In this document: positions 1 to 64,000 of the stretch, piece by piece | Layout of the letters: every line of letters begins with the position of its first letter | Position numbering within the stretch: position 1 is the first letter of the stretch | Assembly (NCBI GenBank): GCA_963575745.1 | Contig: CAUYUJ010000018.1 | Coordinates: 1-64,000, forward strand | Reading direction: 5' to 3' | Source: Prorocentrum cordatum | Taxonomy: Eukaryota | Length of the DNA: 64,000 nt | Translations under genes and position numbers: made by a program | The notes under the pieces: generated by a model | What the model saw: the letters and a program-made list of their open reading frames with translations, nothing else | What the model was told of the DNA's origin: nothing | Databases searched by the model: none

Positions 1-1680
1 CGGTGCTGGCGTCGGTGCCCGCGTCCGTGCTGATGTCGACGATGATGCTGGAGCTGACGTAGGCGCTGGCGCTGGTCTCATGCAGGCGTGGGTGTTGGTG
101 CCGGCGCAGGCGCTGGCGTCGGTGCTGGCCATATCGGTAAGTTGTGCATGCGGGTCTGTCCGCTGGGTGGTGTCCCGGCGAAGGCGGTGGCATCGGTGAA
201 GTCGCTGGCGTCGGTGCTGGCCTCAGTGCTGGTGTCGTGTGACGCGCTGGCGTCGGTCCTGGCCTCAGTGCTAGCGTCAGTGCCGGTGTCCGTGCTGATG
301 TCAGCGATGGCGTCGAAACTGTCAGGCGCCGGCGTTGGTGTGGGCTATAAGCGCAGACGCTGGTCCCGACGAGGGCCGTAGGCTTTGGCGTTGGTGCTGG
401 CCTCAATGCAGGCGTCGGTACCGGCGTCTTTGCTGCTGGGAAAGGTGACCTCGGATCTGCCGTAGAGCTGGCGCTGCTGCCGGCGAAGGCGCAGGCGTTG
501 GTGCCGGCGAAGGCGCTGGAGTCGGAGCTGGCCTCGGTACTGGCGTTAATGCTGATGTCCGTGCTGATGTGAGCCGGCGTGGACGCTGGCGCTTGTGCTG
601 GCGTACCGGCGCAAGCGTTGGGGCAGGCGCAGGCGCTGGCGTCGGTGCTGGCCTCGATGCTGGCGTCGGTGCCCGCGTCCGTGCTGATGTCGACGATGGT
701 GCCGGAGCTGACGCAGGCGCTGGCGCTGGTGTCGGCGGGGGCGCAGGCCTTGGTGCCGGCGCAGGCGCTGGCGTCGGGGCTGGCCGAATCGGTACGTTGT
801 TCACCCGGCGCAGTCGCAGGCGCTCGCGCCGGCGAAGGCGCTGGCGTTGGTGTGGGCCTCGGTGCCGGTATTGGTGGACGCGCTGGCGTCCGTGCTGGCC
901 TCGGTGCTAGCGTCACTGCTGGTGCCCGTGCTGATGTCCACGATGGCGTCGGAACTAGCAGGCGCCAGCTTTGGTGCCGGCGTAGGCGCCGACGGTGGTG
1001 CTGGCGTCAGTGCTGGCGTCGGCGAAGGTGAAGGCGGTGGCGTGGCGCGGGCGTCGGCGCAGGCGGAGATGCTGGCGTCGGTGCTGGCGTCGGCGTCGGT
1101 GTAGGCGTTGGCGTTCATGGTGGCGCCAGTGCCGGCGACGGTGCTGGCGCAGGCCCTGGCGGAGTCGTTGGCCTTGGTGCTGGCGCCAATGCTGGCGTCG
1201 GCGCCGGTGGCTGGCGTGGGCGCAGGCTTCGATTCTGGCGTCGGTGCTGACGTCGGTGCTGGCGTACGCACCAGCGTTGGTGCTGGCATCGGTGCCGGCG
1301 TCGGTAATGGTGTAGGCGCTGGCGCAGGTGCCAGTGAAGGCGCCGGCATTGGTGCTGGCGTCGGTGCTGGCGTCCGCGCTGGGGAAGGCGCTGGCGTTAG
1401 TGCCAGCGCAATCGCAAGCATTGGTGCTGGAGTCGGTGATGGCGGCGACGGTGGCGAAGGCGCCGGCGTAGGTGCTGCTGTCGGCGCTGGCGCCAGCGCT
1501 GGTGTCGGTGCCGGCGTTGGGGTGGATGTAGGCGCCGGCGTTGGTGCTGGCGTCGGTGCTTGAAAAGGTGCTGGTGCAGGCGCTGGCGCTGGTGCCGGCC
1601 TCGGCGCAGGCGCTGGTGCTGGCGTCGGTGCTGGCGCCGGCGCTGGCATTCGCGCCAGCGTTGGTATCGGCGTCGGGGCC
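1..1680. repeat. Degenerate GCTGGCGTCGGT/GGTGCTGGC low-complexity tandem repeat, same motif family as the repeats inside the LINE ORF1
   Basis: Repeated gtcggtgctggc units; 1-150 recurs at about 655-800; ORFs here are only Ala/Gly/Val- or Pro/Ala/Thr-rich readings. Confidence 0.85.
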
Positions 1681-1932
1681 TTCTCGACTGCCTCCTTGCC
1701 CTCCCCCTCCTTCTCTGCCTGCTCCACCTCCTCGGCCTCCACCTCCTCCACCGCCGCCTCCCTGGTCCTTCGCCTCCCCCACCTCGTCGCCGTCACCTGC
1801 CGGCTCTCTGGCCGCTGCTGCTCCCCATCGCGATGAGCGACGTCTGGTTGCCTGCCGCCGTGAACAGCGAACGGTCGAGCTACAGCCGCCCGGTGCGCGA
1901 CTGCCCCGCAGGTCGTCCGTCTCGCGGCCGGG

Positions 1933-4900
1933 CTACAGCCACCTGGTGCGCGACTGCACCCGCAAGTCGCCCTGCGCGCGGAGCTCCGCGGCCCACTCGA
2001 CGCCCTCCGTGGCGAGGGCGTCGGCGCCGCTGTTGAGTCTGCGGCGGACGGCCTGGAACTCGAGAACCCAGCCCTCGGCCGCAAGAGGCGCCAAGCCCTC
2101 CTCGATCTCGGCCTGGAGCTCCAGCCGCCGAAACCGGCCAGTGCCGGCGCCGTAGCGGATCGCCGCCGTGTTGTCGCCGGCCACGCGGGCGCGGCGGAAG
2201 GGCAAGGCCAGGCCCCGCAGCAGGCCGAGGCCGTGGCGACATCCGACGGCCTCCGCGGGTTGCGAGCCAGGTCCGGCTGGAAGTGCCACTACCACCTCCG
2301 CCACTCTGGTAGGGGCGCCTCCGGCGAGGTGGTGGCGCCAGAGGATGGCGCCCGCTCCGCTCGCTTCCTCGCCGTCGAACCGCCGCGAGCCGCCATCGAA
2401 GGTGACCTCCAGGGGCCATGTCGCATCCTCGTGGGCTGGCGACGGCGACCACGCCACAGTCACCTCTTCGTCGGGCAGAAGGCGCTGACCAGCTCTCAGG
2501 CACGCCCGGGAGCAGCGGCAGTGAGGGCAGTGCTGGACCGACCACTCCGCGGTGGCCAACGCCGGAGGGACACGACGAGGCCGGGGCCACCAGCCGGCGC
2601 CTGCTGGAATCCAAGCTGCAGGGCTGCTATCGGCCGTGAGGCATCCGAGGAGGTCGCCGGGCGCGGCAGAGCGCCGGGCCACCGCACGTCGAACCATGGC
2701 GCCGCCTCCACGGTCCTCGCGCGCCAGCGCGGCAGGGACCGCCGAAGAACGCATCCCGAGGGCGGGGGCCGCAATCGCCGCGCAGTCCGGACAGGACGGA
2801 TCGGGCGGGCCCCAGGCGTCTGGGCAAAGGCCGGCTGGCTGCCGAGCTGGGCCCGGCTGCGCGTGAGTGGCCGCGGCGCCGTCGCCCGCGTCGGGGTCAT
2901 CGAGGTCGTCGTCGTCGCTGTTGTCCGCGTTGCCGCGCGCGCTGGTGGCCGCGAAAGCCCGGACCAGCCGCCGTGCCGCGTCCGGACTCTGGAGAGTGGC
3001 CCTGCCAAGCAGCGACATGTAGTGGAAGACCAGCTGGTGAGTGAAGGCGGCCACTGGCTGGGCCAGGTCGCCGGGCGCGCGCAGCGCCTCGCCGAAGGCG
3101 GGAGCATCGGCGGCAGGGAACAACCGGCGCCACGCGAGCGCCACGGCCGGGCACCAATGCCAGAGGTGCTCTGCTCCGGCCTCCCCGGCGCCGCAGAGCG
3201 GGCACGAACCGTAACCGCTGGGGCCCCAGGCGTCCGGTGGAGCGAGGCGGGGCCGCGCGGCCTGGAGACGCGCCGCGTCGGCGCGGAGCTCCTCCGGCAG
3301 CAGATGCAGCGGGCGGGCAGCCCATGCGTGCCCGTCGGCCCACGGCCCGAAGCAGTCCGCACACCACTCCAGCGCGGGCTGCCCGCTGTGAGCGGTCCGC
3401 CAAGCGTGGCAGGCTGGTCGGGCGCACACGCAGCACAGCCGGGGCGGGCGCTCGTCCGAAGGCCGCCACCGAGCCGCCCCGGGCAGGCCGTTTGCCAAGA
3501 AACGCAAGATGTGGAAGGCCGCCGTGTAGCTCCGGGCCACTCCGAGGAGCACCCACTCGTCACCGAGGCTGGGCGCCCACCGTCGCGTTGTGGAGCGCTC
3601 CAGTAGCCAGTCCCCGAGGCACCGAGCGCGGGCGGCCGCCCAGGCCGCCACGTAGAGCGCTCGGCCGAGGCGGGCGGCGCGAAGGCGCGGCTGTGGCCAA
3701 AGCCGCGCGCCGGCGGCGCGGCGGAGCTGGAGCGCCGCGTCTGCGAGGCCGAGCGGGCCCCCGCGCGGCCGCGGGGCAAGCGGCGCCGGCTGGGGTTGCT
3801 GAGCCCACTGCTGGAGGCGGCCCCACCACCACCCAAGCTCCTCGCGCAGCGGGCGGGGGGCCCAAGCGTCGCGCCGCACCGAAGCCAACGCCGCAGTGGC
3901 ACGGGCGGCGGCCACCGGGCATCTCGGCGCCCCGCGGGCTCCGCAGTAGGGGCCGATTCCTGTGGCCACCCACGTGGGACACCAGCGCGTGCCTGCGATG
4001 CGGAGCGCCGTGGCCATCGCATGGGTCGCGGCGGACTCGTCCGCCGGCAAGGGGAGCCCGACGTGCGTGGGGTATTCCGTCAATGGTGCGGCGTAGGAAT
4101 TCCAAGCCGCCGCGCGGCGTCCGGGGGAGCCGACCGCCCCGCCAAGGGCGGCGCCCCGCTCGCGAAGTCGGCCGGAGGCGCGGCGCCAAGAACCCTGCCG
4201 CACCGCCGCAAGGGCGCCCGCGGACCACCCCCTCGGTGCGCCAGCCGCCAGTGCGCGCGAGCCCAAGGCCGCGCCCAAGTACGGCGAGGCCGGGCGCGCG
4301 GCGGCGCGGCCGAAGGGCGACGCCGCCATGCAGGTGGCCCAGCGGTCCAGGTGTGCGGCTGGCACCAATGCTGTCTTCACAGAGCAACCGCACGCGCGCC
4401 CGAGGATTCGCCAGCCACGGACCGCGTCTTCCCCGCATCGGTGCGCCAGAACGTCCCGGACCAGCTCTGGAATCAGGCCGGTGATGTGCAAGTCGCCGCC
4501 GTTGTCCACCATGCTGACGGGGAGGTCCGCGCACGTCCGCCGCACCGCCAAAGGAGCCCCCGGCAGTACCAGGAGCGCGCAGGAGTGCGCCTCGACACAC
4601 AGGCCGGCCACCCAGGAAGCGTACACCAGGTAGAAGGACACCCGCAGGGCCTGGCGGGGTCCCACCACGAGGCAGGCGGTGTCGTCCATGAAGGTGGGGT
4701 CTGCCACTCCGAGCGCGCGCTGCAGCCCCGCGATGATGGGGTCGTAGCAAACGTTCCACAGGAGGGGCGAGGCGGTGCCGCCCATCCCGATTGATCGTCT
4801 GAGGCGCCTTGGGGGCCCGCCCCGGCCTGCCCGGAGGGCCCGGACGCTGCGGTCCACCACGAGACTTAAGAAGCCGTTGGTGACCCAGGCTGGAAGGCGC

Positions 4901-7494
4901 CATCGCTCGAGCAACTCGCGGAGCCAGGCCCAAGACACCCGTTCGAAGGCCTTTGATTGGTCCGCGCACAATACCGCAGTGGCCAGACGAAGGTCGCCCT
5001 CCTCCACCTCGCCGATATGGCGCTCGATCGCTGGTGCGTCTGGCCCAAGAAGTGCCTGCCAGAGCGGGCCTGGCGGAGAGGCTGGGCGCGGGGCCGGGTC
5101 CTCCAGGTGCCGGAAAGCGGCCGCGATGTTGGGGCCGCACGAGCCGCCCGCGACCGCCGCCTGCCCCTCAGCGAATTGGGCCTCGAGGGCCGGGCCTGCG
5201 GCCGAGGCAAGCGCGGCGCCGTATAGCCTCCGGAAGCAAGTCGGCAGCTGGAGGGGCCGCATGTCGCCCGCTTGCTCCCCATCGGGCTTCTTCAGTATCC
5301 ATATGAGCAAGTCCACCGATGGGCCCAGCACGGTGGGAAGCACTTGCGGCCACAACTGCGCGGCATGGAAGGCCTGTCCCAAAAGCGCAGCCACGAAGCG
5401 GGCGCCGATGTGATAGCACTCGTAAGGCTCAGCGTCCAGGCCGGCGGCGGAGCCGCAGGGCCCAAGCACCAAGGAGGCAAGGCGCCGCCAGCGCGGCCGC
5501 GGGCGTGCTGGCAAGTCCACCGCGCGGTGCAAGAAATAATCATCCAGGAGAGCAGAGGCCCGGGCAGGTGTGGGCGGCGCTGAGCCCCACAGCGGTTCCC
5601 GATTCTCCCAAAGGATCGCCTCCACTTCAGCTGGCTCGTCGTGCCACCGGCCGTGGGCATCGCGGACACCGCGGAGTGAGTGGACGCGGTTGAAAAGCTG
5701 GCGCCCTATGCGGAAGGGCTCAGCGAGCGCGGGCCTGGCCGCCGAAGCGCCGCGCTCCCACGGCCGAAGCCGCACTCGGCGGTGGTGGTGCTGCTCCCGT
5801 TGCCACAAGGCGAGCCATGCGGCAAGCGCCTCCTGGTTCAGCTCGCGGCCGTCCCAACCAAGGGCGCGCATCCACTCGCCAGTAGGTCCAGAAGGCGCAT
5901 GGGTACCACCACGGGCGGCAGCGCGAGCAAGCTCCGTGCCAGGTTCCGGCAGGGGGCGCCGCCTGCGCCAGTCCTCCCACCAGCTGGCCAGCATAGCCGA
6001 GAGGGCGGCACGCCCATACAGCATCAGGGCAGGGAGGACGGGAACCTCCTGGCCGGCGTCGTCGGCATCTTCTCCACCTCTTCTTCCTGCTGCAGCAGCG
6101 CGTCCCCCTCCAGCACCCTCGCCTCCGGGTAGGTCGGCCTCGCTTGCAGGAATCTCCTGGCCGGCGTCGTCGGCATTTCCTCCTCCTCCTCGTCTTCCTC
6201 CTCCTCCACCTCCTCCTCTTCCACGGCGCCTGCGCCCTCGCCCTCCTCCATCCCCTCCAGGCGGGTCAGCTGCACCTTCGCCGTCGGCTCCGGGCGGGCC
6301 GTAGTCTGTGCCGTAGATGTCCGCGTTGAGCCTGTCATGCAACGCGTCCTCCGGGCCCGCCGGTCGGTCTCCCCATGCCGCAGGGCGCAATCCTGAGAGG
6401 TCGACGTCTGGGAGGTCAAACGCTCGCCCCAGCAGCGCGTACCGCCTCCGCAAGTCCATGAAGGCCTCCTGGGGGAGGGCCTTGAACGTGGCCGGCGTGA
6501 GAGCCCGTACCGCCGTACCCTGCTGCACCTCAGGGCCGGCGAGAATAGCGGCATGATCGGAGAGGGGCAATCTCCATACCAACTGTGGTCTCCAGCGCCA
6601 CGCCTCTCGCAGCGGCGCCGCCACGAGATCCAGCTGAGCAGGAGGGCCGCGCGCTCCGCGTCGTGTGACCGCGGCGCCAGTGACTGCGGTGAGGCCGTGT
6701 GCGTGGAGAAGTGCATGAAATTCCGCAGCCAGCTCCTCCTCCCCGTCCCGCGGCTCGTGCAACTGGAAGTTCACATCGCCGCCGAGGTAAGTGGCCACCT
6801 CGGGGGCTGCAGGAAGAGCCGCACGCACGGCCGCCAGGGTGGCGCGCTGTGCGCCCGGCGGCAAGTACAAGGAGACGAAACGGACCAAGGAGCGGGCGAT
6901 GATCGTGTGGACGGCCAATGCACACCCAGGCACTAGCTCCGTAACGGTCGTCGCCTGCAGCGTCGCCGGGAGCAGCACGGCAACGCCGCCGGTAGCTCCG
7001 CCGCCTGGCCCAACCTGTGCCGGAGAAGAGTGGACCGTGGCCGGCGGAAACTGGGCTGCCCACAGCGCCTGCTCTGCTGCGCCCCAGTGCGTCTCCCCGA
7101 GCAGGACGATGCGCCCAGCGTCGAGCCACCCCTGGACCATCCGGCGCTTGGCCGAATTGTTCGTGGCGTGGGGGTCGACCAGCCACCTGATGTTCCAAGC
7201 GGCGAGGCGGAGGCCGGCGCCCGCGCGGTCCTCGCGCAGCGCGGCCAACAGTTGCGAGAGGCCTCGGCCTTCGCAAAGGCGGCCCCATGTGGCGCCCGGC
7301 GGCACCCGGGACCTGTGGAGGAGCAGCCACAAGGCGTTCGCCGAGCGGACCCTCGCTGACACCCCAGCGGCAGCGAGAGCGACCGCAAGCCTGTCCCGGA
7401 CCGCTGCCCAAGCACGCGTGCGGGCCTGGGGCAGTGGGGCGCCCGGAGGCGGCCGCCCGAGGGCGTCCAGGAGGAGGGCGGCGTCCGGATCCAT
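1933..7494 (-). CDS. LINE ORF2 polyprotein (1853 aa from the ATG at 7494): AP endonuclease, reverse transcriptase, Zn knuckle, SET-like segment, RNase H
   Basis: APE about 6541-7205: AWNIRWL, LGETHW, GGVAVLL, SLYLPP, GGDVN, LDLV, SDHAAI. RT about 4270-5460: SAAGLD, MRPLQL, DQSKAFERVSW, GMGGTASPLLW, FMDD, YLG. CPLC..EHLWHWCP about 3148-3205. RNase H about 1960-2410: FDGGSR, GAGAIL, AEAVG, GDN, RRLNSGADALA. Confidence 0.95.
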   Translation of the reverse strand: MDPDAALLLDALGRPPPGAPLPQARTRAWAAVRDRLAVALAAAGVSARVRSANALWLLLHRSRVPPGATWGRLCEGRGLSQLLAALREDRAGAGLRLAAWNIRWLVDPHATNNSAKRRMVQGWLDAGRIVLLGETHWGAAEQALWAAQFPPATVHSSPAQVGPGGGATGGVAVLLPATLQATTVTELVPGCALAVHTIIARSLVRFVSLYLPPGAQRATLAAVRAALPAAPEVATYLGGDVNFQLHEPRDGEEELAAEFHALLHAHGLTAVTGAAVTRRGARGPPAQLDLVAAPLREAWRWRPQLVWRLPLSDHAAILAGPEVQQGTAVRALTPATFKALPQEAFMDLRRRYALLGRAFDLPDVDLSGLRPAAWGDRPAGPEDALHDRLNADIYGTDYGPPGADGEGAADPPGGDGGGRGRRRRGRGGGGGGGRRGGGGNADDAGQEIPASEADLPGGEGAGGGRAAAAGRRGGEDADDAGQEVPVLPALMLYGRAALSAMLASWWEDWRRRRPLPEPGTELARAAARGGTHAPSGPTGEWMRALGWDGRELNQEALAAWLALWQREQHHHRRVRLRPWERGASAARPALAEPFRIGRQLFNRVHSLRGVRDAHGRWHDEPAEVEAILWENREPLWGSAPPTPARASALLDDYFLHRAVDLPARPRPRWRRLASLVLGPCGSAAGLDAEPYECYHIGARFVAALLGQAFHAAQLWPQVLPTVLGPSVDLLIWILKKPDGEQAGDMRPLQLPTCFRRLYGAALASAAGPALEAQFAEGQAAVAGGSCGPNIAAAFRHLEDPAPRPASPPGPLWQALLGPDAPAIERHIGEVEEGDLRLATAVLCADQSKAFERVSWAWLRELLERWRLPAWVTNGFLSLVVDRSVRALRAGRGGPPRRLRRSIGMGGTASPLLWNVCYDPIIAGLQRALGVADPTFMDDTACLVVGPRQALRVSFYLVYASWVAGLCVEAHSCALLVLPGAPLAVRRTCADLPVSMVDNGGDLHITGLIPELVRDVLAHRCGEDAVRGWRILGRACGCSVKTALVPAAHLDRWATCMAASPFGRAAARPASPYLGAALGSRALAAGAPRGWSAGALAAVRQGSWRRASGRLRERGAALGGAVGSPGRRAAAWNSYAAPLTEYPTHVGLPLPADESAATHAMATALRIAGTRWCPTWVATGIGPYCGARGAPRCPVAAARATAALASVRRDAWAPRPLREELGWWWGRLQQWAQQPQPAPLAPRPRGGPLGLADAALQLRRAAGARLWPQPRLRAARLGRALYVAAWAAARARCLGDWLLERSTTRRWAPSLGDEWVLLGVARSYTAAFHILRFLANGLPGAARWRPSDERPPRLCCVCARPACHAWRTAHSGQPALEWCADCFGPWADGHAWAARPLHLLPEELRADAARLQAARPRLAPPDAWGPSGYGSCPLCGAGEAGAEHLWHWCPAVALAWRRLFPAADAPAFGEALRAPGDLAQPVAAFTHQLVFHYMSLLGRATLQSPDAARRLVRAFAATSARGNADNSDDDDLDDPDAGDGAAATHAQPGPARQPAGLCPDAWGPPDPSCPDCAAIAAPALGMRSSAVPAALAREDRGGGAMVRRAVARRSAAPGDLLGCLTADSSPAAWIPAGAGWWPRPRRVPPALATAEWSVQHCPHCRCSRACLRAGQRLLPDEEVTVAWSPSPAHEDATWPLEVTFDGGSRRFDGEEASGAGAILWRHHLAGGAPTRVAEVVVALPAGPGSQPAEAVGCRHGLGLLRGLALPFRRARVAGDNTAAIRYGAGTGRFRRLELQAEIEEGLAPLAAEGWVLEFQAVRRRLNSGADALATEGVEWAAELRAQGDLRVQSRTRWL

Positions 7495-10400
7495 CACTGG
7501 GCGCGGCGGCCGTCTTCGGCCGCTGGGGGGTGAGCTGCAGCAGCGTGCGCAGCACTGGAGGCCGGCAGACCGGCTGCGGCGGGCACCGCGGGTGCGGCGG
7601 CCGGAGCGGATGCAGGACCGTCCTGCGGATGCTCCGCATCAGGTCCGGCCAGGCGCTGGGCGGGTCGCCGTGCGCCAAGCATGTCTCCGACCAGGTCGAG
7701 CGGTACAGGCCACTCGCGCGTGGGGCGGGGTGGGCCAGGAAGGCCGTCCACGTCCGCAGCAAGCCGGCGGTACTGGGAGAGCAACGCGGCTGGCGCGTGG
7801 TACGCCCGCGGATGCCCTGTCCTTCCCTGGAGCCAATCGCGCAGTGGTCCGCGGAGCCGCACCTGCAGGGCGGTCACGTCCAAATGGCTCCCGACCGCAT
7901 CGAACAACTGTCGGGCCTCCAGTCCGAGCCCCGCGAGATAGGGCCCATGGCCCGTGGCAGCCGCGCGCTCTGCGGGGGAGGGCATCCTCACCCCGTGGGC
8001 TGCGCCGTGGGTCTCCACCCAACAAGCGAATCTCTGTGCCTCGAGGTTGTTCTCCAGCGACCTCCCTCCCAGGACGAGCCCGAAGGCGGGGAGGAGGTGC
8101 CTGGGGAGGATGCGGCGGAATCGGGCCGCGACGTCGTTCAGCGTGAGCTGCCGCCAGGGCGCGTCGGCCGCGTATAGCATCGTGCGCGGGTGGTACTGGG
8201 GAGTGCTGTGCCGAATCTGATCCCCGAGCCCTGTGGAACGCGTCATCGGCGCAGTACCTCCATCGTCCCAGTGGGGCGCGAAGCCGCCCTCCCAGGGAGC
8301 CGGCCGGCGGACAGGCGTGAAGCTGGGATCCAGCACGATCGGCAGCGTGCTGAGGTAAAGGCGCCTCCGCGGGAAAGGAGCCCACGCCCTGGAGTCCACC
8401 ACCAGTACGTGTCCACCGTCGTCGAGATCGCCGAGGGCCCTGGTCATCGCCGCCCTATGGAGGGGGTGGGTGGTGGCTGCACTTTCCACCACGGCGTGAA
8501 CGTGACAGTCGGGCCGCAGGCCCTGCAGGCTCCAGACAACCAGCGGTATCGTCCAGAAGAGGTACGAGTCGTCGCCGCATAGGCCCTGGCGGCCTTGGTG
8601 CGGGCCCGCGGCATGCAGCTGCTGGGGAGGGGTGCCGGCGATCACCAGCACTAGGCTGCCTGGCGGGAAGCCCCGGCCGAAGCGGGCCAGCGGAGGGTCC
8701 GCCCCGCGGAAGAGGTCCCAGATGTCGCCAGCGAGCTTGACGTGAGGCGTCGTACCTGTGAGGCGAGCCTGGGTGGCCCAGCTGCGCTCAACCGCCGCGG
8801 CAAGTGTCGCGTCAGCCTCGGCGAAGCCTGACTGGGCTAATCCAGGATGGCGGAAGTCCCGCAAGAGTCCGTCCAACGCCACGCGCGTCATGCCAAGGCT
8901 GTCGAAGAGCGAGAGCAAGCAGACCGGCTGGGCAGGCAACGCGGCGGCCGTGTCGCTGGGCGCCGCGGCCTGAACGGCGGGCTGGTCCAGGAATCCAGCC
9001 CAGCTCTGGAATGCAGGGTCGCCTGGGCCCGTGGGGTCGCGGTCATGTCCAGGTGCCGCCGTTTCCGCTCCCGCCTGCCGGACGCGCATGCGGCGAGGCA
9101 AGGGGGGCCAGGCCCCGTGGGCGACGTCCTCGAGGCCCGGCTCGGCGGGCACAGGGGATCGGCGCCGGACTCCCGCCAGTCGCGGGGCAGGGCCAGCTGA
9201 GCCGCGGCGGCGGGCCGCAGCGCGGGCCCCGGCGCCGCTAGCACCATGTCCGCGCCCTCGGTCGCGGCCCCGGCTGCCGAGGGGCGCCGTCGCAACTGCG
9301 CCGTCCGCGCGGTCCCCGGACGAAGGGGGGGCACCTGGTGCCGCTGCGGCGGGCGCTGCTGGTGTGCCCGGCGTGCTCCGGACGGGGTTCCGTGACGTCG
9401 ATGCTGGTGGTACCGGCGCCGGTGTTGCTGCTGGAGTCGGAGCTACTGGCGCTGACGTCGGTGCCGCTGGTACTGACGTCGGTGCTGCTGGTACTGACGT
9501 CGGTGCTGCTGGTACGGACGTCGGTGCTGCTGGTACTGACGTCGGTGCTGCTGGTACGGACGTCAGTGCTGCTGGTACTGATGTCAGTGCTACTGGTGCT
9601 GACGTCGGTGTTTCTGTTGGAGTCCGAGCTGATGTCAGTGCTGCTGGTGACGGCGGCGCTGGTGCTGGTGCTGGCGTCAGTGTTGCTGCTGGTGCGGGCG
9701 CTGTCGTCCGAGTTGGTGCTGGAGCTGACGCCGGTGCGGCTGCTGGTGCTGGCGTCGGTGCTGAAACCGGTGCCGACGTTGACGTCGGTGCTACTGCGCG
9801 TCCTAGCGCCGGTGCTGCTGCTGTCGGTGGTGCAGCTAGGTCTGGAGCCACCGTCGGTGCTGCTGTGGACGTCGGTGATGCTGCTGGTGCGGACGTCGGT
9901 GCTGCTGCCGGTGCTGGCGCTGACGTCGGTGCTGCTGCTTGCATGGTCGTCGGCGCGGCCGTCTGGCCGGATCCGCCGCCGCCATTGCGGTCACTGCTGA
10001 GGGCCTGACCGTCGCCCGAAAGGTCTGCAACAGCACCAAGATGCAACGCCCTCGCTCCGCCTTGGTGGGCAAGCTGCCCGGGATGCTCTTCTCCGAGGCG
10101 CAAGGGGGCAGTCTGGCCCGGGGCAAACAGCTGCGGCCGCCCTTGTGGCGGCAGTGTCGGGGGGGCCTCGGCGGAGGCGGGGCCGGCCCTGGGCGCGGCA
10201 ACGGCTGCTGGCGCGGGTGCTACTGGCGAGACTGGAAGCACGGGCGCTGGCGCCGCAGCACCAGTTGGCAGCGCGAGCGCGCCCGAAGGGCCGGAGAGCG
10301 ATCCGGTGGCGGGCGCTGCAGGGGGAGCCGTGCCAGCGCTGGAGGCTAGCGCTGCTGCTTGCACGAGTCCATGCTGCGGGCGACCGTTTAGGTAGCCACC

Positions 10401-13238
10401 GCCTGGCGGCGGGGTGGCTCCCGCTGCAGCGTCTGCAGGGGGAGGGGCCGCGGCCGCGGCAGGAACCTGCGCAGTGGAGGGCACGGGGGCGCCGAGGGTG
10501 GCGCCATCAACGTCCATTCCACTGGTCCCTCCAAGCCCGTCCTGCCCGGCCGCGTCGGTGGCGCTCGCTGCTGGCGCCGCCGGCGCCGCTGGGCTCACGC
10601 CAGGTGCCTGGGCAGCGAGCGTCGCGTGAACCAAAGCGTCCAAGGCCGCGCTGGCCTCTGCTGACAGTGCGTAGCTGGTGTGCCCGTGTCTGCGGGCGCT
10701 GGCGGCGTCCTGCACCCGGCTGCCTGGGAGCGGCACGCCTGGCCTCACGCCGCGCCGCCCGTGCTGCCACGGCTCGAAGGGCTGGCGCCGGCGGGCAGGA
10801 CTGCCAATCTGGAGCTCCGTGAGGAGGTCCTCCGCGGCACCGGCGTCCTGTTGCCACAGCTGCGCGATGCCCAACACCTCCAGCAGCCAAGCAACGATCA
10901 GCATCGCCCACTGCCACCTGATTGGGGGTTGCGGGCGCTGGGAAGCCGTGATGTGGGCCACCAGCCAATGCGCCAAGAGATCCGCATATCGGGCCGCTGG
11001 CGTGTCCGCGACTGGCTGAAGCGCGAGCCGGGCGGCCGCCCTGGCTGGGTCCACCAACGCCGACGGGAGAGGGCCTGGTGGAGCTGGTGGATCTCCGAGG
11101 TGCTGTAAACGCTCCCGGAAAGTACGGGGGTCACGAGGCGGGGCGGTAGGAGCTGGTGCTGCAGCTGCCGGCGGCGGCGCCGCCGCGGCTCGCCGGGTCG
11201 CCAGCGCAGGGCCCGAGGGAGGGCGCCGGGCGACCCACACAGGGCCATCGGCCAGCTCCACGTCCACGTGCAGGAATCCATCGAGTTGGTGAGCCGCGGC
11301 CCGGCCGTCAGCCTCGGCGGGGTGCACCACCGCGATCCACGCTGGCAACGTAGGCGTCCACGACAGCTCCTCCCCTGGTGCGCGGAGGCGCAGGCGGCTC
11401 CCCGCGGCGACGCGAACGAGGAGGAGCTCGCCGGGAAGCAGGTGGTCGCTCCAGCCATTGAGGCCCGAGACCCCGCCCTCCTGCCGGAAGGCGGCCCCCG
11501 CCCCCAAAGAGGAGTGGAGAGTCTGCGAAAAGTGGTCCTGGCATCCTAGCGGCAGCGGCGGGGGGCGGGAGGCCGGGCGGGTGGGCTCCGCTGGCACCCA
11601 GAGGCGCGCGTGCACCACGGTCCCGAGGAAGAGCATGCGCGTCCAGACGTCTGCCCAACTGTCCGCATCTGCCTGGCCGCCCGACGGCCATGGGCCCGTC
11701 CGGAACTCCAGCAGCCGGGGCACCGCCGGACCAAGAGCGGCTCCCGAGGGTTCGAGGGGCGTCCTCTGTGCCACCTGCGAGAAAGTGGTGGAGCGCCCTC
11801 CAGCCGCGGCGCCTGGGCGCGACGCGGCCGCCAAGAGCTGGCGAATCGCGTCAGGCGTGCGCGGGGCGCGGTGACCTTGCGTCCGAATGCGGGTCGATCC
11901 AAAAGGAAACGCCCGGCAAGGCACCCCGGCAACCGTCACTTGGCCGCTGCTCCCCACCTGGATGCGCATGCGGTCGGCCGCAGGCGCCGCGACCCGAACA
12001 AGGCTCATGTTGTCGAACCTGTCGGTGGATGGGTCCAGGGCGTTGACTGTCGAGACGTGGACGGGGTGCGCCAGTAGGTCCTGCAGGCGGCGCGCGACGT
12101 CCCCGTCGGAGACCTGGTTTCTGGTGACCACCAGCCAGAGAAGATCATGGCCTGCCGTCGGCCCCGTAGTGGAGAGGAACCCCCGCGGCCTGTGGGCGTC
12201 ACCAGCCCAGAGGATGCGGCTGGCCGGCGCGGCCGGGGAAATCCACTGGTCAAGCTGTGCCGCACGGACCACGCCCTCCGTGACTGCTGGGAGGAGGTCC
12301 AGCAGTAACAGCCCATCGATCCGCGCTGCGACGCGGCCACCCATCTGGAGAGCGGGCTCCTCCGCTGCGGCCACCGCTGCTGGGATGCTGCCGCGGGCCA
12401 TCGGGATGTGCACGGCATGGTGCGTATCTCGATCCCGCCACCAAGTCAAGGTGAAGCCCTGGTGCTGGATGGCTGCGAGAGCACTTCCCAAAGTTGCGAT
12501 GTCTGGGGCCGCTGGCGCTGACGTGACACGGATTGCGTGGTAAAGGAGTGGCGCCACGTGGGACCCCGCCTGGTGTGGATCGCTTCCGGGTCTGAGGGAT
12601 TCGGTGGCCCACTCCATACTCAGGCCACGCGCCCTGGTCGCAGCCTGGAAGCGAAGGAGGGCCGCGTGCACGTGCGGGTCCAGGCCTTCGTGGAGTAGGA
12701 TGTGCAGGCATTCGCTGGCCAGCTCGGCCGCTCCGGCCCAAGTCACGATCGTCTCCACAGGAGGGCGGGCTGGCTCGGGGCGCAAGGGCACCTGGAGGGC
12801 GAAGCACTGCACGGCGCGGCCGCGATCTGTCAGCGGCTGTCCGACCGCTGTCAAATGGGCTGCCATCGCGAGGTTCCGGGCTCCCCACTCGGCATGCGCC
12901 AGAAGACACAAGTCCGTGCCCGTTGCTACGCCCGGCGAGGCAGTCCGCCGGCAAGCGATAGCGAGGATGTCCACCGCTCGGTCGGCAGCGGCCAGCGCGG
13001 CCCGCAGAGCCTGGAGGCCGTCGTGGCGTAATCCTATGGCCAGCAACACCGGGGGGAGGTCGTCGGCTGCCGCGCTGTCGGAGCTCGGCAGACCAGCTGC
13101 GGCAGCGTAGTATGCGTCCCTGCCGTCCTCCAGGCATGGTACGTCGAGGGCGTCCCCGTCCCGCGTGCCCACGAGCGCGTGGGTGCCCGCAGCCACGACC
13201 ATGTAGGGGCTGACCTCCTGCACTGCTACTCGTACCAC
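7494..13238 (-). CDS. LINE ORF1, C-terminal part: possible RRM-like region, Pro/Ala/Thr linker and C-terminal C5 DNA cytosine methyltransferase-like domain (about 7830-8930)
   Basis: Dnmt motifs in correct order: I LSLFDSLG, II FAEAD, III GDIWDL, IV IAGTPPQQL, GLCGDDSYLFW, VI VVESA, VIII DSRAWAPFPRRRLYLSTLP, IX PAERAAATG, X VGSHLDV. Same frame as the upstream 2693-aa ORF. Confidence 0.88.
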   Translation of the reverse strand: MVRVAVQEVSPYMVVAAGTHALVGTRDGDALDVPCLEDGRDAYYAAAAGLPSSDSAAADDLPPVLLAIGLRHDGLQALRAALAAADRAVDILAIACRRTASPGVATGTDLCLLAHAEWGARNLAMAAHLTAVGQPLTDRGRAVQCFALQVPLRPEPARPPVETIVTWAGAAELASECLHILLHEGLDPHVHAALLRFQAATRARGLSMEWATESLRPGSDPHQAGSHVAPLLYHAIRVTSAPAAPDIATLGSALAAIQHQGFTLTWWRDRDTHHAVHIPMARGSIPAAVAAAEEPALQMGGRVAARIDGLLLLDLLPAVTEGVVRAAQLDQWISPAAPASRILWAGDAHRPRGFLSTTGPTAGHDLLWLVVTRNQVSDGDVARRLQDLLAHPVHVSTVNALDPSTDRFDNMSLVRVAAPAADRMRIQVGSSGQVTVAGVPCRAFPFGSTRIRTQGHRAPRTPDAIRQLLAAASRPGAAAGGRSTTFSQVAQRTPLEPSGAALGPAVPRLLEFRTGPWPSGGQADADSWADVWTRMLFLGTVVHARLWVPAEPTRPASRPPPLPLGCQDHFSQTLHSSLGAGAAFRQEGGVSGLNGWSDHLLPGELLLVRVAAGSRLRLRAPGEELSWTPTLPAWIAVVHPAEADGRAAAHQLDGFLHVDVELADGPVWVARRPPSGPALATRRAAAAPPPAAAAPAPTAPPRDPRTFRERLQHLGDPPAPPGPLPSALVDPARAAARLALQPVADTPAARYADLLAHWLVAHITASQRPQPPIRWQWAMLIVAWLLEVLGIAQLWQQDAGAAEDLLTELQIGSPARRRQPFEPWQHGRRGVRPGVPLPGSRVQDAASARRHGHTSYALSAEASAALDALVHATLAAQAPGVSPAAPAAPAASATDAAGQDGLGGTSGMDVDGATLGAPVPSTAQVPAAAAAPPPADAAAGATPPPGGGYLNGRPQHGLVQAAALASSAGTAPPAAPATGSLSGPSGALALPTGAAAPAPVLPVSPVAPAPAAVAAPRAGPASAEAPPTLPPQGRPQLFAPGQTAPLRLGEEHPGQLAHQGGARALHLGAVADLSGDGQALSSDRNGGGGSGQTAAPTTMQAAAPTSAPAPAAAPTSAPAASPTSTAAPTVAPDLAAPPTAAAPALGRAVAPTSTSAPVSAPTPAPAAAPASAPAPTRTTAPAPAATLTPAPAPAPPSPAALTSARTPTETPTSAPVALTSVPAALTSVPAAPTSVPAAPTSVPAAPTSVPAAPTSVPAAPTSAPVAPTPAATPAPVPPASTSRNPVRSTPGTPAAPAAAAPGAPPSSGDRADGAVATAPLGSRGRDRGRGHGASGAGARAAARRRGSAGPAPRLAGVRRRSPVPAEPGLEDVAHGAWPPLPRRMRVRQAGAETAAPGHDRDPTGPGDPAFQSWAGFLDQPAVQAAAPSDTAAALPAQPVCLLSLFDSLGMTRVALDGLLRDFRHPGLAQSGFAEADATLAAAVERSWATQARLTGTTPHVKLAGDIWDLFRGADPPLARFGRGFPPGSLVLVIAGTPPQQLHAAGPHQGRQGLCGDDSYLFWTIPLVVWSLQGLRPDCHVHAVVESAATTHPLHRAAMTRALGDLDDGGHVLVVDSRAWAPFPRRRLYLSTLPIVLDPSFTPVRRPAPWEGGFAPHWDDGGTAPMTRSTGLGDQIRHSTPQYHPRTMLYAADAPWRQLTLNDVAARFRRILPRHLLPAFGLVLGGRSLENNLEAQRFACWVETHGAAHGVRMPSPAERAAATGHGPYLAGLGLEARQLFDAVGSHLDVTALQVRLRGPLRDWLQGRTGHPRAYHAPAALLSQYRRLAADVDGLPGPPRPTREWPVPLDLVGDMLGARRPAQRLAGPDAEHPQDGPASAPAAAPAVPAAAGLPASSAAHAAAAHPPAAEDGRRAQ

Positions 13239-13271
13239 TTCCGGTGGGAGGCGGGTTCGGCCTTCGCCCGG

Positions 13272-16200
13272 TCAGGTAAGGCTGGTCAGCCTCATCAGCA
13301 AGCGGGCCCATGCCCCCGACGTGACCAGGGGCGCCTCGCCGCCAGGGCACGGGGATGGTTGTGTCGGCGCCGTGGCCGAAGCGGACGGCGGGCCAGGCGG
13401 GGGAGAGCCTGGCGGCGGCGCGGCTCCTCGGGGGGCTGCAGGTACTGGTACTGAAGTCGGTGCTACTGCTGGAGTCGGAGCTACTGGTCCTGACGTCGGT
13501 GCTGCTGTTGCTGGCGTCGGTGCTACTGGAACTGACGTCGGTCCTACTGGCACTGACGTTAGTGCTGCTGCTGCAGTCGGAGCTACTGGTACTGCCGCCG
13601 GTGCTGCTGGTACTGCCGTCGATGCTTCTGGTCCTGACGTCGGTGCTTCTGGTGCTGGCGCCGGTGCTGCTGGGAGGAACGTCGGTGCTACTGGTACTGA
13701 CGTCGATGCTGCTGCTGGAGTCGGAGCTACTGGTACTACCGTCGGTGCTGCTGGTAGGGACGTCGGTGCTGCTGGTACGGGCGTCGGTGCTGCTGGTACT
13801 GACGTCGATGCTGCTGCTGGAGTCTGAGCTACTGGTACTGACGCCAGTGCTGCTGGTACTGCCGTCGGTGCTTCTGGTGCTGACGTCGGAGCTACTGGTA
13901 CTGACGTCGGTGCTGCTGGAGCTGACGTCGGTGCTACTGGTAATGCCGTCGGTGCTACTGGAACTGCCGTCGGCGCTGCTGCTGTAGGCGGAGCTACCGG
14001 TACTGACATCGGTGCTGCTGGTACTAACGTCGGTGCTAGTGGTACTGACGCCGGTGCTGCTGGTACTGACGCAGGTGCTGCTGGTACTGCCGCCAGTGCT
14101 GCCGGTACTGACGTCGTTGCTGCGGCCGGAGTCCGAGCTACTGGTACTGACGCTGGCGCTGCTGGTAGGGACGTGGGTGCTGCTGGTAAGGACGTCGGTG
14201 CTGCTGGTACAGACGTCGGCGCTGCTGCTGGAGTCGGAGCTAATGGTACGGACGTCGATGCTGCTGGTACTGACGCCGGTGCTACTGATACTGACGTCTG
14301 TGCTACTGGCACTGACGTCGGTGCTACTGGCACTGTCGTCGGTGCTGCTGCTAGAGTCGGAGCTGATGCCATTGCTGCTGTTGACGTCGCCGCTGGTGCT
14401 GTCGTCTGTGCTGTTGCTGGTGCGGGCGCTGCCGTCGGAGCTGGTGCTTGCGTCGGTGCCGCTGTTGACGTCGGTGCTGCTGCTGGAGATGGAGCTGACG
14501 TCAGTACTGCAGCTGACGTCGGTGCTGCTGCTGGTGCTGGCGTCGGTGCTGAAGCCGGTGCCGACGCTGACGTCGGTGCTTGTGCGCGTCCTAGCGCCGG
14601 TGCTGCTGTTGACGTCGGTGCTGCAGCTAGGTCTTGAGCTGGCGTCGGTGCTGCTGTGGACGTCGGTGATGCTGCTGGTGCGGACGCCGGTGCTGCTGCC
14701 GGTACTAGCGCTGACGTCGGGGTTGCTGCTGCTGGTATGGCCGTCGGTGCGGCTGTTGAGGTCAGTGCTGCTGCTGTTGATGCTGTCGGCTGCGACGCTG
14801 TTCCTGCGGGCGTGGGCCTCGATGCTGTCGCCGGGCGCGCCCCCTGCTGGTAGCCCTCGATGGCGGCGAAATCGTTGCCTGCCGCCAGACTTTGCGATGG
14901 GGCTTGGCCCGGCTCTGCCGCGCGATCGGAGGCCGCGGAGGCCGGTGGGCCCTCAGGGGCGCCGCCGACAAGGCCTGGCCGAGACGGCCTCGTGCCACCT
15001 TGCTCCACGTCTCTGAGGGCCGCGGCGGCGGCAGGCGATGCAGCAGCTGTCCCCGGTTCGGGGCCCGTCGGGATTGCTGGCGCCACACTGTCGGTGGCCG
15101 TGATGCCGTCGCCGCCCAGGTCTGCTACTAGCGCTGGCTCCGACGCCGGACCTCTGGACCCCTGGGCCGTCGGATGCGCGCCAGGCAGGCGGTCGTCCAT
15201 GGAGTCGCCGGACGATCTGCCTGCCGCTACGGGGGAGGTCTCCAGGCCGCTCGTCGCCGCCTGGTCGTGGTCGTTGCTCGACTCCGCGGCTGCTGCACGC
15301 TGGGCGACGCCGCCCTGACCTGCCTCGTTCGCAACTGCCCGAGATTCGGGGAATGCCAGCCCATCCTCGTCGCGGGCGGCTGAGGGTTCCGGCTGTGATG
15401 CTGCCGCGTCTGGCATCGGCGGGTCGCCGTCAAGCTCAGCCCATGGCAAACGGCAGGCGGGGCAATACACAGGGAACCATTCGTGCGGTCGGACGCGCGG
15501 CGGCGGTGGAACGCCTGCTCGCTGCCTCCGCCACTCCTGCATGCAAGCGGCGTGCATGCGGTGCCCGCACCCCGGCCATCTCGTACCATCGCCGTCGCCA
15601 AAGGGCTCCAGGCAGACCGTGCAGTGCTCGTTCCCTCGCGCCAGGCTTGTGCCCGCCTCTTCGCTGGTGGAAGCTTGGTGCCGCCGTAGGGCGGTTTGCC
15701 CCGCCGACAGAGCCGTGAATAAGTCGAGATCGAGATACGTCGTCTGAAGCAACTCCGCGATCTGGCCAGGGCACAGCGGGTCGTAGGGCTCGACCTGGAT
15801 CCGCGAGACCGCGCTCAACATTCGCGCGAGCCCGGCTGGGGTGAAGCACCCTTGCTCGGCGAACCACTCCGCCAGATCCCGGAAGGGCTGGGCGTTGGTC
15901 GCCGACCGCACGAGGGCCGGGAGGAGCTGCTGGGACAAGTGGCACGGCAAGGTTACCCAAATGGCCTGCGCGAGCCAAGAGGCTATGTCGGTGGTGCCTC
16001 GCGCCAGCAAGGGGGCCTCGCCTGCCTCACCAGATAGGAGTCTGGTGATTTCGGCCGCCCTCGCGTTGTCCACCGAGGCGTCCGTGAGCATCTGGCTGCG
16101 CGCCCGAGCCGCTGCCGGGTTAGGCTCTTGGACCTGCATCTCTGGCGGAAGCTGCCGGAGCTCGGCGTCGTTCAGGGCGTCCTCGTCCGAGTCGGAATCG

Positions 16201-19200
16201 ATTGCCAACACCTGCGGACCTCCCCAAGCCCCATCAGTGAGCCGCTCATCTCCGTCCGCTGCGACATCCGTGACGTCGATAGGCCGCAGCTCCCGGCGCG
16301 TCTGCACCAATGGCCGCTGAAAGTCCGGAGGGGCTGGCAGGGCCGCGTGGGCTCCATGGGCCTCGCGCCGCAAGTCGGAAGCTGGATGGAACGCCTCCAT
16401 CATGGCGAGGTCGCCCGCGCGGGCTTCGGCCATCACGATCTCCTGCAGCACGTCGGGGATGTAAGCGCCTGGGTGGTCGGGGGCCCTGACAGGCCGACGT
16501 TCGCCCTGGTAGGTCGCCCACGGGCCGTGCAAGGCCGCTAGAGCGCAGAGCACGCGGTGCGCGGAGACCAAGTTGTCCACCCCCCTTTGGTTCCACCAAG
16601 CGCGCACTCGTCGTACGCCATCCGTGCCCATGTCCATCTCCCTGCATTGGTGCACCAAGATCTGGAAATCGTCCTCGTGGACCGTGCCCCAGATGAGGGG
16701 GTTCGTGAGGCTGCTCCACGTGAAATCTGGCCGGACCGCTCCAGCCCGCCGGATGGAGGCGACGGTGGTGCGTAGCCCGTCGAACCACCACTGCACTGCA
16801 GGCGCGGTGGCCCGGCCGGGTGGTCGCCTGGAGGAGCGAGGCGGCTCCTGCCGCTGGGCTGCGGGCTGCTCATCTGAGCCGGAACGGGCAATGTCGAAGA
16901 GGCTGGCCACCAAGGCGGCTCCTCCTGGCGCGGCGGCGCTGCTGCTCCCGAGGCTGAGCTCGGCCAGCCGAGCCGGGGGCAGGAGGGGGACTGGTCGCGC
17001 CGCTCCGTTAGGATGGGGCTCGGCCTCGTCCACGCTGGCTGCAGCCCCTGCCGGGCGTGCCCGTGCAGCGGGTCCGTCCGGTATCGCTGGCGTGGCTAGG
17101 CGCTGGAGCAGGCGCCAGCTCGTACTGCTCGCGCCTGCGCGCGGGGGCACTGGGAGCAGGACCTCCGCGAGGCGCGAATCCCTGGTGCCGTCACCACGGT
17201 GCTCGGGTGGAGCGCCGTCGGCGTCGGCGGGTCTGGCGCCGCTGCCACCTGCGAAGGCAAGCAGAGTAGCTGGCGGGCCCTGCTCTTGCGGGCTGGCGGG
17301 GCGGCCAGCACCAATCGCCCGAGCCCCAGGGAGTCTCGAAACTGAATGGCCTTCCTCCTCGAGCTGCTCGCCCTCCCTCCTCAATTCGACTTCCGCCGCC
17401 TCCTCCTCCTCCTCCTCCTCCGGCGCCTCCTCTTCCTCCTCGGCCCGGAATGCTCTCGGCGAGGCGCTCTGAGGCTCCCTCTCCACAACGGGAGGGCTCA
17501 TCTCTTCGGCAGCGGCGGCGGAGCTTCCATTCGCGGCGGGGCTTCTTCCATTCGCGGCAGGGACGCTCTCAGCTTCATCAGTCCGTGCGTCCTCCTGGTC
17601 GTACTGCCCTCCTCTCACGCCGCCGCCTCCTCCGCCTCCGCCTCCGCCTCCTCCTCCTCCTCCCACTCCTCCTCCTCCTCCTTCTTCTCTTGTTCTCTGG
17701 GCTGGCGGCGGGCCGCGGCCGTGCTGGCCACAGCCGTGGCGGTGCAAGTGGTCTCGGGGGTGCCGTGTGGGCTCCTCGCGCGCGTCGTCAGCCGCTCCGG
17801 CGTCGCCGGCAGGGTGGCCTGGCGGGGCAGAGGAGGCGCGACGAGTCGGCGCCTGCGCTGCGGCGGGCGCAGCAGAAGCCCCGCCGGGCCGCGCGTGGCC
17901 CTCCGCTGCGGGAGGGCGTACCAGCACAGTCGTCGGGCGCGGAGGGCTGGCGCGCGTCACCTCCTGCTCTGGGCGGTCACGGTCCGTTGCTTGTGGGCTG
18001 CTGGCCGCTGAAGCGGCCTCCGCGGCGGCGGGCATGCCTCCGCGCAGGCGCGAGACCAGGTCCAATGTCGACCCCTTCTGGATGCCGTAATCCGACACCA
18101 TGTCGCCATCTTGCAGTTGCTTCCCAGCGAAGATTAAGCGCTGCTTGGCGAGATGGGCGCCCCGTCTGCCCCGAATCAGGGCCCGTATGTGGCCGACCGT
18201 AGTGCTGCTCCAAATGCTGAGGGTGAGGGTGCCCTTCGGAGTCGTCACGAAGACCTCCATGTCGCCGGGGTTGAGTCTTCCACGGTGGTGCGTACCGCTG
18301 CGCATGGCCGTCGCGCAGGTCGGATCGGGGATGGCGTGCGAGTCGTGATGACGCTGCTGGCTGCCGTGTTGCTGCGGACTGCCGTCGCTATGCTCCTCGC
18401 GTGCGCTGCAGCAATTCTTCTCCAAGCTTCTGCGCACGAACTCGCGCTCCGGCGCGATAGTGAATGGGTAGCTGCGCTCGGAGAGGCTGTCCAGCAAGCG
18501 ATCCGTGCGACTGGGGCCGTGAAGATCGAGGCGCAGAATGGCACGCGGCAGCGACCAGTCCGCGCCGACGGGAGCTGCCAGCCTCACACGGTCGCCCAAG
18601 CTTCTGCCCCTGATGATGGTACGACCAGAGGCATTGGTGATGCTCTGGGCCTCGGTGTGGGAGATGCTGGCGCTGGTGATGCTGGCGTGGATGTTGGAAT
18701 CGGTGCAAACATCGCTGCTGCTGGCTTTGGTGCAGGAAACGGTGCTGGTGCCGGTCCCGACGTCGATGCCGCAGGCGTCTGCGCCGGATTCGAACCCGGC
18801 GTCATTGTCGAAGGCGTCGGAGCCTGAGTCGGTGCCGGAGTTGGTGCCAGAGCCAGTGCTGGCGTCGATGCTGCTGGTGTCGGTGCCAGAGCCGGTGCAG
18901 GTCTCGATGCTGCTGGCAGCGGTGCCGAACTTGGGGCTGGCGTCGGTGCCAGCGTCGATGATGCTGGCGTCGGTGCCGGTGTCGGGGCCTGCTTCTCTGC
19001 CGGCGTCGCTGCCGCGCGGTGCCGGCGCCGGTGTCGGCGTCGATGCTGCTGGCGCCGGTGCTGGCTTCGGAGCTGCTGGCGTCGGTGCCGCTGGTGTCGG
19101 TGCCGGAGTCGCTGCCAGCACCAGTGCCGGCGTCGATGCTGCTGGCGTCGATGCAACAACCGCTGCAATCGCCGATGCGGCTGGGGTCGTCGGTGGCGTC

Positions 19201-21353
19201 GGAGTCGGTGCCGGCGTCGTTGCTGGCGTCGATGTTGGCAGCGTCGGTGCCAGACTCGGTGCTAAGATCGGTGCCGGTGTCGGTCCCAGGGTTGTAGCTG
19301 GCGTCGGTGCTGGAGTCGGTGCCGGCGTCGATGCTGCTGGCGTCGGTGCTGGCGCCGGAGCTGCTGGCGTCGGTGCCGTTGCTGGTGCCGGGGCCGCTGC
19401 CAGCACCGGTGCCGGCGTCGATACTGCTGGCGTCGATGCCGCAGTCGTGGCCGTCGCCGATGCGGCTGGCATCGTCGGTGGAGTCGGAGTCGGTGCCGGC
19501 GTCGTTGCTGGCGTCGATGTTGCTGGCGTCGGGGCCAGACTCGGTGCTAAGATCCGTGCCGGTGCCGGTCCCAAGGTGGCTGCTGGTGGCGTCGGTGCCG
19601 GAATCGGTGCCGGCGTCGGTGCTGGCGCGTCGACGCTGCCAGCCTCGGTGCCGGCCTCTATGCTGCTGTCGTCTGTGCCGGAGTCAGCGCCAGTGTCGAC
19701 GGAGCTGGCGTTGGCGACGGAATCGGTGCCAGCGTCGATCCTGCTGGCGTCGGCGCAGGAGTCGGTGCCAACGTCTGTGCTGGCGTCGGCGTCAGAGTCC
19801 CTCTTGGCGTCGATGCCGCTGGCGCCAGTACCAGACCAGGCGTCGGTGCTGGCGTCGATGCTGCTGGCCAGCGCGGACAGAATATCGCAGCCAGACGGCA
19901 CCTGGCGGTCGTCGTACAAGTCCTGCCCGTCGCGAGCATCGTGCCTCGCACCGTCGCTAAAGCTCTTTCTGGTGGTACGGCCAGAGGCGTCGGTGATGCT
20001 GTGGGCACTGGTGTGGGAGGTGCTGGCGCCTGTGATGCTGGCGTCGATGTTGGAATCGGTGCAACCATCGATGCTGCTGACATCGGTGCTGGAATCGGTA
20101 CTGGTGCCGGTGCCGACGCCGATGCCGCTGGCGTCTATGCCGGATCCGAACCTGGCGTCAATGCCGATGGCGCCGGTGCCAAAGTCAGTGCTAGAGTTGG
20201 TGCCAGAGTCAGTGCTGGCGTCGATGCTGCTGGTGTCGGTGCCAGAGTCGGTGCAGGTCACGGAACTGCTGGCGTCGGTGCCGTAATTGAGTCTGGCGTC
20301 GGTGCCAGCGTCGATGATGCTGGCGTCGGTGCCGGTGTCGGGGCCTGCGTCGGTGCTGGCGTCGCTGCTGCTGGCGTCGGTGCCAGCGTCGGTGTCGGCG
20401 TCGATGCTGCTGGTGTCGGTGCTGGCTTCGGAGCTGCTGGCGTCGGTGCCGCCGGTGTCAGTGCCGGAGCCGCTGCCAGCACCAGTGCCGGAGACGATGC
20501 TGCTGGCGTCGATGCAACAGCCGCTGCCGTCGCCGATGCGGCTGGGGTCGTCGGTGGCGTCGGAGTCGGTGCCGGCGTCGTTGCTGGCGTCGATGTTGGC
20601 AGCGTCGGTGCCAGCCTCGGTGCTAAGATCGGTGCCGGTGTCGGTCCCAGGGTTGTTGCTGGCGTCGGTGCCGGAGTCGGTGCCGGCGTCGGCGCCGGCG
20701 TCGATACTGGCAGCCTCGGTTCTGGCCTCGGTGCCGGCGTCGTTGCTGCTGTCGTCGGTGCTGAAGTCAGCGCCAGTGTCGATGGAGCTGGTGTTGGCGC
20801 CGGAAGTGGTGCCGGCGTCGATCCTGCTGGCGTCGGCGCAGGAGTCAATGCCAACGTCTGTACTGGCGTCGGTGCCGGGATCTCTGTTGGCGCCGATGCC
20901 GCTGGCGCCAATACCAGACCAGGCGTCGGTCCTGGCGTCGATGCTGCTGGCCCTCGCGGACAGTATAGCGCAGCCCGGCGGAACCTGACGGTCGTCGTAC
21001 AAGTCGAGCAAATCGTGAGCATCGTGCTCGATGCGGAAGCGATGAACCTGCGACGGCACGGAGATCAGGCCCAGCGCAACGGGGATCGCGCCCAGCACAA
21101 CAGAGTCGTGTTGTGAAAGTTTGTCGTCGCGCTGGGAGCGGTGGTGCTGCTGGCCACTGTCGACTCGGTCAAGTGGCCTATGCGAGATGCTGCTGAGCGG
21201 GTCTCCTTGGGCCTTGTGGTCGCCGCTGTCTCCCTGGCTGCTGTTCGGTTCACCGCGGTGCTCCGGGCCACCGCCGCGCGCGGCCGTCGTGCAGGTCGCC
21301 GTGCGAGTTGTGATTGCGCTGCTGGCTACTGTGCTCTTGTGAACTGCCGTCAC
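13272..21353 (-). CDS. LINE ORF1, middle part: low-complexity repeats, actin relics, ubiquitin domain (18036-18260), RING-H2 finger (about 15450-15625)
   Basis: MEVFVTT...[36 protein letters not shown] (ubiquitin); [19 protein letters not shown] (C3H2C3 RING); [27 protein letters not shown] (actin-like). Confidence 0.82.
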
Positions 21354-22818
21354 GATGGCCCTCGACGGCGCTGCAGTACTTCGTCTCGAGGCCTCTGCGC
21401 CCGATCTCGCGCTCCAGCGCGAGGATGAATGAGTAGCCGCGCTCGGGGAGGCTGTCCAGCAAGCGCAAAGTTGCGCGCGGCAGCCCCCAGTCCGCGCCGA
21501 TGGTAGCCGTCAGCCCCGCGCTGCCGCCGAAGCTGCTGCCAGTAAGGGCGGTGCAACCAGAAGCGTCCAGCGAGAACGCCACCAGGGTGCCCACGTCGTG
21601 CGCCAGCTGGTCACGCGGGCCGTGGCACCGCTGCAGGCCAGCATTGGGGGTGCTGCGGTATGACTGCTGTCTGCTGCCGTGTAGCTGGCTGCAGTGCTGC
21701 CGGCTGCTGTCGTGCTGGGCGCGGCGGCGCTGCTGACTGCCCTCGCGCTGTCCTGAAGAACCACCCCTGTCGGAGCGCAATGCTTCGTCCTGCCTAGGGG
21801 TGGAACCAAATGTGACCAATTCTGTGCCGTCATCTCCTGGGGCCCGGCCGTCAGCGCAGACACCCTGGGGACGCGGAGGGCGTGGGGGAGGAGGAGTGGT
21901 GTAGTGGTTGGAATTCGGGAGGGCTTGGCAGGAGGGCCCGAAGTCCTGGACTGAGAAAGGCACGCATTCCACCCTCAACTCCCCGAGGTTGCGACAGTCT
22001 GGGTCGGGTCGCAAGGTGACGTACGGCAGGGCGAAGCTCTCGCACATGTGCACCCCATGCAGCACACCGTCGCCAGAGGCCTTGAAGGTGCCGGTGGTGG
22101 TGGTGCTGCTGCCGAAAACGTACAGCGGGAGCACCGCCTCGGTCAGCGTCTGCACGGGAGTCTGAGAGGGACCTGGGCCGGCAAGGTCGCCGCTCAAGAT
22201 CGCGTGCGGCGAGGCGGGCTCCGCGCTCATGGGTGCCTCGGGCGTCCCACTGTCGTCAGAGTCCATGGCGATGTCGGAGCTGTGGTTTGGAGTGTGACCA
22301 GAGGGCGCCAGCTGGATGACCACGTCGGTTGTCACCATGCTGATGGCCTCGGGCGTGGCCTGGACCGGAAGCGCCAGGTGCTCCAGCAGGGCAATGCAGA
22401 AGTCGATGGGGCACCTGGGCGTCGGCACGTCGCACATGCTCCGCGCCTCGCCGTCCACGCGGCAGGCTCCTGGGCCCGAGGCGATCGCCATGTCGCTCGC
22501 AGCTCCTGCGGCGAGTGCGGGGGCTGCCACGCCGTCAATGCGGCCTGGCGGGAAGGCGGATAACCCGCGGGGCAGCGGCGAGGCGGCAAAGGTCCTGCTG
22601 GGCACCCCAGCGCGGTCGGCAGCGGGAGCTGCGGCCGCGTCGCCCAGGCGCACGACGTCCGCCTCGTCGAAAGCCCCGTCGAAGTCGGAGGTGACAGGTC
22701 CTGAGCCGGGACCTGCCGGAGAAGAAACACGGGGAGGGGAGGAGGTAGTTGGAGGCCCTGGGTCCTCTCCACCTGGCGGCGGCGCGGCCCCAGCCGCCGC
22801 CGCGGGGTCGCGGCTCAT
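21250..22818 (-). CDS. LINE ORF1, N-terminal part (likely ATG at 22818), with two actin-derived segments; probably joined to the next ORF across a frameshift near 21300
   Basis: First ATG after the SL cluster, in a GCC-ATG context; [30 protein letters not shown] and [24 protein letters not shown] resemble actin residues about 137-220. Confidence 0.65.
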
Positions 22819-22890
22819 GGCCGCCAGGGCCGCGGGCACCCGCGCCCGGCAGGCCGACGGCGCGCCGGGCCGCCTCACCGCTCCTGGTGG

Positions 22891-22938
22891 CTTGAGCCGG
22901 GGTGGCTTGAGCCATGCTTGAGCCAAGCTGGCTACGGA
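22891..22938 (-). other. Tandem dinoflagellate spliced-leader relics: one full-length and two truncated units
   Basis: Minus strand reads TCCGTAGCCAGCTTGGCTCAAG (20/22 to DCCGTAGCCATTTTGGCTCAAG), then CATGGCTCAAG, then CCACCCCGGCTCAAG. Confidence 0.92.
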
Positions 22939-23024
22939 TCGAAAGATCGAACAAATAAGGGGGATCGAACAGTGTCGTAATTCCGTCGCACGGACGACCC
23001 TTCCCTTTGTCCCTTCCCCGCCGT

Positions 23025-23162
23025 GGGGGGGGGGGCCTTGGGGGGGACCCAGGGAGGGTGGTCCCAGGGGTGGTGGTCCCAGGGGGTGTCCTGGGGGGGA
23101 TTCTCCAGGGGGGTCAGGGGGGGGGGGGGGGCCTTGGGCCGTGACCCCCCCCCCCCCCCGGG
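23025..23162 (+). repeat. G-run cluster (G-quadruplex-prone) followed by a C run
   Basis: About ten runs of 3-15 G, then a long C homopolymer. Confidence 0.7.
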
Positions 23163-25077
23163 TGGAGCTCAAGACCCCACGGCCGCAGGAAAGTCAACGC
23201 GTGCGCGAGAGGCTAGGGTCAGCATAACACGATATCTCCGAGAAGATACCGAAACGTGCTCCCTACAATTGCGACCAAAGAAGCAATGCTATTGGTTGGG
23301 TTGGTGGCCAAATCAACTACCAAACATGGACGCGACTGCTGCTGTGCGAGCGAATTTGACTCGCATGCACGGCCTGCGGCAAAGGAAACTGTGTGCAGCT
23401 ACGCCATGCCAGTTGCACCAAGCGAAGGTGTTTGGGCATGCCGTCATTCACCATGTTACCACAATGATCATTCGTTGTCAGCTCGGACCCCGAACTGAGT
23501 AATTGCACTGTGGACTGCTCCTGAGGAAACCAAATAAGAACCACGATGTGCAAGCACATATTGAGAACACATACTCGACCAATGTTCTGTCATACTCAGC
23601 GCTTGGCCGTCTGTCTTGTGGAACAAAATCTAACTGATATCCGCCACCGCGCTTGCAGCGCCAACGCTCAAAATGTATGCCGTATGCTTTCCTACGGGAG
23701 TTTGCCAATTTGGGCCTCTCGGGGGCTTCCTCGGGAGTGCCCTGGGAGGCCTCGTGGCGGTCTTCGCTAGCGCTCTGGGACTGCCTGGGGGCTGTACCGG
23801 GGGCGACTTGGGGCTCCCTTCCCGGCCCAGAGCGCGCTTGAAAGCGATCTGGGGGCCACATGGGGCTACTTTCCCGGCCGGGAAGGGATCTGGGGGCGGT
23901 AGGGGACCCTAGGCCTCCCATGGGAGGTGGTCCCTGGGCCCGGCCAGGAGGCATCGTTCCCCGGGCTACACCTACATACTAAAAGCAGTAGCGGGCAGAG
24001 TGCCTCGGCACCCGGAGCAGCTGAGTCCGAGAGGCCTGGAGAGAGACCGAACCACAGGCGGCGACATGTTCTGCACCGAGTGCCAGCGCTCGTCAGGGCG
24101 ACGAGTGAAAGGCCTGGGCGGTGGGATGCCGCGCAGTTGGGCCGTAAGCCTAGCTTGGGCGACGTGTCTCGGCAGCTGCCACAAAAGCACCAGCGTGAGG
24201 CACATGGATCTCAAGCGCTGGGCACATAGACATGCATCTTGGTCCTTGAGGTGTGGCATGCAGGAGGAAGGGCAGGAAAGTAAAATTGACAACTTACCGA
24301 CACCGTCGATGTGGTAATGTTATTATGTATCATTCCCTCATGCTTGCTCTCCCTCTTCCTCCCCTGGCGAATTATATCATATGGTCCCCCCTCCTCCTCA
24401 GCTCTTTCTGCGGAGGCTCATCCATGGAGAGCCTCTTGGGGGCCTCACGAAAATTTGTAAGGGCTTCTTTTGGCCCTCTGGAGGTCTCCTGGGCGCCTTC
24501 TGGTGGCCTCTGGGGGCTTCCTCGCACCACCCTGCTTCCAACCGCGGTCTCCCTGAACGGCCGGGTCACGATTTTGAACGCTTCGGGGGGCATCTTGGGG
24601 CCATCTTGGGGCGCCATGGGGCGCTCTCCGGGCCATCTTGGGACCCTGTTGGGCCGCGTTGGGGCTCTCTTGGACTGCCTGGAAGCCCTTGCGGATAGCT
24701 TTGGGGCGATGTTCGGGCCTTCTGGGCGGTCTCGGACGCCCGGAAAACCGGAGAAAAGAGCATTTCCCAAATTTTAGGGACACCCATGGGTAATGAATAT
24801 TTTCTCCGTTTCGAAAGCCTCTTAGGGGTCTTCTTTGGGTCGTCTTCGGGCGTCTGGTGGGTCTGGGGCCTCTCGGGGCTCTCGGGGCGCCGTTCGGCCG
24901 CCTTCGGAACCGATTTGGACCGGTTGCCTAGGCCTTGCAGGGGCTTCCAGGAGCTCCAGAGAGACCCGCGGGCCCTCTGCAAGCGTGTCCAGGGGGCCCC
25001 TGGGGCCACTGATCTAGGTTTTTGGCGGGAGCCCCTTCCCCCCCCACCATATGCCAAAAATCTAGAAAAGGAATTGA

Positions 25078-25126
25078 GTATGCGTGTGTATATAGATATA
25101 GATAGATGCGTATACATACATACATG

Positions 25127-25157
<31 letters not shown>

Positions 25158-26226
25158 GCGCATGCTTTGGTATGTGTATAGGTTTGTGAAAGTACTATCT
25201 ATATCTACATCTACATACGTTTCTATGTATGTGCGTATGTGTGTTTGTATGTATGCATACATGCATGTGTATGTGTATATGTATGTCAGTCTGTCTGTCT
25301 GTCTGCCTGTATGTATGTATGTATGTATGTATGGATGGATGGATGGATGGATGTGTATGTGTGTGCATGTATGTGTATGTATGCATGTATGTGTGTATGC
25401 ATGTATGCATGCATATGTGTATGTATGTGTGTATGCATGCATGCACGTGTGTATGTGTATGTGTGTATGGATGTATTAATGTACGTATGTATGTATGGTC
25501 ATTTGTATGTACGTGCGTGCGTATGTGTGAAGGTATGTATGTATACACGTGTGTGTATGTATGCATATATGTATGTATTACTGCATGCATCTATGCATGC
25601 ATGCATGCATACAGACAGGCAGACAGGCAGGCAGGCAGACAAGAAGGCCGGCTGGCATTAATGTATGTATGTATGAATGTGTGTATGTATGCATGCGTGT
25701 ATGTACTCGTGTACGTTTGTACGCGTGGATGCATGCATGCATATCTGTATGTATGAATGCATGTGTGGATATATGTGTATATTATGTATGTAACGTGCAT
25801 GCTTGCATGCATGCGTGCATAGACATGGGTAGGTATACGTAGGTAGGCGTGAATGCATGTATGCATGTATGGATGTGTGTATGTATGTATGCATGCATGC
25901 ATGGATGTATGTTTGTATGTATGTATGTATGTAGGTAGGTAGGTAGGTAGGTAGGTAGGTAGGTAGGTAAGTAGGTAGGTAGGCAGACGTATGTACATAT
26001 GTATGTATGTATGTATGTATGTATGAATGCATGGATGTAGTTATGAATGCATGAATGTATGGCTGCTGTGTGTATGTGTGTATGTGTGTATGCCTATGTA
26101 TGTATGTATGCATGCATGTATGTATGTGTGCGTGCGTGCGTTCGTGCGTGTATGGATCGATGGATGGATGGATGGATGGATGGATGGATGGATGGATGGA
26201 TGGATGGATGGATGGATGGATGGAGG
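25078..26226. repeat. Compound microsatellite (TA, TATG, CATG, GGAT, GGTA)
   Basis: Direct reading of the sequence. Confidence 0.95.
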
Positions 26227-26436
26227 TGCGGGTGTTTGCATGTGTTTTCACACATATATTCCTCTTCTTACATTTCTACAAGCCGGGGGGGGGGGGGGGG
26301 GGAAACCCCGTCCCCCGCACCCAAATTGGACCCCCAAGATCGCGGGCTTCTGAGCCCCCTGGACATCCTTGCCAAAGGTCCCCTGGCTCGTCCGGGACCT
26401 CCCAGGGTGCTTAGCCGGGTCCTGCCAGCAGGCCCC

Positions 26437-27170
26437 AAGAGATCAGAGCGGTGATCAGAAGAGGCCGAAGAGAGACCCAAGACAACACAAGAGCGCTCCA
26501 AGAAGGACCCAGATGGCCTCCAGAGGCCCCCAAGACAGCCCATGAGGCCCCAAACAGGGCTCCCAGAACGCAAACGTCGGTTCATTCCCTTAGGGAAACG
26601 TGCATTTTCAGCACATTCGCTGTTCGGGTCTTAGCAGCGTCCAAAACAACCAAAAAAGCATCCGCTAGTATCGCCCCCAGGCGATTGAAGAGACCCCCAA
26701 GAGAGCCTCTAGACGGCCTCAAGACTGCCGAAGAAAGCCCCAACTGAGCCAAAAAGTGGCCCAACAGGCCCTCACAAGGCCCCGAAGCGATCAGAGCGAT
26801 GATCAGAAGAGGCCGAAGAGAGACCCAAGATAGCACAAGAGCGTTCCAAGAAGGACCCAGAGGGCCTCCAGAGGCCCCCTAGCCAGCCCAAGAGGCCCTC
26901 AACAGAGCTCCCAGAACACCAACATCGCCTCAGTCCCTTCGGGAAGCGTACCTTTTCAGCACAGTCGCTGTTCGGGTCTTAGCAGCGTCGAAAACAGCCA
27001 AGAAGGCTGGCCTCCGGTATCGCCCCAAGACGGCCCAAGAGACCCCAAAGAGAGCCTCCAGATGGCCTGGACGGCCCCAGGACTGCGCAAGGAAACCCCA
27101 AATGAGCCAAAAAGAGGCCCAACAGGCCTTCACAAGGCCCCCAGGAGAAGGCCAAGAAGGCCATGGGAGG
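26437..27170. repeat. Diverged tandem duplication (about 350-bp period) of a CCCAAGA-rich dispersed repeat; related motif-rich tracts at about 24390-25060 (opposite strand) and 58580-59430
   Basis: gatcagagcg(g/a)tgatcagaagaggccgaagagagacccaaga at about 26441 and 26789. Confidence 0.8.
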
Positions 27171-27887
27171 CCCCCCCGAAAGGCCAACAGGAGGGCCTAC
27201 GTAGCCCCCTTAAGGTCCCCAGAGGGCCCCAAGCCGGCTGGCCCACTCCAACAAGGCCCACACTGCGTCTTCAACCAAACTGACCCGAATCCCGGGCTCG
27301 CAACCACAAATCCCGGAAATCTGTTGCGAACCCCGGATTGTATGCATTCCCTAAGAAGTACTTGCGTTCGCGTGCCCCGTTGCGACGCGCTGCAACCCGC
27401 TGCAACATTCTTCGCCGTCCCCCGATGGCGCCCTCCTCCTCCTCCTCCTCCTCTTTCTGCTGCTCCACCACTCGTCCTCCCCAACATCCGCTTCCTTTCC
27501 TCGCTCTCCGAGATTCCCTTCCTTCGCCCTCCACCCGGCGCCTTTCGGGAGCCCCCAGAGGCCCGGGAAGGGCCAGGGACCGCTCGAACTTTCGAAGACT
27601 TCTGGAAACCACCGCAGGGAAGGGTCCAAAGTTTCAAGGCCACTAGGGATGGCGCGAACGACCAACATATGCAAAGTCTCAAGGACCAAGGTGCATGGCG
27701 CGAAGCGCCAATGCAGTCTTGTGTATATAGATATATATGTACATACATAATGCTTCCCGCATGCACCACGGGTGACACATCCGCATTGCGAATACAAAGG
27801 TCGCTAGGCAAACCAGGAACACAGCACAAGCCGACAGCGTATTGACATACATACACAAAAAGCGGTGAAGCTTACTGAACCCATCTT

Positions 27888-28046
27888 CTATGGCGGCCCC
27901 GAGGTCCTCTGCCGTGCCACGACGGCTTCACCATCGGCGCCGCGTGCCTCGACGACGGACAGCACGAGCGCCCCGCCGAGGAGGAAGACCTCGGCGCTCA
28001 GGACCGTATCAAAGCGCAGCAGGTGGCCATCCGACGACTCCAGCAC
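27888..28046 (-). CDS. Possible terminal exon of an unidentified host gene
   Basis: Pyrimidine tract, AG|G acceptor at 28047, then 52 codons (VLESSDGHLLRFDTVLSAEVFLLGG...) to a TAG; no recognised homology. Confidence 0.3.
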   Translation of the reverse strand: MLESSDGHLLRFDTVLSAEVFLLGGALVLSVVEARGADGEAVVARQRTSGPP

Positions 28047-28679
28047 CTCTGGGGAGAGGCTAGAAAAAGAAAAGCCGACATCAACCTCCCGCGGACTTCG
28101 ACTGTCTCGACGACCACAGCGAAGACGACGAGGACGGCCTTCAGGGGGAGGCTAGAAGACGAGAGACCCACGCGGATTTCCTGGATCTCCCCTGGCCCCC
28201 CTTTCCCCCCCTGCTGGCGCGCGGAGCGCGCCAGGGGCGGCGCCCGAGGCGCCGACAGGGTCCAGGGGCAGCGGCTACAAGCGGGTCGGAAGAGGCGGGG
28301 GGGCAGGAAAGAGGGGGGACAGGGGCGGGGGGGGGGGGGCGGGAGGGGGGGCAGATGGGAGTGCGAGGGCGGGACAAGGGGGGGGGGACCGGGCGAGGAG
28401 GCGGGCAGCAAGCAGCGAGCAGGCGCCCAGCGCTGGAGGATCGAGACTCGCTCAGGGGACAGAAGGGTATCCATACCTCTGCTGCCCAACCCTCCACCCA
28501 TGTCGTTCGTCCAGGCTACTTGCTCTAGCCCAGAACCGCCGGACGCTGTGGCCTCCAGCTGGTATGTTCCGTCATCTCTACTGCCAGGCCCTCTCCCGGG
28601 GTGAGCTCTGACCATCATCTCGGGGGAGAGTCCAGCCGTGGCGACCAGGGCTTCCAGGACGAGCAGCGGTATCGGCATC

Positions 28680-29049
28680 TCCTCTTCTTCTCCTCCTCCT
28701 CCTCCTCCTCCTCCTCCTCCTCCTCCTCCTCCTTTCTTGCCTGGTCTATATGATCCCTCAACACTCACAGAGCGAAGGCCTCCTCCTCCTCCTCCTCCTC
28801 CTCCTCCTCCTCCTCCTCCTCCTCCTCCTCCTCTGGCTGGCGGCGCAGGGCGGCGGGCGGGGCGACGGAGCAGGCGGGAGCAGGCGGCAGCAAGCCGACA
28901 GCGCGCCGAGACCTTCACGGAGCTGCCGGGGGCCCCGGCGAAAAGAGCCCCCGCCCGTCCCGCCTCGGCCCGCCCGGGCCAGGCCGAGGCGGCGCCTCCC
29001 CAGCGAGCCGTCTTCGTCGTCGTCGTCGTCGTCGCCGCCGCCGCCGTTT

Positions 29050-29093
<44 letters not shown>

Positions 29094-30630
29094 CCCCGCG
29101 GCCGCCCGTCACGTGCGGGGCAGGCCTCCGTGGACGGCCCCTCGCCGTGCGCGCCCTCAATGGACATGCGCACGCAGACGCCCGCGCCGGCCGGGAAGTT
29201 GCCCACCTGTGAGGGCGGGCTGCCCCGGACCTCGAGATCCAAGACAGTTCGAACAGCGTTCCCAGACCCCCTCGAGTCATGAAAACATCACGACGAAAGG
29301 TTTTTCATTATTTTTGGCCTCTGGGGGCCCTTACCGGCCCTCGGGACCGTCAAAAAACCACTCGGGACGAAAAACCGGTCCCGGGGAATGGGTCCAGACC
29401 GCTGAAGGTCGAGACCCCTGCATCCATCCCCGCCGACCCGTGATTGGCGGCCACAGCACGACTGCAACAGATACCATCTAATGACACACAACGGCAGCAC
29501 ACAATCTCAGATCGCTTGCCACTCTTGAAGTACTACTACCGAATCATACAGGTCAACACGTCAACACGGTACTGATAAGTATTGCGACCGAGAAAGTATG
29601 GTAAACGTGTGATGGCAAGTGAGGGCGCTGAAGAAACGCTAGCGCGAATCTGTGTTGCTTCAATCCGCCGACTTCTGCTTGCCCAGAGTGCAAAGGCGCG
29701 TGAGATGAGTGGCTGGCCCCCTCCCAAACATACGTCAGCCCAACATGGGTGAAACCCACGTCGTCATGTACGACATTGTAGCTCATACCTCCCCCTAGCA
29801 TCTTCCATGGGCTCCTCACTTCGTCTGGGTGTCACTGGAATGTCTTGACTGCAACCTCTGAGCAATCTCAAATATCGGCATAAAAAAGCACGCAGCCTCT
29901 GTTGTGTGTCCCTGGCCTTTCTGACATGTGAGCGGCCCGGCCTCGCTCACGCAAGCCATCTGGCTGAGCCTCGAGCGCGCCAGAAAGACTGGCAGCGCAC
30001 AGCATGGAGGCCACCAGGGCTGGCAGAGATCACTGGGGGCTGGCAGAGGCTGCCAGGAGAGGCCACCAAGATGTCACAACCACGATGGCCCGCAATCAAG
30101 CCTTGAGCTCCTCCTCCTCCTCCTCCTCCTGTTTGACGTTGATCGGACTTAAGCTGAGCATGTGTGGCGTTCCCCCTCCTCCTCCTCCTCCTCCTCCTCC
30201 TCCGCCTCCTCCTCCTCCTCCTCCTGCTCCTCCGCCTCCTCCTCCATACGCACATCCAGACGCACAGCCCGACCCCAGCCTTCCCTCCCGAGCCGCTCCA
30301 CCACGCCCTGAGGGCCCCGCGAGGGCCCCCCACGTGCGGGGCTTCGAAGCTGGCCGAGAGCCTTCCGCGCCACTCCTTCACGACGCAAGAGCCCAAGGGT
30401 CCGATGCGGGCCCCAAAGGTATACACCACCACGTCGATTCCTCCCCCCTCCTCCAACCTCGTCTTCCTCTCCTCTTTCCCGGGAGAGGGAAGAGATGAGG
30501 GAGGTGGTGGAGGTGGTGGTGGTGGTGGTGGTGGTGGAGGTGGTGGTGGTGGTGGTGGTGGTGGTGGTGGTGGTGGTAGTGGTGGTGGTGCTGGTGGTGG
30601 TGGCGGTGATGGTACTGGTGGTGGTGGTGT
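28680..30630. repeat. Scattered (CCT)n, (GTC)n and (GGT)n microsatellites
   Basis: Tracts at about 28680-28832, 29010-29092, 30107-30245 and 30500-30630. Confidence 0.9.
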
Positions 30631-32691
30631 AAACCTTTGGGCCCCGTATCCGATGCAGTGTTCTCTCTTCACATGCAAGGCTGGTGAGGTTTCCGGCTGC
30701 GCACAGACAGCTCCCCCGAGGTAGTTCCCAGCTGGCCTCAACAGGCCCCCCGAGTGGTCCCCCAGCTGGTGTCAACAGGCTCCCGAACAGTCCTGGCCGG
30801 TCTCAACACCCGGGAGCCGCCTCAGGCGGCGCCCCTGGGGCGCTCCGCGCCCCAGGGTCGAGGTGTAAAGACAGCCCCGGGCTGCTCGTGCGGCGTGTTG
30901 AGACCAGATGGTCTCTGCGCAGCCCGAAGCCTCACAATGCAGGGTCTTCGGAAGTCCCAACACTGGGCCTGGCGCCTTCCGTGCCACTTTTGCCAATGTG
31001 TCGGACATCTGGGAGGGAGGTTTGGATGCTCGTTCTGAGGACCTTCCTCCCAGAGCCCCTCGCGCCACTCACGTGTCGATGCTGGGTCGAGCGTCCGTCG
31101 ACTTGAATCGAACTTGAGCCGAACTTTGGTCGGGCTGGAGTCGAGCTGGAGTCGAACACACTCTCTGTGTGGGCCCTTGGAAGGTCCCCAGAACAGCATC
31201 TACGGTGGGGAACTGTTGCTTAGCGTGCGTGTCGCGGCGGCGGCCCTGGTGACGCAGTACGCCTTGCAAGCTGACAGCGTGTCGCTCCGCTCCACGGGGC
31301 GGGATGCTCGGAAGAGCTCGGGACGCTGACGCTCGGAGACCAGGAGGTGACTAGCGTGCCGCGCCGAAGCGTGGTGAGCCAGGACTGGCGGCGCGAAACG
31401 CTAAGCGAAAATTCCTTACCGTAATTTGGGACTCGTTATTCGGCCCAGGGTTCAGTTTCGACCCAAAGCTTATGTTGTTCCCATTGTACTCGAAGACCAC
31501 ATCCTAGAAATAATTTCGAGCACCCGAAAAAGTGTCGAAACCGTGTCGAGACAGTGTCGGACGAGTGTCTCCCAGGCCCCGACGTGTGAAAACCCTCGAG
31601 TTCCGGCACTTGTTTGGTGCTCGAAGTTCTTTCTGGTGACCAAGGCTAACGTAGGCCGGAGCATCAGAACCCAAGGCCCAAGGCTACTTTTTTGGTGCTC
31701 GATATTCTTTCTGGCGATCCAGACTGAAGCAGGTTGGGAGCATCATAACCCAGGGCCCCAGGCCAGTTTTCGGCACGCTTTCGGCACGAGCACCGCCTTC
31801 GGCCCAGGGCGCGTTTTCGAGCCTCTGAGCCGGCGGGTCCGGAGGCCGCATCGGGCGCCGCAGCCGCTTCAGAGCGTGCCGGCCCATCGCGTTCCGGACC
31901 GTTCCGAAGGCGTTCCGGGACGCCCTGGAACGGTTCATATACTCATCCCAGGCTTAGGTCGGGCATGTCCCCCTGCAGGCGGATTTTGGAGGAAACATTA
32001 GAATACTCAAACGGTAACTCATGAATGGCCACAGACAAACGAAAAATGGTCCCGAGACTAGTTTTGATTATATTTGAACATTCCTCCTGTGGAGGGACAG
32101 GCCCGACTTATCCTAGGCTTGCCTGGACGTCGGCGTTCGAGGGCCGAGGCTACAGGTGTCGTGACACTCCGTGGGCCTCCAGACCCGGGACCTACGACGT
32201 CATGAGCTAGTTGTTCATGACGTACACCTCCAGCGATCCGGCCTGATTCCCCGTGGCCAGATTTTCATTCCGAGCCTTTTTTGACAGCCCCGAAGGCTGG
32301 CAGAGGAGCCCCAGGATGCGAAAAAAACGAAAACTCTGCCGTCCTATGTTGTCTGACCCGAGAGGGTCTGGGGAGAGAGGCCTCTCGTCGCCACGAGGTG
32401 GAGGGTGGCGGCCGAGGCGGCGGCCGCTGTGCGAGGCAGGGATTTATCCACATCCACCGCCTGGGAACCGACGTCCTGGTGCCCGAACGGGCGGTGGATA
32501 TAGATATATTTCGGCCCCGCGGGTCCCGAATATGTCCATATCCACCGAATGCCGAAGCTCCGAAAACTGACCCTCCAGGCGGTCGTCATGTATAAATCCC
32601 ACCAGCCCTCTGGGCGTAGGTGGTTTGGGGAGATTCCTCTTCCAACTTCCTTTTTCCCCTTCGGGGAGGGGTTTATCACTGCTCCCTACTA

Positions 32692-33537
32692 ATCAGAGTG
32701 AGGGGGCCGAACGGTCATTCACTGTCCCTGGGTGCGTGGCTGAAGTGTAATTCCGCGGTGCGGATTCTCGTTGTTGAATATTATTACTTCTAAAGAATAA
32801 TTATTGTTGGGCCCCCTGGTGCACGCCCCCCCCCGCCGCGCCTAGGCCGCAGCCACGTTTTCATCATTTTCGTGAGGAAGCCTCAGGTAAAACGATGTGA
32901 TCCAGATCCGGTTGTTTTGTTGTAATCCGTTTTCCCTTGCAAAAAACACTATAAAATGACATTTCTTGTTCTAATATAATCAAATTTCAAGAATCCCTTG
33001 CAAAAAATAAGGTAAAGTGGACATTCGCGCGCGCAAGACGAAATCCTTCCAAAAGCTTAGTGTTCGGAGCGATTTTAACATAAAAACATCAAAAAACCAA
33101 TGGTTTTTCAACAAAAAAATGTCAAAATCTCATCCCGCGCGCTCTTGCGGATTCGTAGGAAACCCAACACTTTTTAAACATTTCTGTCAAACGGGCTTTT
33201 GCGAGCAACTTTTTCGAACTTCTGCAACAACGGTTGCGCACCTGCCAGGGCCATCATCCCTGTCAAATAATACCATGCGGGACACATTCGTTTTTTCTTC
33301 GCGCGCGCACGCCGTCGTCGTCGGCCGCGGGGCCCTGAATAGTAGCCACGGTCGTCCGCATGCCACGAAGTGAAGTGTCCGAACGTCATAGGGCGGGAAG
33401 CTGGGTGTGGGTGGTGGCGAAGAGTCGTTTGGAAATTTGGTAGAGCTTGAACCGGCCCCCCCACAAAGTGGGGGTATTGCCCGCCTCCTATGAAAACCCT
33501 GGCACTGGTGAGAACGGAGTGTCCCCACGTGCTAGTA

Positions 33538-33596
<59 letters not shown>
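32692..33596 (-). repeat. Left copy of an AT-rich inverted repeat of about 0.9 kb (partner 57430-58329)
   Basis: Reverse complement matches 57430-58329; identical ORF translations at 33187..33528(-) and 57462..57803(+). Confidence 0.92.
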
Positions 33597-33598
<2 letters not shown>

Positions 33599-34630
33599 GT
33601 TGTCGTCGTCCCACCCGCAACCCGCCCCGCGACCCACCCGCGACCCACCCCGCGACCCACCCACACCCGCGACCCACCCGCGACCCACCCGCGACCCACC
33701 GCGACCCACCCCGCGACCCACCCCGCGACCCACCCCGCGACCCACCCCGCGACCCACCCGCGACCCACCCGCGACCCACCCGCGACCCACCCGCGACCCA
33801 CCCGCGACCCACCCGCGACCCACCCGCGCCCACCCGCGACCCACCCGCGACCCAAACCACGTTCAAGGTACAAACCACAATTTTCGGCGCCTGCGGCTGT
33901 TTTTTTGGCATTCCTTCCAGCATTCCTTCCAGGTTGAGAGCCCGCGACCCACCCCGTGACCAACTCGCGACCAACCCGCGACCCAAACCACGTTCAGGGT
34001 ACAAACCACATTTTTCGGCGCCTGCGGCGGGCATTTTTTGCATTCGCTTCAGGTGGAGAGCCCGCGGCCCACCCGCGACCACGTTCAGGGTACAAACCAC
34101 ATTTTTCGGCGCCTGCGGCGGGCATTCTTTGCATTCGCTCCCGGCGGGGAACCCGCGGCCCACCTGCGACCCAAACCACGTTCAGTGTACAAACCATTTT
34201 TTGGGGCGCCTGCGGCGGGCTGCTCTTGCATTCCTTCCAGTTGGAGGTGGAGAGCCCGCGGCCCACCCGCGCGACCTAAACCACGTTCACTGAACAAACC
34301 AATGCCGCACAAGCGCGGCGGCGGATGTTTGCATGCCGCCTGAGCCCGCAAGGACCTCTTCAAGCCCCGCGCATCCACACCAGCCAGTCCAGCAACTCTG
34401 CCCTGGCAAGTTGCCTTAATCAAAGAAGGCGGGGAGCATAAAATGGAAAAAAAAGGATTGCACTGCAGTTACTTTGGGAAAGGAGGGGGAGGCAGGAGGA
34501 GTAAACAGGGGACGAGGAGAACGCGGAAAAAGAGAGGATGTAAGGATAATGCGGCGATATCAAAGGAGGAGGAGCAGGAGGACGAGGAGGGGGAGGAAGG
34601 GGAGGAGGAGGACGAGGAGGGGGAGGAGGG

Positions 34631-34686
<56 letters not shown>

Positions 34687-37100
34687 TTGATGATGGTGAT
34701 GATGGTGATGATGATGATGATGATGATGGACGGCAATGGGAGGACGATGATGGAGGCCGATGAGGGGGAGGACGACAATGGGAGGACGATAATGAAAGGA
34801 CGAGGGGGGGAGAGGGAGGACGAGGAAGAAGAGGAGGAGGAGGAGGACGAGGTGGAGGAGGAGGATGACGATGACGATGAGGCCGAAGAACGAGGAAGAG
34901 GAGGAGAAGGAGGAGGAGGAGGAGGAGGACAGCGCCATCGACAGGGAAGGTGGGGGCCACGAGGTCCGCCGGCTCGACGACGCCCGCGTCGCCCGCGCCC
35001 GCCCCCTCACTCTTATCCGCAAGTGCGGGGTGCTACGTAAACACCCCCTCCCCCAGGCGACTGGTAGCCAACCCAAAACCATGCGGCCCCCCCCCCCATC
35101 CCTTATAAAAAAACATGCAAAACACAATCTGCCTCCAAATTCGGAGCATGCGCGCCCAACCCGATGCGGCCTCCCCCCACCACCCCTGTCAAAAACAATA
35201 CAGAGTACACTTGGCGGTGGCGGCGGCGGCGGCTGCGGCGGCTGCGGCGGCGGCTGAGGCGGCTGCGGCGGCGGCGGCGGACGGCGGCGGCGTCTGCGGC
35301 GGCGACGGCGGACGGCGGCGGTGGCGGTGGTGGCGGTGGCGGCAGCGGTTGCGGCGCGGCGGCGGCGACGGCGGGGTGGCGTCGCGGGCGGCGGCGGCGG
35401 CGGCGGCGGGCGGCGTGCGGCGGGCGGCGGGCGGCGGCGGCGGCGGCGGAGGCGGCGCGGCGGCGGGAGGCGGCGGAGGCGGCGGATTGGCCCCCAGTAA
35501 TCTGTCCATGCCAAAGACGAAACTGTTGGAACTAGCACCCCGCAATTGCGGATAAGAGGGTGAGGGGCGGGCGCGGGCGACGCGGAGCGTCGTCCGGCCG
35601 GCGGACCCTCGTGGCCCCCACCTCCCATTGGGCCCCCCCGTGGGCGCTGTCCTCCTCCTCCCTCCTCCTCCTCCTTCTCCTCCTCTCTCCTTCCTCCTTT
35701 CTCGTCCTCGTTCCTCATCGTTATCGTCCTCCTCCTCTCCTCCTCCTCCTCGTTCTCAAACGCACTCACTCCCTCTTCTGCCTCGTCCTCCCTCTCTCCC
35801 CCCTCGTGCCTTCCATTATCGTCCTCCCATTGTCGTTCCCTCCCCCTCAATCGGCCTCCATCATCGTCCTCCCCTTTCGTCCCATCATCATCATCAATCA
35901 TCATCCATCATCATCATCAAACCATCAGCCATCATCATCATCATCATCCCAATCAATCATCAATCATCATCATCCATCATCATCATCAATCATCATCATC
36001 ATCATCTCATCAATCCCCCTTTTCCCCCTCCTCGTCCTCCTCCTCCCCGTCCCCCCCCCTCCTCGTCCTCCTGCTCCTCCTCCTTTTCTTTCTCCACGTT
36101 CTCCTTACATCCTTTCTTCTTCCGCGTTCTCCTCGTCCCCTGTTTACTCCTCCTGCCTCCCCCTCCTTTCCCAAGATAACTGCAACGCAATCCTTTTTTA
36201 AAAAGTTTATGCTCCCCGCCTTCTTTGATTAAGGCAACTCGCCAGGGCAGAGTTGCTGGACGGGCTGGTGTGGATGCGCGGGGCTTGAAGAGGTCCTTGC
36301 GGGCTCAGGCGGCGTGCAAAAATCCGCCGCCGCGCTTGTGCGGCATTGGCTTGTTCAGTGAACGTGGTTTAGGTCGCGGGTGGGCCGCGGGCTCTCCACC
36401 TCCAACTGGAAGGAATGCAAAAGCAGCCCGCCGCAGGCGCCAACAAACATTGGTTTGTACACTGAACGTGGTTTGGGTCGCGGGTGGGCCGCGGGTTCTC
36501 CACCGGGAACGAATGCAAAAGATGCCCGCCGCAGGCGCCGAAAAATGTGGTTTGTACCCTGAACATGGTCGCGGGTGGGCCGCGGGCTCTCCACCTGAAA
36601 CGAATTCAGAAGATGCCCGCCGCAGGCGCCGAAACATGTGGTTTGTACCCTGAACGTGGTTTGGGTCGCGGGTTGGTCGCGAGTTGGTCACGGGGTGGGT
36701 CGCGGGCTCTCAACCTGGAGGGGATGCAAAAAAAACCCGCCGCAAGAGCGAAAATGGTGGTTTGTACCTTGAACGTGGTTTAGGTCGCGGGTGGGTCGCG
36801 GGTGGGTCGCGGGGTGGGTCGCGAGGTGGGTCGCGGGTGGGTCGCGGGGTGGGTCGCGGGTGGGTCGCGGGTGGGTCGCGGGGTGGGCCGCGGGCGGGTC
36901 GCGGGGTGGGTCGCGGGGTGGGGGTCGCGGGGTGGGGTTCGCGAGGTGGTCGCGGGTGGGTCCGCGGGGTGGGTCGCGGGTGGTCGCGGGGGGTCGGCGG
37001 GTGGGTCGCGGGTGGGGTCCGGGGTTGGGTCGCGAAGTTGGTCACGGGTACGGGTTGCGGTGGGACTACGAACAACAAAAACACAACAAACAACAACAAC

Positions 37101-37130
<30 letters not shown>
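33539..37130. repeat. Foldback palindrome: arms of about 1.5 kb (33539-35035 and 35533-37130) around a (GGC)n-containing spacer of about 500 bp
   Basis: Mirror order of (GTT)n, CGCGACCCACC minisatellite, unique block, (GAT)n and GAG tracts; near-identical ORFs 34085..34423(-) and 36225..36653(+). Confidence 0.92.
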
Positions 37131-37131
<1 letters not shown>

Positions 37132-37526
37132 CATCTTAAGACTGTTCGCTCTTACTTGCCCGCGAGTCTTTCAAAACGTATACCCCACACCCTCGATGCC
37201 CGCCCTCTTTGTCTTCGAACACACCCCCTTTGGGGGGATTACTTATCTTTGCGGGGGCCGGCGGGCTTAGACGGGCGACACGCCGGATCCCTGACGCCCG
37301 CGGACTGCGCCGGGCCCCGGCGCGGAGGGCGGCGGGATGGAACGGCGGAGAGGAGGCGAGGCAAAAGAGGGGCGCGCGGTGAAGGGGGAGAGGACAAGGT
37401 GGACGGGGCGACCTTCATCGGCGAGCTCGCAATGGTGCACGCCCTAGTGCTTGCGCCAACGGGCGCCTTGAAAATCCCGAAACTCCGGGAGTCACAGCCT
37501 CGCGCCGATTCAGCGCGGCAGGCCCA

Positions 37527-38315
37527 TCACTGAAAGCCCGCCGCAACCGCCGTGCCCGGCTTGATCTTCTTGTGGGGGGGCTCCTCCTCGTCGACGGGTC
37601 CCTGGGCGTGGCGAGCCCGCACAGCCGCTTGGAACTGCTCGAGCGTCACGGCGTCCCCTGAGCGGTCGTTGTGGAGAGCATTACCGTGAAGCGCGAAGCC
37701 CAGCATGGCGCGGTGGTGCGACGACGCCACGTGGGAGCTCCCCCCTCCGCTGAAGAGAAACTGGGTAGCCCTGACAATGTTGACCTGGGCGGGGTTGATG
37801 TACTCCCAGACGATCTTCGCATTCGTGTTGAGGTCATCGACACCCACTGTCTCCGCGGCCGCCACCACGGCGCTCCGGAGCTGGTCGATCCCGTCTTTGC
37901 GGTGCTCCTTTTTCGGCGCCAGGATCTTCTTCATCGCCGAAAGGACCTTGTCGATCTCCTGGTACAGCAGGCGCACGATGTCTGGTTTCATGCACGCCTC
38001 CACCTGCACACGCTCGCCCTTGAGGTCCTCGAGGAACTGTACCTGGCTCTGCAGCCAGCGATTCACGCCGACCCCGCGCCTTTCATCATGCTCGCTGGCT
38101 AACTCTGTGGCGTAGACAGCACCCGTCTTTTGCTTCACGTTGCACAAACCCCAGAGTTCGTGGGTGGGCATCACGTCGAATTTCCCACGGCCGTATGCGT
38201 TCAGGAAAGACTTCGGGATCGTCTCCCAACTCTTCAGGTATGTGCGCGGCACAGGGGGCTTCTTCCCGTCGTCCCCAGAATTCGCCTTGCGGGCAAACAA
38301 ATGTTGACACGGCAT
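37527..38315 (-). CDS. Hypothetical protein (262 aa from the ATG at 38315), possible Helitron accessory or passenger gene
   Basis: Non-repetitive ORF with protein-like composition and GC-rich third positions; co-oriented with RepHel; C-terminal basic PPHKKIKP (NLS-like). Confidence 0.6.
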   Translation of the reverse strand: MPCQHLFARKANSGDDGKKPPVPRTYLKSWETIPKSFLNAYGRGKFDVMPTHELWGLCNVKQKTGAVYATELASEHDERRGVGVNRWLQSQVQFLEDLKGERVQVEACMKPDIVRLLYQEIDKVLSAMKKILAPKKEHRKDGIDQLRSAVVAAAETVGVDDLNTNAKIVWEYINPAQVNIVRATQFLFSGGGSSHVASSHHRAMLGFALHGNALHNDRSGDAVTLEQFQAAVRARHAQGPVDEEEPPHKKIKPGTAVAAGFQ

Positions 38316-38949
38316 GTTGCTGCGCCAAGGCACAGCATAGCGAGAGAGGACACAAGACAGAGAAGGATACACGGACACAAGAACGCACGCAGGCCACGCT
38401 TGCCAGCAAATCGCAGGACAGGAAAACGCATGGGGGCCAGCCTCGAATGAATCTGGTGCGCGCACTGGGCAGCAGCAGCGGCATGATCACATAGAGACGC
38501 AAGCATCAATTAGCAGGCCGCGCCTGCCGCTCGAGGTTGGCGAAGGCTGCCATGCCCGAGGAGTCCGCCATGGCAAAAGCTGGCGCGTGCTCTCGGAGAC
38601 AACAAGCAGGAAGCCACAAAGGAGCCGCGTACCTGAAACGGCTATCGAACGATTGAAAAACGATAAAAGTGCACGGGCGCGCCAGCCGGGACAATCTGTC
38701 ATAGCAGGATGCAACGGACAGCCCCGAAATGGATATCCCGTGCGAGTCTCTTCCGCCCAATGCTGCTCTATGCCGCAATCCAGAGACGGCATGCTATTTC
38801 TGGTATGATGTTTTTGCATCCACGACGCCACCACGCGTGCGATGTGAATGGCCTGCGAGCACTCGGGCGCGCAAAGTCCATGGTAGGACCCCCCCACCCC
38901 TGCGGTTGCGTCGTCGGCCGCCTGCCCATCAGCTCCACAGCCTTCCCGA

Positions 38950-39210
38950 TTGGATGCCTGGTTGGCTGCATCGTTTGCTGCCTGGTCAAGTGCCTCGTTG
39001 GCTGCCTTGTTGGCTGCGCTGTCGGGAGACTCGTCCGCTGCCTGCTCGGCTGCCTTGTTGGCCAACTCGTCAGTTGCCTGGTTGGCCGCCTTGTGAGCTG
39101 CCTCATTGGGTCCCTGGTTGCCTGCCTCGCTGGCTGCCTGGTCGGCTACCGTGGTGGCTACATCGTCTGCTGCCTCGTTAGCTGCCTTGTGAGATTCCTC
39201 GTTGGCTGAA
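38950..39210. repeat. 12-bp minisatellite (gctgcct(c/g)gttg-like)
   Basis: Periodic units reading AANQ/AANE/AADD on the minus strand. Confidence 0.8.
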
Positions 39211-40005
39211 ATCGCGGCCTGGGGGGTGAGTTGCGAGGCCTCTGTGGAATTGGCGCGGTAAGGTCCACTCCGAGCATGCCCGGATGTAGAGGACGGGAAT
39301 TGAAAGCGTGAGCGCCATTGTCGCCCACCTCTTCAATATTGAAACGGCCAGTGGGCAGTGTAATGGTGTCTGCCAGAATGAGCATTGCAGGGGTCAGCAG
39401 CCGGGAGGCCCGCTACAGATCGACCCGGAGCTAAGAGGCCGCCCCCGAAGTGGAACTCCAAAGTTGACACGTAGACCCCTTTCACCCCCCCCCCTCTTCA
39501 ATCCTGCTGCGCTGCGCTGTCCTCTGCGGGGCCGCGCAACGCCAATCTTGCGAAGGGGGTTTGGGCAGGGCCCTCAGGGAAGCTCGCCAGGGGGTCCCCC
39601 CTGAAAGCTCAAGAGATGTGCTGTGGCGGCCAATGTTCAGAGGGGGGCACCGGGGGGGCCGGGGGGCCTCGGCGAATAACAATACGCTTGTCTGCTGGGC
39701 ACTCGCATAAAGTACTCTTCCCAAGGGAGGTGGAGGGGAGGGGTGAGGGTGAGGGTGAGGGAGGTATATGGGAAGTGGGAAGGAGAGGGGTGGAATGCCA
39801 GGGGGCGGCAAGGAGAGGAGACAAGTGGATGGAGGAGGAGCGGGGCAGATTTTTTTCCATGCGCTGTGTGTGCTGATAAAAAGCGCAGTGCTTGGCAGCG
39901 GAAGATGACGGTGCCACGGCCGCCGGCGGCAACGGCCACGGAGACGACGGCGACAAGGAGACCGCGCTGCATCGATGAGTACGCGACGAGCGCGTCCACA
40001 GAAAA

Positions 40006-42325
40006 CTAAGGAACGTCGTCAGAAGGATGCTCTTCTGGAAGTAAGTCGCCAAGAAGCTGGCCGCCAGGCAGTGCGTCTGGATGCAGATCGTGTTTCAACT
40101 GCTGGTCAACCTCCGACTCGCCAGGCGAACTGTCTGAACAACCGAGCAAATATGCCACTTCACTGACGCATTGCTCAGAGCACTCAGAGCCGTCGCAGGA
40201 GCTGGCAGAACATCCCAACAAGTGCTCTATTTCACTGCCATGCTGGTCAGAGCTCGCCGCAGAGCGGTCCGAAGAAGGAGCGGCCATGGGCGTGTCCGAC
40301 CAGTCTTCGTGGACCTCGCCAGCAGAAGGTAGACTGGCATCGTCGGAACCACACGGAGGGTCTGAGTCGGAGTCTGGGTAGCCCCCATGCGCCACATGTC
40401 CGGGTTCGTCATTGGAGTCGTCAGAGTCCGTATCCTGGGAAGCAACGCCGCGCGCCACCTGCTCCTGCCTGCCCTGGCCCCCGACAGGCAGGAAGTCAGA
40501 TCTCCGGAGCTTACCAAACAAGAATAAGCCGGCCTTGTGGCGGAAGCGGGAGACCCCGACGTATGCGTACCCGCGCACAGCTGCGAACCGTTTCTGGTCA
40601 AACCAAATGACCCCGGAGTCGATGCTAGCGCCCTGCGCTTTGCGGATCGTGGTGGCATAACCGTAACAACACGGCAAGAACCACTGCTTATTCTCGTACA
40701 ATGGGTGCACGAGAAGCATGTTGCCAGTTCCGCGTAAGCGAGCAACAAATACAGCATTGCCATCCAAACTTTCCACCACCTCTGCGATCGCCCCGTTGAC
40801 AAAGCCGCGGGTTTTATCGAGATTACGCGTGAGACGAATGACGAGACCTCTTTTGGCGAGGATGGGAACGGAGCACTTGCTTGCTGGATCCGCCCGGAAG
40901 CCTGTTCGCAAATCATCGTCTGTGACACCTTTGTGCCGCAAGGCCGCTTGCGCAACTGCCTGGGCGCCAGCATTGGTACATGTAAGCCAAGTCATCGGGG
41001 GGCCACCTTGTTTCTCGAACTCCAGAGTGTACCCGACGGTCTGCTCCAGCGTGCCCCGGAACTGCCTGCGATGGAAATAATCCTGAAGCGTGTCCATTGT
41101 CGGCTGAGTCTCTCTGATGTGGTTCAAGAAAAGCAAATGCTCGGGGTCCTGCGACCTGTACACCGTGTCTAAGGTCACCGTGGGGCAGCAGCGGCACAAT
41201 CGCTGGCAAAAGCTTGGCTCGTGGGCATCCGTGACCCTCTCCCCCATGCGGACTGGCGTGAGCTGCTGGAAATCCGCCACGATGACGCAGAAAGGCGAGT
41301 GCGGCTGCTCGCACAGGGTCTTGAAGAAGCGCTCGAACTCCGTGTCCGTATACTGGCTTCCTTCGTCCACGAGTATGAGGTCGATTTTCCGCAACGCAGA
41401 AGGCGGCGACCACCGAACTTTGCCATCCTTGTCCGGCCGTTTGTAATTAAGAACGCCGTGGATAGTGTCCACGCGAATGTTTTCGACGTGGTCCGCCTCC
41501 GGCAGCTGGGATTTGAAGCTGTGCACGAGCTGCCCAGTCGGACACACAATCACCACGCCCAGACCGCGGCCAGCGGCTGCCAAGGCCGATTCCAGGAGGA
41601 CTGCTGACTTACCGCTACCAGGGGCCCCTGCGACATACAGGAATCTCCCAGGACGGCCTTCCTTCTCCTTCTCCATCTGGTCCTCGATGCTCGTTTTCTG
41701 CTCTACGATCTCGAGGACGTCCGCCTGCTGCTTGGACCAGTGGCAGACCTTGCGCGGCGGGCGACGGACCCTCTCCCACTCATCTTTGAGCTTCGTGACC
41801 TCGGCGTGGTCGCCGGCGCACTGGAGGACGCGGCGATGCAGCAAGAACTCTGCCTGCGCGTACATAACGAACGTCTTTACACGATCTTCACGGAACCCAC
41901 GGTAAGAGAGATCCCGACTGCATATGTCCGCCATCCATTGGAAGGCGTGCTTGTCCGTAGGGAAAACATACGGCGCCGAGCTCAAGTCTGCATCGGGCGC
42001 AGGCCGAGTACCAATGGATTCACCGATCAGTACAAGAGCACCGCTGTCCTGAACATCCAATGGCAGCGCGGACTCTCGGAACTCGAACTCGCCTGAACGA
42101 ATGACGAAACCAGGGTGGTCGTCGCGATCGTACCTGCAAAACCGCCAGGTCCGGAGGTACGCCAGGAAGCCGAAGAAATTCTTCATGTTCTCTAGGTGCG
42201 GCTGGTCTGGGAGTGGCAAAAGGTCGCGCGGCGATCTGTGAGGGATCTGCGTGAGAGACATCTGCCCCCAATACCCATCTGTGAGTTCGTACCAATACCG
42301 GCACGCGCAGACCATGGTGGGGGAC
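40006..42325 (-). CDS. RepHel predicted exon 3: Pif1-family SF1B helicase with acidic/Ser tail
   Basis: GAPGSGKS, CPTG, DTIHG, LVDEGSQ, ADFQQLTPV, YRSQD, RNLDKTRGFVNG, YATTIRKAQGASID, AYVGVSR. Confidence 0.93.
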
Positions 42326-42393
42326 CTGCCTGCCCCCAATACCCATCTGTGAGTTCGTACCAATACCGGCACGCGCAGACCATGGTGGGGGAC

Positions 42394-45300
42394 CTGCCGT
42401 ATGAGATGTTCTTGCCTTTGCGGCCTTCTGCCCTGTTGCCATTCCGATCCCACTTGTAGTGGCGATGCCACTGCAAGAAGGACTGGTTGACTGGTGCGTT
42501 TGAGTTGACATGTTCCCGCACTTCATTGTGGTAGGACTTGTACATGCTCCAGCTAAAATTGCCACCATGGTCGCCGAGGCATGCGTCTCCCTGCGCGTCG
42601 AACACCGCGGCGATGGCGTCGGGCTGCGGCGGAAATAGCAACTCGTGCGAATAAGACCGGTCGAACTCGGGGTACTGGGCAAGACGAATGGCGCACTCTG
42701 GTATGGACGGCGTCATCTTGCTGAGAAGACCAAAAGTCGCCAGCCAAGGCGCTGTGTTTTTGGTTTGCACGTACTCGCCCAAACCCACGTCGACGGCGTC
42801 GTGTCCCTTCGTGCAGTAGCCGTTGATGTAGTTGAGCCGGCCGTTGCCCACCTGCACGTCGATCTCGCACATGAAAAGAACGCCCAGAAACTTGACGAAG
42901 CCCACGGCGGCAGCCAAAGCTTGACCGCTCACGCCTACTCGCCCCGCGAGCGAAGCAAGGGACACGCCTGCGGCAGTCAACACCCACGCGCAAATGTGCC
43001 AATGCGGCGTGCCTCTACCCTGGTATTCCGTTCGGACTGCGTACTCCATGACCCGGAACCAGCGATGGCCGAGGTGGTTGCACAGGAAAGCCCAGATAGA
43101 CAGCACCAGCAAGTACATGTGAATGCCGATGCAGTAGGCGCCGCTGACCAAGTGCTCTCGATACGGCCGCAACCAATACGGCACTGGGAACTTCCATTCG
43201 GCCGGGGCGATCGTAATGAACAGATTTGGGAAAGCCGCCATCCATTTCTCGTCCCCGGCAGCGTCCCTGCAGTGATCGTAGAGTTCCTTGTGGCCTTGCT
43301 GGTCGTGGCACTTCCACATCTGAACGCGCACGAGATCAGAGAGCGAGTCGCGGACAATATCCCAATAGCCAGTGCTCGTCTGAGAAGTCCGCATCATAAC
43401 GTCGGCGGTGACGTTCCTCTGCTGCGCAAGGGAGTGCGCTGCGAAGAACTTGCTGGCCATTTGCACCTCGAACATGAAAAAGACGAGATCTGGATCCTCG
43501 GCGTATGCGCGAACCTCGCTCAAAGCCTTGCGGTTGAACGAATACCCGCTGGAAATTGTGCGATTCTGCTTATCATCGTGGAACTCAGCGAGAAGCCGGG
43601 GAATGCCGGTGTCCGTGAAGTCCGCGGTGGGGTAGAGCCAGGGCCAAGCCGCGCACTCGACGCCCTTGAATGTCACGAGGAGGTCAAATGTGCGGATGTG
43701 CTGGCCGTGCTGATCCGGATTCGTGTGCGTGCGGTTGGACGCGTTCAAGAAGGCCTCGTAAAAGCCATTGTTTTTGACCAACCAGCGAAAAGCCGCCTTG
43801 CAACGAGCTGTGGGAAGGCTGCGCTCGTCAACGATGTGAGGTGCGTAGAAGCCTTTGCTGACGCCGGTCTTCTTCCAGTTCTTGTAATGGCTCGGAATGT
43901 TAGGGTTGGCGCTGAACATCTCTTGTTTCTTCTGCACGCGGATGACGATGACACGTAAAGCCTTTTTCTCGTCATGTGAAAAGTCCAGGAACGTGCATCC
44001 CTCTGCGGCCGACATGGAGAACTCGCTCGCTCCGGGCGCGAGCCGAGGCCACGATGCCACTTCGCCGGCCCAGGTCGACGGTATGTTTTGGCCCACTGGC
44101 GGTAGACGAGGAACTCGATACAACTGCTGCGTGCGCAAGACTGGTTCCATTTTATCGGCCCCGATGGCAGCGGCAGCCGCCGCCGCCTTGGCCTTGGCTG
44201 CAGGCCTGGCCCTGGCGGCGGCCTTGGCTCGAGCCTTGGCTCGGAGGATGCGAGCGGCCATCTCTCCCGGATGAGCGATGGGCCGAGGGTGCTCTGCCGC
44301 TGGCGTGCACTTGCCACACGCGTGCTCCACGGAGGCCGAGGGCTTGTACATGGTTGGGCTCACCCACCAGTACGACGTCGGTCCGAGCTCTGCGTGGCCA
44401 GAGTGCTTGACTGGATCGGACGGGATCTCCCGACGGGAATGCAGCACTTCTGACGCCGGGACCTGAGCAGATGTGCCGTTGTACAGACTCTTGAACCCTT
44501 CATCGTTGAAAGAGAAGCACCCGCAGCAAGGGCAGTGCTGCCAACTGCCGTAGCATGCCCATATGGCAAAATCCGTGTCTGGCAGTCGCCGGCAAAATCC
44601 ACGATGTTGCGTGCCAACGCTGGAACCGGCCCACGTCTGGCACGCATGCAAGTCCTCGCAGATACTCGCGGCGTAAGCCACGGTCGTATTCCCAACCGCG
44701 CTGTTCACAGGGAAACAAAGCATCTTGTCGGCGGCGGCAACCTCCGCGCAACACTGCAAAACCTTCTCGTGCACCCCGTCTGCCTTGGTGTCTCTGAGGA
44801 GTCTGCCAGCGGACTCGGGGAGCGGCTCGCCGTGCTGCACGCGGCGAATGGCCCTGCGGAAGGCGTCAACCGAGTTGATCTGCAAATACTCTTTATATAT
44901 GATGGCGTCCGGGTACTTGAACCGCAACTGCGCGAGCTGCTCGTGCTTGTTGAAAAACTTGCGGAATTCCGGCATTGGTACCATGCCGATCGAAAGCTCG
45001 GCGCGGTCGCAGAACCGCTGGTGCAGAAGAGACAGTTCTGGCCCGGGGCCCACCTCCACGCGCAGGCCGCCAACGCCGCCCCTATTGGGGCGCCCGAAAG
45101 AGGAACCCTCAGTAATCTGCTCATAGAGCCAGCGCCACCACCGCTGCTCGATCCACGGCGCGGTGCGGGGGTTGCCGGCCTGCTCCTTGTACCTGCGGTA
45201 GGCCCGGAGCGTCTGGGCGCTCGCGATGACGAGGTACTCCCGGCGAACACTGTGAGCAACGCGCTCAACGGGCACTCCTGTCTGCATCTGGTCCAAAACG

Positions 45301-45554
45301 AAATTCGCGCACCCGTGACTCTCGATATCCTGGACGCTCTGCAGGGACGTCAACCTCTGCGCGGGGTGGCGCAGCCACTGCTGCAAATTGTAAGGCCGCA
45401 TGGCGACGTGGAACTCCCTCTTGAGGTCTTTGCTGATGTCGTAAGCCGACATGTTGTCGCACGTGTACTTGCGCACGATCAGCTCGCGGTGGGCATTCCA
45501 GAAAGCCGCCCCGACGTGAACGACATGCGCCGTACCGTGATGATCATACCAAGT
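42394..45554 (-). CDS. RepHel predicted exon 2: Helitron Rep (HUH endonuclease) domain
   Basis: AFRWLVKNNGFY and ECAAWPWLYP (typical pre-Rep blocks); motif 1 PNLFITIAP; motif 2 EYQGRGTPHWHI; motif 3 YINGYCTK; CPCC/CGKC cysteine pairs. Confidence 0.92.
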
Positions 45555-45744
45555 CTGACGGATAACGACGCCAAGCGGTCAAATTTCATGCATTCTCGAA
45601 ACAACCCGGGCCCCAGGGACGCCGAAGGGGCCACGCAGCTTTGAACGCGGGGCCCCATCGGGGTGGTAAGACTGGCAACGGGCATCGAAAAAATGTAATA
45701 GACTTTCAAGATGGGGCAGAACGCTCGGCGTCGGTATCCGGTGC

Positions 45745-46908
45745 CTGATACGTGGTCTTGCTCACGCCGTGCCCTTCACTCTGGACAATCCGAACTCCTT
45801 CTGCCTGGCCGTGACCAAAACCATACTTCAGATGACGATGGCGCAAAGCCTGCCCCAGGACGCGCTCGACATCCTCGAAGGTCTGCAGCAGGGGCAGCGG
45901 GTCCTTGGACTTCTGACGAAGTCGGCGAGCGTTCAAAGTCCTCGGCGCGCTGCGGGCTCGGGCCGCCGACTTGAGGGCGTCTGGAAGACTCTCGAGCCAC
46001 GTGCGGCAGACTTTGTGCGAGGCTTGAATCGGCTGCCAACGAGAAGCCAGATGCTGGACCAGTGGTCTCGCACCATCCAATGCGTAATGAACTCGGTCCT
46101 CGCCCAACAAGGTATCCAAGGTGTGCGCGCTGTCGGCTTCGAGCGCATTGCCGCCCGGGCCCGGATAAAAGGTCCCGCACCACGCAGCGAGCACGTCCAG
46201 CGTGCACCTGATGGGAGGGTCGAGGCCTTTGAGATGCTCGACAAGACGGCCTCTGGATTCTTCGGACTCGAAGAACTGAGAATAACCAATGGAACGTAAG
46301 ACGTCTCCAATAGCCAACTCCAATGCCTCGCCTGACTCAACAGCCCCTTCGGGAGAGAAGTCCACGTTGAGCCAATGCTTGATGATCCTGATTGGGCAGG
46401 CGATTTGCTGATCAGCAAGCCATTGCTTTATACTGTCGGCATCCCCCGCCGCAGTCTCCTCGGCGAGGTATTCACGCAGACGTTGACCCACGCGCTGCTC
46501 CAAATCCTGCGCCGACGAACACCAGGATGGCGCGCCACCGCCATGATGCCGCATCCACTCCCTCATGACGGCATCGGTCGTGTTGAGCCCGGCCTGGCTC
46601 CGGAGTTCCCGGACAAGCTTGAAACTGCTGTGCCGCCCCTCTCCCTGGAACTGCCGGAGCTTCTCACCGGCACGGGCCTCCAGCGCTACATACCCATGGA
46701 TTGTTTCGAGATCCGCAGCGGCACGGTGCTTGTCGAACCAAGTACGGAAGACCCCTTCCGCGACGGACACGTCGGGGCACGTGCGTTCCCACTGGCGCAA
46801 GATCTGCCGAGGGGTCGTTTTGTCAGAAAAAGGTACAGCACGCAATACGTGGCCATACTCGTGCTCCAGCTGCCGCGCGTTGATCCGGGCCTCCTGCTGC
46901 TGTGGCAT
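45745..46908 (-). CDS. RepHel predicted exon 1: tandem HTH-like repeats
   Basis: Repeated LE..(V/A)G..LR ... L ... (V/I)...W pattern that continues into exon 2; GC donor at 45744 and AG acceptor at 45555 give TTYQ|TWYDHH. Confidence 0.7.
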
Positions 46909-46960
46909 CGGGGCAGAGAGGCTGCAGAACGGCGCTGACCGGTACCGAGAAGAAGCCTGC

Positions 46961-46982
46961 CTTGAGCCAAGACGGCAACTGT
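46961..46982 (-). other. Relict spliced leader upstream of RepHel
   Basis: ACAGTTGCCGTCTTGGCTCAAG, 18/22 to the dinoflagellate SL, 52 nt upstream of the ATG at 46908. Confidence 0.75.
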
Positions 46983-47769
46983 GTTGTGAGCAGGAAGAGA
47001 TGGGGGCGAGCACGAGGAGGAATGGTGTCGCAGATGAGTGCGATGGCAAGCAACACGGAGGAAGAGGCAGCAGCAGGAAGAAGCAGGCGGAAACTCGAGC
47101 CTCGTGTAACATAAGATATTCGAAGCGGGAGTGCGCTGGAACTAAGACGATCGACTGTCTTGTGTCGCTGGAGACCTAGATCCTCGTGCAAGAAGTGATA
47201 CCCCAGACCTACCCGGGACTGAATTCAGTGAATCTTTCCAAGCGCGCACCCGTCTGGTGGAACAGAAACGCCCCAAGAAGCACAGAAAGGTAGGGTGAGA
47301 AGTGAGTCAAGGGAGGAGGAGGAAGGGGAGGAAGGAGAGGGGAGGGAGTAGTGCAAAACCAACAAAAGTAGTGGTGGAATGCTTCTGACGAACACGCCAG
47401 CGGGGTCTACCTTGGGGGTCACACCCCGACAGGACCGGAATTCTCAGCGCACCTCCTAAGAGGGCCTCAGGGCAAATACAATCTCCCGTGCGGGCTCCAG
47501 GTTGATCTCTCGGCGAGCAGCAGGAGGGGAGATGGAAGAGGAGGGGGGCATAAGCAAGAAGAGATGGGGGAGTACGGAGTGGGATGATTACGAGAACCCA
47601 GGTTCTGCCTCTCCCGTGCGGGCTCCAGGTTGCTCTCTCGGCGAGCAGCAGGAGGGGAGATGGAAGAGGAGGGGGGAATGAGCAAGAAGAGATGGGGGAG
47701 CACGGAGTGGGAGGAGTACGATAACCCAGGCGAGAGCGCCAATCCTGAGTAAATCGTATGGAACTCTCT

Positions 47770-48352
47770 GGAGGGAACGGGGGTCCTGACCAATTTCTGA
47801 GGAAGTCTTAAGCCGGAACGAATGCCTTGAATAAACTGCGAGGACGTCTCATGCGGGAGCGGGGGCCCTGACTAAAAAGCGGAGGCAAACATCTCCAGAA
47901 CGGGAGCGGGGGCCCTGACTAAATTCTACGGAAGTCTTAAATGGGAGCGCCATTCCTGAATAAAAAGTGAAGCCAGGCGGGAGGGGGGGGTCTTGCCTAC
48001 ATTGCGGGAGCCCAGCATCAGCGGGAGAGGGCGGAGAAGCACCAGAAACGCTGCACTGCGAAGATCGCGGCCCAGATCGCAATCCGGCCGAAAGAACACG
48101 CAGCCGACTCAGACATCTGATGTCGCAAATCTGTTTCCGAAACGTCTAAGCCTAACCCGCCAGAGCGCCATTCTTCAAGGAAGTCTCGGGCGGGAGCGGG
48201 GGTCCCGCGAAAATTGTGCGAAGTCTCAGGCGGGGAGCCCACGGTGGGCGGGCGGACCCTGACAGGCGGGCCGGGCGGGCAGGAAAAATGTCAAAGAATC
48301 GTAAGCGAGAGCGCCATTCGTGAGTAAGTTTAAAAAATCTCAGGCGGGAGCG
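47770..48352. repeat. CTCAGGCGGGAGCG satellite-like repeat (about 42-bp unit); 48039-48350 is repeated directly at about 55613-55945
   Basis: Shared aagcaccagaaacgctgcactgcgaagatcgcggcccagatcgcaatccg block. Confidence 0.85.
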
Positions 48353-48374
48353 AGAGCCAGAACCAGAACCAGAA

Positions 48375-48405
<31 letters not shown>

Positions 48406-48505
48406 CAAAACCAGAACCAGAGCGAGAGCCAGAACCAGAACCAGAACCAGAACCAGACCCAGAGCCAGAGCCAGAGCCAGAGCAAAAACCAGAGCGAGAG
48501 CCAGC

Positions 48506-48541
<36 letters not shown>

Positions 48542-48632
48542 GCCAGATCCAGAACCAGAACCAGAGCGATAGCCAGAACCAGAACCAGAACCAAAGCCAG
48601 AGCCAGAGTCAGAGCCAGAGCCAGAGCCAAAG

Positions 48633-48687
<55 letters not shown>

Positions 48688-48704
48688 CAGAACCAGAACC
48701 AAAG

Positions 48705-48735
<31 letters not shown>

Positions 48736-49077
48736 CATAGACAGAGCCATAGCCAGAACCAGAACCAGAGCCAGACCCAGAGCCAGAGCCAGAACCAGAG
48801 CGAGAGCCAGAACCAGAACCAGAACAAGAAGCAGAACCAGAACAAGAGCCAGAGCCCGAGCCTGAGCCAGACCAAGAGCCAGAACCGGAGCGAGAGCCAG
48901 AGCCAGAACCAGAACCAGAGCCAGAGCCAGAGCCAGAGCCAGAACCAGAGCGAGAGCCAGAACCAGAGCCAGAACCAGAACCAGAGCCAGAGCCAGACCC
49001 AGAGCCAGAACCAGAGCGAGAGCCAGAACCAGAACCAGGGCCAGAGCCAGAGCCAGAATCAGAGAGAGAGCCATACT

Positions 49078-49111
<34 letters not shown>

Positions 49112-49309
49112 GCCAGAGCCAGAGCCAGAACCAGAGCGATAGCCAGAGCCAGAAGCAGAGCCAGAGCCAAAAGCAGAGCCGGAGCCAGAGCCAGAGCCAG
49201 AANNNNNNNNNNNNNNNNNNNNNNNNNNNNNNNNNNNNNNNNNNNNNNNNNNNNNNNNNNNNNNNNNNNNNNNNNNNNNNNNNNNNNNNNNNNNNNNNNN
49301 NNACCAGAA

Positions 49310-49346
<37 letters not shown>

Positions 49347-49484
49347 CAGAACCAGAGCCAGAGGCAGAGCCAGAGCCAGAGCCAAGAACCAGAGCGAGAG
49401 AAAGAACCAAAACCCGAGCCAGAGCCAGAGCCAGAGCCAGAACCAGAGCCAGAGCCAGAGCCAGAGCCAGAACCAGAGCGAGAG

Positions 49485-49515
<31 letters not shown>

Positions 49516-50044
49516 GAGAGCCAGAGCCAGAGCCAAAGCCAGAGCCAGCGCCAGAGCCAAAGCCAGGGCCAGAACCAGAGCCAGAGCCGGAGCCAGAGCC
49601 AGAGCCAGAGCCACAGCCATAGCCAGAGCCAGAGCCAGAACCAGAGACCGAGCCAGAGCCAGAGCCAGAGCCAGAGCCAGAACCAGAGCCAGAGCCAGAG
49701 CCAGAACCAGAACCAGAGCAAGAGCAGAGCCAGAGCCAGAGCACATGCAAGAGGCCAGCACACCTAGACAACACCCCTGAACAGAGCCGTGCACGAGCAC
49801 TAGAGCACAGAACCAGACCAGAAACTCACGAGCACCGAGTGCCAGAACCAGAACCAGAACCAGAGCCAGAGCCAGACGCACCGTCGCACATTTCCACCAG
49901 AGCCAGACAAAGCCCCCAGCCAGAGCCACGCGCCTGAAGCAGACGCACCCGAACTCAGCAGACCCGAGCTGAGTGCCACGCCTTCCCCCCCCAGAGCCAG
50001 AGACAGAGCCAGAACCAGAGCCAGAGCCAGAGCCAGAGCCAGAA

Positions 50045-50075
<31 letters not shown>

Positions 50076-50134
50076 CAGAACCAGAGCGAGAGCCAAAACC
50101 AGAACCAGAAACAGAGCCAGAGCCAGAGCCAGAG

Positions 50135-50195
<61 letters not shown>

Positions 50196-50478
50196 CAGAA
50201 CCAAGACCAGAGCGAGAGCCAGAACCAGAACCATAACCAGAGCCAGAACCACAGCCACAGCCAGAGCCAGAGCCAGAGCCAGAGCCAAAGCCAGAGCCAG
50301 AGCCAGAACCAGAGCCAGAATACCATTCTCCAGTGACAAGCGCGAAACCAGAACAGAGCCGAGACAGAGCAAGAGCCAGAGCCAGAGCCAGAGACAGAGC
50401 CTGGAGCCAGTGCCAGAACCAGACAGAAAGCACCTGACAGAACCAGAACCAGAGCGAGAGCCAGAACCAGAACCAGAA
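48352..50478. repeat. (CCAGAG/CCAGAA)n hexamer array containing a 100-N assembly gap (49203-49302)
   Basis: Direct reading of the sequence. Confidence 0.97.
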
Positions 50479-50758
50479 CGGGCGGGGGCGGGAGCTCTGG
50501 AAAGGAAAAACGCAAAAATCATGAAAAAATATGAAAATCAAAAATTTCCTGCTTCCACGAATGTGTTAGAAAACAAAGAGAAAAACCAATGAGAGGGTTC
50601 ACATACAGACCTCGCGGCCGGCCCATTTTCTGAGCTGCCGTGGCGGCGCGGCGGGCCGGCACGCGCCGCGAGAGTCCAAAATCGAGCGCCCGGTCGCTCT
50701 CTGCACCCCCGCCAGAGCGGGCAGACGACGGCTACGGGGAGGGGCACGCGGGAACTCC

Positions 50759-51345
50759 CTAACAGGCCGGGCGGTCCATGATCGCTAGCGGCGGGGCCTG
50801 GTTCTTGGCGCGTTCGACGCGGAACTCCCTACCCGCATACCTGGTGCGGTCCCACTGCAAGCACGACTGCGTGCCGTCGCCCGTGGTGTAGCGGACGAAG
50901 GCATAGCCCGCGATGCGGTTCTGGTCCGCGTTCATCGGCACTTGGAGCTCTGTGATAGGGCCGGCGTAGGCGAGATGCTGACGAACCTCGTCCTGCGGGG
51001 GGGGGTCTGCGCAGGGAAAAACTACGAACGGAGTCCCCTGGGGTGGGGGGTGGGGGGGTGGGGGGGGTGGGAGGGATGGGGGGGGGGGCTAGTGACGGTG
51101 CCAATTTTTTGTGTTGGTGTTTACGTGCCGCGCAGTCCTCCGTCAAAGAGTGGGACAGGTTGCGCACATGCAACTTGGGCTGGCCTGCGGCGTTCGGCGG
51201 GTAAGGTTGTGGACGTGGCCCGGGCTTGCCTGGGGTGTGGCCGGGATTGCACCGGGGCCCTTCAGGCGCAAGAGGGTCGTGTTCGCGATCCCTGCGGGCG
51301 TTCGGTCGAAGCCTTCTCGTCGTAGGCTATGGCCACATCGCCATC
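50759..51345 (-). pseudogene. 5'-truncated duplicate of the RRM gene
   Basis: 50470-51345 is nearly identical to 52805-53685; small indels upstream of RNP2; 5' part replaced by the hexamer array. Confidence 0.7.
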
Positions 51346-51359
51346 CGAGGCTGCGCAGG

Positions 51360-51874
51360 CCAGAACCAGAAACCAGAACCAGAACCCCGCCCAGAGCCAG
51401 AGCTGAGCCAGCCAAAGCCAGAAGCCAGAGCGTGGAAACCAGAGCCAGAGACAGTGCCAGAGCCAGACCAGAAGCAGCAGACAGCAGCCAGAGCCAGAGC
51501 CAGAGCCAGAGCCACAGCCAGAGCCAGAGCCAGAGCCAGATCCAGAGCCAGAGCCAGAGCCAGAGCCAGAACCAGAACCAGAGCCAGAGCCAGAACCAGC
51601 ACCAGAACCAGAGCCAGAGCCAGAGAGCCAGAGCCAGAGCCAGAGCCAGAACCAGAACCAGAGCGAGAGCCAGACCCCGAACCAGAACCAGAGCCAGAGC
51701 CAGAGCCAGAGCCAAAGCCAGAGCCAGAGCCAGAACCAGAGCCAGAGGCAGAGCCAGAGCCAGAGCCAAGAACCAGAGCGAGAGAAAGAACCAAAACCCG
51801 AGCCAGAGCCAGAGCCAGAGCCAGAACCAGAGCCAGAGCCAGAGCCAGAGCCAGAACCAGAACCAGAGCGAGAG

Positions 51875-51905
<31 letters not shown>

Positions 51906-52102
51906 GAGAGCCAGAGCCAGAGCCAAAGCCAGAGCCAGCGCCAGAGCCAAAGCCAGGGCCAGAACCAGAGCCAGAGCCGGAGCCAGAGCCAGAGCCAGAG
52001 CCACAGCCAAAGCCAGAGCCAGAGCCAGAACCAGAGACAGAGCCAGAGCCAGAGCCAGAGCCAGAGCCAGAACCAGAGCCAGAGCCAGAGCCAGAACCAG
52101 AA

Positions 52103-52133
<31 letters not shown>

Positions 52134-52340
52134 CACAGCCAGAGCCAGAGCCAGAGCCAGATCCAGAGCCAGAGCCAGAGCCAGAGCCAGAACCAGAACC
52201 AGAGCCAGAGCCAGAACCAGCACCAGAACCAGAGCCAGAGCCAGAGAGCCAGAGCCAGAGCCAGAGCCAGAACCAGAACCAGAGCGAGAGGCCGAGCCAG
52301 AAGCCAGACTGCAGAACCAGAGCGAGAGCCAGAACCAGAA

Positions 52341-52377
<37 letters not shown>

Positions 52378-52454
52378 CATAGCCAGAGCCAGAGCCAGAA
52401 CCAGAGCCAGAGCCAGAGCCAGAACCAGAACCAGAGCGAAAGCCAGAACCAGAA

Positions 52455-52485
<31 letters not shown>

Positions 52486-52514
52486 CAAAGCCAGAGCCAG
52501 AGCCAGAGCCAGAA

Positions 52515-52545
<31 letters not shown>

Positions 52546-52586
52546 CAGAACCAGAACCAGACCGAGAGCCAGAACCAGAACCAGAA

Positions 52587-52617
<31 letters not shown>

Positions 52618-52622
52618 CAAAG

Positions 52623-52665
<43 letters not shown>

Positions 52666-52699
52666 CAGACCAGAACCAGAGCCAGAGCCAGAACCAGAA

Positions 52700-52748
<49 letters not shown>

Positions 52749-52812
52749 CAGAACCAGAGCCAGAGCCAGAGCCAGAACCAGAACCAGAGCGCGAGCCAGA
52801 ACCAGAACCAGA
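51360..52812. repeat. (CCAGAG/CCAGAA)n hexamer array
   Basis: Direct reading of the sequence. Confidence 0.97.
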
Positions 52813-53093
52813 ACGGGCGGGGGCGGGAGCTCTGGAAAGGAAAAACGCAAAAATCATGAAAAAATATGAAAATCAAAAATTTCCTGCTTCCACGAATGTG
52901 TTAGAAAACAAAGAGAAAAACCAATGAGAGGGTTCACATACAGACCTCGCGGCCGGCCCTTTTTCTGAGCTGCCGTGGCGGCGCGGCGGGCCGGCACGCG
53001 CCGCGAGAGTCCAAAATCGAGCGCCCGGTCGCTCTCTGCACCCCCGCCAGAGCGGGCAGACGACGGCTACGGGGAGGGGCACGCGGGAACTCC

Positions 53094-53811
53094 CTAACAG
53101 GCCGGGCGGTCCATGATCGCTAGCGGCGGGGCCTGGTTCTTGGCGCGTTCGACGCGGAACTCCCTACCCGCATACATGGTGCGGTCCCACTGCAAGCACG
53201 ACTGCGTGCCGTCGCCCGTGGTGTAGCGGACGAAGGCATAGCCCGCGATGCGGTTCTGGTCCGCGTTCATCGGCACTTGGAGCTCTGTGATAGGGCCGGC
53301 GTAGGCGAGATGCTGACGAACCTCGTCCTGCGGGGGGGGGTCTGCGCAGGGAAAAACTACGAACGGAGCCCCCTGGGGTGGGGGGTGGGGGGGTGGGGGG
53401 GGTGGGAGGGATGGGGGGGGGGGCTAGTGACGGTGCCAATTTTTTGTGTTGGTGTTTACGTGCCGCGCAGTCCTCCGTCAAAGAGTGGGACAGGTTGCGC
53501 ACATACAACTTGGGCTGGCCTGCGGCGTTCGGCGGGTAAGGTGTGGACGTGGCCGGGTTTGCCTGGGGTGTGGCGGGTGCCACCGCGGGGCCCTTCAGGC
53601 GCAAGAGGGTCGTGTTCGCGATCCACCTGCGGGCGTTCGGGTCGAAGCCCTTCTCGTCGTAGGCTATGGCCACATCGCCATCGAGGCTGGCACCCAAGAT
53701 CCTGCACGAAATCCAACGGCTGAAAGTCGGTGAGTTGTACTCGGCCTCGGCCCCTATGGGGAACTGCACGAGTACACGGCGCTGCGCCCCGACGCAGGCT
53801 GGACTAATCAT
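53094..53811 (-). CDS. RRM-domain RNA-binding protein, two predicted exons (53811-53473 and 53327-53094), about 190 aa
   Basis: RNP2 KLYVRNL; splicing a 145-nt GA-AG intron gives SLTE|DEVRQHLAYAGPITELQVPMNAD..; RNP1 AGYAFVRY; ending GREFRVERAK. Confidence 0.75.
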
Positions 53812-53984
53812 CGCGCCGGTCGCGGCAGAGGTCCCGAGGGCAAGTGATTTGGTGCAGCGCTGGAGCCACAGCTACACGGAGGGAGGGGGAGAGAAAGAAT
53901 ATGAAACAGGGGAGGAGGGGATGTGGGGAGGGACTGAGAGGAATGAGCAAGCAGACATGGGGGAGTGCGGAGAAGCAGGACCAC

Positions 53985-54098
53985 GATGATCGAGAAGACG
54001 AAGAAGATGATGATGATGATGATGACGACGACGACGACGACGACGACGATGATGATGATGATGGTGGTGGTGGTGGTGATGATGATGATGATGACGAT

Positions 54099-54176
<78 letters not shown>

Positions 54177-54219
54177 CGATGACGATGACGATGATGACGA
54201 TGACGATGACGATGATGAT

Positions 54220-54260
<41 letters not shown>

Positions 54261-54261
54261 C

Positions 54262-54299
<38 letters not shown>

Positions 54300-54396
54300 G
54301 TGGTGGTGATGATGATGATGATGATGATGATGATGCTGACGATGCTGATGATGCTGATGCTGATGATGATGATGACGACGACGCGACGACGACGAC

Positions 54397-54428
<32 letters not shown>

Positions 54429-54509
54429 TGATGATGATGATGATGGTGATGGTGACGGTGGCGGTGATGATGATGATGATGCTGATGATGCTGAGGATGA
54501 TGATGACGC

Positions 54510-54550
<41 letters not shown>

Positions 54551-54609
54551 CTGATGATGCTGATGATGCTGATGATGCTGATGATGCTGATGATGATGAC
54601 GACGACGAC

Positions 54610-54641
<32 letters not shown>

Positions 54642-54720
54642 TGATGATGATGATGATGGTGATGGTGACGGTGACGGTGATGATGATGGTGATGGTGATG
54701 ATAATGATGATGATGATGAT
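53985..54720. repeat. (GAT/GAC)n trinucleotide array, flanked by a direct repeat of about 80 bp (53930-54010 and 54831-54910)
   Basis: gggactgagaggaatgagcaagcagacatgggggagtgcggagaagcaggaccacga occurs on both sides. Confidence 0.93.
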
Positions 54721-55269
54721 GCCGACGCTACCTTCGAACAAACCCGAAACTGCTGAAGCTGAAACTAAGACTGGCAATCAATCAGGTGCTTGATCAGTCG
54801 ACTACCCTGGGCTCGAGCCCGATCCCCCCCTGGGACTGAGAGGAATGAGCAAGCAGACATGGGGGAGTGCGGAGAAGCAGGACCACGAGGATCGAGAAGA
54901 CGAAGAAGATGCAGGAAAACGAAGAATGGAAGGAGGTGGAGGAGGAGTGGATATTGAGTTGGAGTGGGAAGAAAGAGCTCAAAGACATGGGGGAGTACGG
55001 AGCAGGATGAATACGAGAAAAGAGAGTAAGAACACGAGCAAGGGGAGAAAGGCGAGAGAGATCCGCAGGAAGGGAAGGCAAATGCGAAGAAGACGAAGAG
55101 GGTGCGGAATAACGAGTTAAGTTTAGGCGAAGGCTTCCACTGATGTGTGCCAAGCAACTCTTCACCTGCCGGGGGGAGGTTCCAGTCAAAGCAAGGATTA
55201 CAATACAAGATGTGAATGAACACAGGTGCAGAAACCGTACTGAAGCTGTAATCATCCGCCCTGGAGGCG

Positions 55270-55610
55270 AGGGAGGCCAAGAGAAGGGAGAGCTGGAGCC
55301 CCCAGACCTCGGCAGTCAGGCTGCCGTCGCCAGCCGTCGGCCCGAAGATGGTTCCGAAAGCGATGGGCTGCCAGACTCCGTGCACCCGTATCCGCACGAC
55401 GGTGGCAGCCGCGGAGGCCCCACTTACCGGGTTGTGCCCCCCCTCGCTGTGACAGAGAACGTGGAGAGGCTGATTACCCAGCGGATTCAAAATTGGGTTG
55501 ATGCGCAAAAAGCTACTCTGGCGTTGCATGGCGTATCGGGCCACGCGGTCCGCCTCTTTGTCGAAACACCGTGTTCTCCATTCGATGTCGAAAACCGCCT
55601 CCATGTCGCA
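55270..55610 (-). pseudogene. Retroelement RNase H-like remnant
   Basis: WRTRCFDKEADRVA (RNase H C-terminal W..R..N..AD..A-like) followed by HSEGG..GASAAA..SLTAEVWGL (RNase H N-terminal DG/AE-like). Confidence 0.55.
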
Positions 55611-55612
55611 AA

Positions 55613-56475
55613 AGCACCAGAAACGCTGCACTGCGAAGATCGCGGCCCAGATCGCAATCCGCCCGAAAGAACACGCAGCCGACTCAGACATCCGATGTCG
55701 CAAATCTTGTTCCGACATGAACCCGAGAATGTCTGGACGCCTGGACCGCGAGAGCGCCATTCCTCAAGGAAGTCTCGGGCGGGATCGGGGGTCCCGAAAA
55801 AATTGTAAGAAGTCTCCGGCGGGAGTCCACGTCGAGCGGACAGACCCTGACAGGCGGGCCGGGCGGGCAGGACATTCAATACATGTCGAGGAAGTCGTAA
55901 GCGAGAGCGCCATTCCCAAGTAAATTGCGAGGAGATCTCAGGCGGGAGCGGGGTCCTGACTAAATTGTGAGGACATCTCAAGCGGGAGCGCTGTTCCTGA
56001 GCAAATTGCGAGGAAGTCGCAGGCGGGAGCAAAAGTCCTGACTAAATTGCATGAAATGTCAAGCGGGAGCGCCGTTCCTGAATAAACTTCGATGAAGTCT
56101 CAGGCGGGAGCGGCGGTCCTGACAAAATTGCGAGGACGTCTCAGGCGGGAGCGCCCTTCTTGAGTAAATTGCCAGGAAGACTCAGGCGGGAGCGGGAGTC
56201 CTGAGTAAAATTGGAGAAAGTCTCAGGCGGGAGCCGTTGTTGTTGTAGCCCGGGGGGCAGGGGCACAGTTTGAGCATGATAAACTTCGATTAAGTCTCAG
56301 GCGGGAGCGGCGGTCCTGACAAAATTGCGAGGACGTCTCAGGCGGGAGCGCCCTTCTTGAGTAAATTGCCAGGAAGACTCAGGCGGGAGCGGGAGTCCTG
56401 AGTAAAATTGGAGGAAGTCTCAGGCGGGAGCCGTTGTTGTTGTAGCCCGGGGGGCAGGGGCACAGTTTGAGCATG
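55613..56475. repeat. CTCAGGCGGGAGCG satellite array with an internal tandem duplication of about 200 bp
   Basis: About 42-bp periodicity; 56082-56278 is repeated at 56279-56476. Confidence 0.88.
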
Positions 56476-56594
56476 AAGACTTTCCTTGAGAAAAAACAAG
56501 GTGCGAGCCCCGGGGGTGGCACTTCAATCGAAAAAAATCAATGTGCACCGGTGGGGGGGGATCAACAATAATTATTCTTCAAGAATGAGAGTTC

Positions 56595-56650
<56 letters not shown>

Positions 56651-57358
56651 ACACTTTACCCGAACGCTCAGTGTTCTCACCAGTGCCAGGGTTTTCATGC
56701 GACGCCAGCCAATACCCCCACTTTGTGGGGGGGCAGTGCAAGCTCTACCAAATATCCACACGACTCTTCGCCACCACCCACACCCAGCTTCCCGCCCTAT
56801 GACGTTCGGACACTTCACTTCGTGGCCTGCGGACGACCGTGGCTACTACACTGGCGTGGAGTACACACCCACAGAAGTTGTTAAGCCTACGTTCGTACAG
56901 CCCCTGGCAGGCGCGCGAACCCCGTTGCAAGAGCGTGCGAAAGTAGCTCGCGCGAGCTCATGTAACATAAATGTTGGAAAACCATTTGTTTTTTTTAGGA
57001 TTCGGACAGCGCGCGCGGGTAGAAATTTTGAAAAGTCGTGCAGGTGTTTTTCGAGGACCTACGGTGCGATTCGTGTGATTTTATGATGCGCGGTGCTAAA
57101 ATTCTTAAGAAGCCCAATGGTTTTTGGAGATTTCGGCGTGCGCGCGCGAAGAAAAAACGAATGTGTCCCGCATGGTATTATTTGACAGGGATGATGGCCC
57201 TGGCAGGTGCGCAACCGTTGTCGCAGAAGTTCGAAAAAGTTGCTCGCAAAAGCCCGTTTGACAGAAATGTTTAAAAAGTGTTGGGTTTCCTACGAATCCG
57301 CAAGAGCGCGCGGGATGAGATTTTGACAATTTTTTGTTGAAAAACCATTGGTTTTTTG

Positions 57359-57391
<33 letters not shown>

Positions 57392-57413
57392 TAACAACAA
57401 CAACAACAACACC

Positions 57414-57429
<16 letters not shown>

Positions 57430-57445
<16 letters not shown>

Positions 57446-58215
57446 CAACAATTACTAGCACGTGGGGACACTCCGTTCTCACCAGTGCCAGGGTTTTCAT
57501 AGGAGGCGGGCAATACCCCCACTTTGTGGGGGGGCCGGTTCAAGCTCTACCAAATTTCCAAACGACTCTTCGCCACCACCCACACCCAGCTTCCCGCCCT
57601 ATGACGTTCGGACACTTCACTTCGTGGCATGCGGACGACCGTGGCTACTATTCAGGGCCCCGCGGCCGACGACGACGGCGTGCGCGCGCGAAGAAAAAAC
57701 GAATGTGTCCCGCATGGTATTATTTGACAGGGATGATGGCCCTGGCAGGTGCGCAACCGTTGTTGCAGAAGTTCGAAAAAGTTGCTCGCAAAAGCCCGTT
57801 TGACAGAAATGTTTAAAAAGTGTTGGGTTTCCTACGAATCCGCAAGAGCGCGCGGGATGAAATTTTGACATTTTTTTGTTTGAAAAACCATTGGTTTTTT
57901 GATGTTTTTATGTTAAAATCGCTACGAACACTAAGGTTTTGGAAGGATTTCGTCTTGCGCGCGCGAATGTCCACTTTACCTTATTTTTTGCAAGGGATTC
58001 TTGAAGTTTGGTTATGTTAGAACAAGAAATGTCCACTTTAGCTTATTTTTTGCAAGGGAAAACGGGGGACAACAAAACAACCGGATCTGGACCACATCGT
58101 TTTGCCTGAGACTTCCTCACGAAAATGATGAAAATGAGGCTGCGGCCTAGGCGCGGCGGGGGGGTCGTGCACCAGGGGTCCCAACAATAATTATTCTTAA
58201 GAAGAAATAATGTTC

Positions 58216-58250
<35 letters not shown>

Positions 58251-58329
58251 CGAGAACCCGCACCGCGGAATTCCACTTCAGCCACGCACCCAGGGACAGT
58301 GAATGACCGTTCGGCCCCCTCACTCTGAT
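57430..58329 (+). repeat. Right copy of the 0.9-kb inverted repeat; partial extra copies at about 56670-56850 and 57135-57357
   Basis: Reverse complement of 32692-33596. Confidence 0.92.
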
Positions 58330-60418
58330 GTTGAGGCTCGGGCCAGATTCGGGTGCGACGTATGTGTTGGGAGGGCGGGTGGGAGTGAGCGAGATGGCTT
58401 GCGGGCGGGGAGGGGGTATTGACCCTTCCCCCTACCCCCCCCCCTGGACTTGGACGGGGGGTTTCGCGACGCGTTGGAGCGTCCAAAACGGCCTCGGCAA
58501 GGAAGCCAAACCCATTGGTTGTACTATGTACGGTTTTGGCCCCATTTTGGCCTCCTAATGGGGGGGGACCCTAATTCGGGACCCCCCTCCTGTGATCGAT
58601 CTCACCCAAGATAACCCAAACATGGCCCCCAAGACTCCAAAGGGTGCCCCAAGGGGGCCCCAAGAGGTGGCCAGGAAGCCCAAAGAGGCCCCCAGGATGC
58701 CCCCAAGAGGCCCCCAAGAGACCCCCCAGAGGCCCCAAGAGCCAGGGGCACCCAAGATGCTCCAAGAGGCCTCGGCGAGAATGCCAAATCACTGATTCTA
58801 CTAAGGTTTTAGCCACATGTTGGCCTCTTGGGGGGGGCACGGATTAAAATGACTCCAAGAGCGCCTGGGAGAGCCCAAGATGACCTCCAAGATGGCTCAA
58901 GATATCCCAAGATGTCTCATAATGGCTCCCACGATGCTTCAAGATGCCCCAAGACCGCTCCAAGACGACTCCAAGTGGCCAAAGAGCTCCCCCAGGAGGC
59001 CCCGAAGAGGCCAAAGCCTTATGAATATCTGTGTGTGTGTGTTTGGTTTTCTCGCCTTTTCGCTTCCGATGGCCATCCGAGGCCTCCAAATGGTTGCAAG
59101 ATGGCCCTACAGGGCCCCAAGAGAGGCTCAAGAGAGCCCCAAGACGCCCCAAGAGCGCCTAAGAACGCTCCAAAAGGGCCCCAAGAGGCGATGTCTTGGG
59201 CTCCCGAGGGGCAACGCTAACTAATGTTCGCTTCTTGTTTGATCGATGTCCTCCAAGATGGCCCCAAGAGCGCTCCCAAGGCTCCCAAGAGCGCTTCAAG
59301 AGGGCCCCAATAGGCACCCAGGAGGCCCCAACAGGTGCCCAAGAGGACTCCAAGTTGCTCCCAAGAGACCGCCACGAGGCCCCAAGAAACTCTCCGAGGC
59401 ACCCAAGACGCTCCAAGAGGCCTCCACTGGGTGGCCCTTCCTCTGTGTGCTGTCCACTTCCCTGATCGAGGCAATTCCTCTGGGCATCGTTTCTGGATGG
59501 GCTGGTGGTGTTACTTTTTTGGTCGCGGCCGCGAGCGAAGAGCGCAGGCGGCGAACAGGGTGTCCGGGCCGACAGGCAAGCCGAATTAGCTGCAAGACGC
59601 GCCGCTAGCCGGCCGGCCCACTCACTAAGCAGCCGCGGGGCTGTCGGGGAAGCTGACGGCAGGGGACATCCTGGGAAGCTCGGGCGCGTGCAGTCTGACA
59701 AAATGTAGAGAAATTCGCTGCCTGCCGTGAGGCACAACCCACACAGCGACATGTCGTGCACCGGGGCGGACGTGCCCGTCAAACTGGGTGGGGGCAGGCG
59801 CGAAGCCCGATGAGCGAGTCGCCAATGGGGCGCCAGGCCCAATCCGTCCCAACGACGTGTGCTGGCTAGGGGAGCTGAAGTGCCGAGGAACGTGGAACGT
59901 CGCGAACCTGCCGGAAGAGGGGGGATGAGCCCGGGGTGCTGTTGCGGCTGCGAAATGCTAAACCACTCCGGCGCTGTCACAGCACCCGAAAGTCCACCAG
60001 ACAGTGCACGTGGTAGGCCCGGACGACCGCGAGCCGGCCCCGTCGACAACGGCACAGCGCCAGGCCAGATGGACTAGAGGAGAAAGCCAGGCAGGCATGG
60101 TGAGCATCGCCAGCGAGGCACGGGGATCCAGAGGGGTGCTGCACAGGGGGCACCGCAGCTGCCGCCTGTAGTACGCCGAAGGCCACCAAGGGGCGGCCTT
60201 ATCCTCCAAGTACACGAAGCTGGCTATACCTCCAGGGGCGGTGTGTGGCGTGTGTCCAAGCAAGTGGGAAAACCGTTGCTAGTAGGGTGGGGCGACCTGG
60301 GTGAAGCTGCGCTGTAGCAGCCGCGCGGGGCCGACGGCCACCGTGGGCCGACCTTGTCCGCCACTTCCGCCCTTTCCCGCGGGAGTCCAGGGTCGCCGTC
60401 AACCACACACCACGTGGG

Positions 60419-60969
60419 CCTCCAGAGTCGCAGCTAACCGCCGCTGAAAGTGAGGAAACTTACCACGGACAGCGGAGGTCTAGGGCGGCCCTGGGGAGGG
60501 GGGGCGAAGCCATCGATGCCAGTCGGCACGCCTGGCGAAGCCCCGCCAGTAGAAGGCCTTGGGGGAAGGGGGGGGATAGACGCGACCGACCGCTTCCACA
60601 GGGGGCCACCGAGGGGGTCGCCCGGTGAGGGAAACGCAAGGAAGCGAGCCCCGAGGGCCAAGGGCGGGGGACACCCGCCCGGCCCGAAAGGGGCCCGAGG
60701 GGAGAGGCGAGGAGGAAGCACCCCAACGCCCCTCGAACGGGCCCCAGATCTGCCTGTCAAGGGACACGGCCGCCATTCTCGAGAATCCTCCAGGGTCGCA
60801 GCTAACCGCCGCTGAAGTGCAAATAGTAACGAGTGATAGGTCCTTCGCCCGGTGTGGTCCAGAGTGGACATCCTGCCACGCTGAATGCTGGTCTGCCAAC
60901 GCGGAGACTGGCACCTCTGTGGGGACGGTGTGCGTTGGTTCCTCCAGGGTCGCAGCTAACCGCCGCTGA
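60419..60969. repeat. Three dispersed direct repeats of about 29 bp, CCTCCAG(G/A)GTCGCAGCTAACCGCCGCTGA
   Basis: Copies at about 60419, 60787 and 60941. Confidence 0.85.
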
Positions 60970-62096
60970 TGTTCGGGCGCCTGCGGTGTGACAAAACTGC
61001 GACCTAGCTAGGTCGAGCTCGCCGCCAGGCAGTCGGGGGGGATGCTGGGGCCCACCTCCTGCCCATGGCCCGCGAGCCGGCTGTCGTCATCGGACAGCAA
61101 AGTCTGGGAGCCAGGGGGGCCTGCTTGCGCGAGCCAGGCGGGCCCCGCCGTGCCAGTGAGGGTGAGATGTCGGGTGCAAGTGGGGGGCCCCCCGGTGTCA
61201 GGCCCGAAAAGGTGGATGGTGGTCCACTTATCCAGCGTGGGCTGTCTAGTTAAGCTGCGCCGTGGGTGAGATGTGGAGTTGAGCCTTCGCCTCAGCGGAG
61301 GGTGGCCCGGGGTATTACGGCCTGAGCCGGGCGCAGCAGGGTGAAACAAGCCCCTTCGGGGCAACGGGTGGCTGGAGGTGGGTCGGAGCAGGTGTCCATG
61401 GGCAGGTCCCTGCTATGGGCGTCGAGGTAGGCCGTGTCGGGAGCACGTCAGCCTTGGGTGTCGGAGTCACTCCAGCGGGCCCGCTTGTCCGAGTCGCGGT
61501 CGTCCCCTCGTGGGGAGTATCGTTTGCCCCTGCCTTTCCAGTCAGAGTCCGTCCATGGGGTATCTCGCCGCTCCCACGAGGTCCACTCTTGCCAGCCCCG
61601 CCACTGGCTGGGGGTGGTAGTTCCAATGGCTCCAGCCCAGGGGTCCTGTGCAGCTGCATGCGCGAATGCTCGGCTCTCGGCAGTCCAGGGAGCCGGCTTG
61701 TCGCGGCTGCAGTACGCGAAGCGTCTAGAATTCCCGCCTCGGACGCTGGCCAGGGGGGGCCCCAGCGCCGATCCAAGAAATCCGCGCGGACCTCCCAACA
61801 GTCGGGTTTATGCAGTTCTTGATGCCCCATCCCAGCGCCGACCCGAGAAATCCGCGCGCACCTCCGAGAAACTGCTTGCTGATGCCTCGCTGTGCTCCTC
61901 GAGGAAGTTGGGGGCGGAGGCGGCCGAGGTGGCGGCCGACGCGGCCAGAGGCCCCTCGCCGCCGCGAGGCGGAGGGCGCCGGCCGAAATGGCGGCCACTG
62001 GACCCCTCCCTGGCGCTGGGAGCGCGCCAGGGGCCGAGGCACCGCCAAAGAGGCCGCGGCCGCGGCCAGCGGCGACGCCGGGAGAAGTGAGCAGGA

Positions 62097-63915
<1,819 letters not shown>

Positions 63916-64000
63916 TCATTCCTCTATCTCATAGAAAGCTTTTCCCTGTCGCACCCCGAAGCCGATCGAAAGGGCGGGCTGGTCATGTCGCCTGAGATTA

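What the first reader, a model, noticed from the sequence alone, without database searches (positions are those of the whole stretch)
1933..22938. Giant (at least 21 kb) LINE with ubiquitin, RING, Dnmt-like and SET-like modules: a candidate chromatin/ubiquitin toolkit retrotransposon
Seen: one co-oriented unit runs SL, ORF1 (actin relics, ubiquitin, RING-H2, RRM-like, Dnmt-like), TGATG, ORF2 (APE, RT, Zn knuckle, SET-like, RNase H). ORF2 is uninterrupted for 1853 codons with EN, RT and RNase H catalytic motifs present. Known: typical LINEs are about 4-8 kb, and Dnmt-carrying LINE/DIRS elements were reported in Symbiodinium (de Mendoza et al. 2018). I do not know of a description of this full combination or size. 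Inference: a family of giant LINEs whose ORF1 is a polyprotein processed at the ubiquitin GG, releasing an E3-ligase plus pseudo-methyltransferase module that could modulate host silencing or guide targeting.
Basis: partly seen in the sequence, partly recalled or inferred. Interest (0 to 1): 0.92.

Follow-up and report, generated by a model that had tools for sequence, protein, structure and literature searches.

The report
Giant DNMT-type LINE with ubiquitin, RING, SET
A very long jumping gene in a red-tide dinoflagellate carries, besides its copying machinery, a ubiquitin-like tag, a ubiquitin-ligase finger, a disabled DNA-methylase and a SET-shaped domain, which extends a LINE type so far described only in coral symbionts.

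Summary
The features are real and lie on the minus strand. ORF2 (7494-1933, 1853 codons) has APE, RT, a Cys/His motif, a SET-fold domain and RNase H. It starts at a TGATG overlap with ORF1. ORF1 ends in a C5-DNMT domain whose family consensus keeps motifs I, IV, VI, IX and X. This copy and an 88%-identical relative have lost the catalytic Cys (PC to PP) and three other key residues. Upstream in the same frame lie a conserved middle module, a RING-H2 and a ubiquitin-like domain ending in RLRGG-M. One TGA (13274-13272) breaks this frame. The DNMT-to-ORF2 link recurs in a metagenome relative, and RING, middle module and DNMT are colinear in a 1920-aa relative. A second Prorocentrum cordatum copy carries actin relic, ubiquitin and RING. 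This is a new variant of the SymbioLINE-Dnmt kind, outside Symbiodiniaceae. The SL/actin 5' leader may be a chimeric add-on. Termini, TSDs and copy number remain unknown. RRM-like was not confirmed. New here: an invariant 7-bp hairpin 9 nt before the ORF1 stop in four relatives.

The parts
22891..22937 (-). DinoSL relic (22937-22917, 2 mismatches) followed by two truncated relics ending in GGCTCAAG
21253..22818 (-). ORF0, 522 aa from an ATG 99 nt after the SL. It is in a different frame from the long ORF and holds actin relics 1 (21982-22146) and 2 (21364-21462).
18813..20746 (-). 12-nt-unit arrays (plus-strand GGCGTCGGTGCC), read as TDAS.. or APTP.. These are internal duplicated blocks: 18554-19519 matches 19916-20874 at 83%.
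18321..18599 (-). Actin relic 3 (actin aa 156-246), in the same frame as ubiquitin
   Evidence: E 1.1e-11
18036..18260 (-). Ubiquitin-like domain, 75 aa, from its own Met to RLRGG. The next codon is Met. 41 of 75 residues are identical to ubiquitin.
15450..15626 (-). RING-H2 finger (C-x2-C-x13-C-x-H-x2-H-x2-C-x27-C-x2-C)
13443..14801 (-). In-frame 21-nt-unit arrays (APTSVPA.. repeats) inside ORF1
13272..13274 (-). The single in-frame TGA that splits ORF1 (context ACC TGA CCG)
10683..10976 (-). Conserved 'middle module' of ORF1 (P0002 aa 766-863), shared with P0078 and P0035
9393..9937 (-). Second in-frame 21-nt-unit array inside ORF1
7692..8930 (-). C5-DNMT-like domain at the C-terminus of ORF1. 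Motif I has G to S, motif IV has PC to PP, motif VI has ENA to ESA, motif X has GN to GS.
7506..7523 (-). Invariant 7-bp hairpin GCGGCCG-AAGA-CGGCCGC, 9 nt before the ORF1 stop
7492..7496 (-). TGATG: the ORF1 stop overlaps the ORF2 start
1933..7494 (-). ORF2, 1853 codons plus TAG
6553..7200 (-). APE endonuclease (PF03372)
4642..4992 (-). Reverse transcriptase core (PF00078; FMDD seen in the translation)
3151..3204 (-). CPLCG..EH..WCP Cys/His motif, invariant in 3 of 3 ORF2s
2437..2796 (-). SET-fold domain without the NHSCxPN and ELxFDY motifs
2038..2421 (-). RNase H domain
494..1647 (-). 12-nt-unit array downstream of ORF2, of the same family as the 5' and internal arrays. It is either a 3' tail or the target site; this is unresolved.

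Best explanation
This is a near full-length copy, on the minus strand, of a dinoflagellate LINE of the DNMT-in-ORF1 kind (SymbioLINE-Dnmt-like). The host is Prorocentrum cordatum, as named by the source for the matching proteins.

The element proper runs at least from the ubiquitin Met (18260) to the ORF2 stop (1933), about 16.3 kb.

ORF1 encodes a ubiquitin-like domain ending in RLRGG-M, a RING-H2 finger, a conserved middle module and a C5-DNMT domain that has lost its catalytic residues. Microsatellite-like arrays inflate it about threefold.

ORF2 encodes APE, RT, a Cys/His motif, a SET-fold domain and RNase H.

Inferred mechanism:
1. The RNA is SL trans-spliced.
2. ORF1 is translated from the ubiquitin Met. 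Host deubiquitinases may clip it after GG.
3. ORF2 is made by termination-reinitiation at the stop/start overlap, helped by the invariant hairpin 9 nt upstream.
4. ORF2p copies the RNA into the genome by target-primed reverse transcription.
5. The RING plus dead DNMT (and the SET-fold domain) act as binding or E3 modules rather than as methyltransferases.

This particular copy is probably disabled by the TGA at 13274-13272.

The 4.7-kb SL/actin/array leader is most likely a 5' chimera. An SL-capped actin mRNA would have been copied by template switching, then duplicated internally. The leader is now carried along, and is not an original part of the LINE.
For: Shown:
- APE and RT by Pfam.
- RNase H fold: Z 9.2, rmsd 3.2 over 113 aa. 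Foldseek E 2e-5. RVT_3 scores 22.0 bits against a cut-off of 21.6 in homologue P0156.
- Two full-length ORF2 homologues, 43% and 39% identical.
- The DNMT family has 456 representatives at E<=1e-3. Its consensus carries motifs I, IV, VI, IX and X. A profile of it hits 40 C5-DNMTs among 41 PDB sequences.
- PF00145 is found in 3 of 35 relatives scanned, 2 of them above the cut-off.
- DNMT is followed directly by the ORF2/APE start in metagenome locus L002. ORF2 there is 43% identical over P0001 aa 69-204, E 9e-28.
- P0035 shows RING (E 0.003), middle module (E 0.001) and DNMT (E 3e-40) in the same order.
- P0078 shows the middle module (E 2.5e-10) and then DNMT.
- One frame with a single stop runs from 21509 to 7494, with a coding-type codon-position GC pattern.
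- A second P. cordatum copy with actin relic 3, ubiquitin and RING lies on another contig. It has 4 internal substitutions in 172 aa.
- The hairpin is identical in the window, L001 and L002, with one loop change in L003. It always lies 9 nt before the stop.
- The hairpin is the longest exact word the window shares with L001 and L002.
- Ubiquitin identity is 13 of 39 in the N-terminal half and 28 of 36 in the C-terminal half. I counted this on the alignment.
- The leader has the shape of a template-switch chimera. It has an exact mRNA 5' end (SL) and is cut at an internal actin codon near 246, next to the ubiquitin.
Against: - No termini, TSDs or copy series could be obtained, because no genome is held.
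- Public contigs of the best DNA holder tile the element at a word depth of only about 2-10 outside the arrays. It is therefore not an abundant recent family.
- ORF1 is interrupted by a TGA.
- Ubiquitin was found only in the two near-identical copies, not in P0035 or 34 other relatives.
- The second copy has a RING zinc ligand changed from C to R.
- The RING match to P0035 is weak and could be generic.
- CpG is not depleted (o/e 0.92-1.0), unlike what is reported for SymbioLINE-Dnmt.
- The SET-fold model rests on 3 sequences, with mean pLDDT 54-62.
- Foldseek gives no E<=0.001 for the small SET model.
- The same array family lies both 5' of the ubiquitin and 3' of ORF2. This would also fit insertion of the LINE into a pre-existing array.
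Confidence: 0.65

Rival explanations
1. The whole 21 kb from the SL to the ORF2 stop is the mobile unit. Its trans-spliced full-length RNA has been retroposed at least three times, and the actin/array part belongs to a giant ORF1 or its leader.
For: - Three tandem SL relics mark the 5' end.
- GC falls from about 0.66-0.70 to 0.50 just beyond it.
- The long frame stays open from 21509 through actin relic 3 into the ubiquitin.
- The second copy P0157 also starts in actin relic 3.
Against: - Stacked SL relics are common on dinoflagellate retrogenes (review PMC11453091, passages read). They could have come with an actin mRNA.
- Actin relics 1 and 2 sit in ORF0, in another frame.
- The open frame upstream of the ubiquitin is largely 12-nt arrays, which stay open trivially. 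It has no ATG for about 400 codons before the ubiquitin region.
- No other copy reaching the SL was seen.
Confidence: 0.3
2. Two neighbours rather than one element. On this reading, a ubiquitin-RING gene or retrogene (SL to 13272) lies upstream of an 11-kb DNMT-LINE that begins after the TGA.
For: - The TGA sits exactly between the two parts, after a long repeat array.
- The public gene model P0157 covers only the ubiquitin-RING part, and P0158 covers only DNMT plus APE.
- No relative with ubiquitin was found.
Against: - P0035 carries RING, middle module and DNMT in one 1920-aa protein.
- The two parts share one frame with only this one stop in about 3588 codons counted from the ubiquitin Met.
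- There is no SL relic or other boundary signal near 13.3 kb.
Confidence: 0.12
3. A decaying, non-functional relic. On this reading the odd domains are captured host fragments (actin, ubiquitin, RING) and eroded enzymes, with no role for the element.
For: - There is a premature TGA.
- DNMT catalytic residues are lost.
- The SET motifs are absent.
- A RING ligand is lost in the second copy.
- The ubiquitin is 55% identical to ubiquitin.
- Word depth in public contigs is low.
Against: - ORF2 is fully open with the EN, RT and RNase H motifs.
- Ubiquitin divergence is strongly uneven: 33% identity in the N-terminal half and 78% in the C-terminal half, with RLRGG kept.
- The DNMT domain stays open and 88% identical in P0005 after the catalytic loss.
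- The SET-fold region is conserved in three ORF2s that are 39-43% identical.
Confidence: 0.25

Closest known systems
SymbioLINE-Dnmt (de Mendoza et al. 2018, PMC5890265; section 6 and passages read, peer-review supplement searched)
   Same: Both are dinoflagellate LINEs with a divergent C5-DNMT in ORF1 upstream of an ORF2 with Exo_endo_phos and RVT_1. Neither has a poly-A tail after ORF2.
   Different: - The host is Prorocentrum, not Symbiodiniaceae.
- The DNMT catalytic Cys and three other motif residues are lost here.
- There is no CpG depletion.
- ORF1 also has a ubiquitin-like domain and a RING-H2, and ORF2 has a SET-fold domain. The words ubiquitin, RING and 'SET domain' occur 0 times in that paper's main text.
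- Direct sequence relatedness to the Symbiodinium elements could not be tested.
SART1-type translational coupling at overlapping stop/start codons, and calicivirus TURBS reinitiation (recalled, no paper read)
   Same: The ORF1 stop and ORF2 start overlap or abut: TGATG, TAAATG, TGAcaATG. A conserved element lies just upstream.
   Different: The element here is a GC hairpin at a fixed 9-nt distance. Its function is not tested.
Natural ubiquitin-fusion genes and ubiquitin insertions in pestivirus polyproteins (recalled)
   Same: An N-terminal ubiquitin ends in RLRGG directly before the next protein's Met, the arrangement that host deubiquitinases cleave.
   Different: The domain here is only 55% identical to ubiquitin and sits on a LINE ORF1. 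Cleavage is not shown.
UHRF1-type UBL plus RING proteins that read DNA methylation (recalled)
   Same: A UBL, a RING E3 and a module that binds the DNMT substrate lie in one polypeptide.
   Different: There is no SRA, PHD or tudor domain. This is an analogy only.
Template-switch chimeric retrocopies such as U6/L1 (recalled)
   Same: The 5' part starts at the exact 5' end of another RNA (the SL) and is cut internally where it joins the LINE.
   Different: The leader has since been duplicated and filled with arrays. The junction cannot be pinned down.

Membership tests
APE-type LINE (non-LTR retrotransposon) | ORF2 with an N-terminal APE endonuclease and an RT carrying the xxDD motif | tested here: met
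   PF03372 at 1.7e-7 and PF00078 at 6.4e-9. FMDD seen.
APE-type LINE (non-LTR retrotransposon) | Dispersed copies with a common 3' end, 5' truncation and TSDs | tested here: inconclusive
   No genome is held. One search shows 88-92% identical pieces in run X4 and two loose ends (4831, 6109) that look like 5' truncations. No TSD was found.
APE-type LINE (non-LTR retrotransposon) | No long terminal repeats | tested here: met
   Self-BLAST of the window shows no flanking direct repeats, only internal arrays.
SymbioLINE-Dnmt | C5-DNMT domain in ORF1 directly upstream of the RT ORF | tested here: met
   The same link is seen in L002.
SymbioLINE-Dnmt | Conserved key catalytic residues of the DNMT | tested here: not met
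   The window and P0005 have GTPPQQ, VESA or VESS, and GSHLD or GGHLD. The family consensus has GSPCQQ, ENA and GNHFD.
SymbioLINE-Dnmt | CpG depletion of the element | tested here: not met
   CpG o/e is 0.92-1.00 in all parts.
SymbioLINE-Dnmt | Sequence relatedness of RT and DNMT to the Symbiodinium elements | not testable with these tools
C5 DNA methyltransferase | Homology to solved C5-DNMTs | tested here: met
   A profile of A2 hits DRM2 at 1.8e-5, M.HhaI at 2e-3 and DNMT3A at 5e-3. 40 of 41 hits are C5-DNMTs. The window alone gives no Pfam or PDB hit.
Ubiquitin | Beta-grasp ubiquitin family match over the full length, with a C-terminal RLRGG | tested here: met
   PF00240 at 9.8e-15. Residues 1-75 align to 1-76 of ubiquitin.
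Ubiquitin | Near-invariant ubiquitin sequence | tested here: not met
   41 of 75 residues are identical, with one residue deleted (my count on the alignment).
RING-H2 E3 ligase | C3H2C3 ligand pattern and a RING family match | tested here: met
   Pattern seen. zf-RING_2 scores 30.0 bits against a cut-off of 27.3. 24 PDB hits are all RING E3s. E3 activity was not tested.
SET-domain lysine methyltransferase | SET fold | tested here: met
   Search of 48,161 chains: SET8 at Z 8.8, rmsd 2.1 over 80 aa. 46 of the 50 rows shown are titled SET, PR or histone methyltransferase entries, and only 87 chains reach Z>=2. Supported also. Model confidence is moderate (pLDDT 61.8, 3 sequences).
SET-domain lysine methyltransferase | NHSCxPN and ELxF/YDY cofactor and catalytic motifs (motif names recalled) | tested here: not met
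   Alignment of 3 ORF2s: VQHCPHC / SYCHRCD / ETCSACQ, and EEVTVAW / DEITVRD / SILRVPV. No PF00856 hit.
RNase H type 1 (RT-associated) | RNase H fold with acidic residues | tested here: met
   Z 9.2. Foldseek E 2e-5. D, E, D and D are seen in FDGG, AEA, GDN and GAD. RVT_3 scores 13.4 bits in the window and 22.0 in P0156.
LINE ORF1p with RRM | RRM fold in ORF1 | not tested
   There are no Pfam or PDB sequence hits for P0002 aa 1-850.

The most novel reading that the evidence does not exclude
A LINE lineage that carries its own chromatin and ubiquitin toolkit. ORF1p would be a UHRF1-like protein: a UBL, a RING E3 and a catalytically dead DNMT used as a CpG or 5mC (or RNA) reader. ORF2p would bring a SET-fold binding domain. 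Together they would mark or protect the integration site, or blunt methylation-based silencing, in a genome that largely lacks nucleosomes. ORF2 would be produced through a dedicated hairpin-dependent reinitiation signal.
Probability: 0.15. Interest if true: 0.85.

Novelty: new variant of a known kind. Interest (0 to 1): 0.62.

Why it matters
DNMT-bearing LINEs were described only in Symbiodiniaceae, and the authors' replies in the peer-review file said that genomes from other dinoflagellate lineages were needed. This element places the kind in Prorocentrales.

It shows that the ORF1 of this group is a multi-domain protein with a RING, a conserved middle module and a DNMT.

It documents a sub-lineage that keeps the DNMT domain after losing its catalytic residues.

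It adds three features I could not find in print for LINEs: an N-terminal ubiquitin-like fusion, a SET-fold domain in ORF2, and an invariant hairpin at the ORF1/ORF2 junction. The searches were made, which cover only the held open-access library.

At 16-21 kb it would be among the longest LINEs (recalled typical size 4-8 kb). Much of the excess length is array expansion.

If the modules are functional, they offer a way to test how retroelements deal with DNA-methylation-based control in dinoflagellates.

Tried and rejected
- Own-genome search: no genome is held.
- Earlier findings of the scan: three look-ups, nothing found.
The organisms of most relatives are therefore unknown.
- The look-up of sequencing runs: no RNA holder listed. 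Expression is therefore untested.
- Read laying (window 1-20000, 4 runs, all Logan contigs):
  - It cannot give copy number or termini.
  - Bins 17343-18676 have almost no cover, being a low-complexity region.
  - The many joints with 21-33-nt sides lie in the arrays, and I disregard them.
- Viral contigs: no relative of the DNMT domain.
- Rfam: no family at gathering score in the window.
- TSD search with the 17 nt upstream of the SL: no second copy near the 3' end.
- Pfam and PDB sequence searches gave nothing for P0002 aa 1-850, for ORF0 outside the actin relics, or for the window's DNMT part alone.
- A regular-expression scan of 150 relatives for RING and LRGG patterns found none. P0035's RING does not fit the strict pattern I used.
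- Rejected: a head-to-tail second copy downstream of ORF2. The sequence there is only 64-67% similar array DNA, without SL, actin or ubiquitin.
- Rejected: an alternative genetic code as the explanation for the TGA. ORF1 itself ends in TGA.
Full report
**Layout.** The unit lies on the minus strand. Stop-to-stop frames give four ORFs:
- 21250-23193 (P0004);
- 13272-21509 (P0003, 2745 aa);
- 7494-13271 (P0002, 1925 aa; same frame as P0003, separated by one TGA);
- 1933-7638 (P0001).

GC is 0.66-0.755 across 1-24 kb and 0.50-0.64 beyond. In the non-repeat parts the codon-position GC pattern (high, low, highest) follows the open frame. The other frames carry 1-14 stops per 200 codons. The window holds no second copy.

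**ORF2.** ORF2 runs from the ATG at 7494 to the TAG at 1935-1933, which is 1853 codons.
- Pfam finds Exo_endo_phos (aa 147-362, 1.7e-7) and RVT_1 (aa 883-999, 6.4e-9).
- Two full-length homologues exist: P0155 (43% identical) and P0156 (39% identical, 98% coverage).
- An AlphaFold model of the last 450 aa was built from 3 sequences, with mean pLDDT 54.3. Residues 289-416 match RNase H at Z 9.2, rmsd 3.2 over 113 aa, and at Foldseek E 2e-5.
- RVT_3 reaches its cut-off in P0156 (22.0 against 21.6 bits) but not in the window (13.4 bits).
- Residues 164-283 of the same model match SET domains: MLL1 Z 8.3, MLL3 8.0, SETD8 7.8.
- I refolded that part alone (156 aa, pLDDT 61.8; the five models range from 34.9 to 61.8) and searched 48,161 representative chains without Foldseek.
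  - Only 87 chains reach Z>=2.
  - 46 of the 50 rows shown are titled SET, PR or histone-lysine methyltransferase entries.
  - The best is SET8 at Z 8.8, rmsd 2.1 over 80 aa.
- Foldseek on the small model also lists only SET proteins, but none at E<=0.001.
- The SET cofactor and catalytic motifs are not kept in any of the three ORF2s. A CxxC pair is conserved instead.

**ORF1, DNMT end.**
- The last 601 aa of ORF1 find 456 cluster representatives at E<=1e-3, 215 of them at E<=1e-10.
- The family consensus shows LSLFDGxG, AGSPCQQLT, ENA, RxPSxxERARAxG and GNHFDP.
- A profile of 13 members hits 41 PDB sequences at E<=1, and 40 of them are C5-DNMTs. DRM2 scores 1.8e-5, M.HhaI 2e-3 and DNMT3A 5e-3.
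- PF00145 is seen in 3 of 35 relatives scanned at E<=0.01. P0017 scores 22.1 bits and P0018 24.4 bits against a cut-off of 22. P0008 scores 19.8 bits.
- The window alone gives no Pfam or PDB hit.
- The window and P0005 (88% identical) both carry GTPPQQ in place of GSPCQQ, ES in place of EN, and lack the Asn of motif X. The window also has Ser for the first Gly of motif I.
- The loss of catalysis therefore predates the split of these two sequences, and both remain open.
- CpG is not depleted (o/e 0.92-1.0).

**Links between the parts.**
1. In metagenome locus L002, a 35%-identical DNMT ORF is followed at once by an ORF2 whose first 136 matched residues are 43% identical to P0001 aa 69-204 (E 9e-28).
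2. P0035 (1920 aa) has a RING-like finger (aa 97-128, E 0.003 against the window's RING). It also has a stretch matching P0002 aa 766-839 (E 0.001) and the DNMT (E 3e-40), in the same order as the window.
3. P0078 has the same middle module (E 2.5e-10) about 55 aa before its DNMT.
4. In the window the middle module and the DNMT lie about 580 aa apart. The gap is filled with low-complexity sequence and a 21-nt array. Much of the gigantism is therefore array expansion.
5. All arrays, inside ORF1, in the 5' leader and downstream of ORF2, share a GTCGGTGCT core.

**Ubiquitin and RING.**
- The ubiquitin-like domain (18260-18036) starts with its own Met and aligns 1-75 to ubiquitin 1-76. It ends in RLRGG, and a Met follows.
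- By my count on the alignment, 13 of 39 N-terminal positions and 28 of 36 C-terminal positions are identical to ubiquitin.
- The RING has the full C3H2C3 pattern. It scores 30.0 bits against a cut-off of 27.3 and 26.9 bits. It hits 24 RING E3 chains in the PDB.
- A search with the ubiquitin-to-RING region found one protein, P0157. Its source names it as Prorocentrum cordatum, on a 563-kb contig.
- P0157 covers actin relic 3, the ubiquitin and the RING. It has 4 internal substitutions in the first 172 aa and a C-to-R change at a RING ligand.
- P0158, from the same species on a 119.5-kb contig, matches the window essentially exactly. It fuses DNMT and APE through a predicted intron.
- There are therefore at least two genomic copies of the upstream part. 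Whether the second arose by retrotransposition or by segmental duplication is unknown.

**The 5' leader.**
- The SL relic (2 mismatches) is followed by two truncated relics.
- ORF0 (522 aa, another frame) holds actin aa ~119-186 and ~173-204.
- Directly before the ubiquitin, in its frame, lies actin aa 156-246.
- Blocks of relic plus arrays are duplicated.
- The leader has an exact mRNA 5' end and is cut inside the actin coding region where it meets the LINE. This is the form expected of an RT template switch onto an SL-capped actin mRNA (inference).
- The alternative, that the whole 21 kb cycles as one RNA, is not excluded.

**The junction.**
- The ORF1 stop and ORF2 start are TGATG in the window, TAAATG in L002 and TGAcaATG in L003. 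In L001 they are TAG followed by ATG 9 nt later.
- In all four, a hairpin GCGGCCG-AAGA/AACA-CGGCCGC lies exactly 9 nt before the stop and folds as a 7-bp stem.
- It is the longest exact word shared by window 1933-9300 with L001 (20 nt) and with L002 (19 nt), at about 37% protein identity.
- The stem never varies, so there is no covariation evidence. Its role in reinitiation is an inference.

**What public reads add.**
- Contigs of the best DNA holder are near-identical to the window and tile 4251-16884, with 0-5 differences per piece. Word depth is about 2-10 outside the arrays and 100-470 in the 3' array.
- Three marine metagenome runs hold identical short pieces.
- One run (X4) holds 88-92% identical pieces in ORF2 (3790-4116, 5165-5745) and in ORF1 (11189-11507).
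- Two loose ends (4831, 6109) look like 5'-truncated copies.
- None of this defines termini or copy number.

**Literature.**
- de Mendoza et al. 2018 (section 6, passages and the peer-review file read) describe SymbioLINE-Dnmt. It has a DNMT in ORF1, Exo_endo_phos and RVT_1 in ORF2, TSDs, no poly-A and CG depletion.
- The words ubiquitin, RING, 'SET domain' and Prorocentrum each occur 0 times in its main text. Ubiquitin, RING and Prorocentrum also occur 0 times in the three supplementary files held as text, and the only 'set' there is the ordinary verb. The supplementary figures file could not be read.
- The P. cordatum genome paper (passages read) gives 59.7% genome GC. Neither 'retrotransposon' nor 'methyltransferase' occurs in its main text.
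- Searches for LINE-encoded ubiquitin, RING or SET returned only papers on host factors, judged from the listings.

**Verdict.** This is a real LINE of the DNMT-in-ORF1 kind in a new host lineage. The additional modules are well supported: RING, a ubiquitin-like domain, a SET fold and a junction hairpin. The methyltransferase is inactivated.

That the element is one mobile unit from the ubiquitin to ORF2 is likely but not proven. Inclusion of the SL/actin leader is open. This copy is probably defective.

Noticed in passing
window 7506-7523 (-); L001 2615-2632; L002 2002-2019; L003 about 2241-2258: An invariant 7-bp GC hairpin lies exactly 9 nt upstream of the ORF1 stop in four relatives that are about 37% identical at protein level. 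It is the longest exact word they share. It is a candidate reinitiation signal.
   Followed up: yes
window 46961-46975 (-), with ORFs 45706-47175, 42192-45578 and 40006-42522 (-): A possible second SL relic (CCGTCTTGGCTCAAG, 2 mismatches to the 15-nt relic form) lies upstream of co-oriented long ORFs. The last ORF has an SF1 helicase/AAA_30 domain (E 4e-12). This may be another retroposed or mobile unit.
   Followed up: partly
window 1879-1904 and 1932-1957 (-): The last 26 nt of ORF2, including the TAG, are repeated 53 nt downstream with 2 mismatches.
   Followed up: no
window 23000-23165 (-): A tract rich in G and C homopolymers (runs of 14 G and 14 C, then CCCCTGGGACCAC-type repeats) lies directly upstream of the SL relic.
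   Followed up: no
window 48348-52815, N gap at 49203-49302: Large tandem arrays (copies 80-91% identical) with an extreme AT skew of up to 0.8, interrupted by a 100-N assembly gap.
   Followed up: no
window 33538-35035 against 35533-37134; 32692-33609 against 57379-58329: Inverted repeats of 1.5 kb (85% identical) and 0.95 kb (92.8% identical). These are other repeated elements in the window.
   Followed up: no
P0157 (second P. cordatum copy), RING region: The third zinc ligand of the RING is Arg instead of Cys (WPGRGH against WPGCGH), so the second copy has a damaged RING.
   Followed up: partly
window 1-2000, 9339-10005, 13341-14674, 18677-20000: The GTCGGTGCT-core arrays have word depths of tens to more than a thousand in one organism run and three marine metagenome runs. 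They belong to a very abundant repeat family.
   Followed up: partly

What the first reader, a model, noticed from the sequence alone, without database searches (positions are those of the whole stretch)
7830..8930. Retrotransposon Dnmt domain looks like a maintained pseudoenzyme
Seen: motifs are present and ordered, but four key positions are changed: FDG to FDS (motif I), catalytic PC to PP (codon CCC at 8625-8627, two changes from a Cys codon), EN to ES (motif VI) and GN to GS (motif X). The frame stays open. Known: C5-MTases need the motif IV Cys. Inference: a catalytically dead DNA-binding or decoy domain, analogous to DNMT3L, unlike an active retrotransposon Dnmt. Simple decay of this one copy is the alternative.
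Basis: partly seen in the sequence, partly recalled or inferred. Interest (0 to 1): 0.75.

Follow-up and report, generated by a model that had tools for sequence, protein, structure and literature searches.

The report
Dead methyltransferase domain in dinoflagellate LINE
A jumping gene of a dinoflagellate carries a DNA-methyltransferase-like domain that has lost its catalytic cysteine yet still looks conserved, which hints that the domain serves the element by something other than methylating.

Summary
On the minus strand, 7740-8960 encodes the C-terminal domain of a 1925-codon ORF1. A TGATG stop/start overlap joins it to a LINE ORF2 with endonuclease and reverse transcriptase. The sequence alone hits no methylase model. 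It belongs to a large family (465 clusters) whose profile matches DRM and DNMT3A, and its AlphaFold model (pLDDT 94.7) matches DNMT3A/B/C.

The wider family keeps FDG, PC, EN and GN (Cys in 103 of 108 representatives). The window has FDS, PP (CCC, 8625-8627), ES and GS. These changes are not private to this copy:
- P0005/P0162 (88% identical) share PP and ES.
- P0157 (73%) shares FDS.
- P0155 (93%) shares GS.

Differences among these copies avoid family-conserved positions (stratified permutation p=5e-5). The domain diverges about 3 times more slowly than the adjacent tail. The lineage is not accelerated on the family tree.

My reading is a C5-methylation-dead but selectively maintained DNMT fold in LINE ORF1, probably a nucleic-acid-binding or RNP module. 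Codon-level dN/dS could not be run because no relatives' DNA was obtainable. The DNMT3L analogy is untested, and the anatomy differs from DNMT3L. GN to GS is weak evidence, because intact relatives also carry GS. This is a new variant of a known kind (SymbioLINE-Dnmt-like).

The parts
7740..8960 (-). DNMT3/DRM-like C5-methyltransferase fold domain (P0004, 407 aa) at the C-terminus of ORF1. It lacks the catalytic Cys.
   Evidence: Family of 465 clusters. Family profile vs PDB: DRM 1.5e-8, DNMT3A 2e-3. AF2 with a 146-sequence alignment: pLDDT 94.7, pTM 0.92. Foldseek top hits are DNMT3A/B/C, E about 2e-11, TM-score by target up to 0.77. ESM Atlas: 29 of 30 nearest clusters are in the PF00145 set.
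8898..8900 (-). Motif I: codon AGC (Ser21) where the family has Gly (FDG to FDS).
   Evidence: (G in 61 of 64). Shared with P0157.
8625..8627 (-). Motif IV: codon CCC (Pro112) where the family has the catalytic Cys (PC to PP).
   Evidence: (C in 103 of 108). Shared with P0005 and P0162.
8481..8486 (-). Motif VI: GAA AGT (Glu159-Ser160); the family has Glu-Asn.
   Evidence: (N in 88 of 109; E in 103 of 109). ES is shared with P0005 and P0162.
7887..7892 (-). Motif X: GGG AGC (Gly357-Ser358); the family has Gly-Asn.
   Evidence: (N in 51 of 65). P0155 has GS; P0005 and P0162 have GG. GS also occurs in PC-intact P0010 and P0159.
8070..8294 (-). Residues 223-297 of the domain, between motifs VIII and IX (the target-recognition-like region). 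This is a stretch with no difference between the window copy and P0005.
   Evidence: Differing positions jump from 222 to 298. In windows 234-293, 0 differences were observed against 8.0 expected from a conservation-based logistic model.
7494..13271 (-). ORF1 reading frame (1925 codons, stop TGA at 7494-7496). It has an N-terminal region shared with another family member, a Pro/Ala/Thr-rich linker, then the DNMT-like domain.
   Evidence: Residues 111-687 and 766-863 match P0159 (27% over 627 aa, E=2e-19). The linker 9394-9959 is repeated at 13446-14753.
7492..7496 (-). TGATG: the ORF1 stop codon overlaps the first ATG of ORF2 by one base.
   Evidence: P0005 and P0155 end with the same last residues, AEDGRR(A/D)Q.
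1933..7494 (-). LINE ORF2: apurinic-type endonuclease (about 6553-7200), reverse transcriptase (about 4642-4992, FMDD present) and a weak RNase H-like C-terminus.
   Evidence: Pfam Exo_endo_phos 1.7e-7 and RVT_1 6.4e-9. RVT_3 (RNase H-like) only E=0.088. Open for 1901 codons.

Best explanation
The window holds an intact-looking LINE retrotransposon. The identical NCBI protein is named as from Prorocentrum cordatum. ORF1 ends in a DNMT3/DRM-type C5-methyltransferase fold. In this sub-lineage of the element the fold has lost the nucleophilic Cys (PC to PP) and has altered motifs I and VI, so it cannot carry out C5-methyl transfer by the known mechanism. The rest of the fold has stayed under purifying selection while the sub-lineage diversified. 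I therefore infer that the domain has a non-catalytic job needed in cis by the element. The most likely job is binding the element's RNA or target/cDNA as part of the ORF1 ribonucleoprotein, using the conserved region between motifs VIII and IX. Any methylation, if it matters, would be supplied in trans by catalytically intact sister elements. Shown: homology, fold, loss of key residues, sharing of the losses among copies, and a constraint pattern at the protein level. Inferred: that selection acts at the level of the element, and the nucleic-acid-binding role.
For: Architecture: ORF1 (7494-13271), a TGATG junction, then ORF2 with Exo_endo_phos and RVT_1. This is the same layout as the published SymbioLINE-Dnmt (PMC5890265, section 6 read).
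Homology and fold.
Loss of Cys: the family has Cys in 103 of 108 representatives, and the window has CCC Pro.
Not a private decay: of the sub-lineage sequences that cover each motif, 3 of 3 have PP and ES (P0004, P0005, P0162), 2 of 2 have FDS (P0004, P0157), and 0 of 4 have GN.
Constraint after the loss:
- Differences between the window copy and P0005 fall on 30 of 126 low-, 10 of 127 mid- and 7 of 126 high-conservation columns (one-sided MWU p=7.6e-5). For P0155 the counts are 10 of 56, 0 of 55 and 0 of 56. For P0157 they are 15 of 32, 8 of 31 and 2 of 32.
- The pattern survives permutation within residue types (0 of 20000 permutations reached it).
- The domain differs at 47 of 383 sites against 17 of 49 in the adjacent C-terminal tail (p=1.7e-4). 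For P0155 it is 11 of 169 against 9 of 49 (p=0.02).
- The window copy deviates at 12 of 79 family-conserved columns (15%), close to the family median of 13%.
- Its root-to-tip length is the third shortest of 31 on a midpoint-rooted tree.
- 3 of the 4 nucleotide variants shown for the domain in other runs' contigs are synonymous.
Cofactor-pocket and base-pocket residues other than those named are kept: F19, G23, E48, D79, W81, E159, R198, R200.
Published context: the tested SymbioLINE-Dnmt did not methylate DNA de novo in yeast, and an RNA-directed role was proposed (PMC5890265, Discussion passage seen).
Against: No codon-level dN/dS was possible, because DNA of the relatives could not be obtained, so selection is inferred from protein patterns only.
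The sub-lineage sample is small: four sequences besides the window, two of them near-identical to each other, and only P0005/P0162 cover motif IV.
It is unknown whether the relatives are paralogous copies in one genome or copies in other species.
Most of the family keeps the catalytic residues, which argues that catalysis normally matters. A dead lineage may therefore be short-lived.
One laid contig of a ~91%-identical copy carries a 35-base deletion within the domain (8087-8121), so some copies do decay.
The AF2 model rests on an alignment dominated by intact members and does not prove that this sequence folds.
No expression evidence was obtained.
The nucleic-acid-binding role is an inference with no direct test here.
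Confidence: 0.55

Rival explanations
1. Recent inactivation, now drifting. A master copy lost Cys shortly before a last burst of transposition. The copies seen are relics of a lineage on its way to extinction, and the domain has no retained function.
For: The wider family overwhelmingly keeps Cys (103 of 108). Other Cys-less representatives also lack EN (4 of 4), and one of them, P0063, is the most deviant member at 34% of conserved columns. A laid contig of a related copy has a frame-breaking 35-base deletion. The crown divergence of sequences known to carry PP is only 12%.
Against: Neutral decay after insertion should spread differences evenly, yet they avoid family-conserved columns and the domain changes about 3 times more slowly than its tail. 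There is no rate acceleration on the tree. The catalytic codon is two substitutions from Cys, so the loss is not very recent. FDS is shared with a copy only 73% identical. ORF1 and ORF2 are open over 11.5 kb.
Confidence: 0.2
2. DNMT3L-like accessory or decoy. The dead domain heteromerises with catalytically active DNMT-ORF1 proteins of sister elements, or with host DNMTs, and stimulates, redirects or blocks them.
For: The fold is DNMT3-type. DNMT3 enzymes work as oligomers with inactive partners such as DNMT3L and DNMT3B3; entry titles show such complexes, and the mechanism is my recollection. Intact relatives exist in the same family.
Against: No interaction test was run. By my recollection DNMT3L has lost motifs IX-X and the target-recognition part, whereas here these are kept and the region between motifs VIII and IX is the best conserved. 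That pattern fits substrate binding better than a pure partner role. It is not known that intact members occur in the same genome.
Confidence: 0.12
3. Host-domesticated gene. The locus is no longer a mobile element but an exapted host gene, and the constraint reflects host-level selection.
For: NCBI annotates a gene model across the domain (P0158). Constraint signals are present.
Against: The gene model merely splices the end of ORF1 to the start of ORF2. ORF2 keeps endonuclease and RT with an FMDD box, and the TGATG coupling is kept. Many contigs 80-95% identical to this stretch were laid from other runs, as expected for a repeat family.
Confidence: 0.08
4. Still an enzyme. The domain methylates, or performs other chemistry on, DNA or RNA using another nucleophile.
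For: Putative SAM-pocket residues are mostly kept, as are the motif VI Glu and the motif VIII Arg pair.
Against: Known C5-methyltransferases need the motif IV Cys; RNA m5C enzymes use a motif VI Cys instead (recalled knowledge). Here motif IV is PP and motif VI is VVESAA with no Cys.
Confidence: 0.04

Closest known systems
SymbioLINE-Dnmt retrotransposons of Symbiodiniaceae (de Mendoza et al. 2018, PMC5890265)
   Same: A LINE with a DNMT domain in ORF1 upstream of an ORF2 carrying Exo_endo_phos, RVT_1 and RNase_H, in a dinoflagellate host (paper section 6; window).
   Different: The paper reports conserved key catalytic positions in its retrotransposon DNMTs, whereas this sub-lineage lacks them. 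By the NCBI name, the host here is Prorocentrum, not Symbiodiniaceae. ORF1 here is very long (1925 codons). Whether the DNMT clade is the same was not tested, because no SymbioLINE sequence was on hand. The paper's supplementary figures were not seen.
DNMT3A/3B/3C and plant DRM catalytic domains
   Same: Best structural matches and best profile matches, with the same motif order I, IV, VI, VIII, IX, X.
   Different: About 13-14% identity. The catalytic Cys is replaced by Pro, the motif I Gly by Ser, and the motif VI Asn by Ser. The domain sits in a LINE ORF1 and not in a host chromatin enzyme.
DNMT3L and DNMT3B3 (inactive DNMT3 paralogues that partner active enzymes)
   Same: A DNMT3-type fold without catalytic competence that is nevertheless retained.
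   Different: By my recollection DNMT3L lacks the C-terminal motifs and the DNA-recognition region and does not bind SAM. Here the full scaffold is kept. Partner binding was not tested. This one is encoded by a mobile element.
Other Cys-less members of the same family (P0025, P0030, P0056, P0063, P0113)
   Same: They have lost the motif IV Cys (Arg, Ala or Leu instead), and the 4 that also cover motif VI have lost EN too.
   Different: They are independent lineages at about 30-40% identity. At least P0063 (34%) and P0030 (23%) deviate more at conserved columns than the window copy (15%).

Membership tests
C5 cytosine methyltransferase superfamily (PF00145-type) | Methyltransferase fold with motifs in the order I, IV, VI, VIII, IX, X | tested here: met
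   Family profile vs PDB: DRM 1.5e-8, DNMT3A 2e-3. AF2 pLDDT 94.7. Foldseek DNMT3A/B/C E about 2e-11. However, Pfam finds nothing for the window sequence and matches only 2 of 24 family members at E<=0.01.
C5 cytosine methyltransferase superfamily (PF00145-type) | Catalytic Pro-Cys in motif IV | tested here: not met
   The window has Pro-Pro, CCT CCC at 8625-8630. The family has Cys in 103 of 108.
C5 cytosine methyltransferase superfamily (PF00145-type) | Glu-Asn-Val-type motif VI | tested here: not met
   Glu159 is kept, but Asn is replaced by Ser160. The family has N in 88 of 109.
C5 cytosine methyltransferase superfamily (PF00145-type) | F-x-G-x-G cofactor loop (motif I) | tested here: not met
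   The window has F-D-S-L-G. The first Gly is Ser21 (the family has G in 61 of 64); the second Gly is kept.
C5 cytosine methyltransferase superfamily (PF00145-type) | Methyl transfer to cytosine C5 | not testable with these tools
   This needs an in vitro assay.
SymbioLINE-Dnmt-type element | DNMT domain in ORF1 upstream of a LINE ORF2 (endonuclease, RT, RNase H) | tested here: met
   The RNase H part is only weakly supported (RVT_3, E=0.088).
SymbioLINE-Dnmt-type element | DNMT belongs to the same clade as the published SymbioLINE DNMTs | not tested
SymbioLINE-Dnmt-type element | Key catalytic positions conserved (as reported for the published elements) | tested here: not met
   against the statement in PMC5890265 section 6.
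DNMT3L-like inactive partner | Inactive DNMT3-type fold | tested here: met
DNMT3L-like inactive partner | Binds and modulates an active DNMT | not tested
   No partner from the same genome was identified, and no complex prediction was run.

The most novel reading that the evidence does not exclude
A LINE lineage has turned its captured DNA methyltransferase into a non-catalytic nucleic-acid-binding ORF1 module and keeps transposing. In effect it is a 'cheater' that retains the private structural role of the domain while leaving methylation to intact sister elements. This would mean that the DNMT fold in dinoflagellate LINEs is needed mainly for RNP assembly or target binding and not for methylation.
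Probability: 0.4. Interest if true: 0.7.

Novelty: new variant of a known kind. Interest (0 to 1): 0.55.

Why it matters
It is unresolved why dinoflagellate LINEs carry a DNMT in ORF1. The one SymbioLINE-Dnmt tested did not methylate DNA in yeast (PMC5890265, passage seen). A lineage that has lost the nucleophile but still keeps the fold under constraint is a natural separation-of-function mutant. It predicts that the domain has a binding or assembly role independent of catalysis, and it offers a sequence for testing that role. It also places DNMT-bearing LINEs outside Symbiodiniaceae, if the NCBI organism name is right. My searches found no paper describing DNMT-LINEs in Prorocentrum or inactive retrotransposon DNMT lineages, but subscription journals and supplements were not covered.

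Tried and rejected
- Single-sequence searches found no methylase: Pfam and PDB phmmer.
- Single-sequence AF2 gave pLDDT 34 and was unusable.
- No whole genome is held for the window, so family copies in the genome could not be collected.
- A scan of metagenome contigs with the protein gave 484 pattern matches, none confirmed.
- A degenerate DNA pattern for AGTPPQQLH gave 10 stretches in metagenome contigs and 7 in genome contigs. All matched only the peptide itself by tblastn (best E=0.06), so they are chance hits.
- The search for homologous proteins for shorter and longer proteins added only P0157 and the window's own gene model P0158 to the sub-lineage.
- Cluster look-ups gave no organism names.
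- Sequencing runs: no RNA holder was listed.
- Contigs of 4 runs were laid, but only 40 of 653 variant rows were printed. Nothing could be read at codon 8625-8627, and no dN/dS could be derived.
- The earlier-findings index returned nothing for three look-ups.
- The C-terminus of ORF2 gave no PDB match and only a weak RVT_3 hit.
- Complex prediction was not run. No partner from the same genome is known, and a DNMT3-like pair would tend to pass simply by likeness to solved structures.
Full report
**What is in the sequence**

The first 24 kb of the window are about 70% G+C. Three very long minus-strand frames lie there: 13272-21509, 7494-13271 and 1933-7638. They have 2745, 1925 and 1901 codons. 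The next longest stop-to-stop ORF in 1-20 kb has 900 codons.

The 1933-7638 frame carries Pfam Exo_endo_phos (E=1.7e-7) and RVT_1 (E=6.4e-9), with an FMDD box. Its C-terminus has a weak RNase H-like match (RVT_3, E=0.088). This is a LINE ORF2.

The 7494-13271 frame ends in TGA. That stop overlaps the first ATG of ORF2 as TGATG at 7492-7496. The finding's interval therefore lies in the C-terminal part of a LINE ORF1.

An NCBI protein identical to this stretch is named 'unnamed protein product, partial [Prorocentrum cordatum]' (P0158). That gene model simply splices the end of ORF1 to the start of ORF2.

**Checking the observation**

Translation of 7740-8960 (P0004, 407 aa) reads:
- LFDSLG
- AGTPPQQL
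- VVES
- VGSHLD

The codons are AGC 8898-8900, CCT CCC 8625-8630, GAA AGT 8481-8486 and GGG AGC 7887-7892.

The single sequence is not recognised as a methylase by Pfam or by PDB sequence search.

**It is a real, divergent DNMT family**

An exhaustive HMMER search found 465 clusters at E<=1e-3, of which 43 were at E<=1e-30. Several results place the family among the C5-methyltransferases:
- An alignment of 24 members has the consensus LFDGxG, AGSPCQQLT, VHxxxENA and GNHFDP.
- Its profile hits solved DRM methyltransferases (E=1.5e-8 to 7.5e-7), DNMT3A (2e-3) and, faintly, M.HhaI. The family's FDGxG and SPC align on the DRM motifs.
- Only 2 of the 24 members reach PF00145 at E<=0.01, so the family is far from the Pfam model.
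- With a 146-sequence alignment, AlphaFold gave pLDDT 94.7 and pTM 0.92. Without an alignment the pLDDT was 34.
- Foldseek's listed top matches are all DNMT3A, DNMT3B or DNMT3C catalytic domains (best E=2.4e-11, TM-score by target 0.77).
- The protein language-model atlas points the same way: 29 of 30 nearest clusters are in the PF00145 set.

The model mostly reflects the family alignment. It does not prove that this particular sequence folds.

**The changes against the family**

I took the 153 family sequences outside the window's sub-lineage and counted the conserved residue among those that cover each column:

| Column | Residue | Count |
|---|---|---|
| Motif I | first Gly | 61 of 64 |
| Motif IV | Cys | 103 of 108 |
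| Motif VI | Glu | 103 of 109 |
| Motif VI | Asn | 88 of 109 |
| Motif X | Asn | 51 of 65 |

The window copy has Ser, Pro, Glu, Ser and Ser at these columns.

Two nuances apply:
- GS at motif X also occurs in P0010 and P0159, which keep PC and EN. That change says little about activity.
- The window copy deviates at 12 of 79 family-conserved columns. These include R243T, R334A, W227F and T116H.

Residues that by position belong to the cofactor and base pockets are kept: F19, G23, E48, D79, W81, E159, R198 and R200. Assigning them to those pockets is my own inference from the motif order.

**It is not a private decay of this copy**

The closest relatives in the protein collections share the changes:
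- P0005 and its near-twin P0162 (88% identical) have AGTPPQQLH and VVES, with GG at motif X.
- P0155 (93% identical, C-terminal half only) has GS.
- P0157 (73% identical over the first 97 residues) has LFDSLGM.

The changes therefore predate the divergence of these copies.

That does not show that only this copy decayed, because a sub-lineage carries the changes.

**Is the dead domain maintained?**

I could not obtain DNA of the relatives. No genome is held, and the contig scans gave only chance hits. The laid contigs were printed only in part. Codon-level dN/dS was therefore not computed.

Five indirect protein-level tests were possible, and all point the same way.

*Test 1: where the differences fall.* Differences within the sub-lineage avoid columns that are conserved in the intact family:

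| Compared with window copy | Low tercile | Mid tercile | High tercile |
|---|---|---|---|
| P0005 | 30 of 126 | 10 of 127 | 7 of 126 |
| P0155 | 10 of 56 | 0 of 55 | 0 of 56 |
| P0157 | 15 of 32 | 8 of 31 | 2 of 32 |

For P0005 the one-sided MWU p is 7.6e-5. Over all 399 columns, 72 are variable. Their mean conservation is 0.317, against a null of 0.445 +/- 0.024 when labels are permuted within residue types. None of 20000 permutations reached the observed value.

*Test 2: domain against tail.* The domain differs from P0005 at 47 of 383 sites, and the Ala/Pro-rich tail just after it at 17 of 49 (p=1.7e-4). For P0155 the figures are 11 of 169 and 9 of 49 (p=0.02). Low-complexity tails may evolve faster than neutral, so this is only a rough yardstick.

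*Test 3: overall deviation.* The copy's deviation rate at conserved columns (15%) is close to the family median (13%, 43 other members).

*Test 4: branch length.* On a midpoint-rooted tree of the 31 members that cover at least 300 columns, the copy's root-to-tip length is the third shortest (1.33; range 1.26-2.06). Its sister clades keep PC.

*Test 5: nucleotide variants.* Only four nucleotide variants were printed for the domain from other runs' contigs. Three are synonymous and one is Thr137Ala. This sample is too small to carry weight.

**Evidence against maintenance**
- One laid contig of a ~91%-identical copy has a 35-base deletion at 8087-8121, so some copies do decay.
- Other Cys-less family members exist. 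The 4 that also cover motif VI lack EN too (Fisher p=0.0018).
- At least one of them, P0063, looks generally degraded, deviating at 34% of conserved columns.

**An unexplained detail**

Between residues 223 and 297 (8070-8294) the window copy and P0005 show no difference, where about 8 are expected. This region lies between motifs VIII and IX, where C5-methyltransferases carry their target-recognition part (recalled).

The same stretch is also the least diverged at the DNA level in a contig from another organism. That contig shows 6 differences in 166 bases here, against 26 in 297 and 31 in 326 nearby.

Strong constraint on substrate binding would explain this. Recombination between copies would too.

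**How it most likely works**

The nucleophile is gone, so C5-methyl transfer by the known mechanism is excluded. This step rests on established enzymology, which I recall and did not test.

The fold, the putative pockets and above all the recognition-like region remain constrained, in an element whose ORF2 and ORF1-ORF2 junction look intact. The simplest reading is that the domain serves the element as a binding or assembly module of the ORF1 ribonucleoprotein.

This fits the published observation that a SymbioLINE-Dnmt did not methylate DNA in yeast, and the authors' suggestion of an RNA-directed role (PMC5890265, Discussion passage). If methylation benefits these elements, intact sister elements could supply it in trans.

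A DNMT3L-like partner role remains possible but untested. It fits the retained recognition region less well.

**Comparison and novelty**

The architecture equals the published SymbioLINE-Dnmt (PMC5890265, section 6 read). That paper states that key DNMT residues are conserved in its elements and reports Ka/Ks below 0.2 (passages seen; supplements not seen).

What is new here is a sub-lineage without the catalytic residues that still shows constraint, and a host outside Symbiodiniaceae.

My literature searches found no description of either:
- One search returned 2 papers.
- One search returned 11 papers with 'symbioline', several of them unrelated.
- One search listed 10 of 47 papers.

One Prorocentrum paper only cites the 2018 work (passages). 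Two later papers mention SymbioLINE in passing (passages).

I rate this a new variant of a known kind, of moderate interest. The central claim awaits a codon-level test that is easy to run once the genome's copies are in hand.

Noticed in passing
window 13272-21509 (-): A 2745-codon frame lies directly upstream of ORF1, in the same frame and separated from it only by one TGA at 13272-13274. It encodes a ubiquitin domain (PF00240, 9.8e-15), a RING finger below the Pfam cut-off (zf-RING_2, 26.9 bits against 27.3) and long acidic and Pro/Ala/Thr-rich repeats. Whether it is part of the element (read-through), another element or a host gene was not resolved.
   Followed up: partly
window 9394-9959 and 13446-14753: The Pro/Ala/Thr-rich linker of ORF1 is about 81% identical at the DNA level to a stretch of the upstream frame, where it is expanded into a longer array.
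   Followed up: partly
window 7492-7496 (-): There is a TGATG stop/start overlap between ORF1 and ORF2. This arrangement is compatible with termination-reinitiation. The last ORF1 residues are the same in P0005 and P0155.
   Followed up: partly
window 9960-12940 (-), ORF1 residues 111-863: The N-terminal part of ORF1 has no Pfam match. It is homologous to the N-terminal part of another family member, P0159 (27% over 627 aa, E=2e-19), so long ORF1s with a shared unknown region occur in this family.
   Followed up: partly
window 40009-42522 (-) and 42195-45578 (-): An 838-codon ORF has AAA_30 and AAA_19 helicase-type ATPase domains (4e-12). It lies next to a 1128-codon ORF with no Pfam match. 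This could be another mobile element or a helicase gene.
   Followed up: no
window 48000-53000: This stretch has extreme AT skew (up to 0.80). ORFs there in both orientations match only repetitive Glu/Pro-type models such as Trypan_PARP, so it is a low-complexity repeat block.
   Followed up: no
window 8087-8121: One contig of run X10 (kind guessed as RNA) that is ~91% identical to the domain skips 35 bases here. This would break the frame in that copy.
   Followed up: no
window 7497-9100 / P0158: The public gene model for this locus joins the ORF1 C-terminus to the ORF2 endonuclease through a predicted intron, giving a 756-aa 'protein' that is probably an annotation artefact of the two-ORF element.
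   Followed up: partly

What the first reader, a model, noticed from the sequence alone, without database searches (positions are those of the whole stretch)
18033..18260. Internal ubiquitin ending LRGG|M: a possible host-DUB cleavage site in ORF1
Seen: a 75-aa ubiquitin-like domain retains [10 protein letters not shown], the K48 and K63 equivalents and the terminal RLRGG, and is followed directly by Met. Lysines equivalent to K6, K27, K29 and K33 are replaced. Known: deubiquitinases cleave linear fusions after GG, as in ubiquitin-ribosomal protein fusions and pestivirus ubiquitin insertions. Inference: cleavage would remove the low-complexity/actin N-terminus and free the RING-RRM-Dnmt portion.
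Basis: partly seen in the sequence, partly recalled or inferred. Interest (0 to 1): 0.72.

Follow-up and report, generated by a model that had tools for sequence, protein, structure and literature searches.

The report
Ubiquitin module inside a dinoflagellate LINE
A giant jumping gene of a red-tide dinoflagellate carries a real ubiquitin domain with an intact RLRGG tail in the middle of its first protein, which most likely lets the host's own ubiquitin-cutting enzymes split that protein in two.

Summary
On the minus strand, 18036-18260 encode a 75-aa ubiquitin domain (Pfam PF00240, E 9.8e-15) ending RLRGG, followed by Met (18033-18035). It lies inside ORF1 of a ~21-kb GC-rich non-LTR retrotransposon of Prorocentrum cordatum type. 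The parts in order are: relict spliced leader, ATG at 22818, N-terminal region and repeats, ubiquitin, helical domains, RING-H2, an in-frame TGA, a DNMT-like end, a TGATG overlap, then ORF2 with APE and RT. The ubiquitin is internal: a second genomic copy (P0092) reads through from an upstream Met, and codon usage upstream is coding-like. The window's copy has an 11-nt frameshift at about 21297. All 3 near-identical copies keep RLRGG-M. More telling, a distant relative (P0050, about 30% identical in the flanking domain) also has a ubiquitin domain ending LRLRGG at the same place, although it has lost K48, K63 and I44. This favours a cleavable processing module cut by host deubiquitinases, but cleavage is inferred and untested. 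No actin or RRM was found. The DNMT assignment rests only on language-model features. I found no report of ubiquitin in a LINE ORF1. Verdict: a new variant of a known kind, interest about 0.6.

The parts
22891..22939 (-). 5' end of the element. A relict dinoflagellate spliced leader at 22939-22918 matches the recalled 22-nt DinoSL at 20 of 22 positions. Two truncated relics ending GGCTCAAG follow.
   Evidence: The SL motif is recalled from memory, not from a tool. The 16-mer with up to 3 mismatches is expected 0.54 times per window by chance, so the argument rests on its full 22-nt extent and its position about 100 nt upstream of the first ATG.
21250..22818 (-). N-terminal part of ORF1 (P0004 frame). 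The first ATG is at 22818-22816. In this copy the frame ends at a stop at 21250 because of a frameshift.
   Evidence: First Met of the frame. The codon-usage score turns positive at about 22830. Residues 1-333 of copy P0092 match 22491-21298. No Pfam family and no ESM Atlas hit.
21296..21298 (-). Copy-specific frameshift. There is an 11-nt gap relative to the paralogous unit, and 4 residues are missing relative to copy P0092, which reads on in frame.
18261..21296 (-). ORF1 region upstream of the ubiquitin, in the ubiquitin's frame. It holds two large duplicated units (spacing 1.08-1.36 kb), TDASSID-type repeats and a PAPT-rich stretch (about 19000-19700).
   Evidence: Coding-like codon usage at 21270-19600 and 19100-18260, but not in the PAPT stretch. 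The P0092 gene model skips 20933-18585.
18036..18260 (-). 75-aa ubiquitin domain ending RLRGG.
18033..18035 (-). Met directly after GG. This is the proposed P1' residue and the new N-terminus of the released ORF1 body.
   Evidence: The same junction is present in P0005 and P0092.
16803..18032 (-). Low-complexity linker, about 410 aa, rich in A, P, G and E.
   Evidence: The first 32 residues are modelled with pLDDT below 50.
16359..16802 (-). Conserved helical domain, which I call 'WS' (W..L..V..R.G.VP..YTWS..NP.IW..WW..GV). It is the first folded domain after the ubiquitin.
   Evidence: Relatives. pLDDT about 85-96. No solved-fold match in whole-model searches, which is inconclusive.
15657..16118 (-). 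Second conserved helical domain (W.xLPCH...).
15450..15626 (-). RING-H2 finger, C-x2-C-x14-C-x-H-x2-H-x2-C-x29-C-x2-C.
   Evidence: Pfam zf-RING_2 scores 28.5 bits (cut-off 27.3) on the sub-sequence and 26.9 bits on the whole ORF. Structural matches are to RING E3 domains only: Foldseek probability 0.6-0.9 with E above 0.3, and VIA Z 5.0-5.6.
13272..13274 (-). Single in-frame TGA (context ACC TGA CCG) between the two halves of the long frame.
   Evidence: The P0092 model skips this region, so I cannot tell whether the stop is shared.
7497..8960 (-). DNMT-like C-terminal part of the long frame.
   Evidence: ESM Atlas features: 29 of 30 hits share the PF00145 set, score 0.96. Pfam gives no hit at E<=10 and PDB phmmer none at E<=1.
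7492..7496 (-). TGATG, where the ORF1 stop overlaps the ORF2 start by one base.
1933..7494 (-). ORF2, with an APE-type endonuclease (about 6553-7200) and a reverse transcriptase (about 4642-4992).
   Evidence: Pfam PF03372 E 1.7e-07 and PF00078 E 6.4e-09.

Best explanation
The ubiquitin domain is a built-in processing module of the giant ORF1 polyprotein of a dinoflagellate LINE. The full-length, spliced-leader-capped mRNA is translated from the ATG at 22818. Host deubiquitinases of the kind that process polyubiquitin and ubiquitin-ribosomal-protein precursors recognise the folded ubiquitin and its RLRGG tail and cut the G-M bond. This gives two products. The first is an N-terminal protein that ends in ubiquitin-GG. 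The second is the ORF1 body, which starts with Met-Pro and carries the WS domain, the LPCH domain, the RING-H2 and, if the TGA at 13272 is bypassed or absent in active copies, the DNMT-like part. Shown by computation: the fold, the tail, the disordered flanks, the internal position, the repeat of the arrangement in other copies, and a distant relative with the same arrangement. Inferred: the cleavage itself, the enzyme, and what the two products do.
For: (1) The domain is a genuine ubiquitin with an intact C-terminal RLRGG, and P1' is Met rather than Pro. It is modelled as a beta-grasp at pLDDT 82-96 between low-confidence flanks, so the scissile bond should be accessible. (2) It is internal. 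Copy P0092, from another contig, reads from an upstream Met through the ubiquitin to the RING and beyond. Codon usage upstream is coding-like in the matching frames. The only spliced-leader relic in the element lies 4.6 kb upstream at 22939, and none lies near the ubiquitin ATG. (3) RLRGG-M is present in 3 of 3 copies: the window, P0005 and P0092. These copies are about 99% identical in ungapped blocks, so this alone has little weight. (4) The distant relative P0050 has a ubiquitin domain (Pfam E 5.5e-10) ending LRLRGG, then a 37-aa linker, then the same WS domain. The two are colinear with the window, with BLASTP E 3e-08 for the ubiquitin and 1e-10 for the WS domain. The two ubiquitins share only 23 of 60 residues. 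P0050 has lost K48, K63 and I44, yet the last five residues are identical in both and in ubiquitin. Both differ from the reference ubiquitin at 21 positions, and at 8 of these they agree with each other (7 if one artefact of the reference is dropped). This suggests one old acquisition followed by selective retention of the tail. (5) From established knowledge, not tested here: linear ubiquitin fusions are cut after G76 by cellular deubiquitinases unless Pro follows, and integral non-processed UBL domains usually lack the diglycine.
Against: There is no experimental or expression evidence. No RNA run was listed as holding the stretch. The laid DNA contigs covered the ubiquitin with only one 212-nt and one 55-nt piece. 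The near-identical copies give no power for dN/dS. Only 1 of 6 distant lineages with visible upstream sequence has the ubiquitin, so it is not a general feature of the family. The WS-domain tree is unresolved, with 6 of 7 inner branches open, so one origin versus two cannot be decided from it. P0050 is a single 253-aa prediction on a 1228-nt metagenome contig, and its model starts at ubiquitin residue 17. L8P, H68D and L71S alter surfaces that some deubiquitinases use. The window's own copy is broken upstream by an 11-nt frameshift and has an in-frame TGA. The P0092 and P0005 gene models contain predicted introns that may be artefacts.
Confidence: 0.55

Rival explanations
1. This is an N-terminal ubiquitin fusion. 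The ORF1 body is translated from the ubiquitin's own Met, by internal spliced-leader trans-splicing, a sub-genomic transcript or leaky scanning, as in the UBA52 and RPS27A type of precursor. The ubiquitin is then removed by deubiquitinases and acts mainly as an expression or folding aid. The upstream frame would be a separate product or would not be needed.
For: The domain starts with its own Met in a purine(-3)/G(+4) context. In the 1083 codons of the ubiquitin's frame upstream there are only two other Met codons, at residues 680 and 1069. The upstream region is built of large duplicated units and short repeats, as in some LINE 5' regions. Many frames are open there for compositional reasons. 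N-terminal ubiquitin fusions to unrelated proteins are common among the protist and metagenome hits, for example P0007 and P0010.
Against: A second copy has an uninterrupted frame from an upstream Met into the ubiquitin. Codon usage is coding-like in frame right up to the ubiquitin. There is no spliced-leader relic near the ubiquitin, and the only one in the element is at its 5' end. The 15 codons between Met 1069 and the ubiquitin are in frame.
Confidence: 0.15
2. This is a non-cleaved integral UBL domain. It stays in the polypeptide and works with the downstream RING-H2, for example by recruiting an E2 or docking to the proteasome or to ubiquitin receptors, as the UBL domains of UHRF1 or Parkin do. 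The diglycine would then be an unselected leftover.
For: A UBL, a RING-H2 and a DNMT-like part lie in one frame, an arrangement that recalls UHRF1 with DNMT1 (recalled knowledge). Five of seven lysines and L8, H68 and L71 are changed, so the domain is not under the constraints that act on free ubiquitin.
Against: RLRGG is the longest block identical in the window, P0050 and ubiquitin, while the I44 and lysine positions used in recognition are not kept in P0050. About 410 residues of low-complexity linker separate the domain from the next folded domain. Relatives with the same WS, LPCH and RING body lack any UBL, so the RING part does not need it.
Confidence: 0.2
3. This is a passenger. A piece of a host polyubiquitin transcript was captured by the element and is drifting without function. 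GG-M would simply be the junction between two ubiquitin repeats.
For: GG followed by M is the junction found in polyubiquitin. Only about half of the residues still match ubiquitin. Most relatives lack the domain.
Against: The frame is intact in 3 of 3 copies. The fold is predicted with high confidence. A relative about 30% identical in the neighbouring domain keeps a ubiquitin domain with a perfect tail at the same place. After the Met nothing resembles a second ubiquitin repeat.
Confidence: 0.07

Closest known systems
Natural linear ubiquitin precursors (polyubiquitin; ubiquitin-eL40/UBA52 and ubiquitin-eS31/RPS27A fusions)
   Same: Ubiquitin ending RLRGG is joined by a peptide bond to the next polypeptide. 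The junction GG-M is the polyubiquitin junction. Processing is expected from cellular deubiquitinases (recalled knowledge).
   Different: Here the ubiquitin is only 52% identical to ubiquitin and lacks K6, K11, K27, K29 and K33. It sits hundreds of residues inside a retrotransposon protein rather than at the N-terminus of a small host protein.
Host ubiquitin insertions in cytopathic pestivirus (BVDV) polyproteins (recalled knowledge, no call)
   Same: A ubiquitin sits inside a parasite's polyprotein directly upstream of the part to be released, so the host enzyme does the cutting.
   Different: Those are recent captures, nearly identical to host ubiquitin, in RNA virus genomes. Here the module is old and diverged, lies in a DNA-integrated LINE, and is shared with a distant relative.
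SymbioLINE-Dnmt, LINEs of Symbiodiniaceae with a DNMT in ORF1 (de Mendoza et al. 2018, PMC5890265; passages of the main text read)
   Same: A dinoflagellate LINE whose ORF2 has APE and RT, with an ORF1 that ends in a DNMT-like region.
   Different: The main text of that paper contains neither 'ubiquitin' nor 'RING' (0 occurrences each). Here Pfam does not recognise the DNMT. CpG observed/expected is about 1.0 rather than depleted. ORF1 is several thousand residues long.
2A / StopGo peptides at the N-termini of LINE ORF1p and ORF2p (Odon 2013, PMC3708506, search listing and abstract; PMC3894237, passages; bioRxiv 10.64898/2026.06.17.732966, passages)
   Same: A device placed near the start of a LINE protein that separates an N-terminal piece from the functional body without an element-encoded protease. 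Two relatives of this ORF1 carry an RIGEAS[N/H]PG[P/L] motif upstream of the same WS domain.
   Different: The mechanism is different: post-translational cutting by deubiquitinases against ribosomal skipping. The window's element has no NPGP in its frames. The motif in the relatives is not canonical D[V/I]ExNPGP and is absent from the 2A list of Rao et al. 2025 (0 hits).
LINE ORF2 proteins with N-terminal deubiquitinase domains (Josephin or OTU) in algae and in Symbiodinium necroappetens (bioRxiv 10.64898/2026.06.17.732966, passages)
   Same: These show that ubiquitin-system parts recur in algal and dinoflagellate LINEs.
   Different: Those elements encode the protease. This one encodes the substrate-like ubiquitin and a RING, and Pfam found no deubiquitinase domain.

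Membership tests
Ubiquitin family domain (PF00240) | Profile match above the curated cut-off | tested here: met
   54.5 bits against 25.4, E 9.8e-15. The same holds in copy P0092.
Ubiquitin family domain (PF00240) | Beta-grasp fold | tested here: met
   The AF2 model has pLDDT 82-96 with strands and helices in beta-grasp order. No fold search was run on this model.
Processed (cleavable) linear ubiquitin fusion | C-terminal L-R-G-G joined directly to the next polypeptide, with P1' not Pro | tested here: met
   RLRGG followed by M. 3 of 3 copies have it. P0050 has LRLRGG followed by S.
Processed (cleavable) linear ubiquitin fusion | Ubiquitin at the N-terminus of the precursor (UBA52/RPS27A type) | tested here: not met
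   The ORF continues upstream in frame. P0092 has 566 residues before the domain. Codon usage upstream is coding-like.
Processed (cleavable) linear ubiquitin fusion | Actual cleavage by a deubiquitinase | not testable with these tools
   This needs proteomics or a reporter assay.
Conjugation-competent ubiquitin | All seven lysines and the L8/I44/H68/V70 patch | tested here: not met
   K6T, K11 deleted, K27R, K29L, K33R, L8P, H68D. K48, K63, I44 and V70 are kept.
APE-type non-LTR retrotransposon (LINE) | One ORF with an APE endonuclease followed by a reverse transcriptase | tested here: met
   PF03372 E 1.7e-07 and PF00078 E 6.4e-09 in P0003.
SymbioLINE-Dnmt | ORF1 carries a C5 DNA methyltransferase domain recognised as PF00145 | tested here: inconclusive
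   Pfam gives no hit at E<=10 and PDB phmmer none. By ESM Atlas features, 29 of 30 hits share the PF00145 set.
SymbioLINE-Dnmt | CG depletion of the element | tested here: not met
   CpG observed/expected is 0.92-1.07 across the element.
SymbioLINE-Dnmt | Target-site duplications, conserved UTRs, phylogenetic placement of the RT | not tested
   The 3' end was not delimited and no RT tree was made.
2A / StopGo separation peptide | D[V/I]ExNPGP motif | tested here: not met
   No [NH]PG[PL] occurs in the element's reading frames except one HPGL inside the DNMT-like part.
RING-H2 E3 ligase domain | Eight zinc ligands C3H2C3 with RING spacing, and a RING fold | tested here: met
   Spacing read. Pfam 28.5 bits against 27.3. 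Structural matches are to RING domains only, at modest scores. Ligase activity was not tested.
Integral non-processed UBL + RING proteins (UHRF1 or Parkin type) | UBL without a processed diglycine end | tested here: not met
   RLRGG is retained here and in P0050.

The most novel reading that the evidence does not exclude
The element encodes its own ubiquitin-like modifier together with its own E3. After the cut, the N-terminal protein ends in a free ubiquitin-GG and is conjugated to targets with the help of the element's RING-H2. Targets could be the ORF1 body, the RNP or host chromatin proteins. This would couple ubiquitin marking to the DNMT-like module, much as UHRF1 couples to DNMT1, and the retrotransposon would be writing a ubiquitin mark as part of integration or of evading silencing.
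Probability: 0.06. Interest if true: 0.85.

Novelty: new variant of a known kind. Interest (0 to 1): 0.6.

Why it matters
LINE proteins are generally thought not to be processed. The known exception is the 2A skipping peptide. A ubiquitin used as a host-cut separator inside ORF1 would be a second, independent way for retrotransposons to make several proteins from one frame. It would also be the first case outside RNA viruses of a genomic parasite keeping a ubiquitin for this purpose over long periods. It further shows that DNMT-associated dinoflagellate LINEs can carry a ubiquitin and a RING-H2, which ties these elements to the ubiquitin system. The idea can be tested directly: the expected cut and uncut peptides can be looked for in existing P. 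cordatum proteome data.

Tried and rejected
1. Whole-genome search of the window's own assembly: no genome is held.

2. Earlier findings of this scan: nothing by place, sequence or words.

3. Sequencing runs: no RNA holder was listed. I laid four DNA runs at 80% likeness. Only two short X1 contigs touched the ubiquitin, with one listed difference at 18221, which equals the L14F change seen in P0005. The metagenome runs held exact 151-nt pieces elsewhere in ORF1. This gave no information on transcripts, splice sites or copy variation.

4. Related DNA loci:
- The JGI metagenome scan with a WS-domain alignment matched 180 pattern stretches, but none was confirmed as a relative. A first alignment had been too diverse to use.
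- A degenerate DNA pattern from the ubiquitin gave 1 locus, L001, which is a chance match with no related ORF.
- The viral-contig scan matched 42 stretches, none confirmed.

5. Word-based protein searches found only two other copies, P0005 and P0092, and otherwise generic ubiquitins.

6. Actin and RRM: no Pfam hit in any ORF tested.

7. N-terminal region: no Pfam hit and no ESM Atlas hit.

8. Fold searches of the ORF1 body matched only the RING. The WS and LPCH domains were not searched alone, so nothing can be said about their folds.

9. WS-domain tree: unresolved.

10. The RIGEAS[N/H]PG[P/L] motif of the relatives, tested as a known 2A:
- It was not found in print (0 papers).
- It is not in the supplementary list of Rao et al. 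2025.
- I therefore keep it only as a lead.

11. I first favoured the ubiquitin Met as the true ORF1 start, at 60%. I dropped this.
Full report
**What is at the coordinates.** The finding lies on the minus strand. Window 18260-18036 encodes a 75-residue ubiquitin domain that starts with Met and ends RLRGG. The next codon (18035-18033) is Met, followed by PAAAEAAS.
- Pfam PF00240 matches at E 9.8e-15, with 54.5 bits against a cut-off of 25.4.
- Single ubiquitin chains of the PDB match at about E 1e-18.
- 39 of 75 residues equal a ubiquitin repeat.
[11 protein letters not shown]48 and K63 are kept. K6, K27, K29 and K33 are replaced.
- K11 lies in a one-residue deletion. L8, H68 and L71 are changed. 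I44, V70 and R72-G76 are kept.
- An AlphaFold2 model built with nine aligned sequences gives the domain pLDDT 82-96 in beta-grasp order. The 46 residues before it and the 32 after it score below about 51.

**Organism and element.** The closest database proteins are two 'unnamed protein product, partial [Prorocentrum cordatum]' entries. The flanking DNA has 50-63% G+C and the element about 68-73%. The P. cordatum genome paper reports a mean of 59.7% (PMC10666404, passages).

On the minus strand the element reads as follows.
- At 22939-22918 there is a 22-nt stretch that matches the dinoflagellate spliced leader at 20 of 22 positions. The leader motif is recalled from memory. Two truncated ...GGCTCAAG relics follow.
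- The first ATG of the following frame is at 22818. This is exactly where a codon-usage score trained on the conserved parts of the element turns positive.
- That frame (P0004) runs to a stop at 21250.
- The ubiquitin's frame (P0001, 2745 codons) is open from 21509 to a single TGA at 13272-13274. It continues after the TGA for 1925 more codons (P0002) to a TGA at 7494-7496.
- That last stop overlaps the ATG of ORF2 as TGATG.
- ORF2 has an APE endonuclease (E 1.7e-07) and a reverse transcriptase (E 6.4e-09).

The element is thus a LINE of roughly 21 kb. Its nearest described kind is SymbioLINE-Dnmt (PMC5890265). The main text of that paper contains neither 'ubiquitin' nor 'RING'.

**Is the ubiquitin internal or N-terminal?** I first favoured an N-terminal fusion for three reasons. 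The domain has its own Met. Only two other Met codons occur in the 1083 codons upstream. The upstream DNA is made of large duplicated units plus short repeats. Later evidence goes the other way.
- P0092, a 2276-residue gene model from another contig, starts in the P0004 frame. It passes without interruption into the P0001 frame and reaches the ubiquitin at residues 567-641. It goes on through the RING into the P0002 part.
- Compared with P0092 and with the paralogous unit just upstream of the ubiquitin, the window has an 11-nt gap at 21297/21298. The window's copy is therefore frameshifted there, and the long ORF is the intact state.
- Codon usage is coding-like in the P0004 frame from about 22830 to 21270. 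It is coding-like in the P0001 frame from 21270 to 19600 and from 19100 through the ubiquitin to about 15000.
- It is not coding-like in the PAPT-rich stretch (19700-19000) or in the APTSVPA repeats (14900-13300).
- No spliced-leader relic lies near the ubiquitin ATG. None of the 9 loose matches in the window falls between 7837 and 22905.
- P0092 omits 20933-18585 (2349 nt, with GA...AG borders) and the stretch around the TGA. Whether these are real introns, copy differences or artefacts of gene prediction cannot be told.

**Conservation.** The three copies I could see (the window, P0005 and P0092) all have RLRGG-M. Within the domain they differ only by L14F (P0005) and A35T (P0005 and P0092). 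One X1 contig shows the L14F change. In ungapped blocks the window and P0092 differ at a handful of residues out of more than 1300. The family is therefore young and these copies say little about selection.

The informative result came from an exhaustive profile-free search with the region after the ubiquitin (residues 1525-2035).
- It returned 56 proteins at E<=0.001.
- I read all of them, seven cluster members and P0092, 64 proteins in all. By motif, 24 of the 64 carry the WS and/or LPCH domain. The rest are generic RING proteins or repeats.
- One distant relative, P0050 (253 aa, on a 1228-nt metagenome contig), has a ubiquitin domain ending LRLRGG, then S, a 37-residue linker and the WS domain. 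Pfam scores its ubiquitin at E 5.5e-10, matching profile positions 16-72.
- P0050 is colinear with the window. BLASTP gives 3e-08 for the ubiquitin and 1e-10 for the WS domain.
- The two element ubiquitins share 23 of 60 residues. P0050 has R at K48, S at K63 and S at I44.
- The residues identical in both and in ubiquitin are QRL, G47, G53, SDY, S65, L69 and the whole tail RLRGG.
- Both differ from the reference repeat at 21 positions, and at 8 of these they agree with each other (E24G, V26I, Q31R, K33R, L56V, N60G, E64G and one artefact of the reference). This hints at one shared acquisition.
- With 38% overall identity, five matches in a row at the tail would be expected roughly once in a hundred. 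This figure is crude and ignores site heterogeneity.

Against this, only 1 of 6 distant lineages with at least about 25 visible residues upstream of the WS domain has a ubiquitin. The six are P0034, P0036, P0038, P0050, P0069 and P0085/P0089. A tree of the WS domain is unresolved apart from the pair window+P0030.

**Relatives with another motif.** P0036 has RIGEASNPGP and P0034 has RIGEASHPGL upstream of the same domain. P0069 has a remnant, RILEHEAS. LINE proteins with N-terminal 2A peptides are known (PMC3894237 and bioRxiv 10.64898/2026.06.17.732966, passages). An exchange of one separating device for another at the same place would fit the cleavage reading. However, the motif is not the canonical D[V/I]ExNPGP. 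I found it in no paper. It is absent from the supplementary list of predicted 2A peptides of Rao et al. 2025, which does contain 135 Symbiodinium rows. I therefore treat it as a lead only. The window's element has no such motif in its frames.

**What would be released.** After the Met comes about 410 residues of low-complexity sequence. Then follow the WS domain (16802-16359, pLDDT about 85-96), the LPCH helical domain and a RING-H2 with all eight ligands. Structure searches with the whole 482-residue model matched only RING E3 domains, at modest scores: Foldseek E above 0.3 with probability 0.6-0.9, and VIA Z 5.0-5.6. The helical domains were not searched on their own.

The 'Dnmt' is not seen by Pfam at E<=10 or by PDB phmmer. 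By ESM Atlas features, 29 of 30 hits share the PF00145 set, with a score of 0.96. By eye, the place where I would expect the catalytic Pro-Cys reads PPQQ. That motif is recalled and was not tested by alignment.

**Mechanism.** The best-supported reading (0.55) is a host-cut separator. The folded ubiquitin and its RLRGG tail, set between disordered stretches, are recognised by cellular deubiquitinases, which cut before the Met. It is established knowledge, not tested here, that such enzymes cut linear ubiquitin fusions unless Pro follows. It is likewise established that integral UBL domains generally lack the diglycine.

The rivals are:
- an N-terminal fusion made from an internal start (0.15), in which the ubiquitin is still cleaved;
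- a non-cleaved UBL that works with the RING (0.2);
- a functionless passenger (0.07).

The most novel reading not excluded is that the N-terminal product, ending in ubiquitin-GG, is itself conjugated with the help of the element's RING (0.06).

**Novelty.** Searches for ubiquitin in LINE ORF1 or in dinoflagellate retrotransposons returned nothing relevant among the rows listed. Term searches of the main text found no 'ubiquitin' in de Mendoza 2018, the 2026 adenine-methyltransferase preprint, Rao 2025, PMC3894237 or the 2A-like preprint. That last preprint does describe LINE ORF2 proteins with N-terminal Josephin or OTU deubiquitinase domains, including one from Symbiodinium necroappetens. 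Supplements of de Mendoza 2018 were not read. I rate the finding as a new variant of a known kind: ubiquitin-fusion processing, here in a retrotransposon.

Noticed in passing
window 22891-22939 (-): A relict spliced leader (20 of 22 positions to the recalled DinoSL) plus two truncated relics mark the 5' end of the LINE. This is the signature of repeated trans-splicing and retroposition. A uATG at 22912 opens a third-frame ORF that runs to 22535.
   Followed up: partly
window 13272-13274 (-) and 7492-7496 (-): A single in-frame TGA (ACC TGA CCG) splits the long ORF1 frame. It could be a copy defect, a read-through site or a true boundary between two ORFs. The ORF1 stop and the ORF2 start overlap as TGATG, which suggests termination-reinitiation.
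   Followed up: partly
window 21296-21298 (-): This copy has an 11-nt gap that shifts the frame between the N-terminal region and the rest of ORF1. Copy P0092 reads through.
   Followed up: yes
window 7497-8960 (-): The DNMT-like region is recognised only by ESM features, not by Pfam. Where a Pro-Cys catalytic motif would be expected the sequence reads PPQQ, so the catalytic cysteine may be missing. The motif is recalled and was not aligned.
   Followed up: partly
window 1933-22818: CpG observed/expected is about 0.92-1.07 across the element. The CG depletion reported for SymbioLINE-Dnmt is not seen.
   Followed up: partly
window 40006-45578 (-): Helitron-like ORFs. One has weak Helitron_like_N and Rep matches (E 0.0013-0.0028). 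The next has a PIF1-type helicase (AAA_30, E 4e-12).
   Followed up: no
window 46961-46982 (-): A second spliced-leader-like relic (TTGGCTCAAG is exact, with 2 mismatches over 16 nt) lies upstream of ORF 45706-47175 and the Helitron-like ORFs.
   Followed up: no
relatives P0034, P0036, P0069: A motif RIGEAS[N/H]PG[P/L] sits upstream of the WS domain in distant relatives. It resembles a 2A peptide but is not canonical, and it appears in no paper or list that I searched.
   Followed up: partly
window 33091-33597 and 57393-57899: A 507-nt inverted repeat, 97% complementary, with arms 23.8 kb apart. Further inverted pairs lie at 33920-34602 and 36046-36727.
   Followed up: no
window 48239-50600 and 62425-63850: Very long arrays of short tandem repeats with periods of 12/18 nt and 9-15 nt. 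The 48-54 kb region also shows a strong AT skew.
   Followed up: no
hits P0007-P0010, P0026, P0027: Protist and metagenome proteins have near-canonical ubiquitin ending LRLRGG fused N-terminally or internally to unrelated domains (Clp-type ATPase, kinase, vWA). Ubiquitin fusions therefore seem widespread in these organisms.
   Followed up: no
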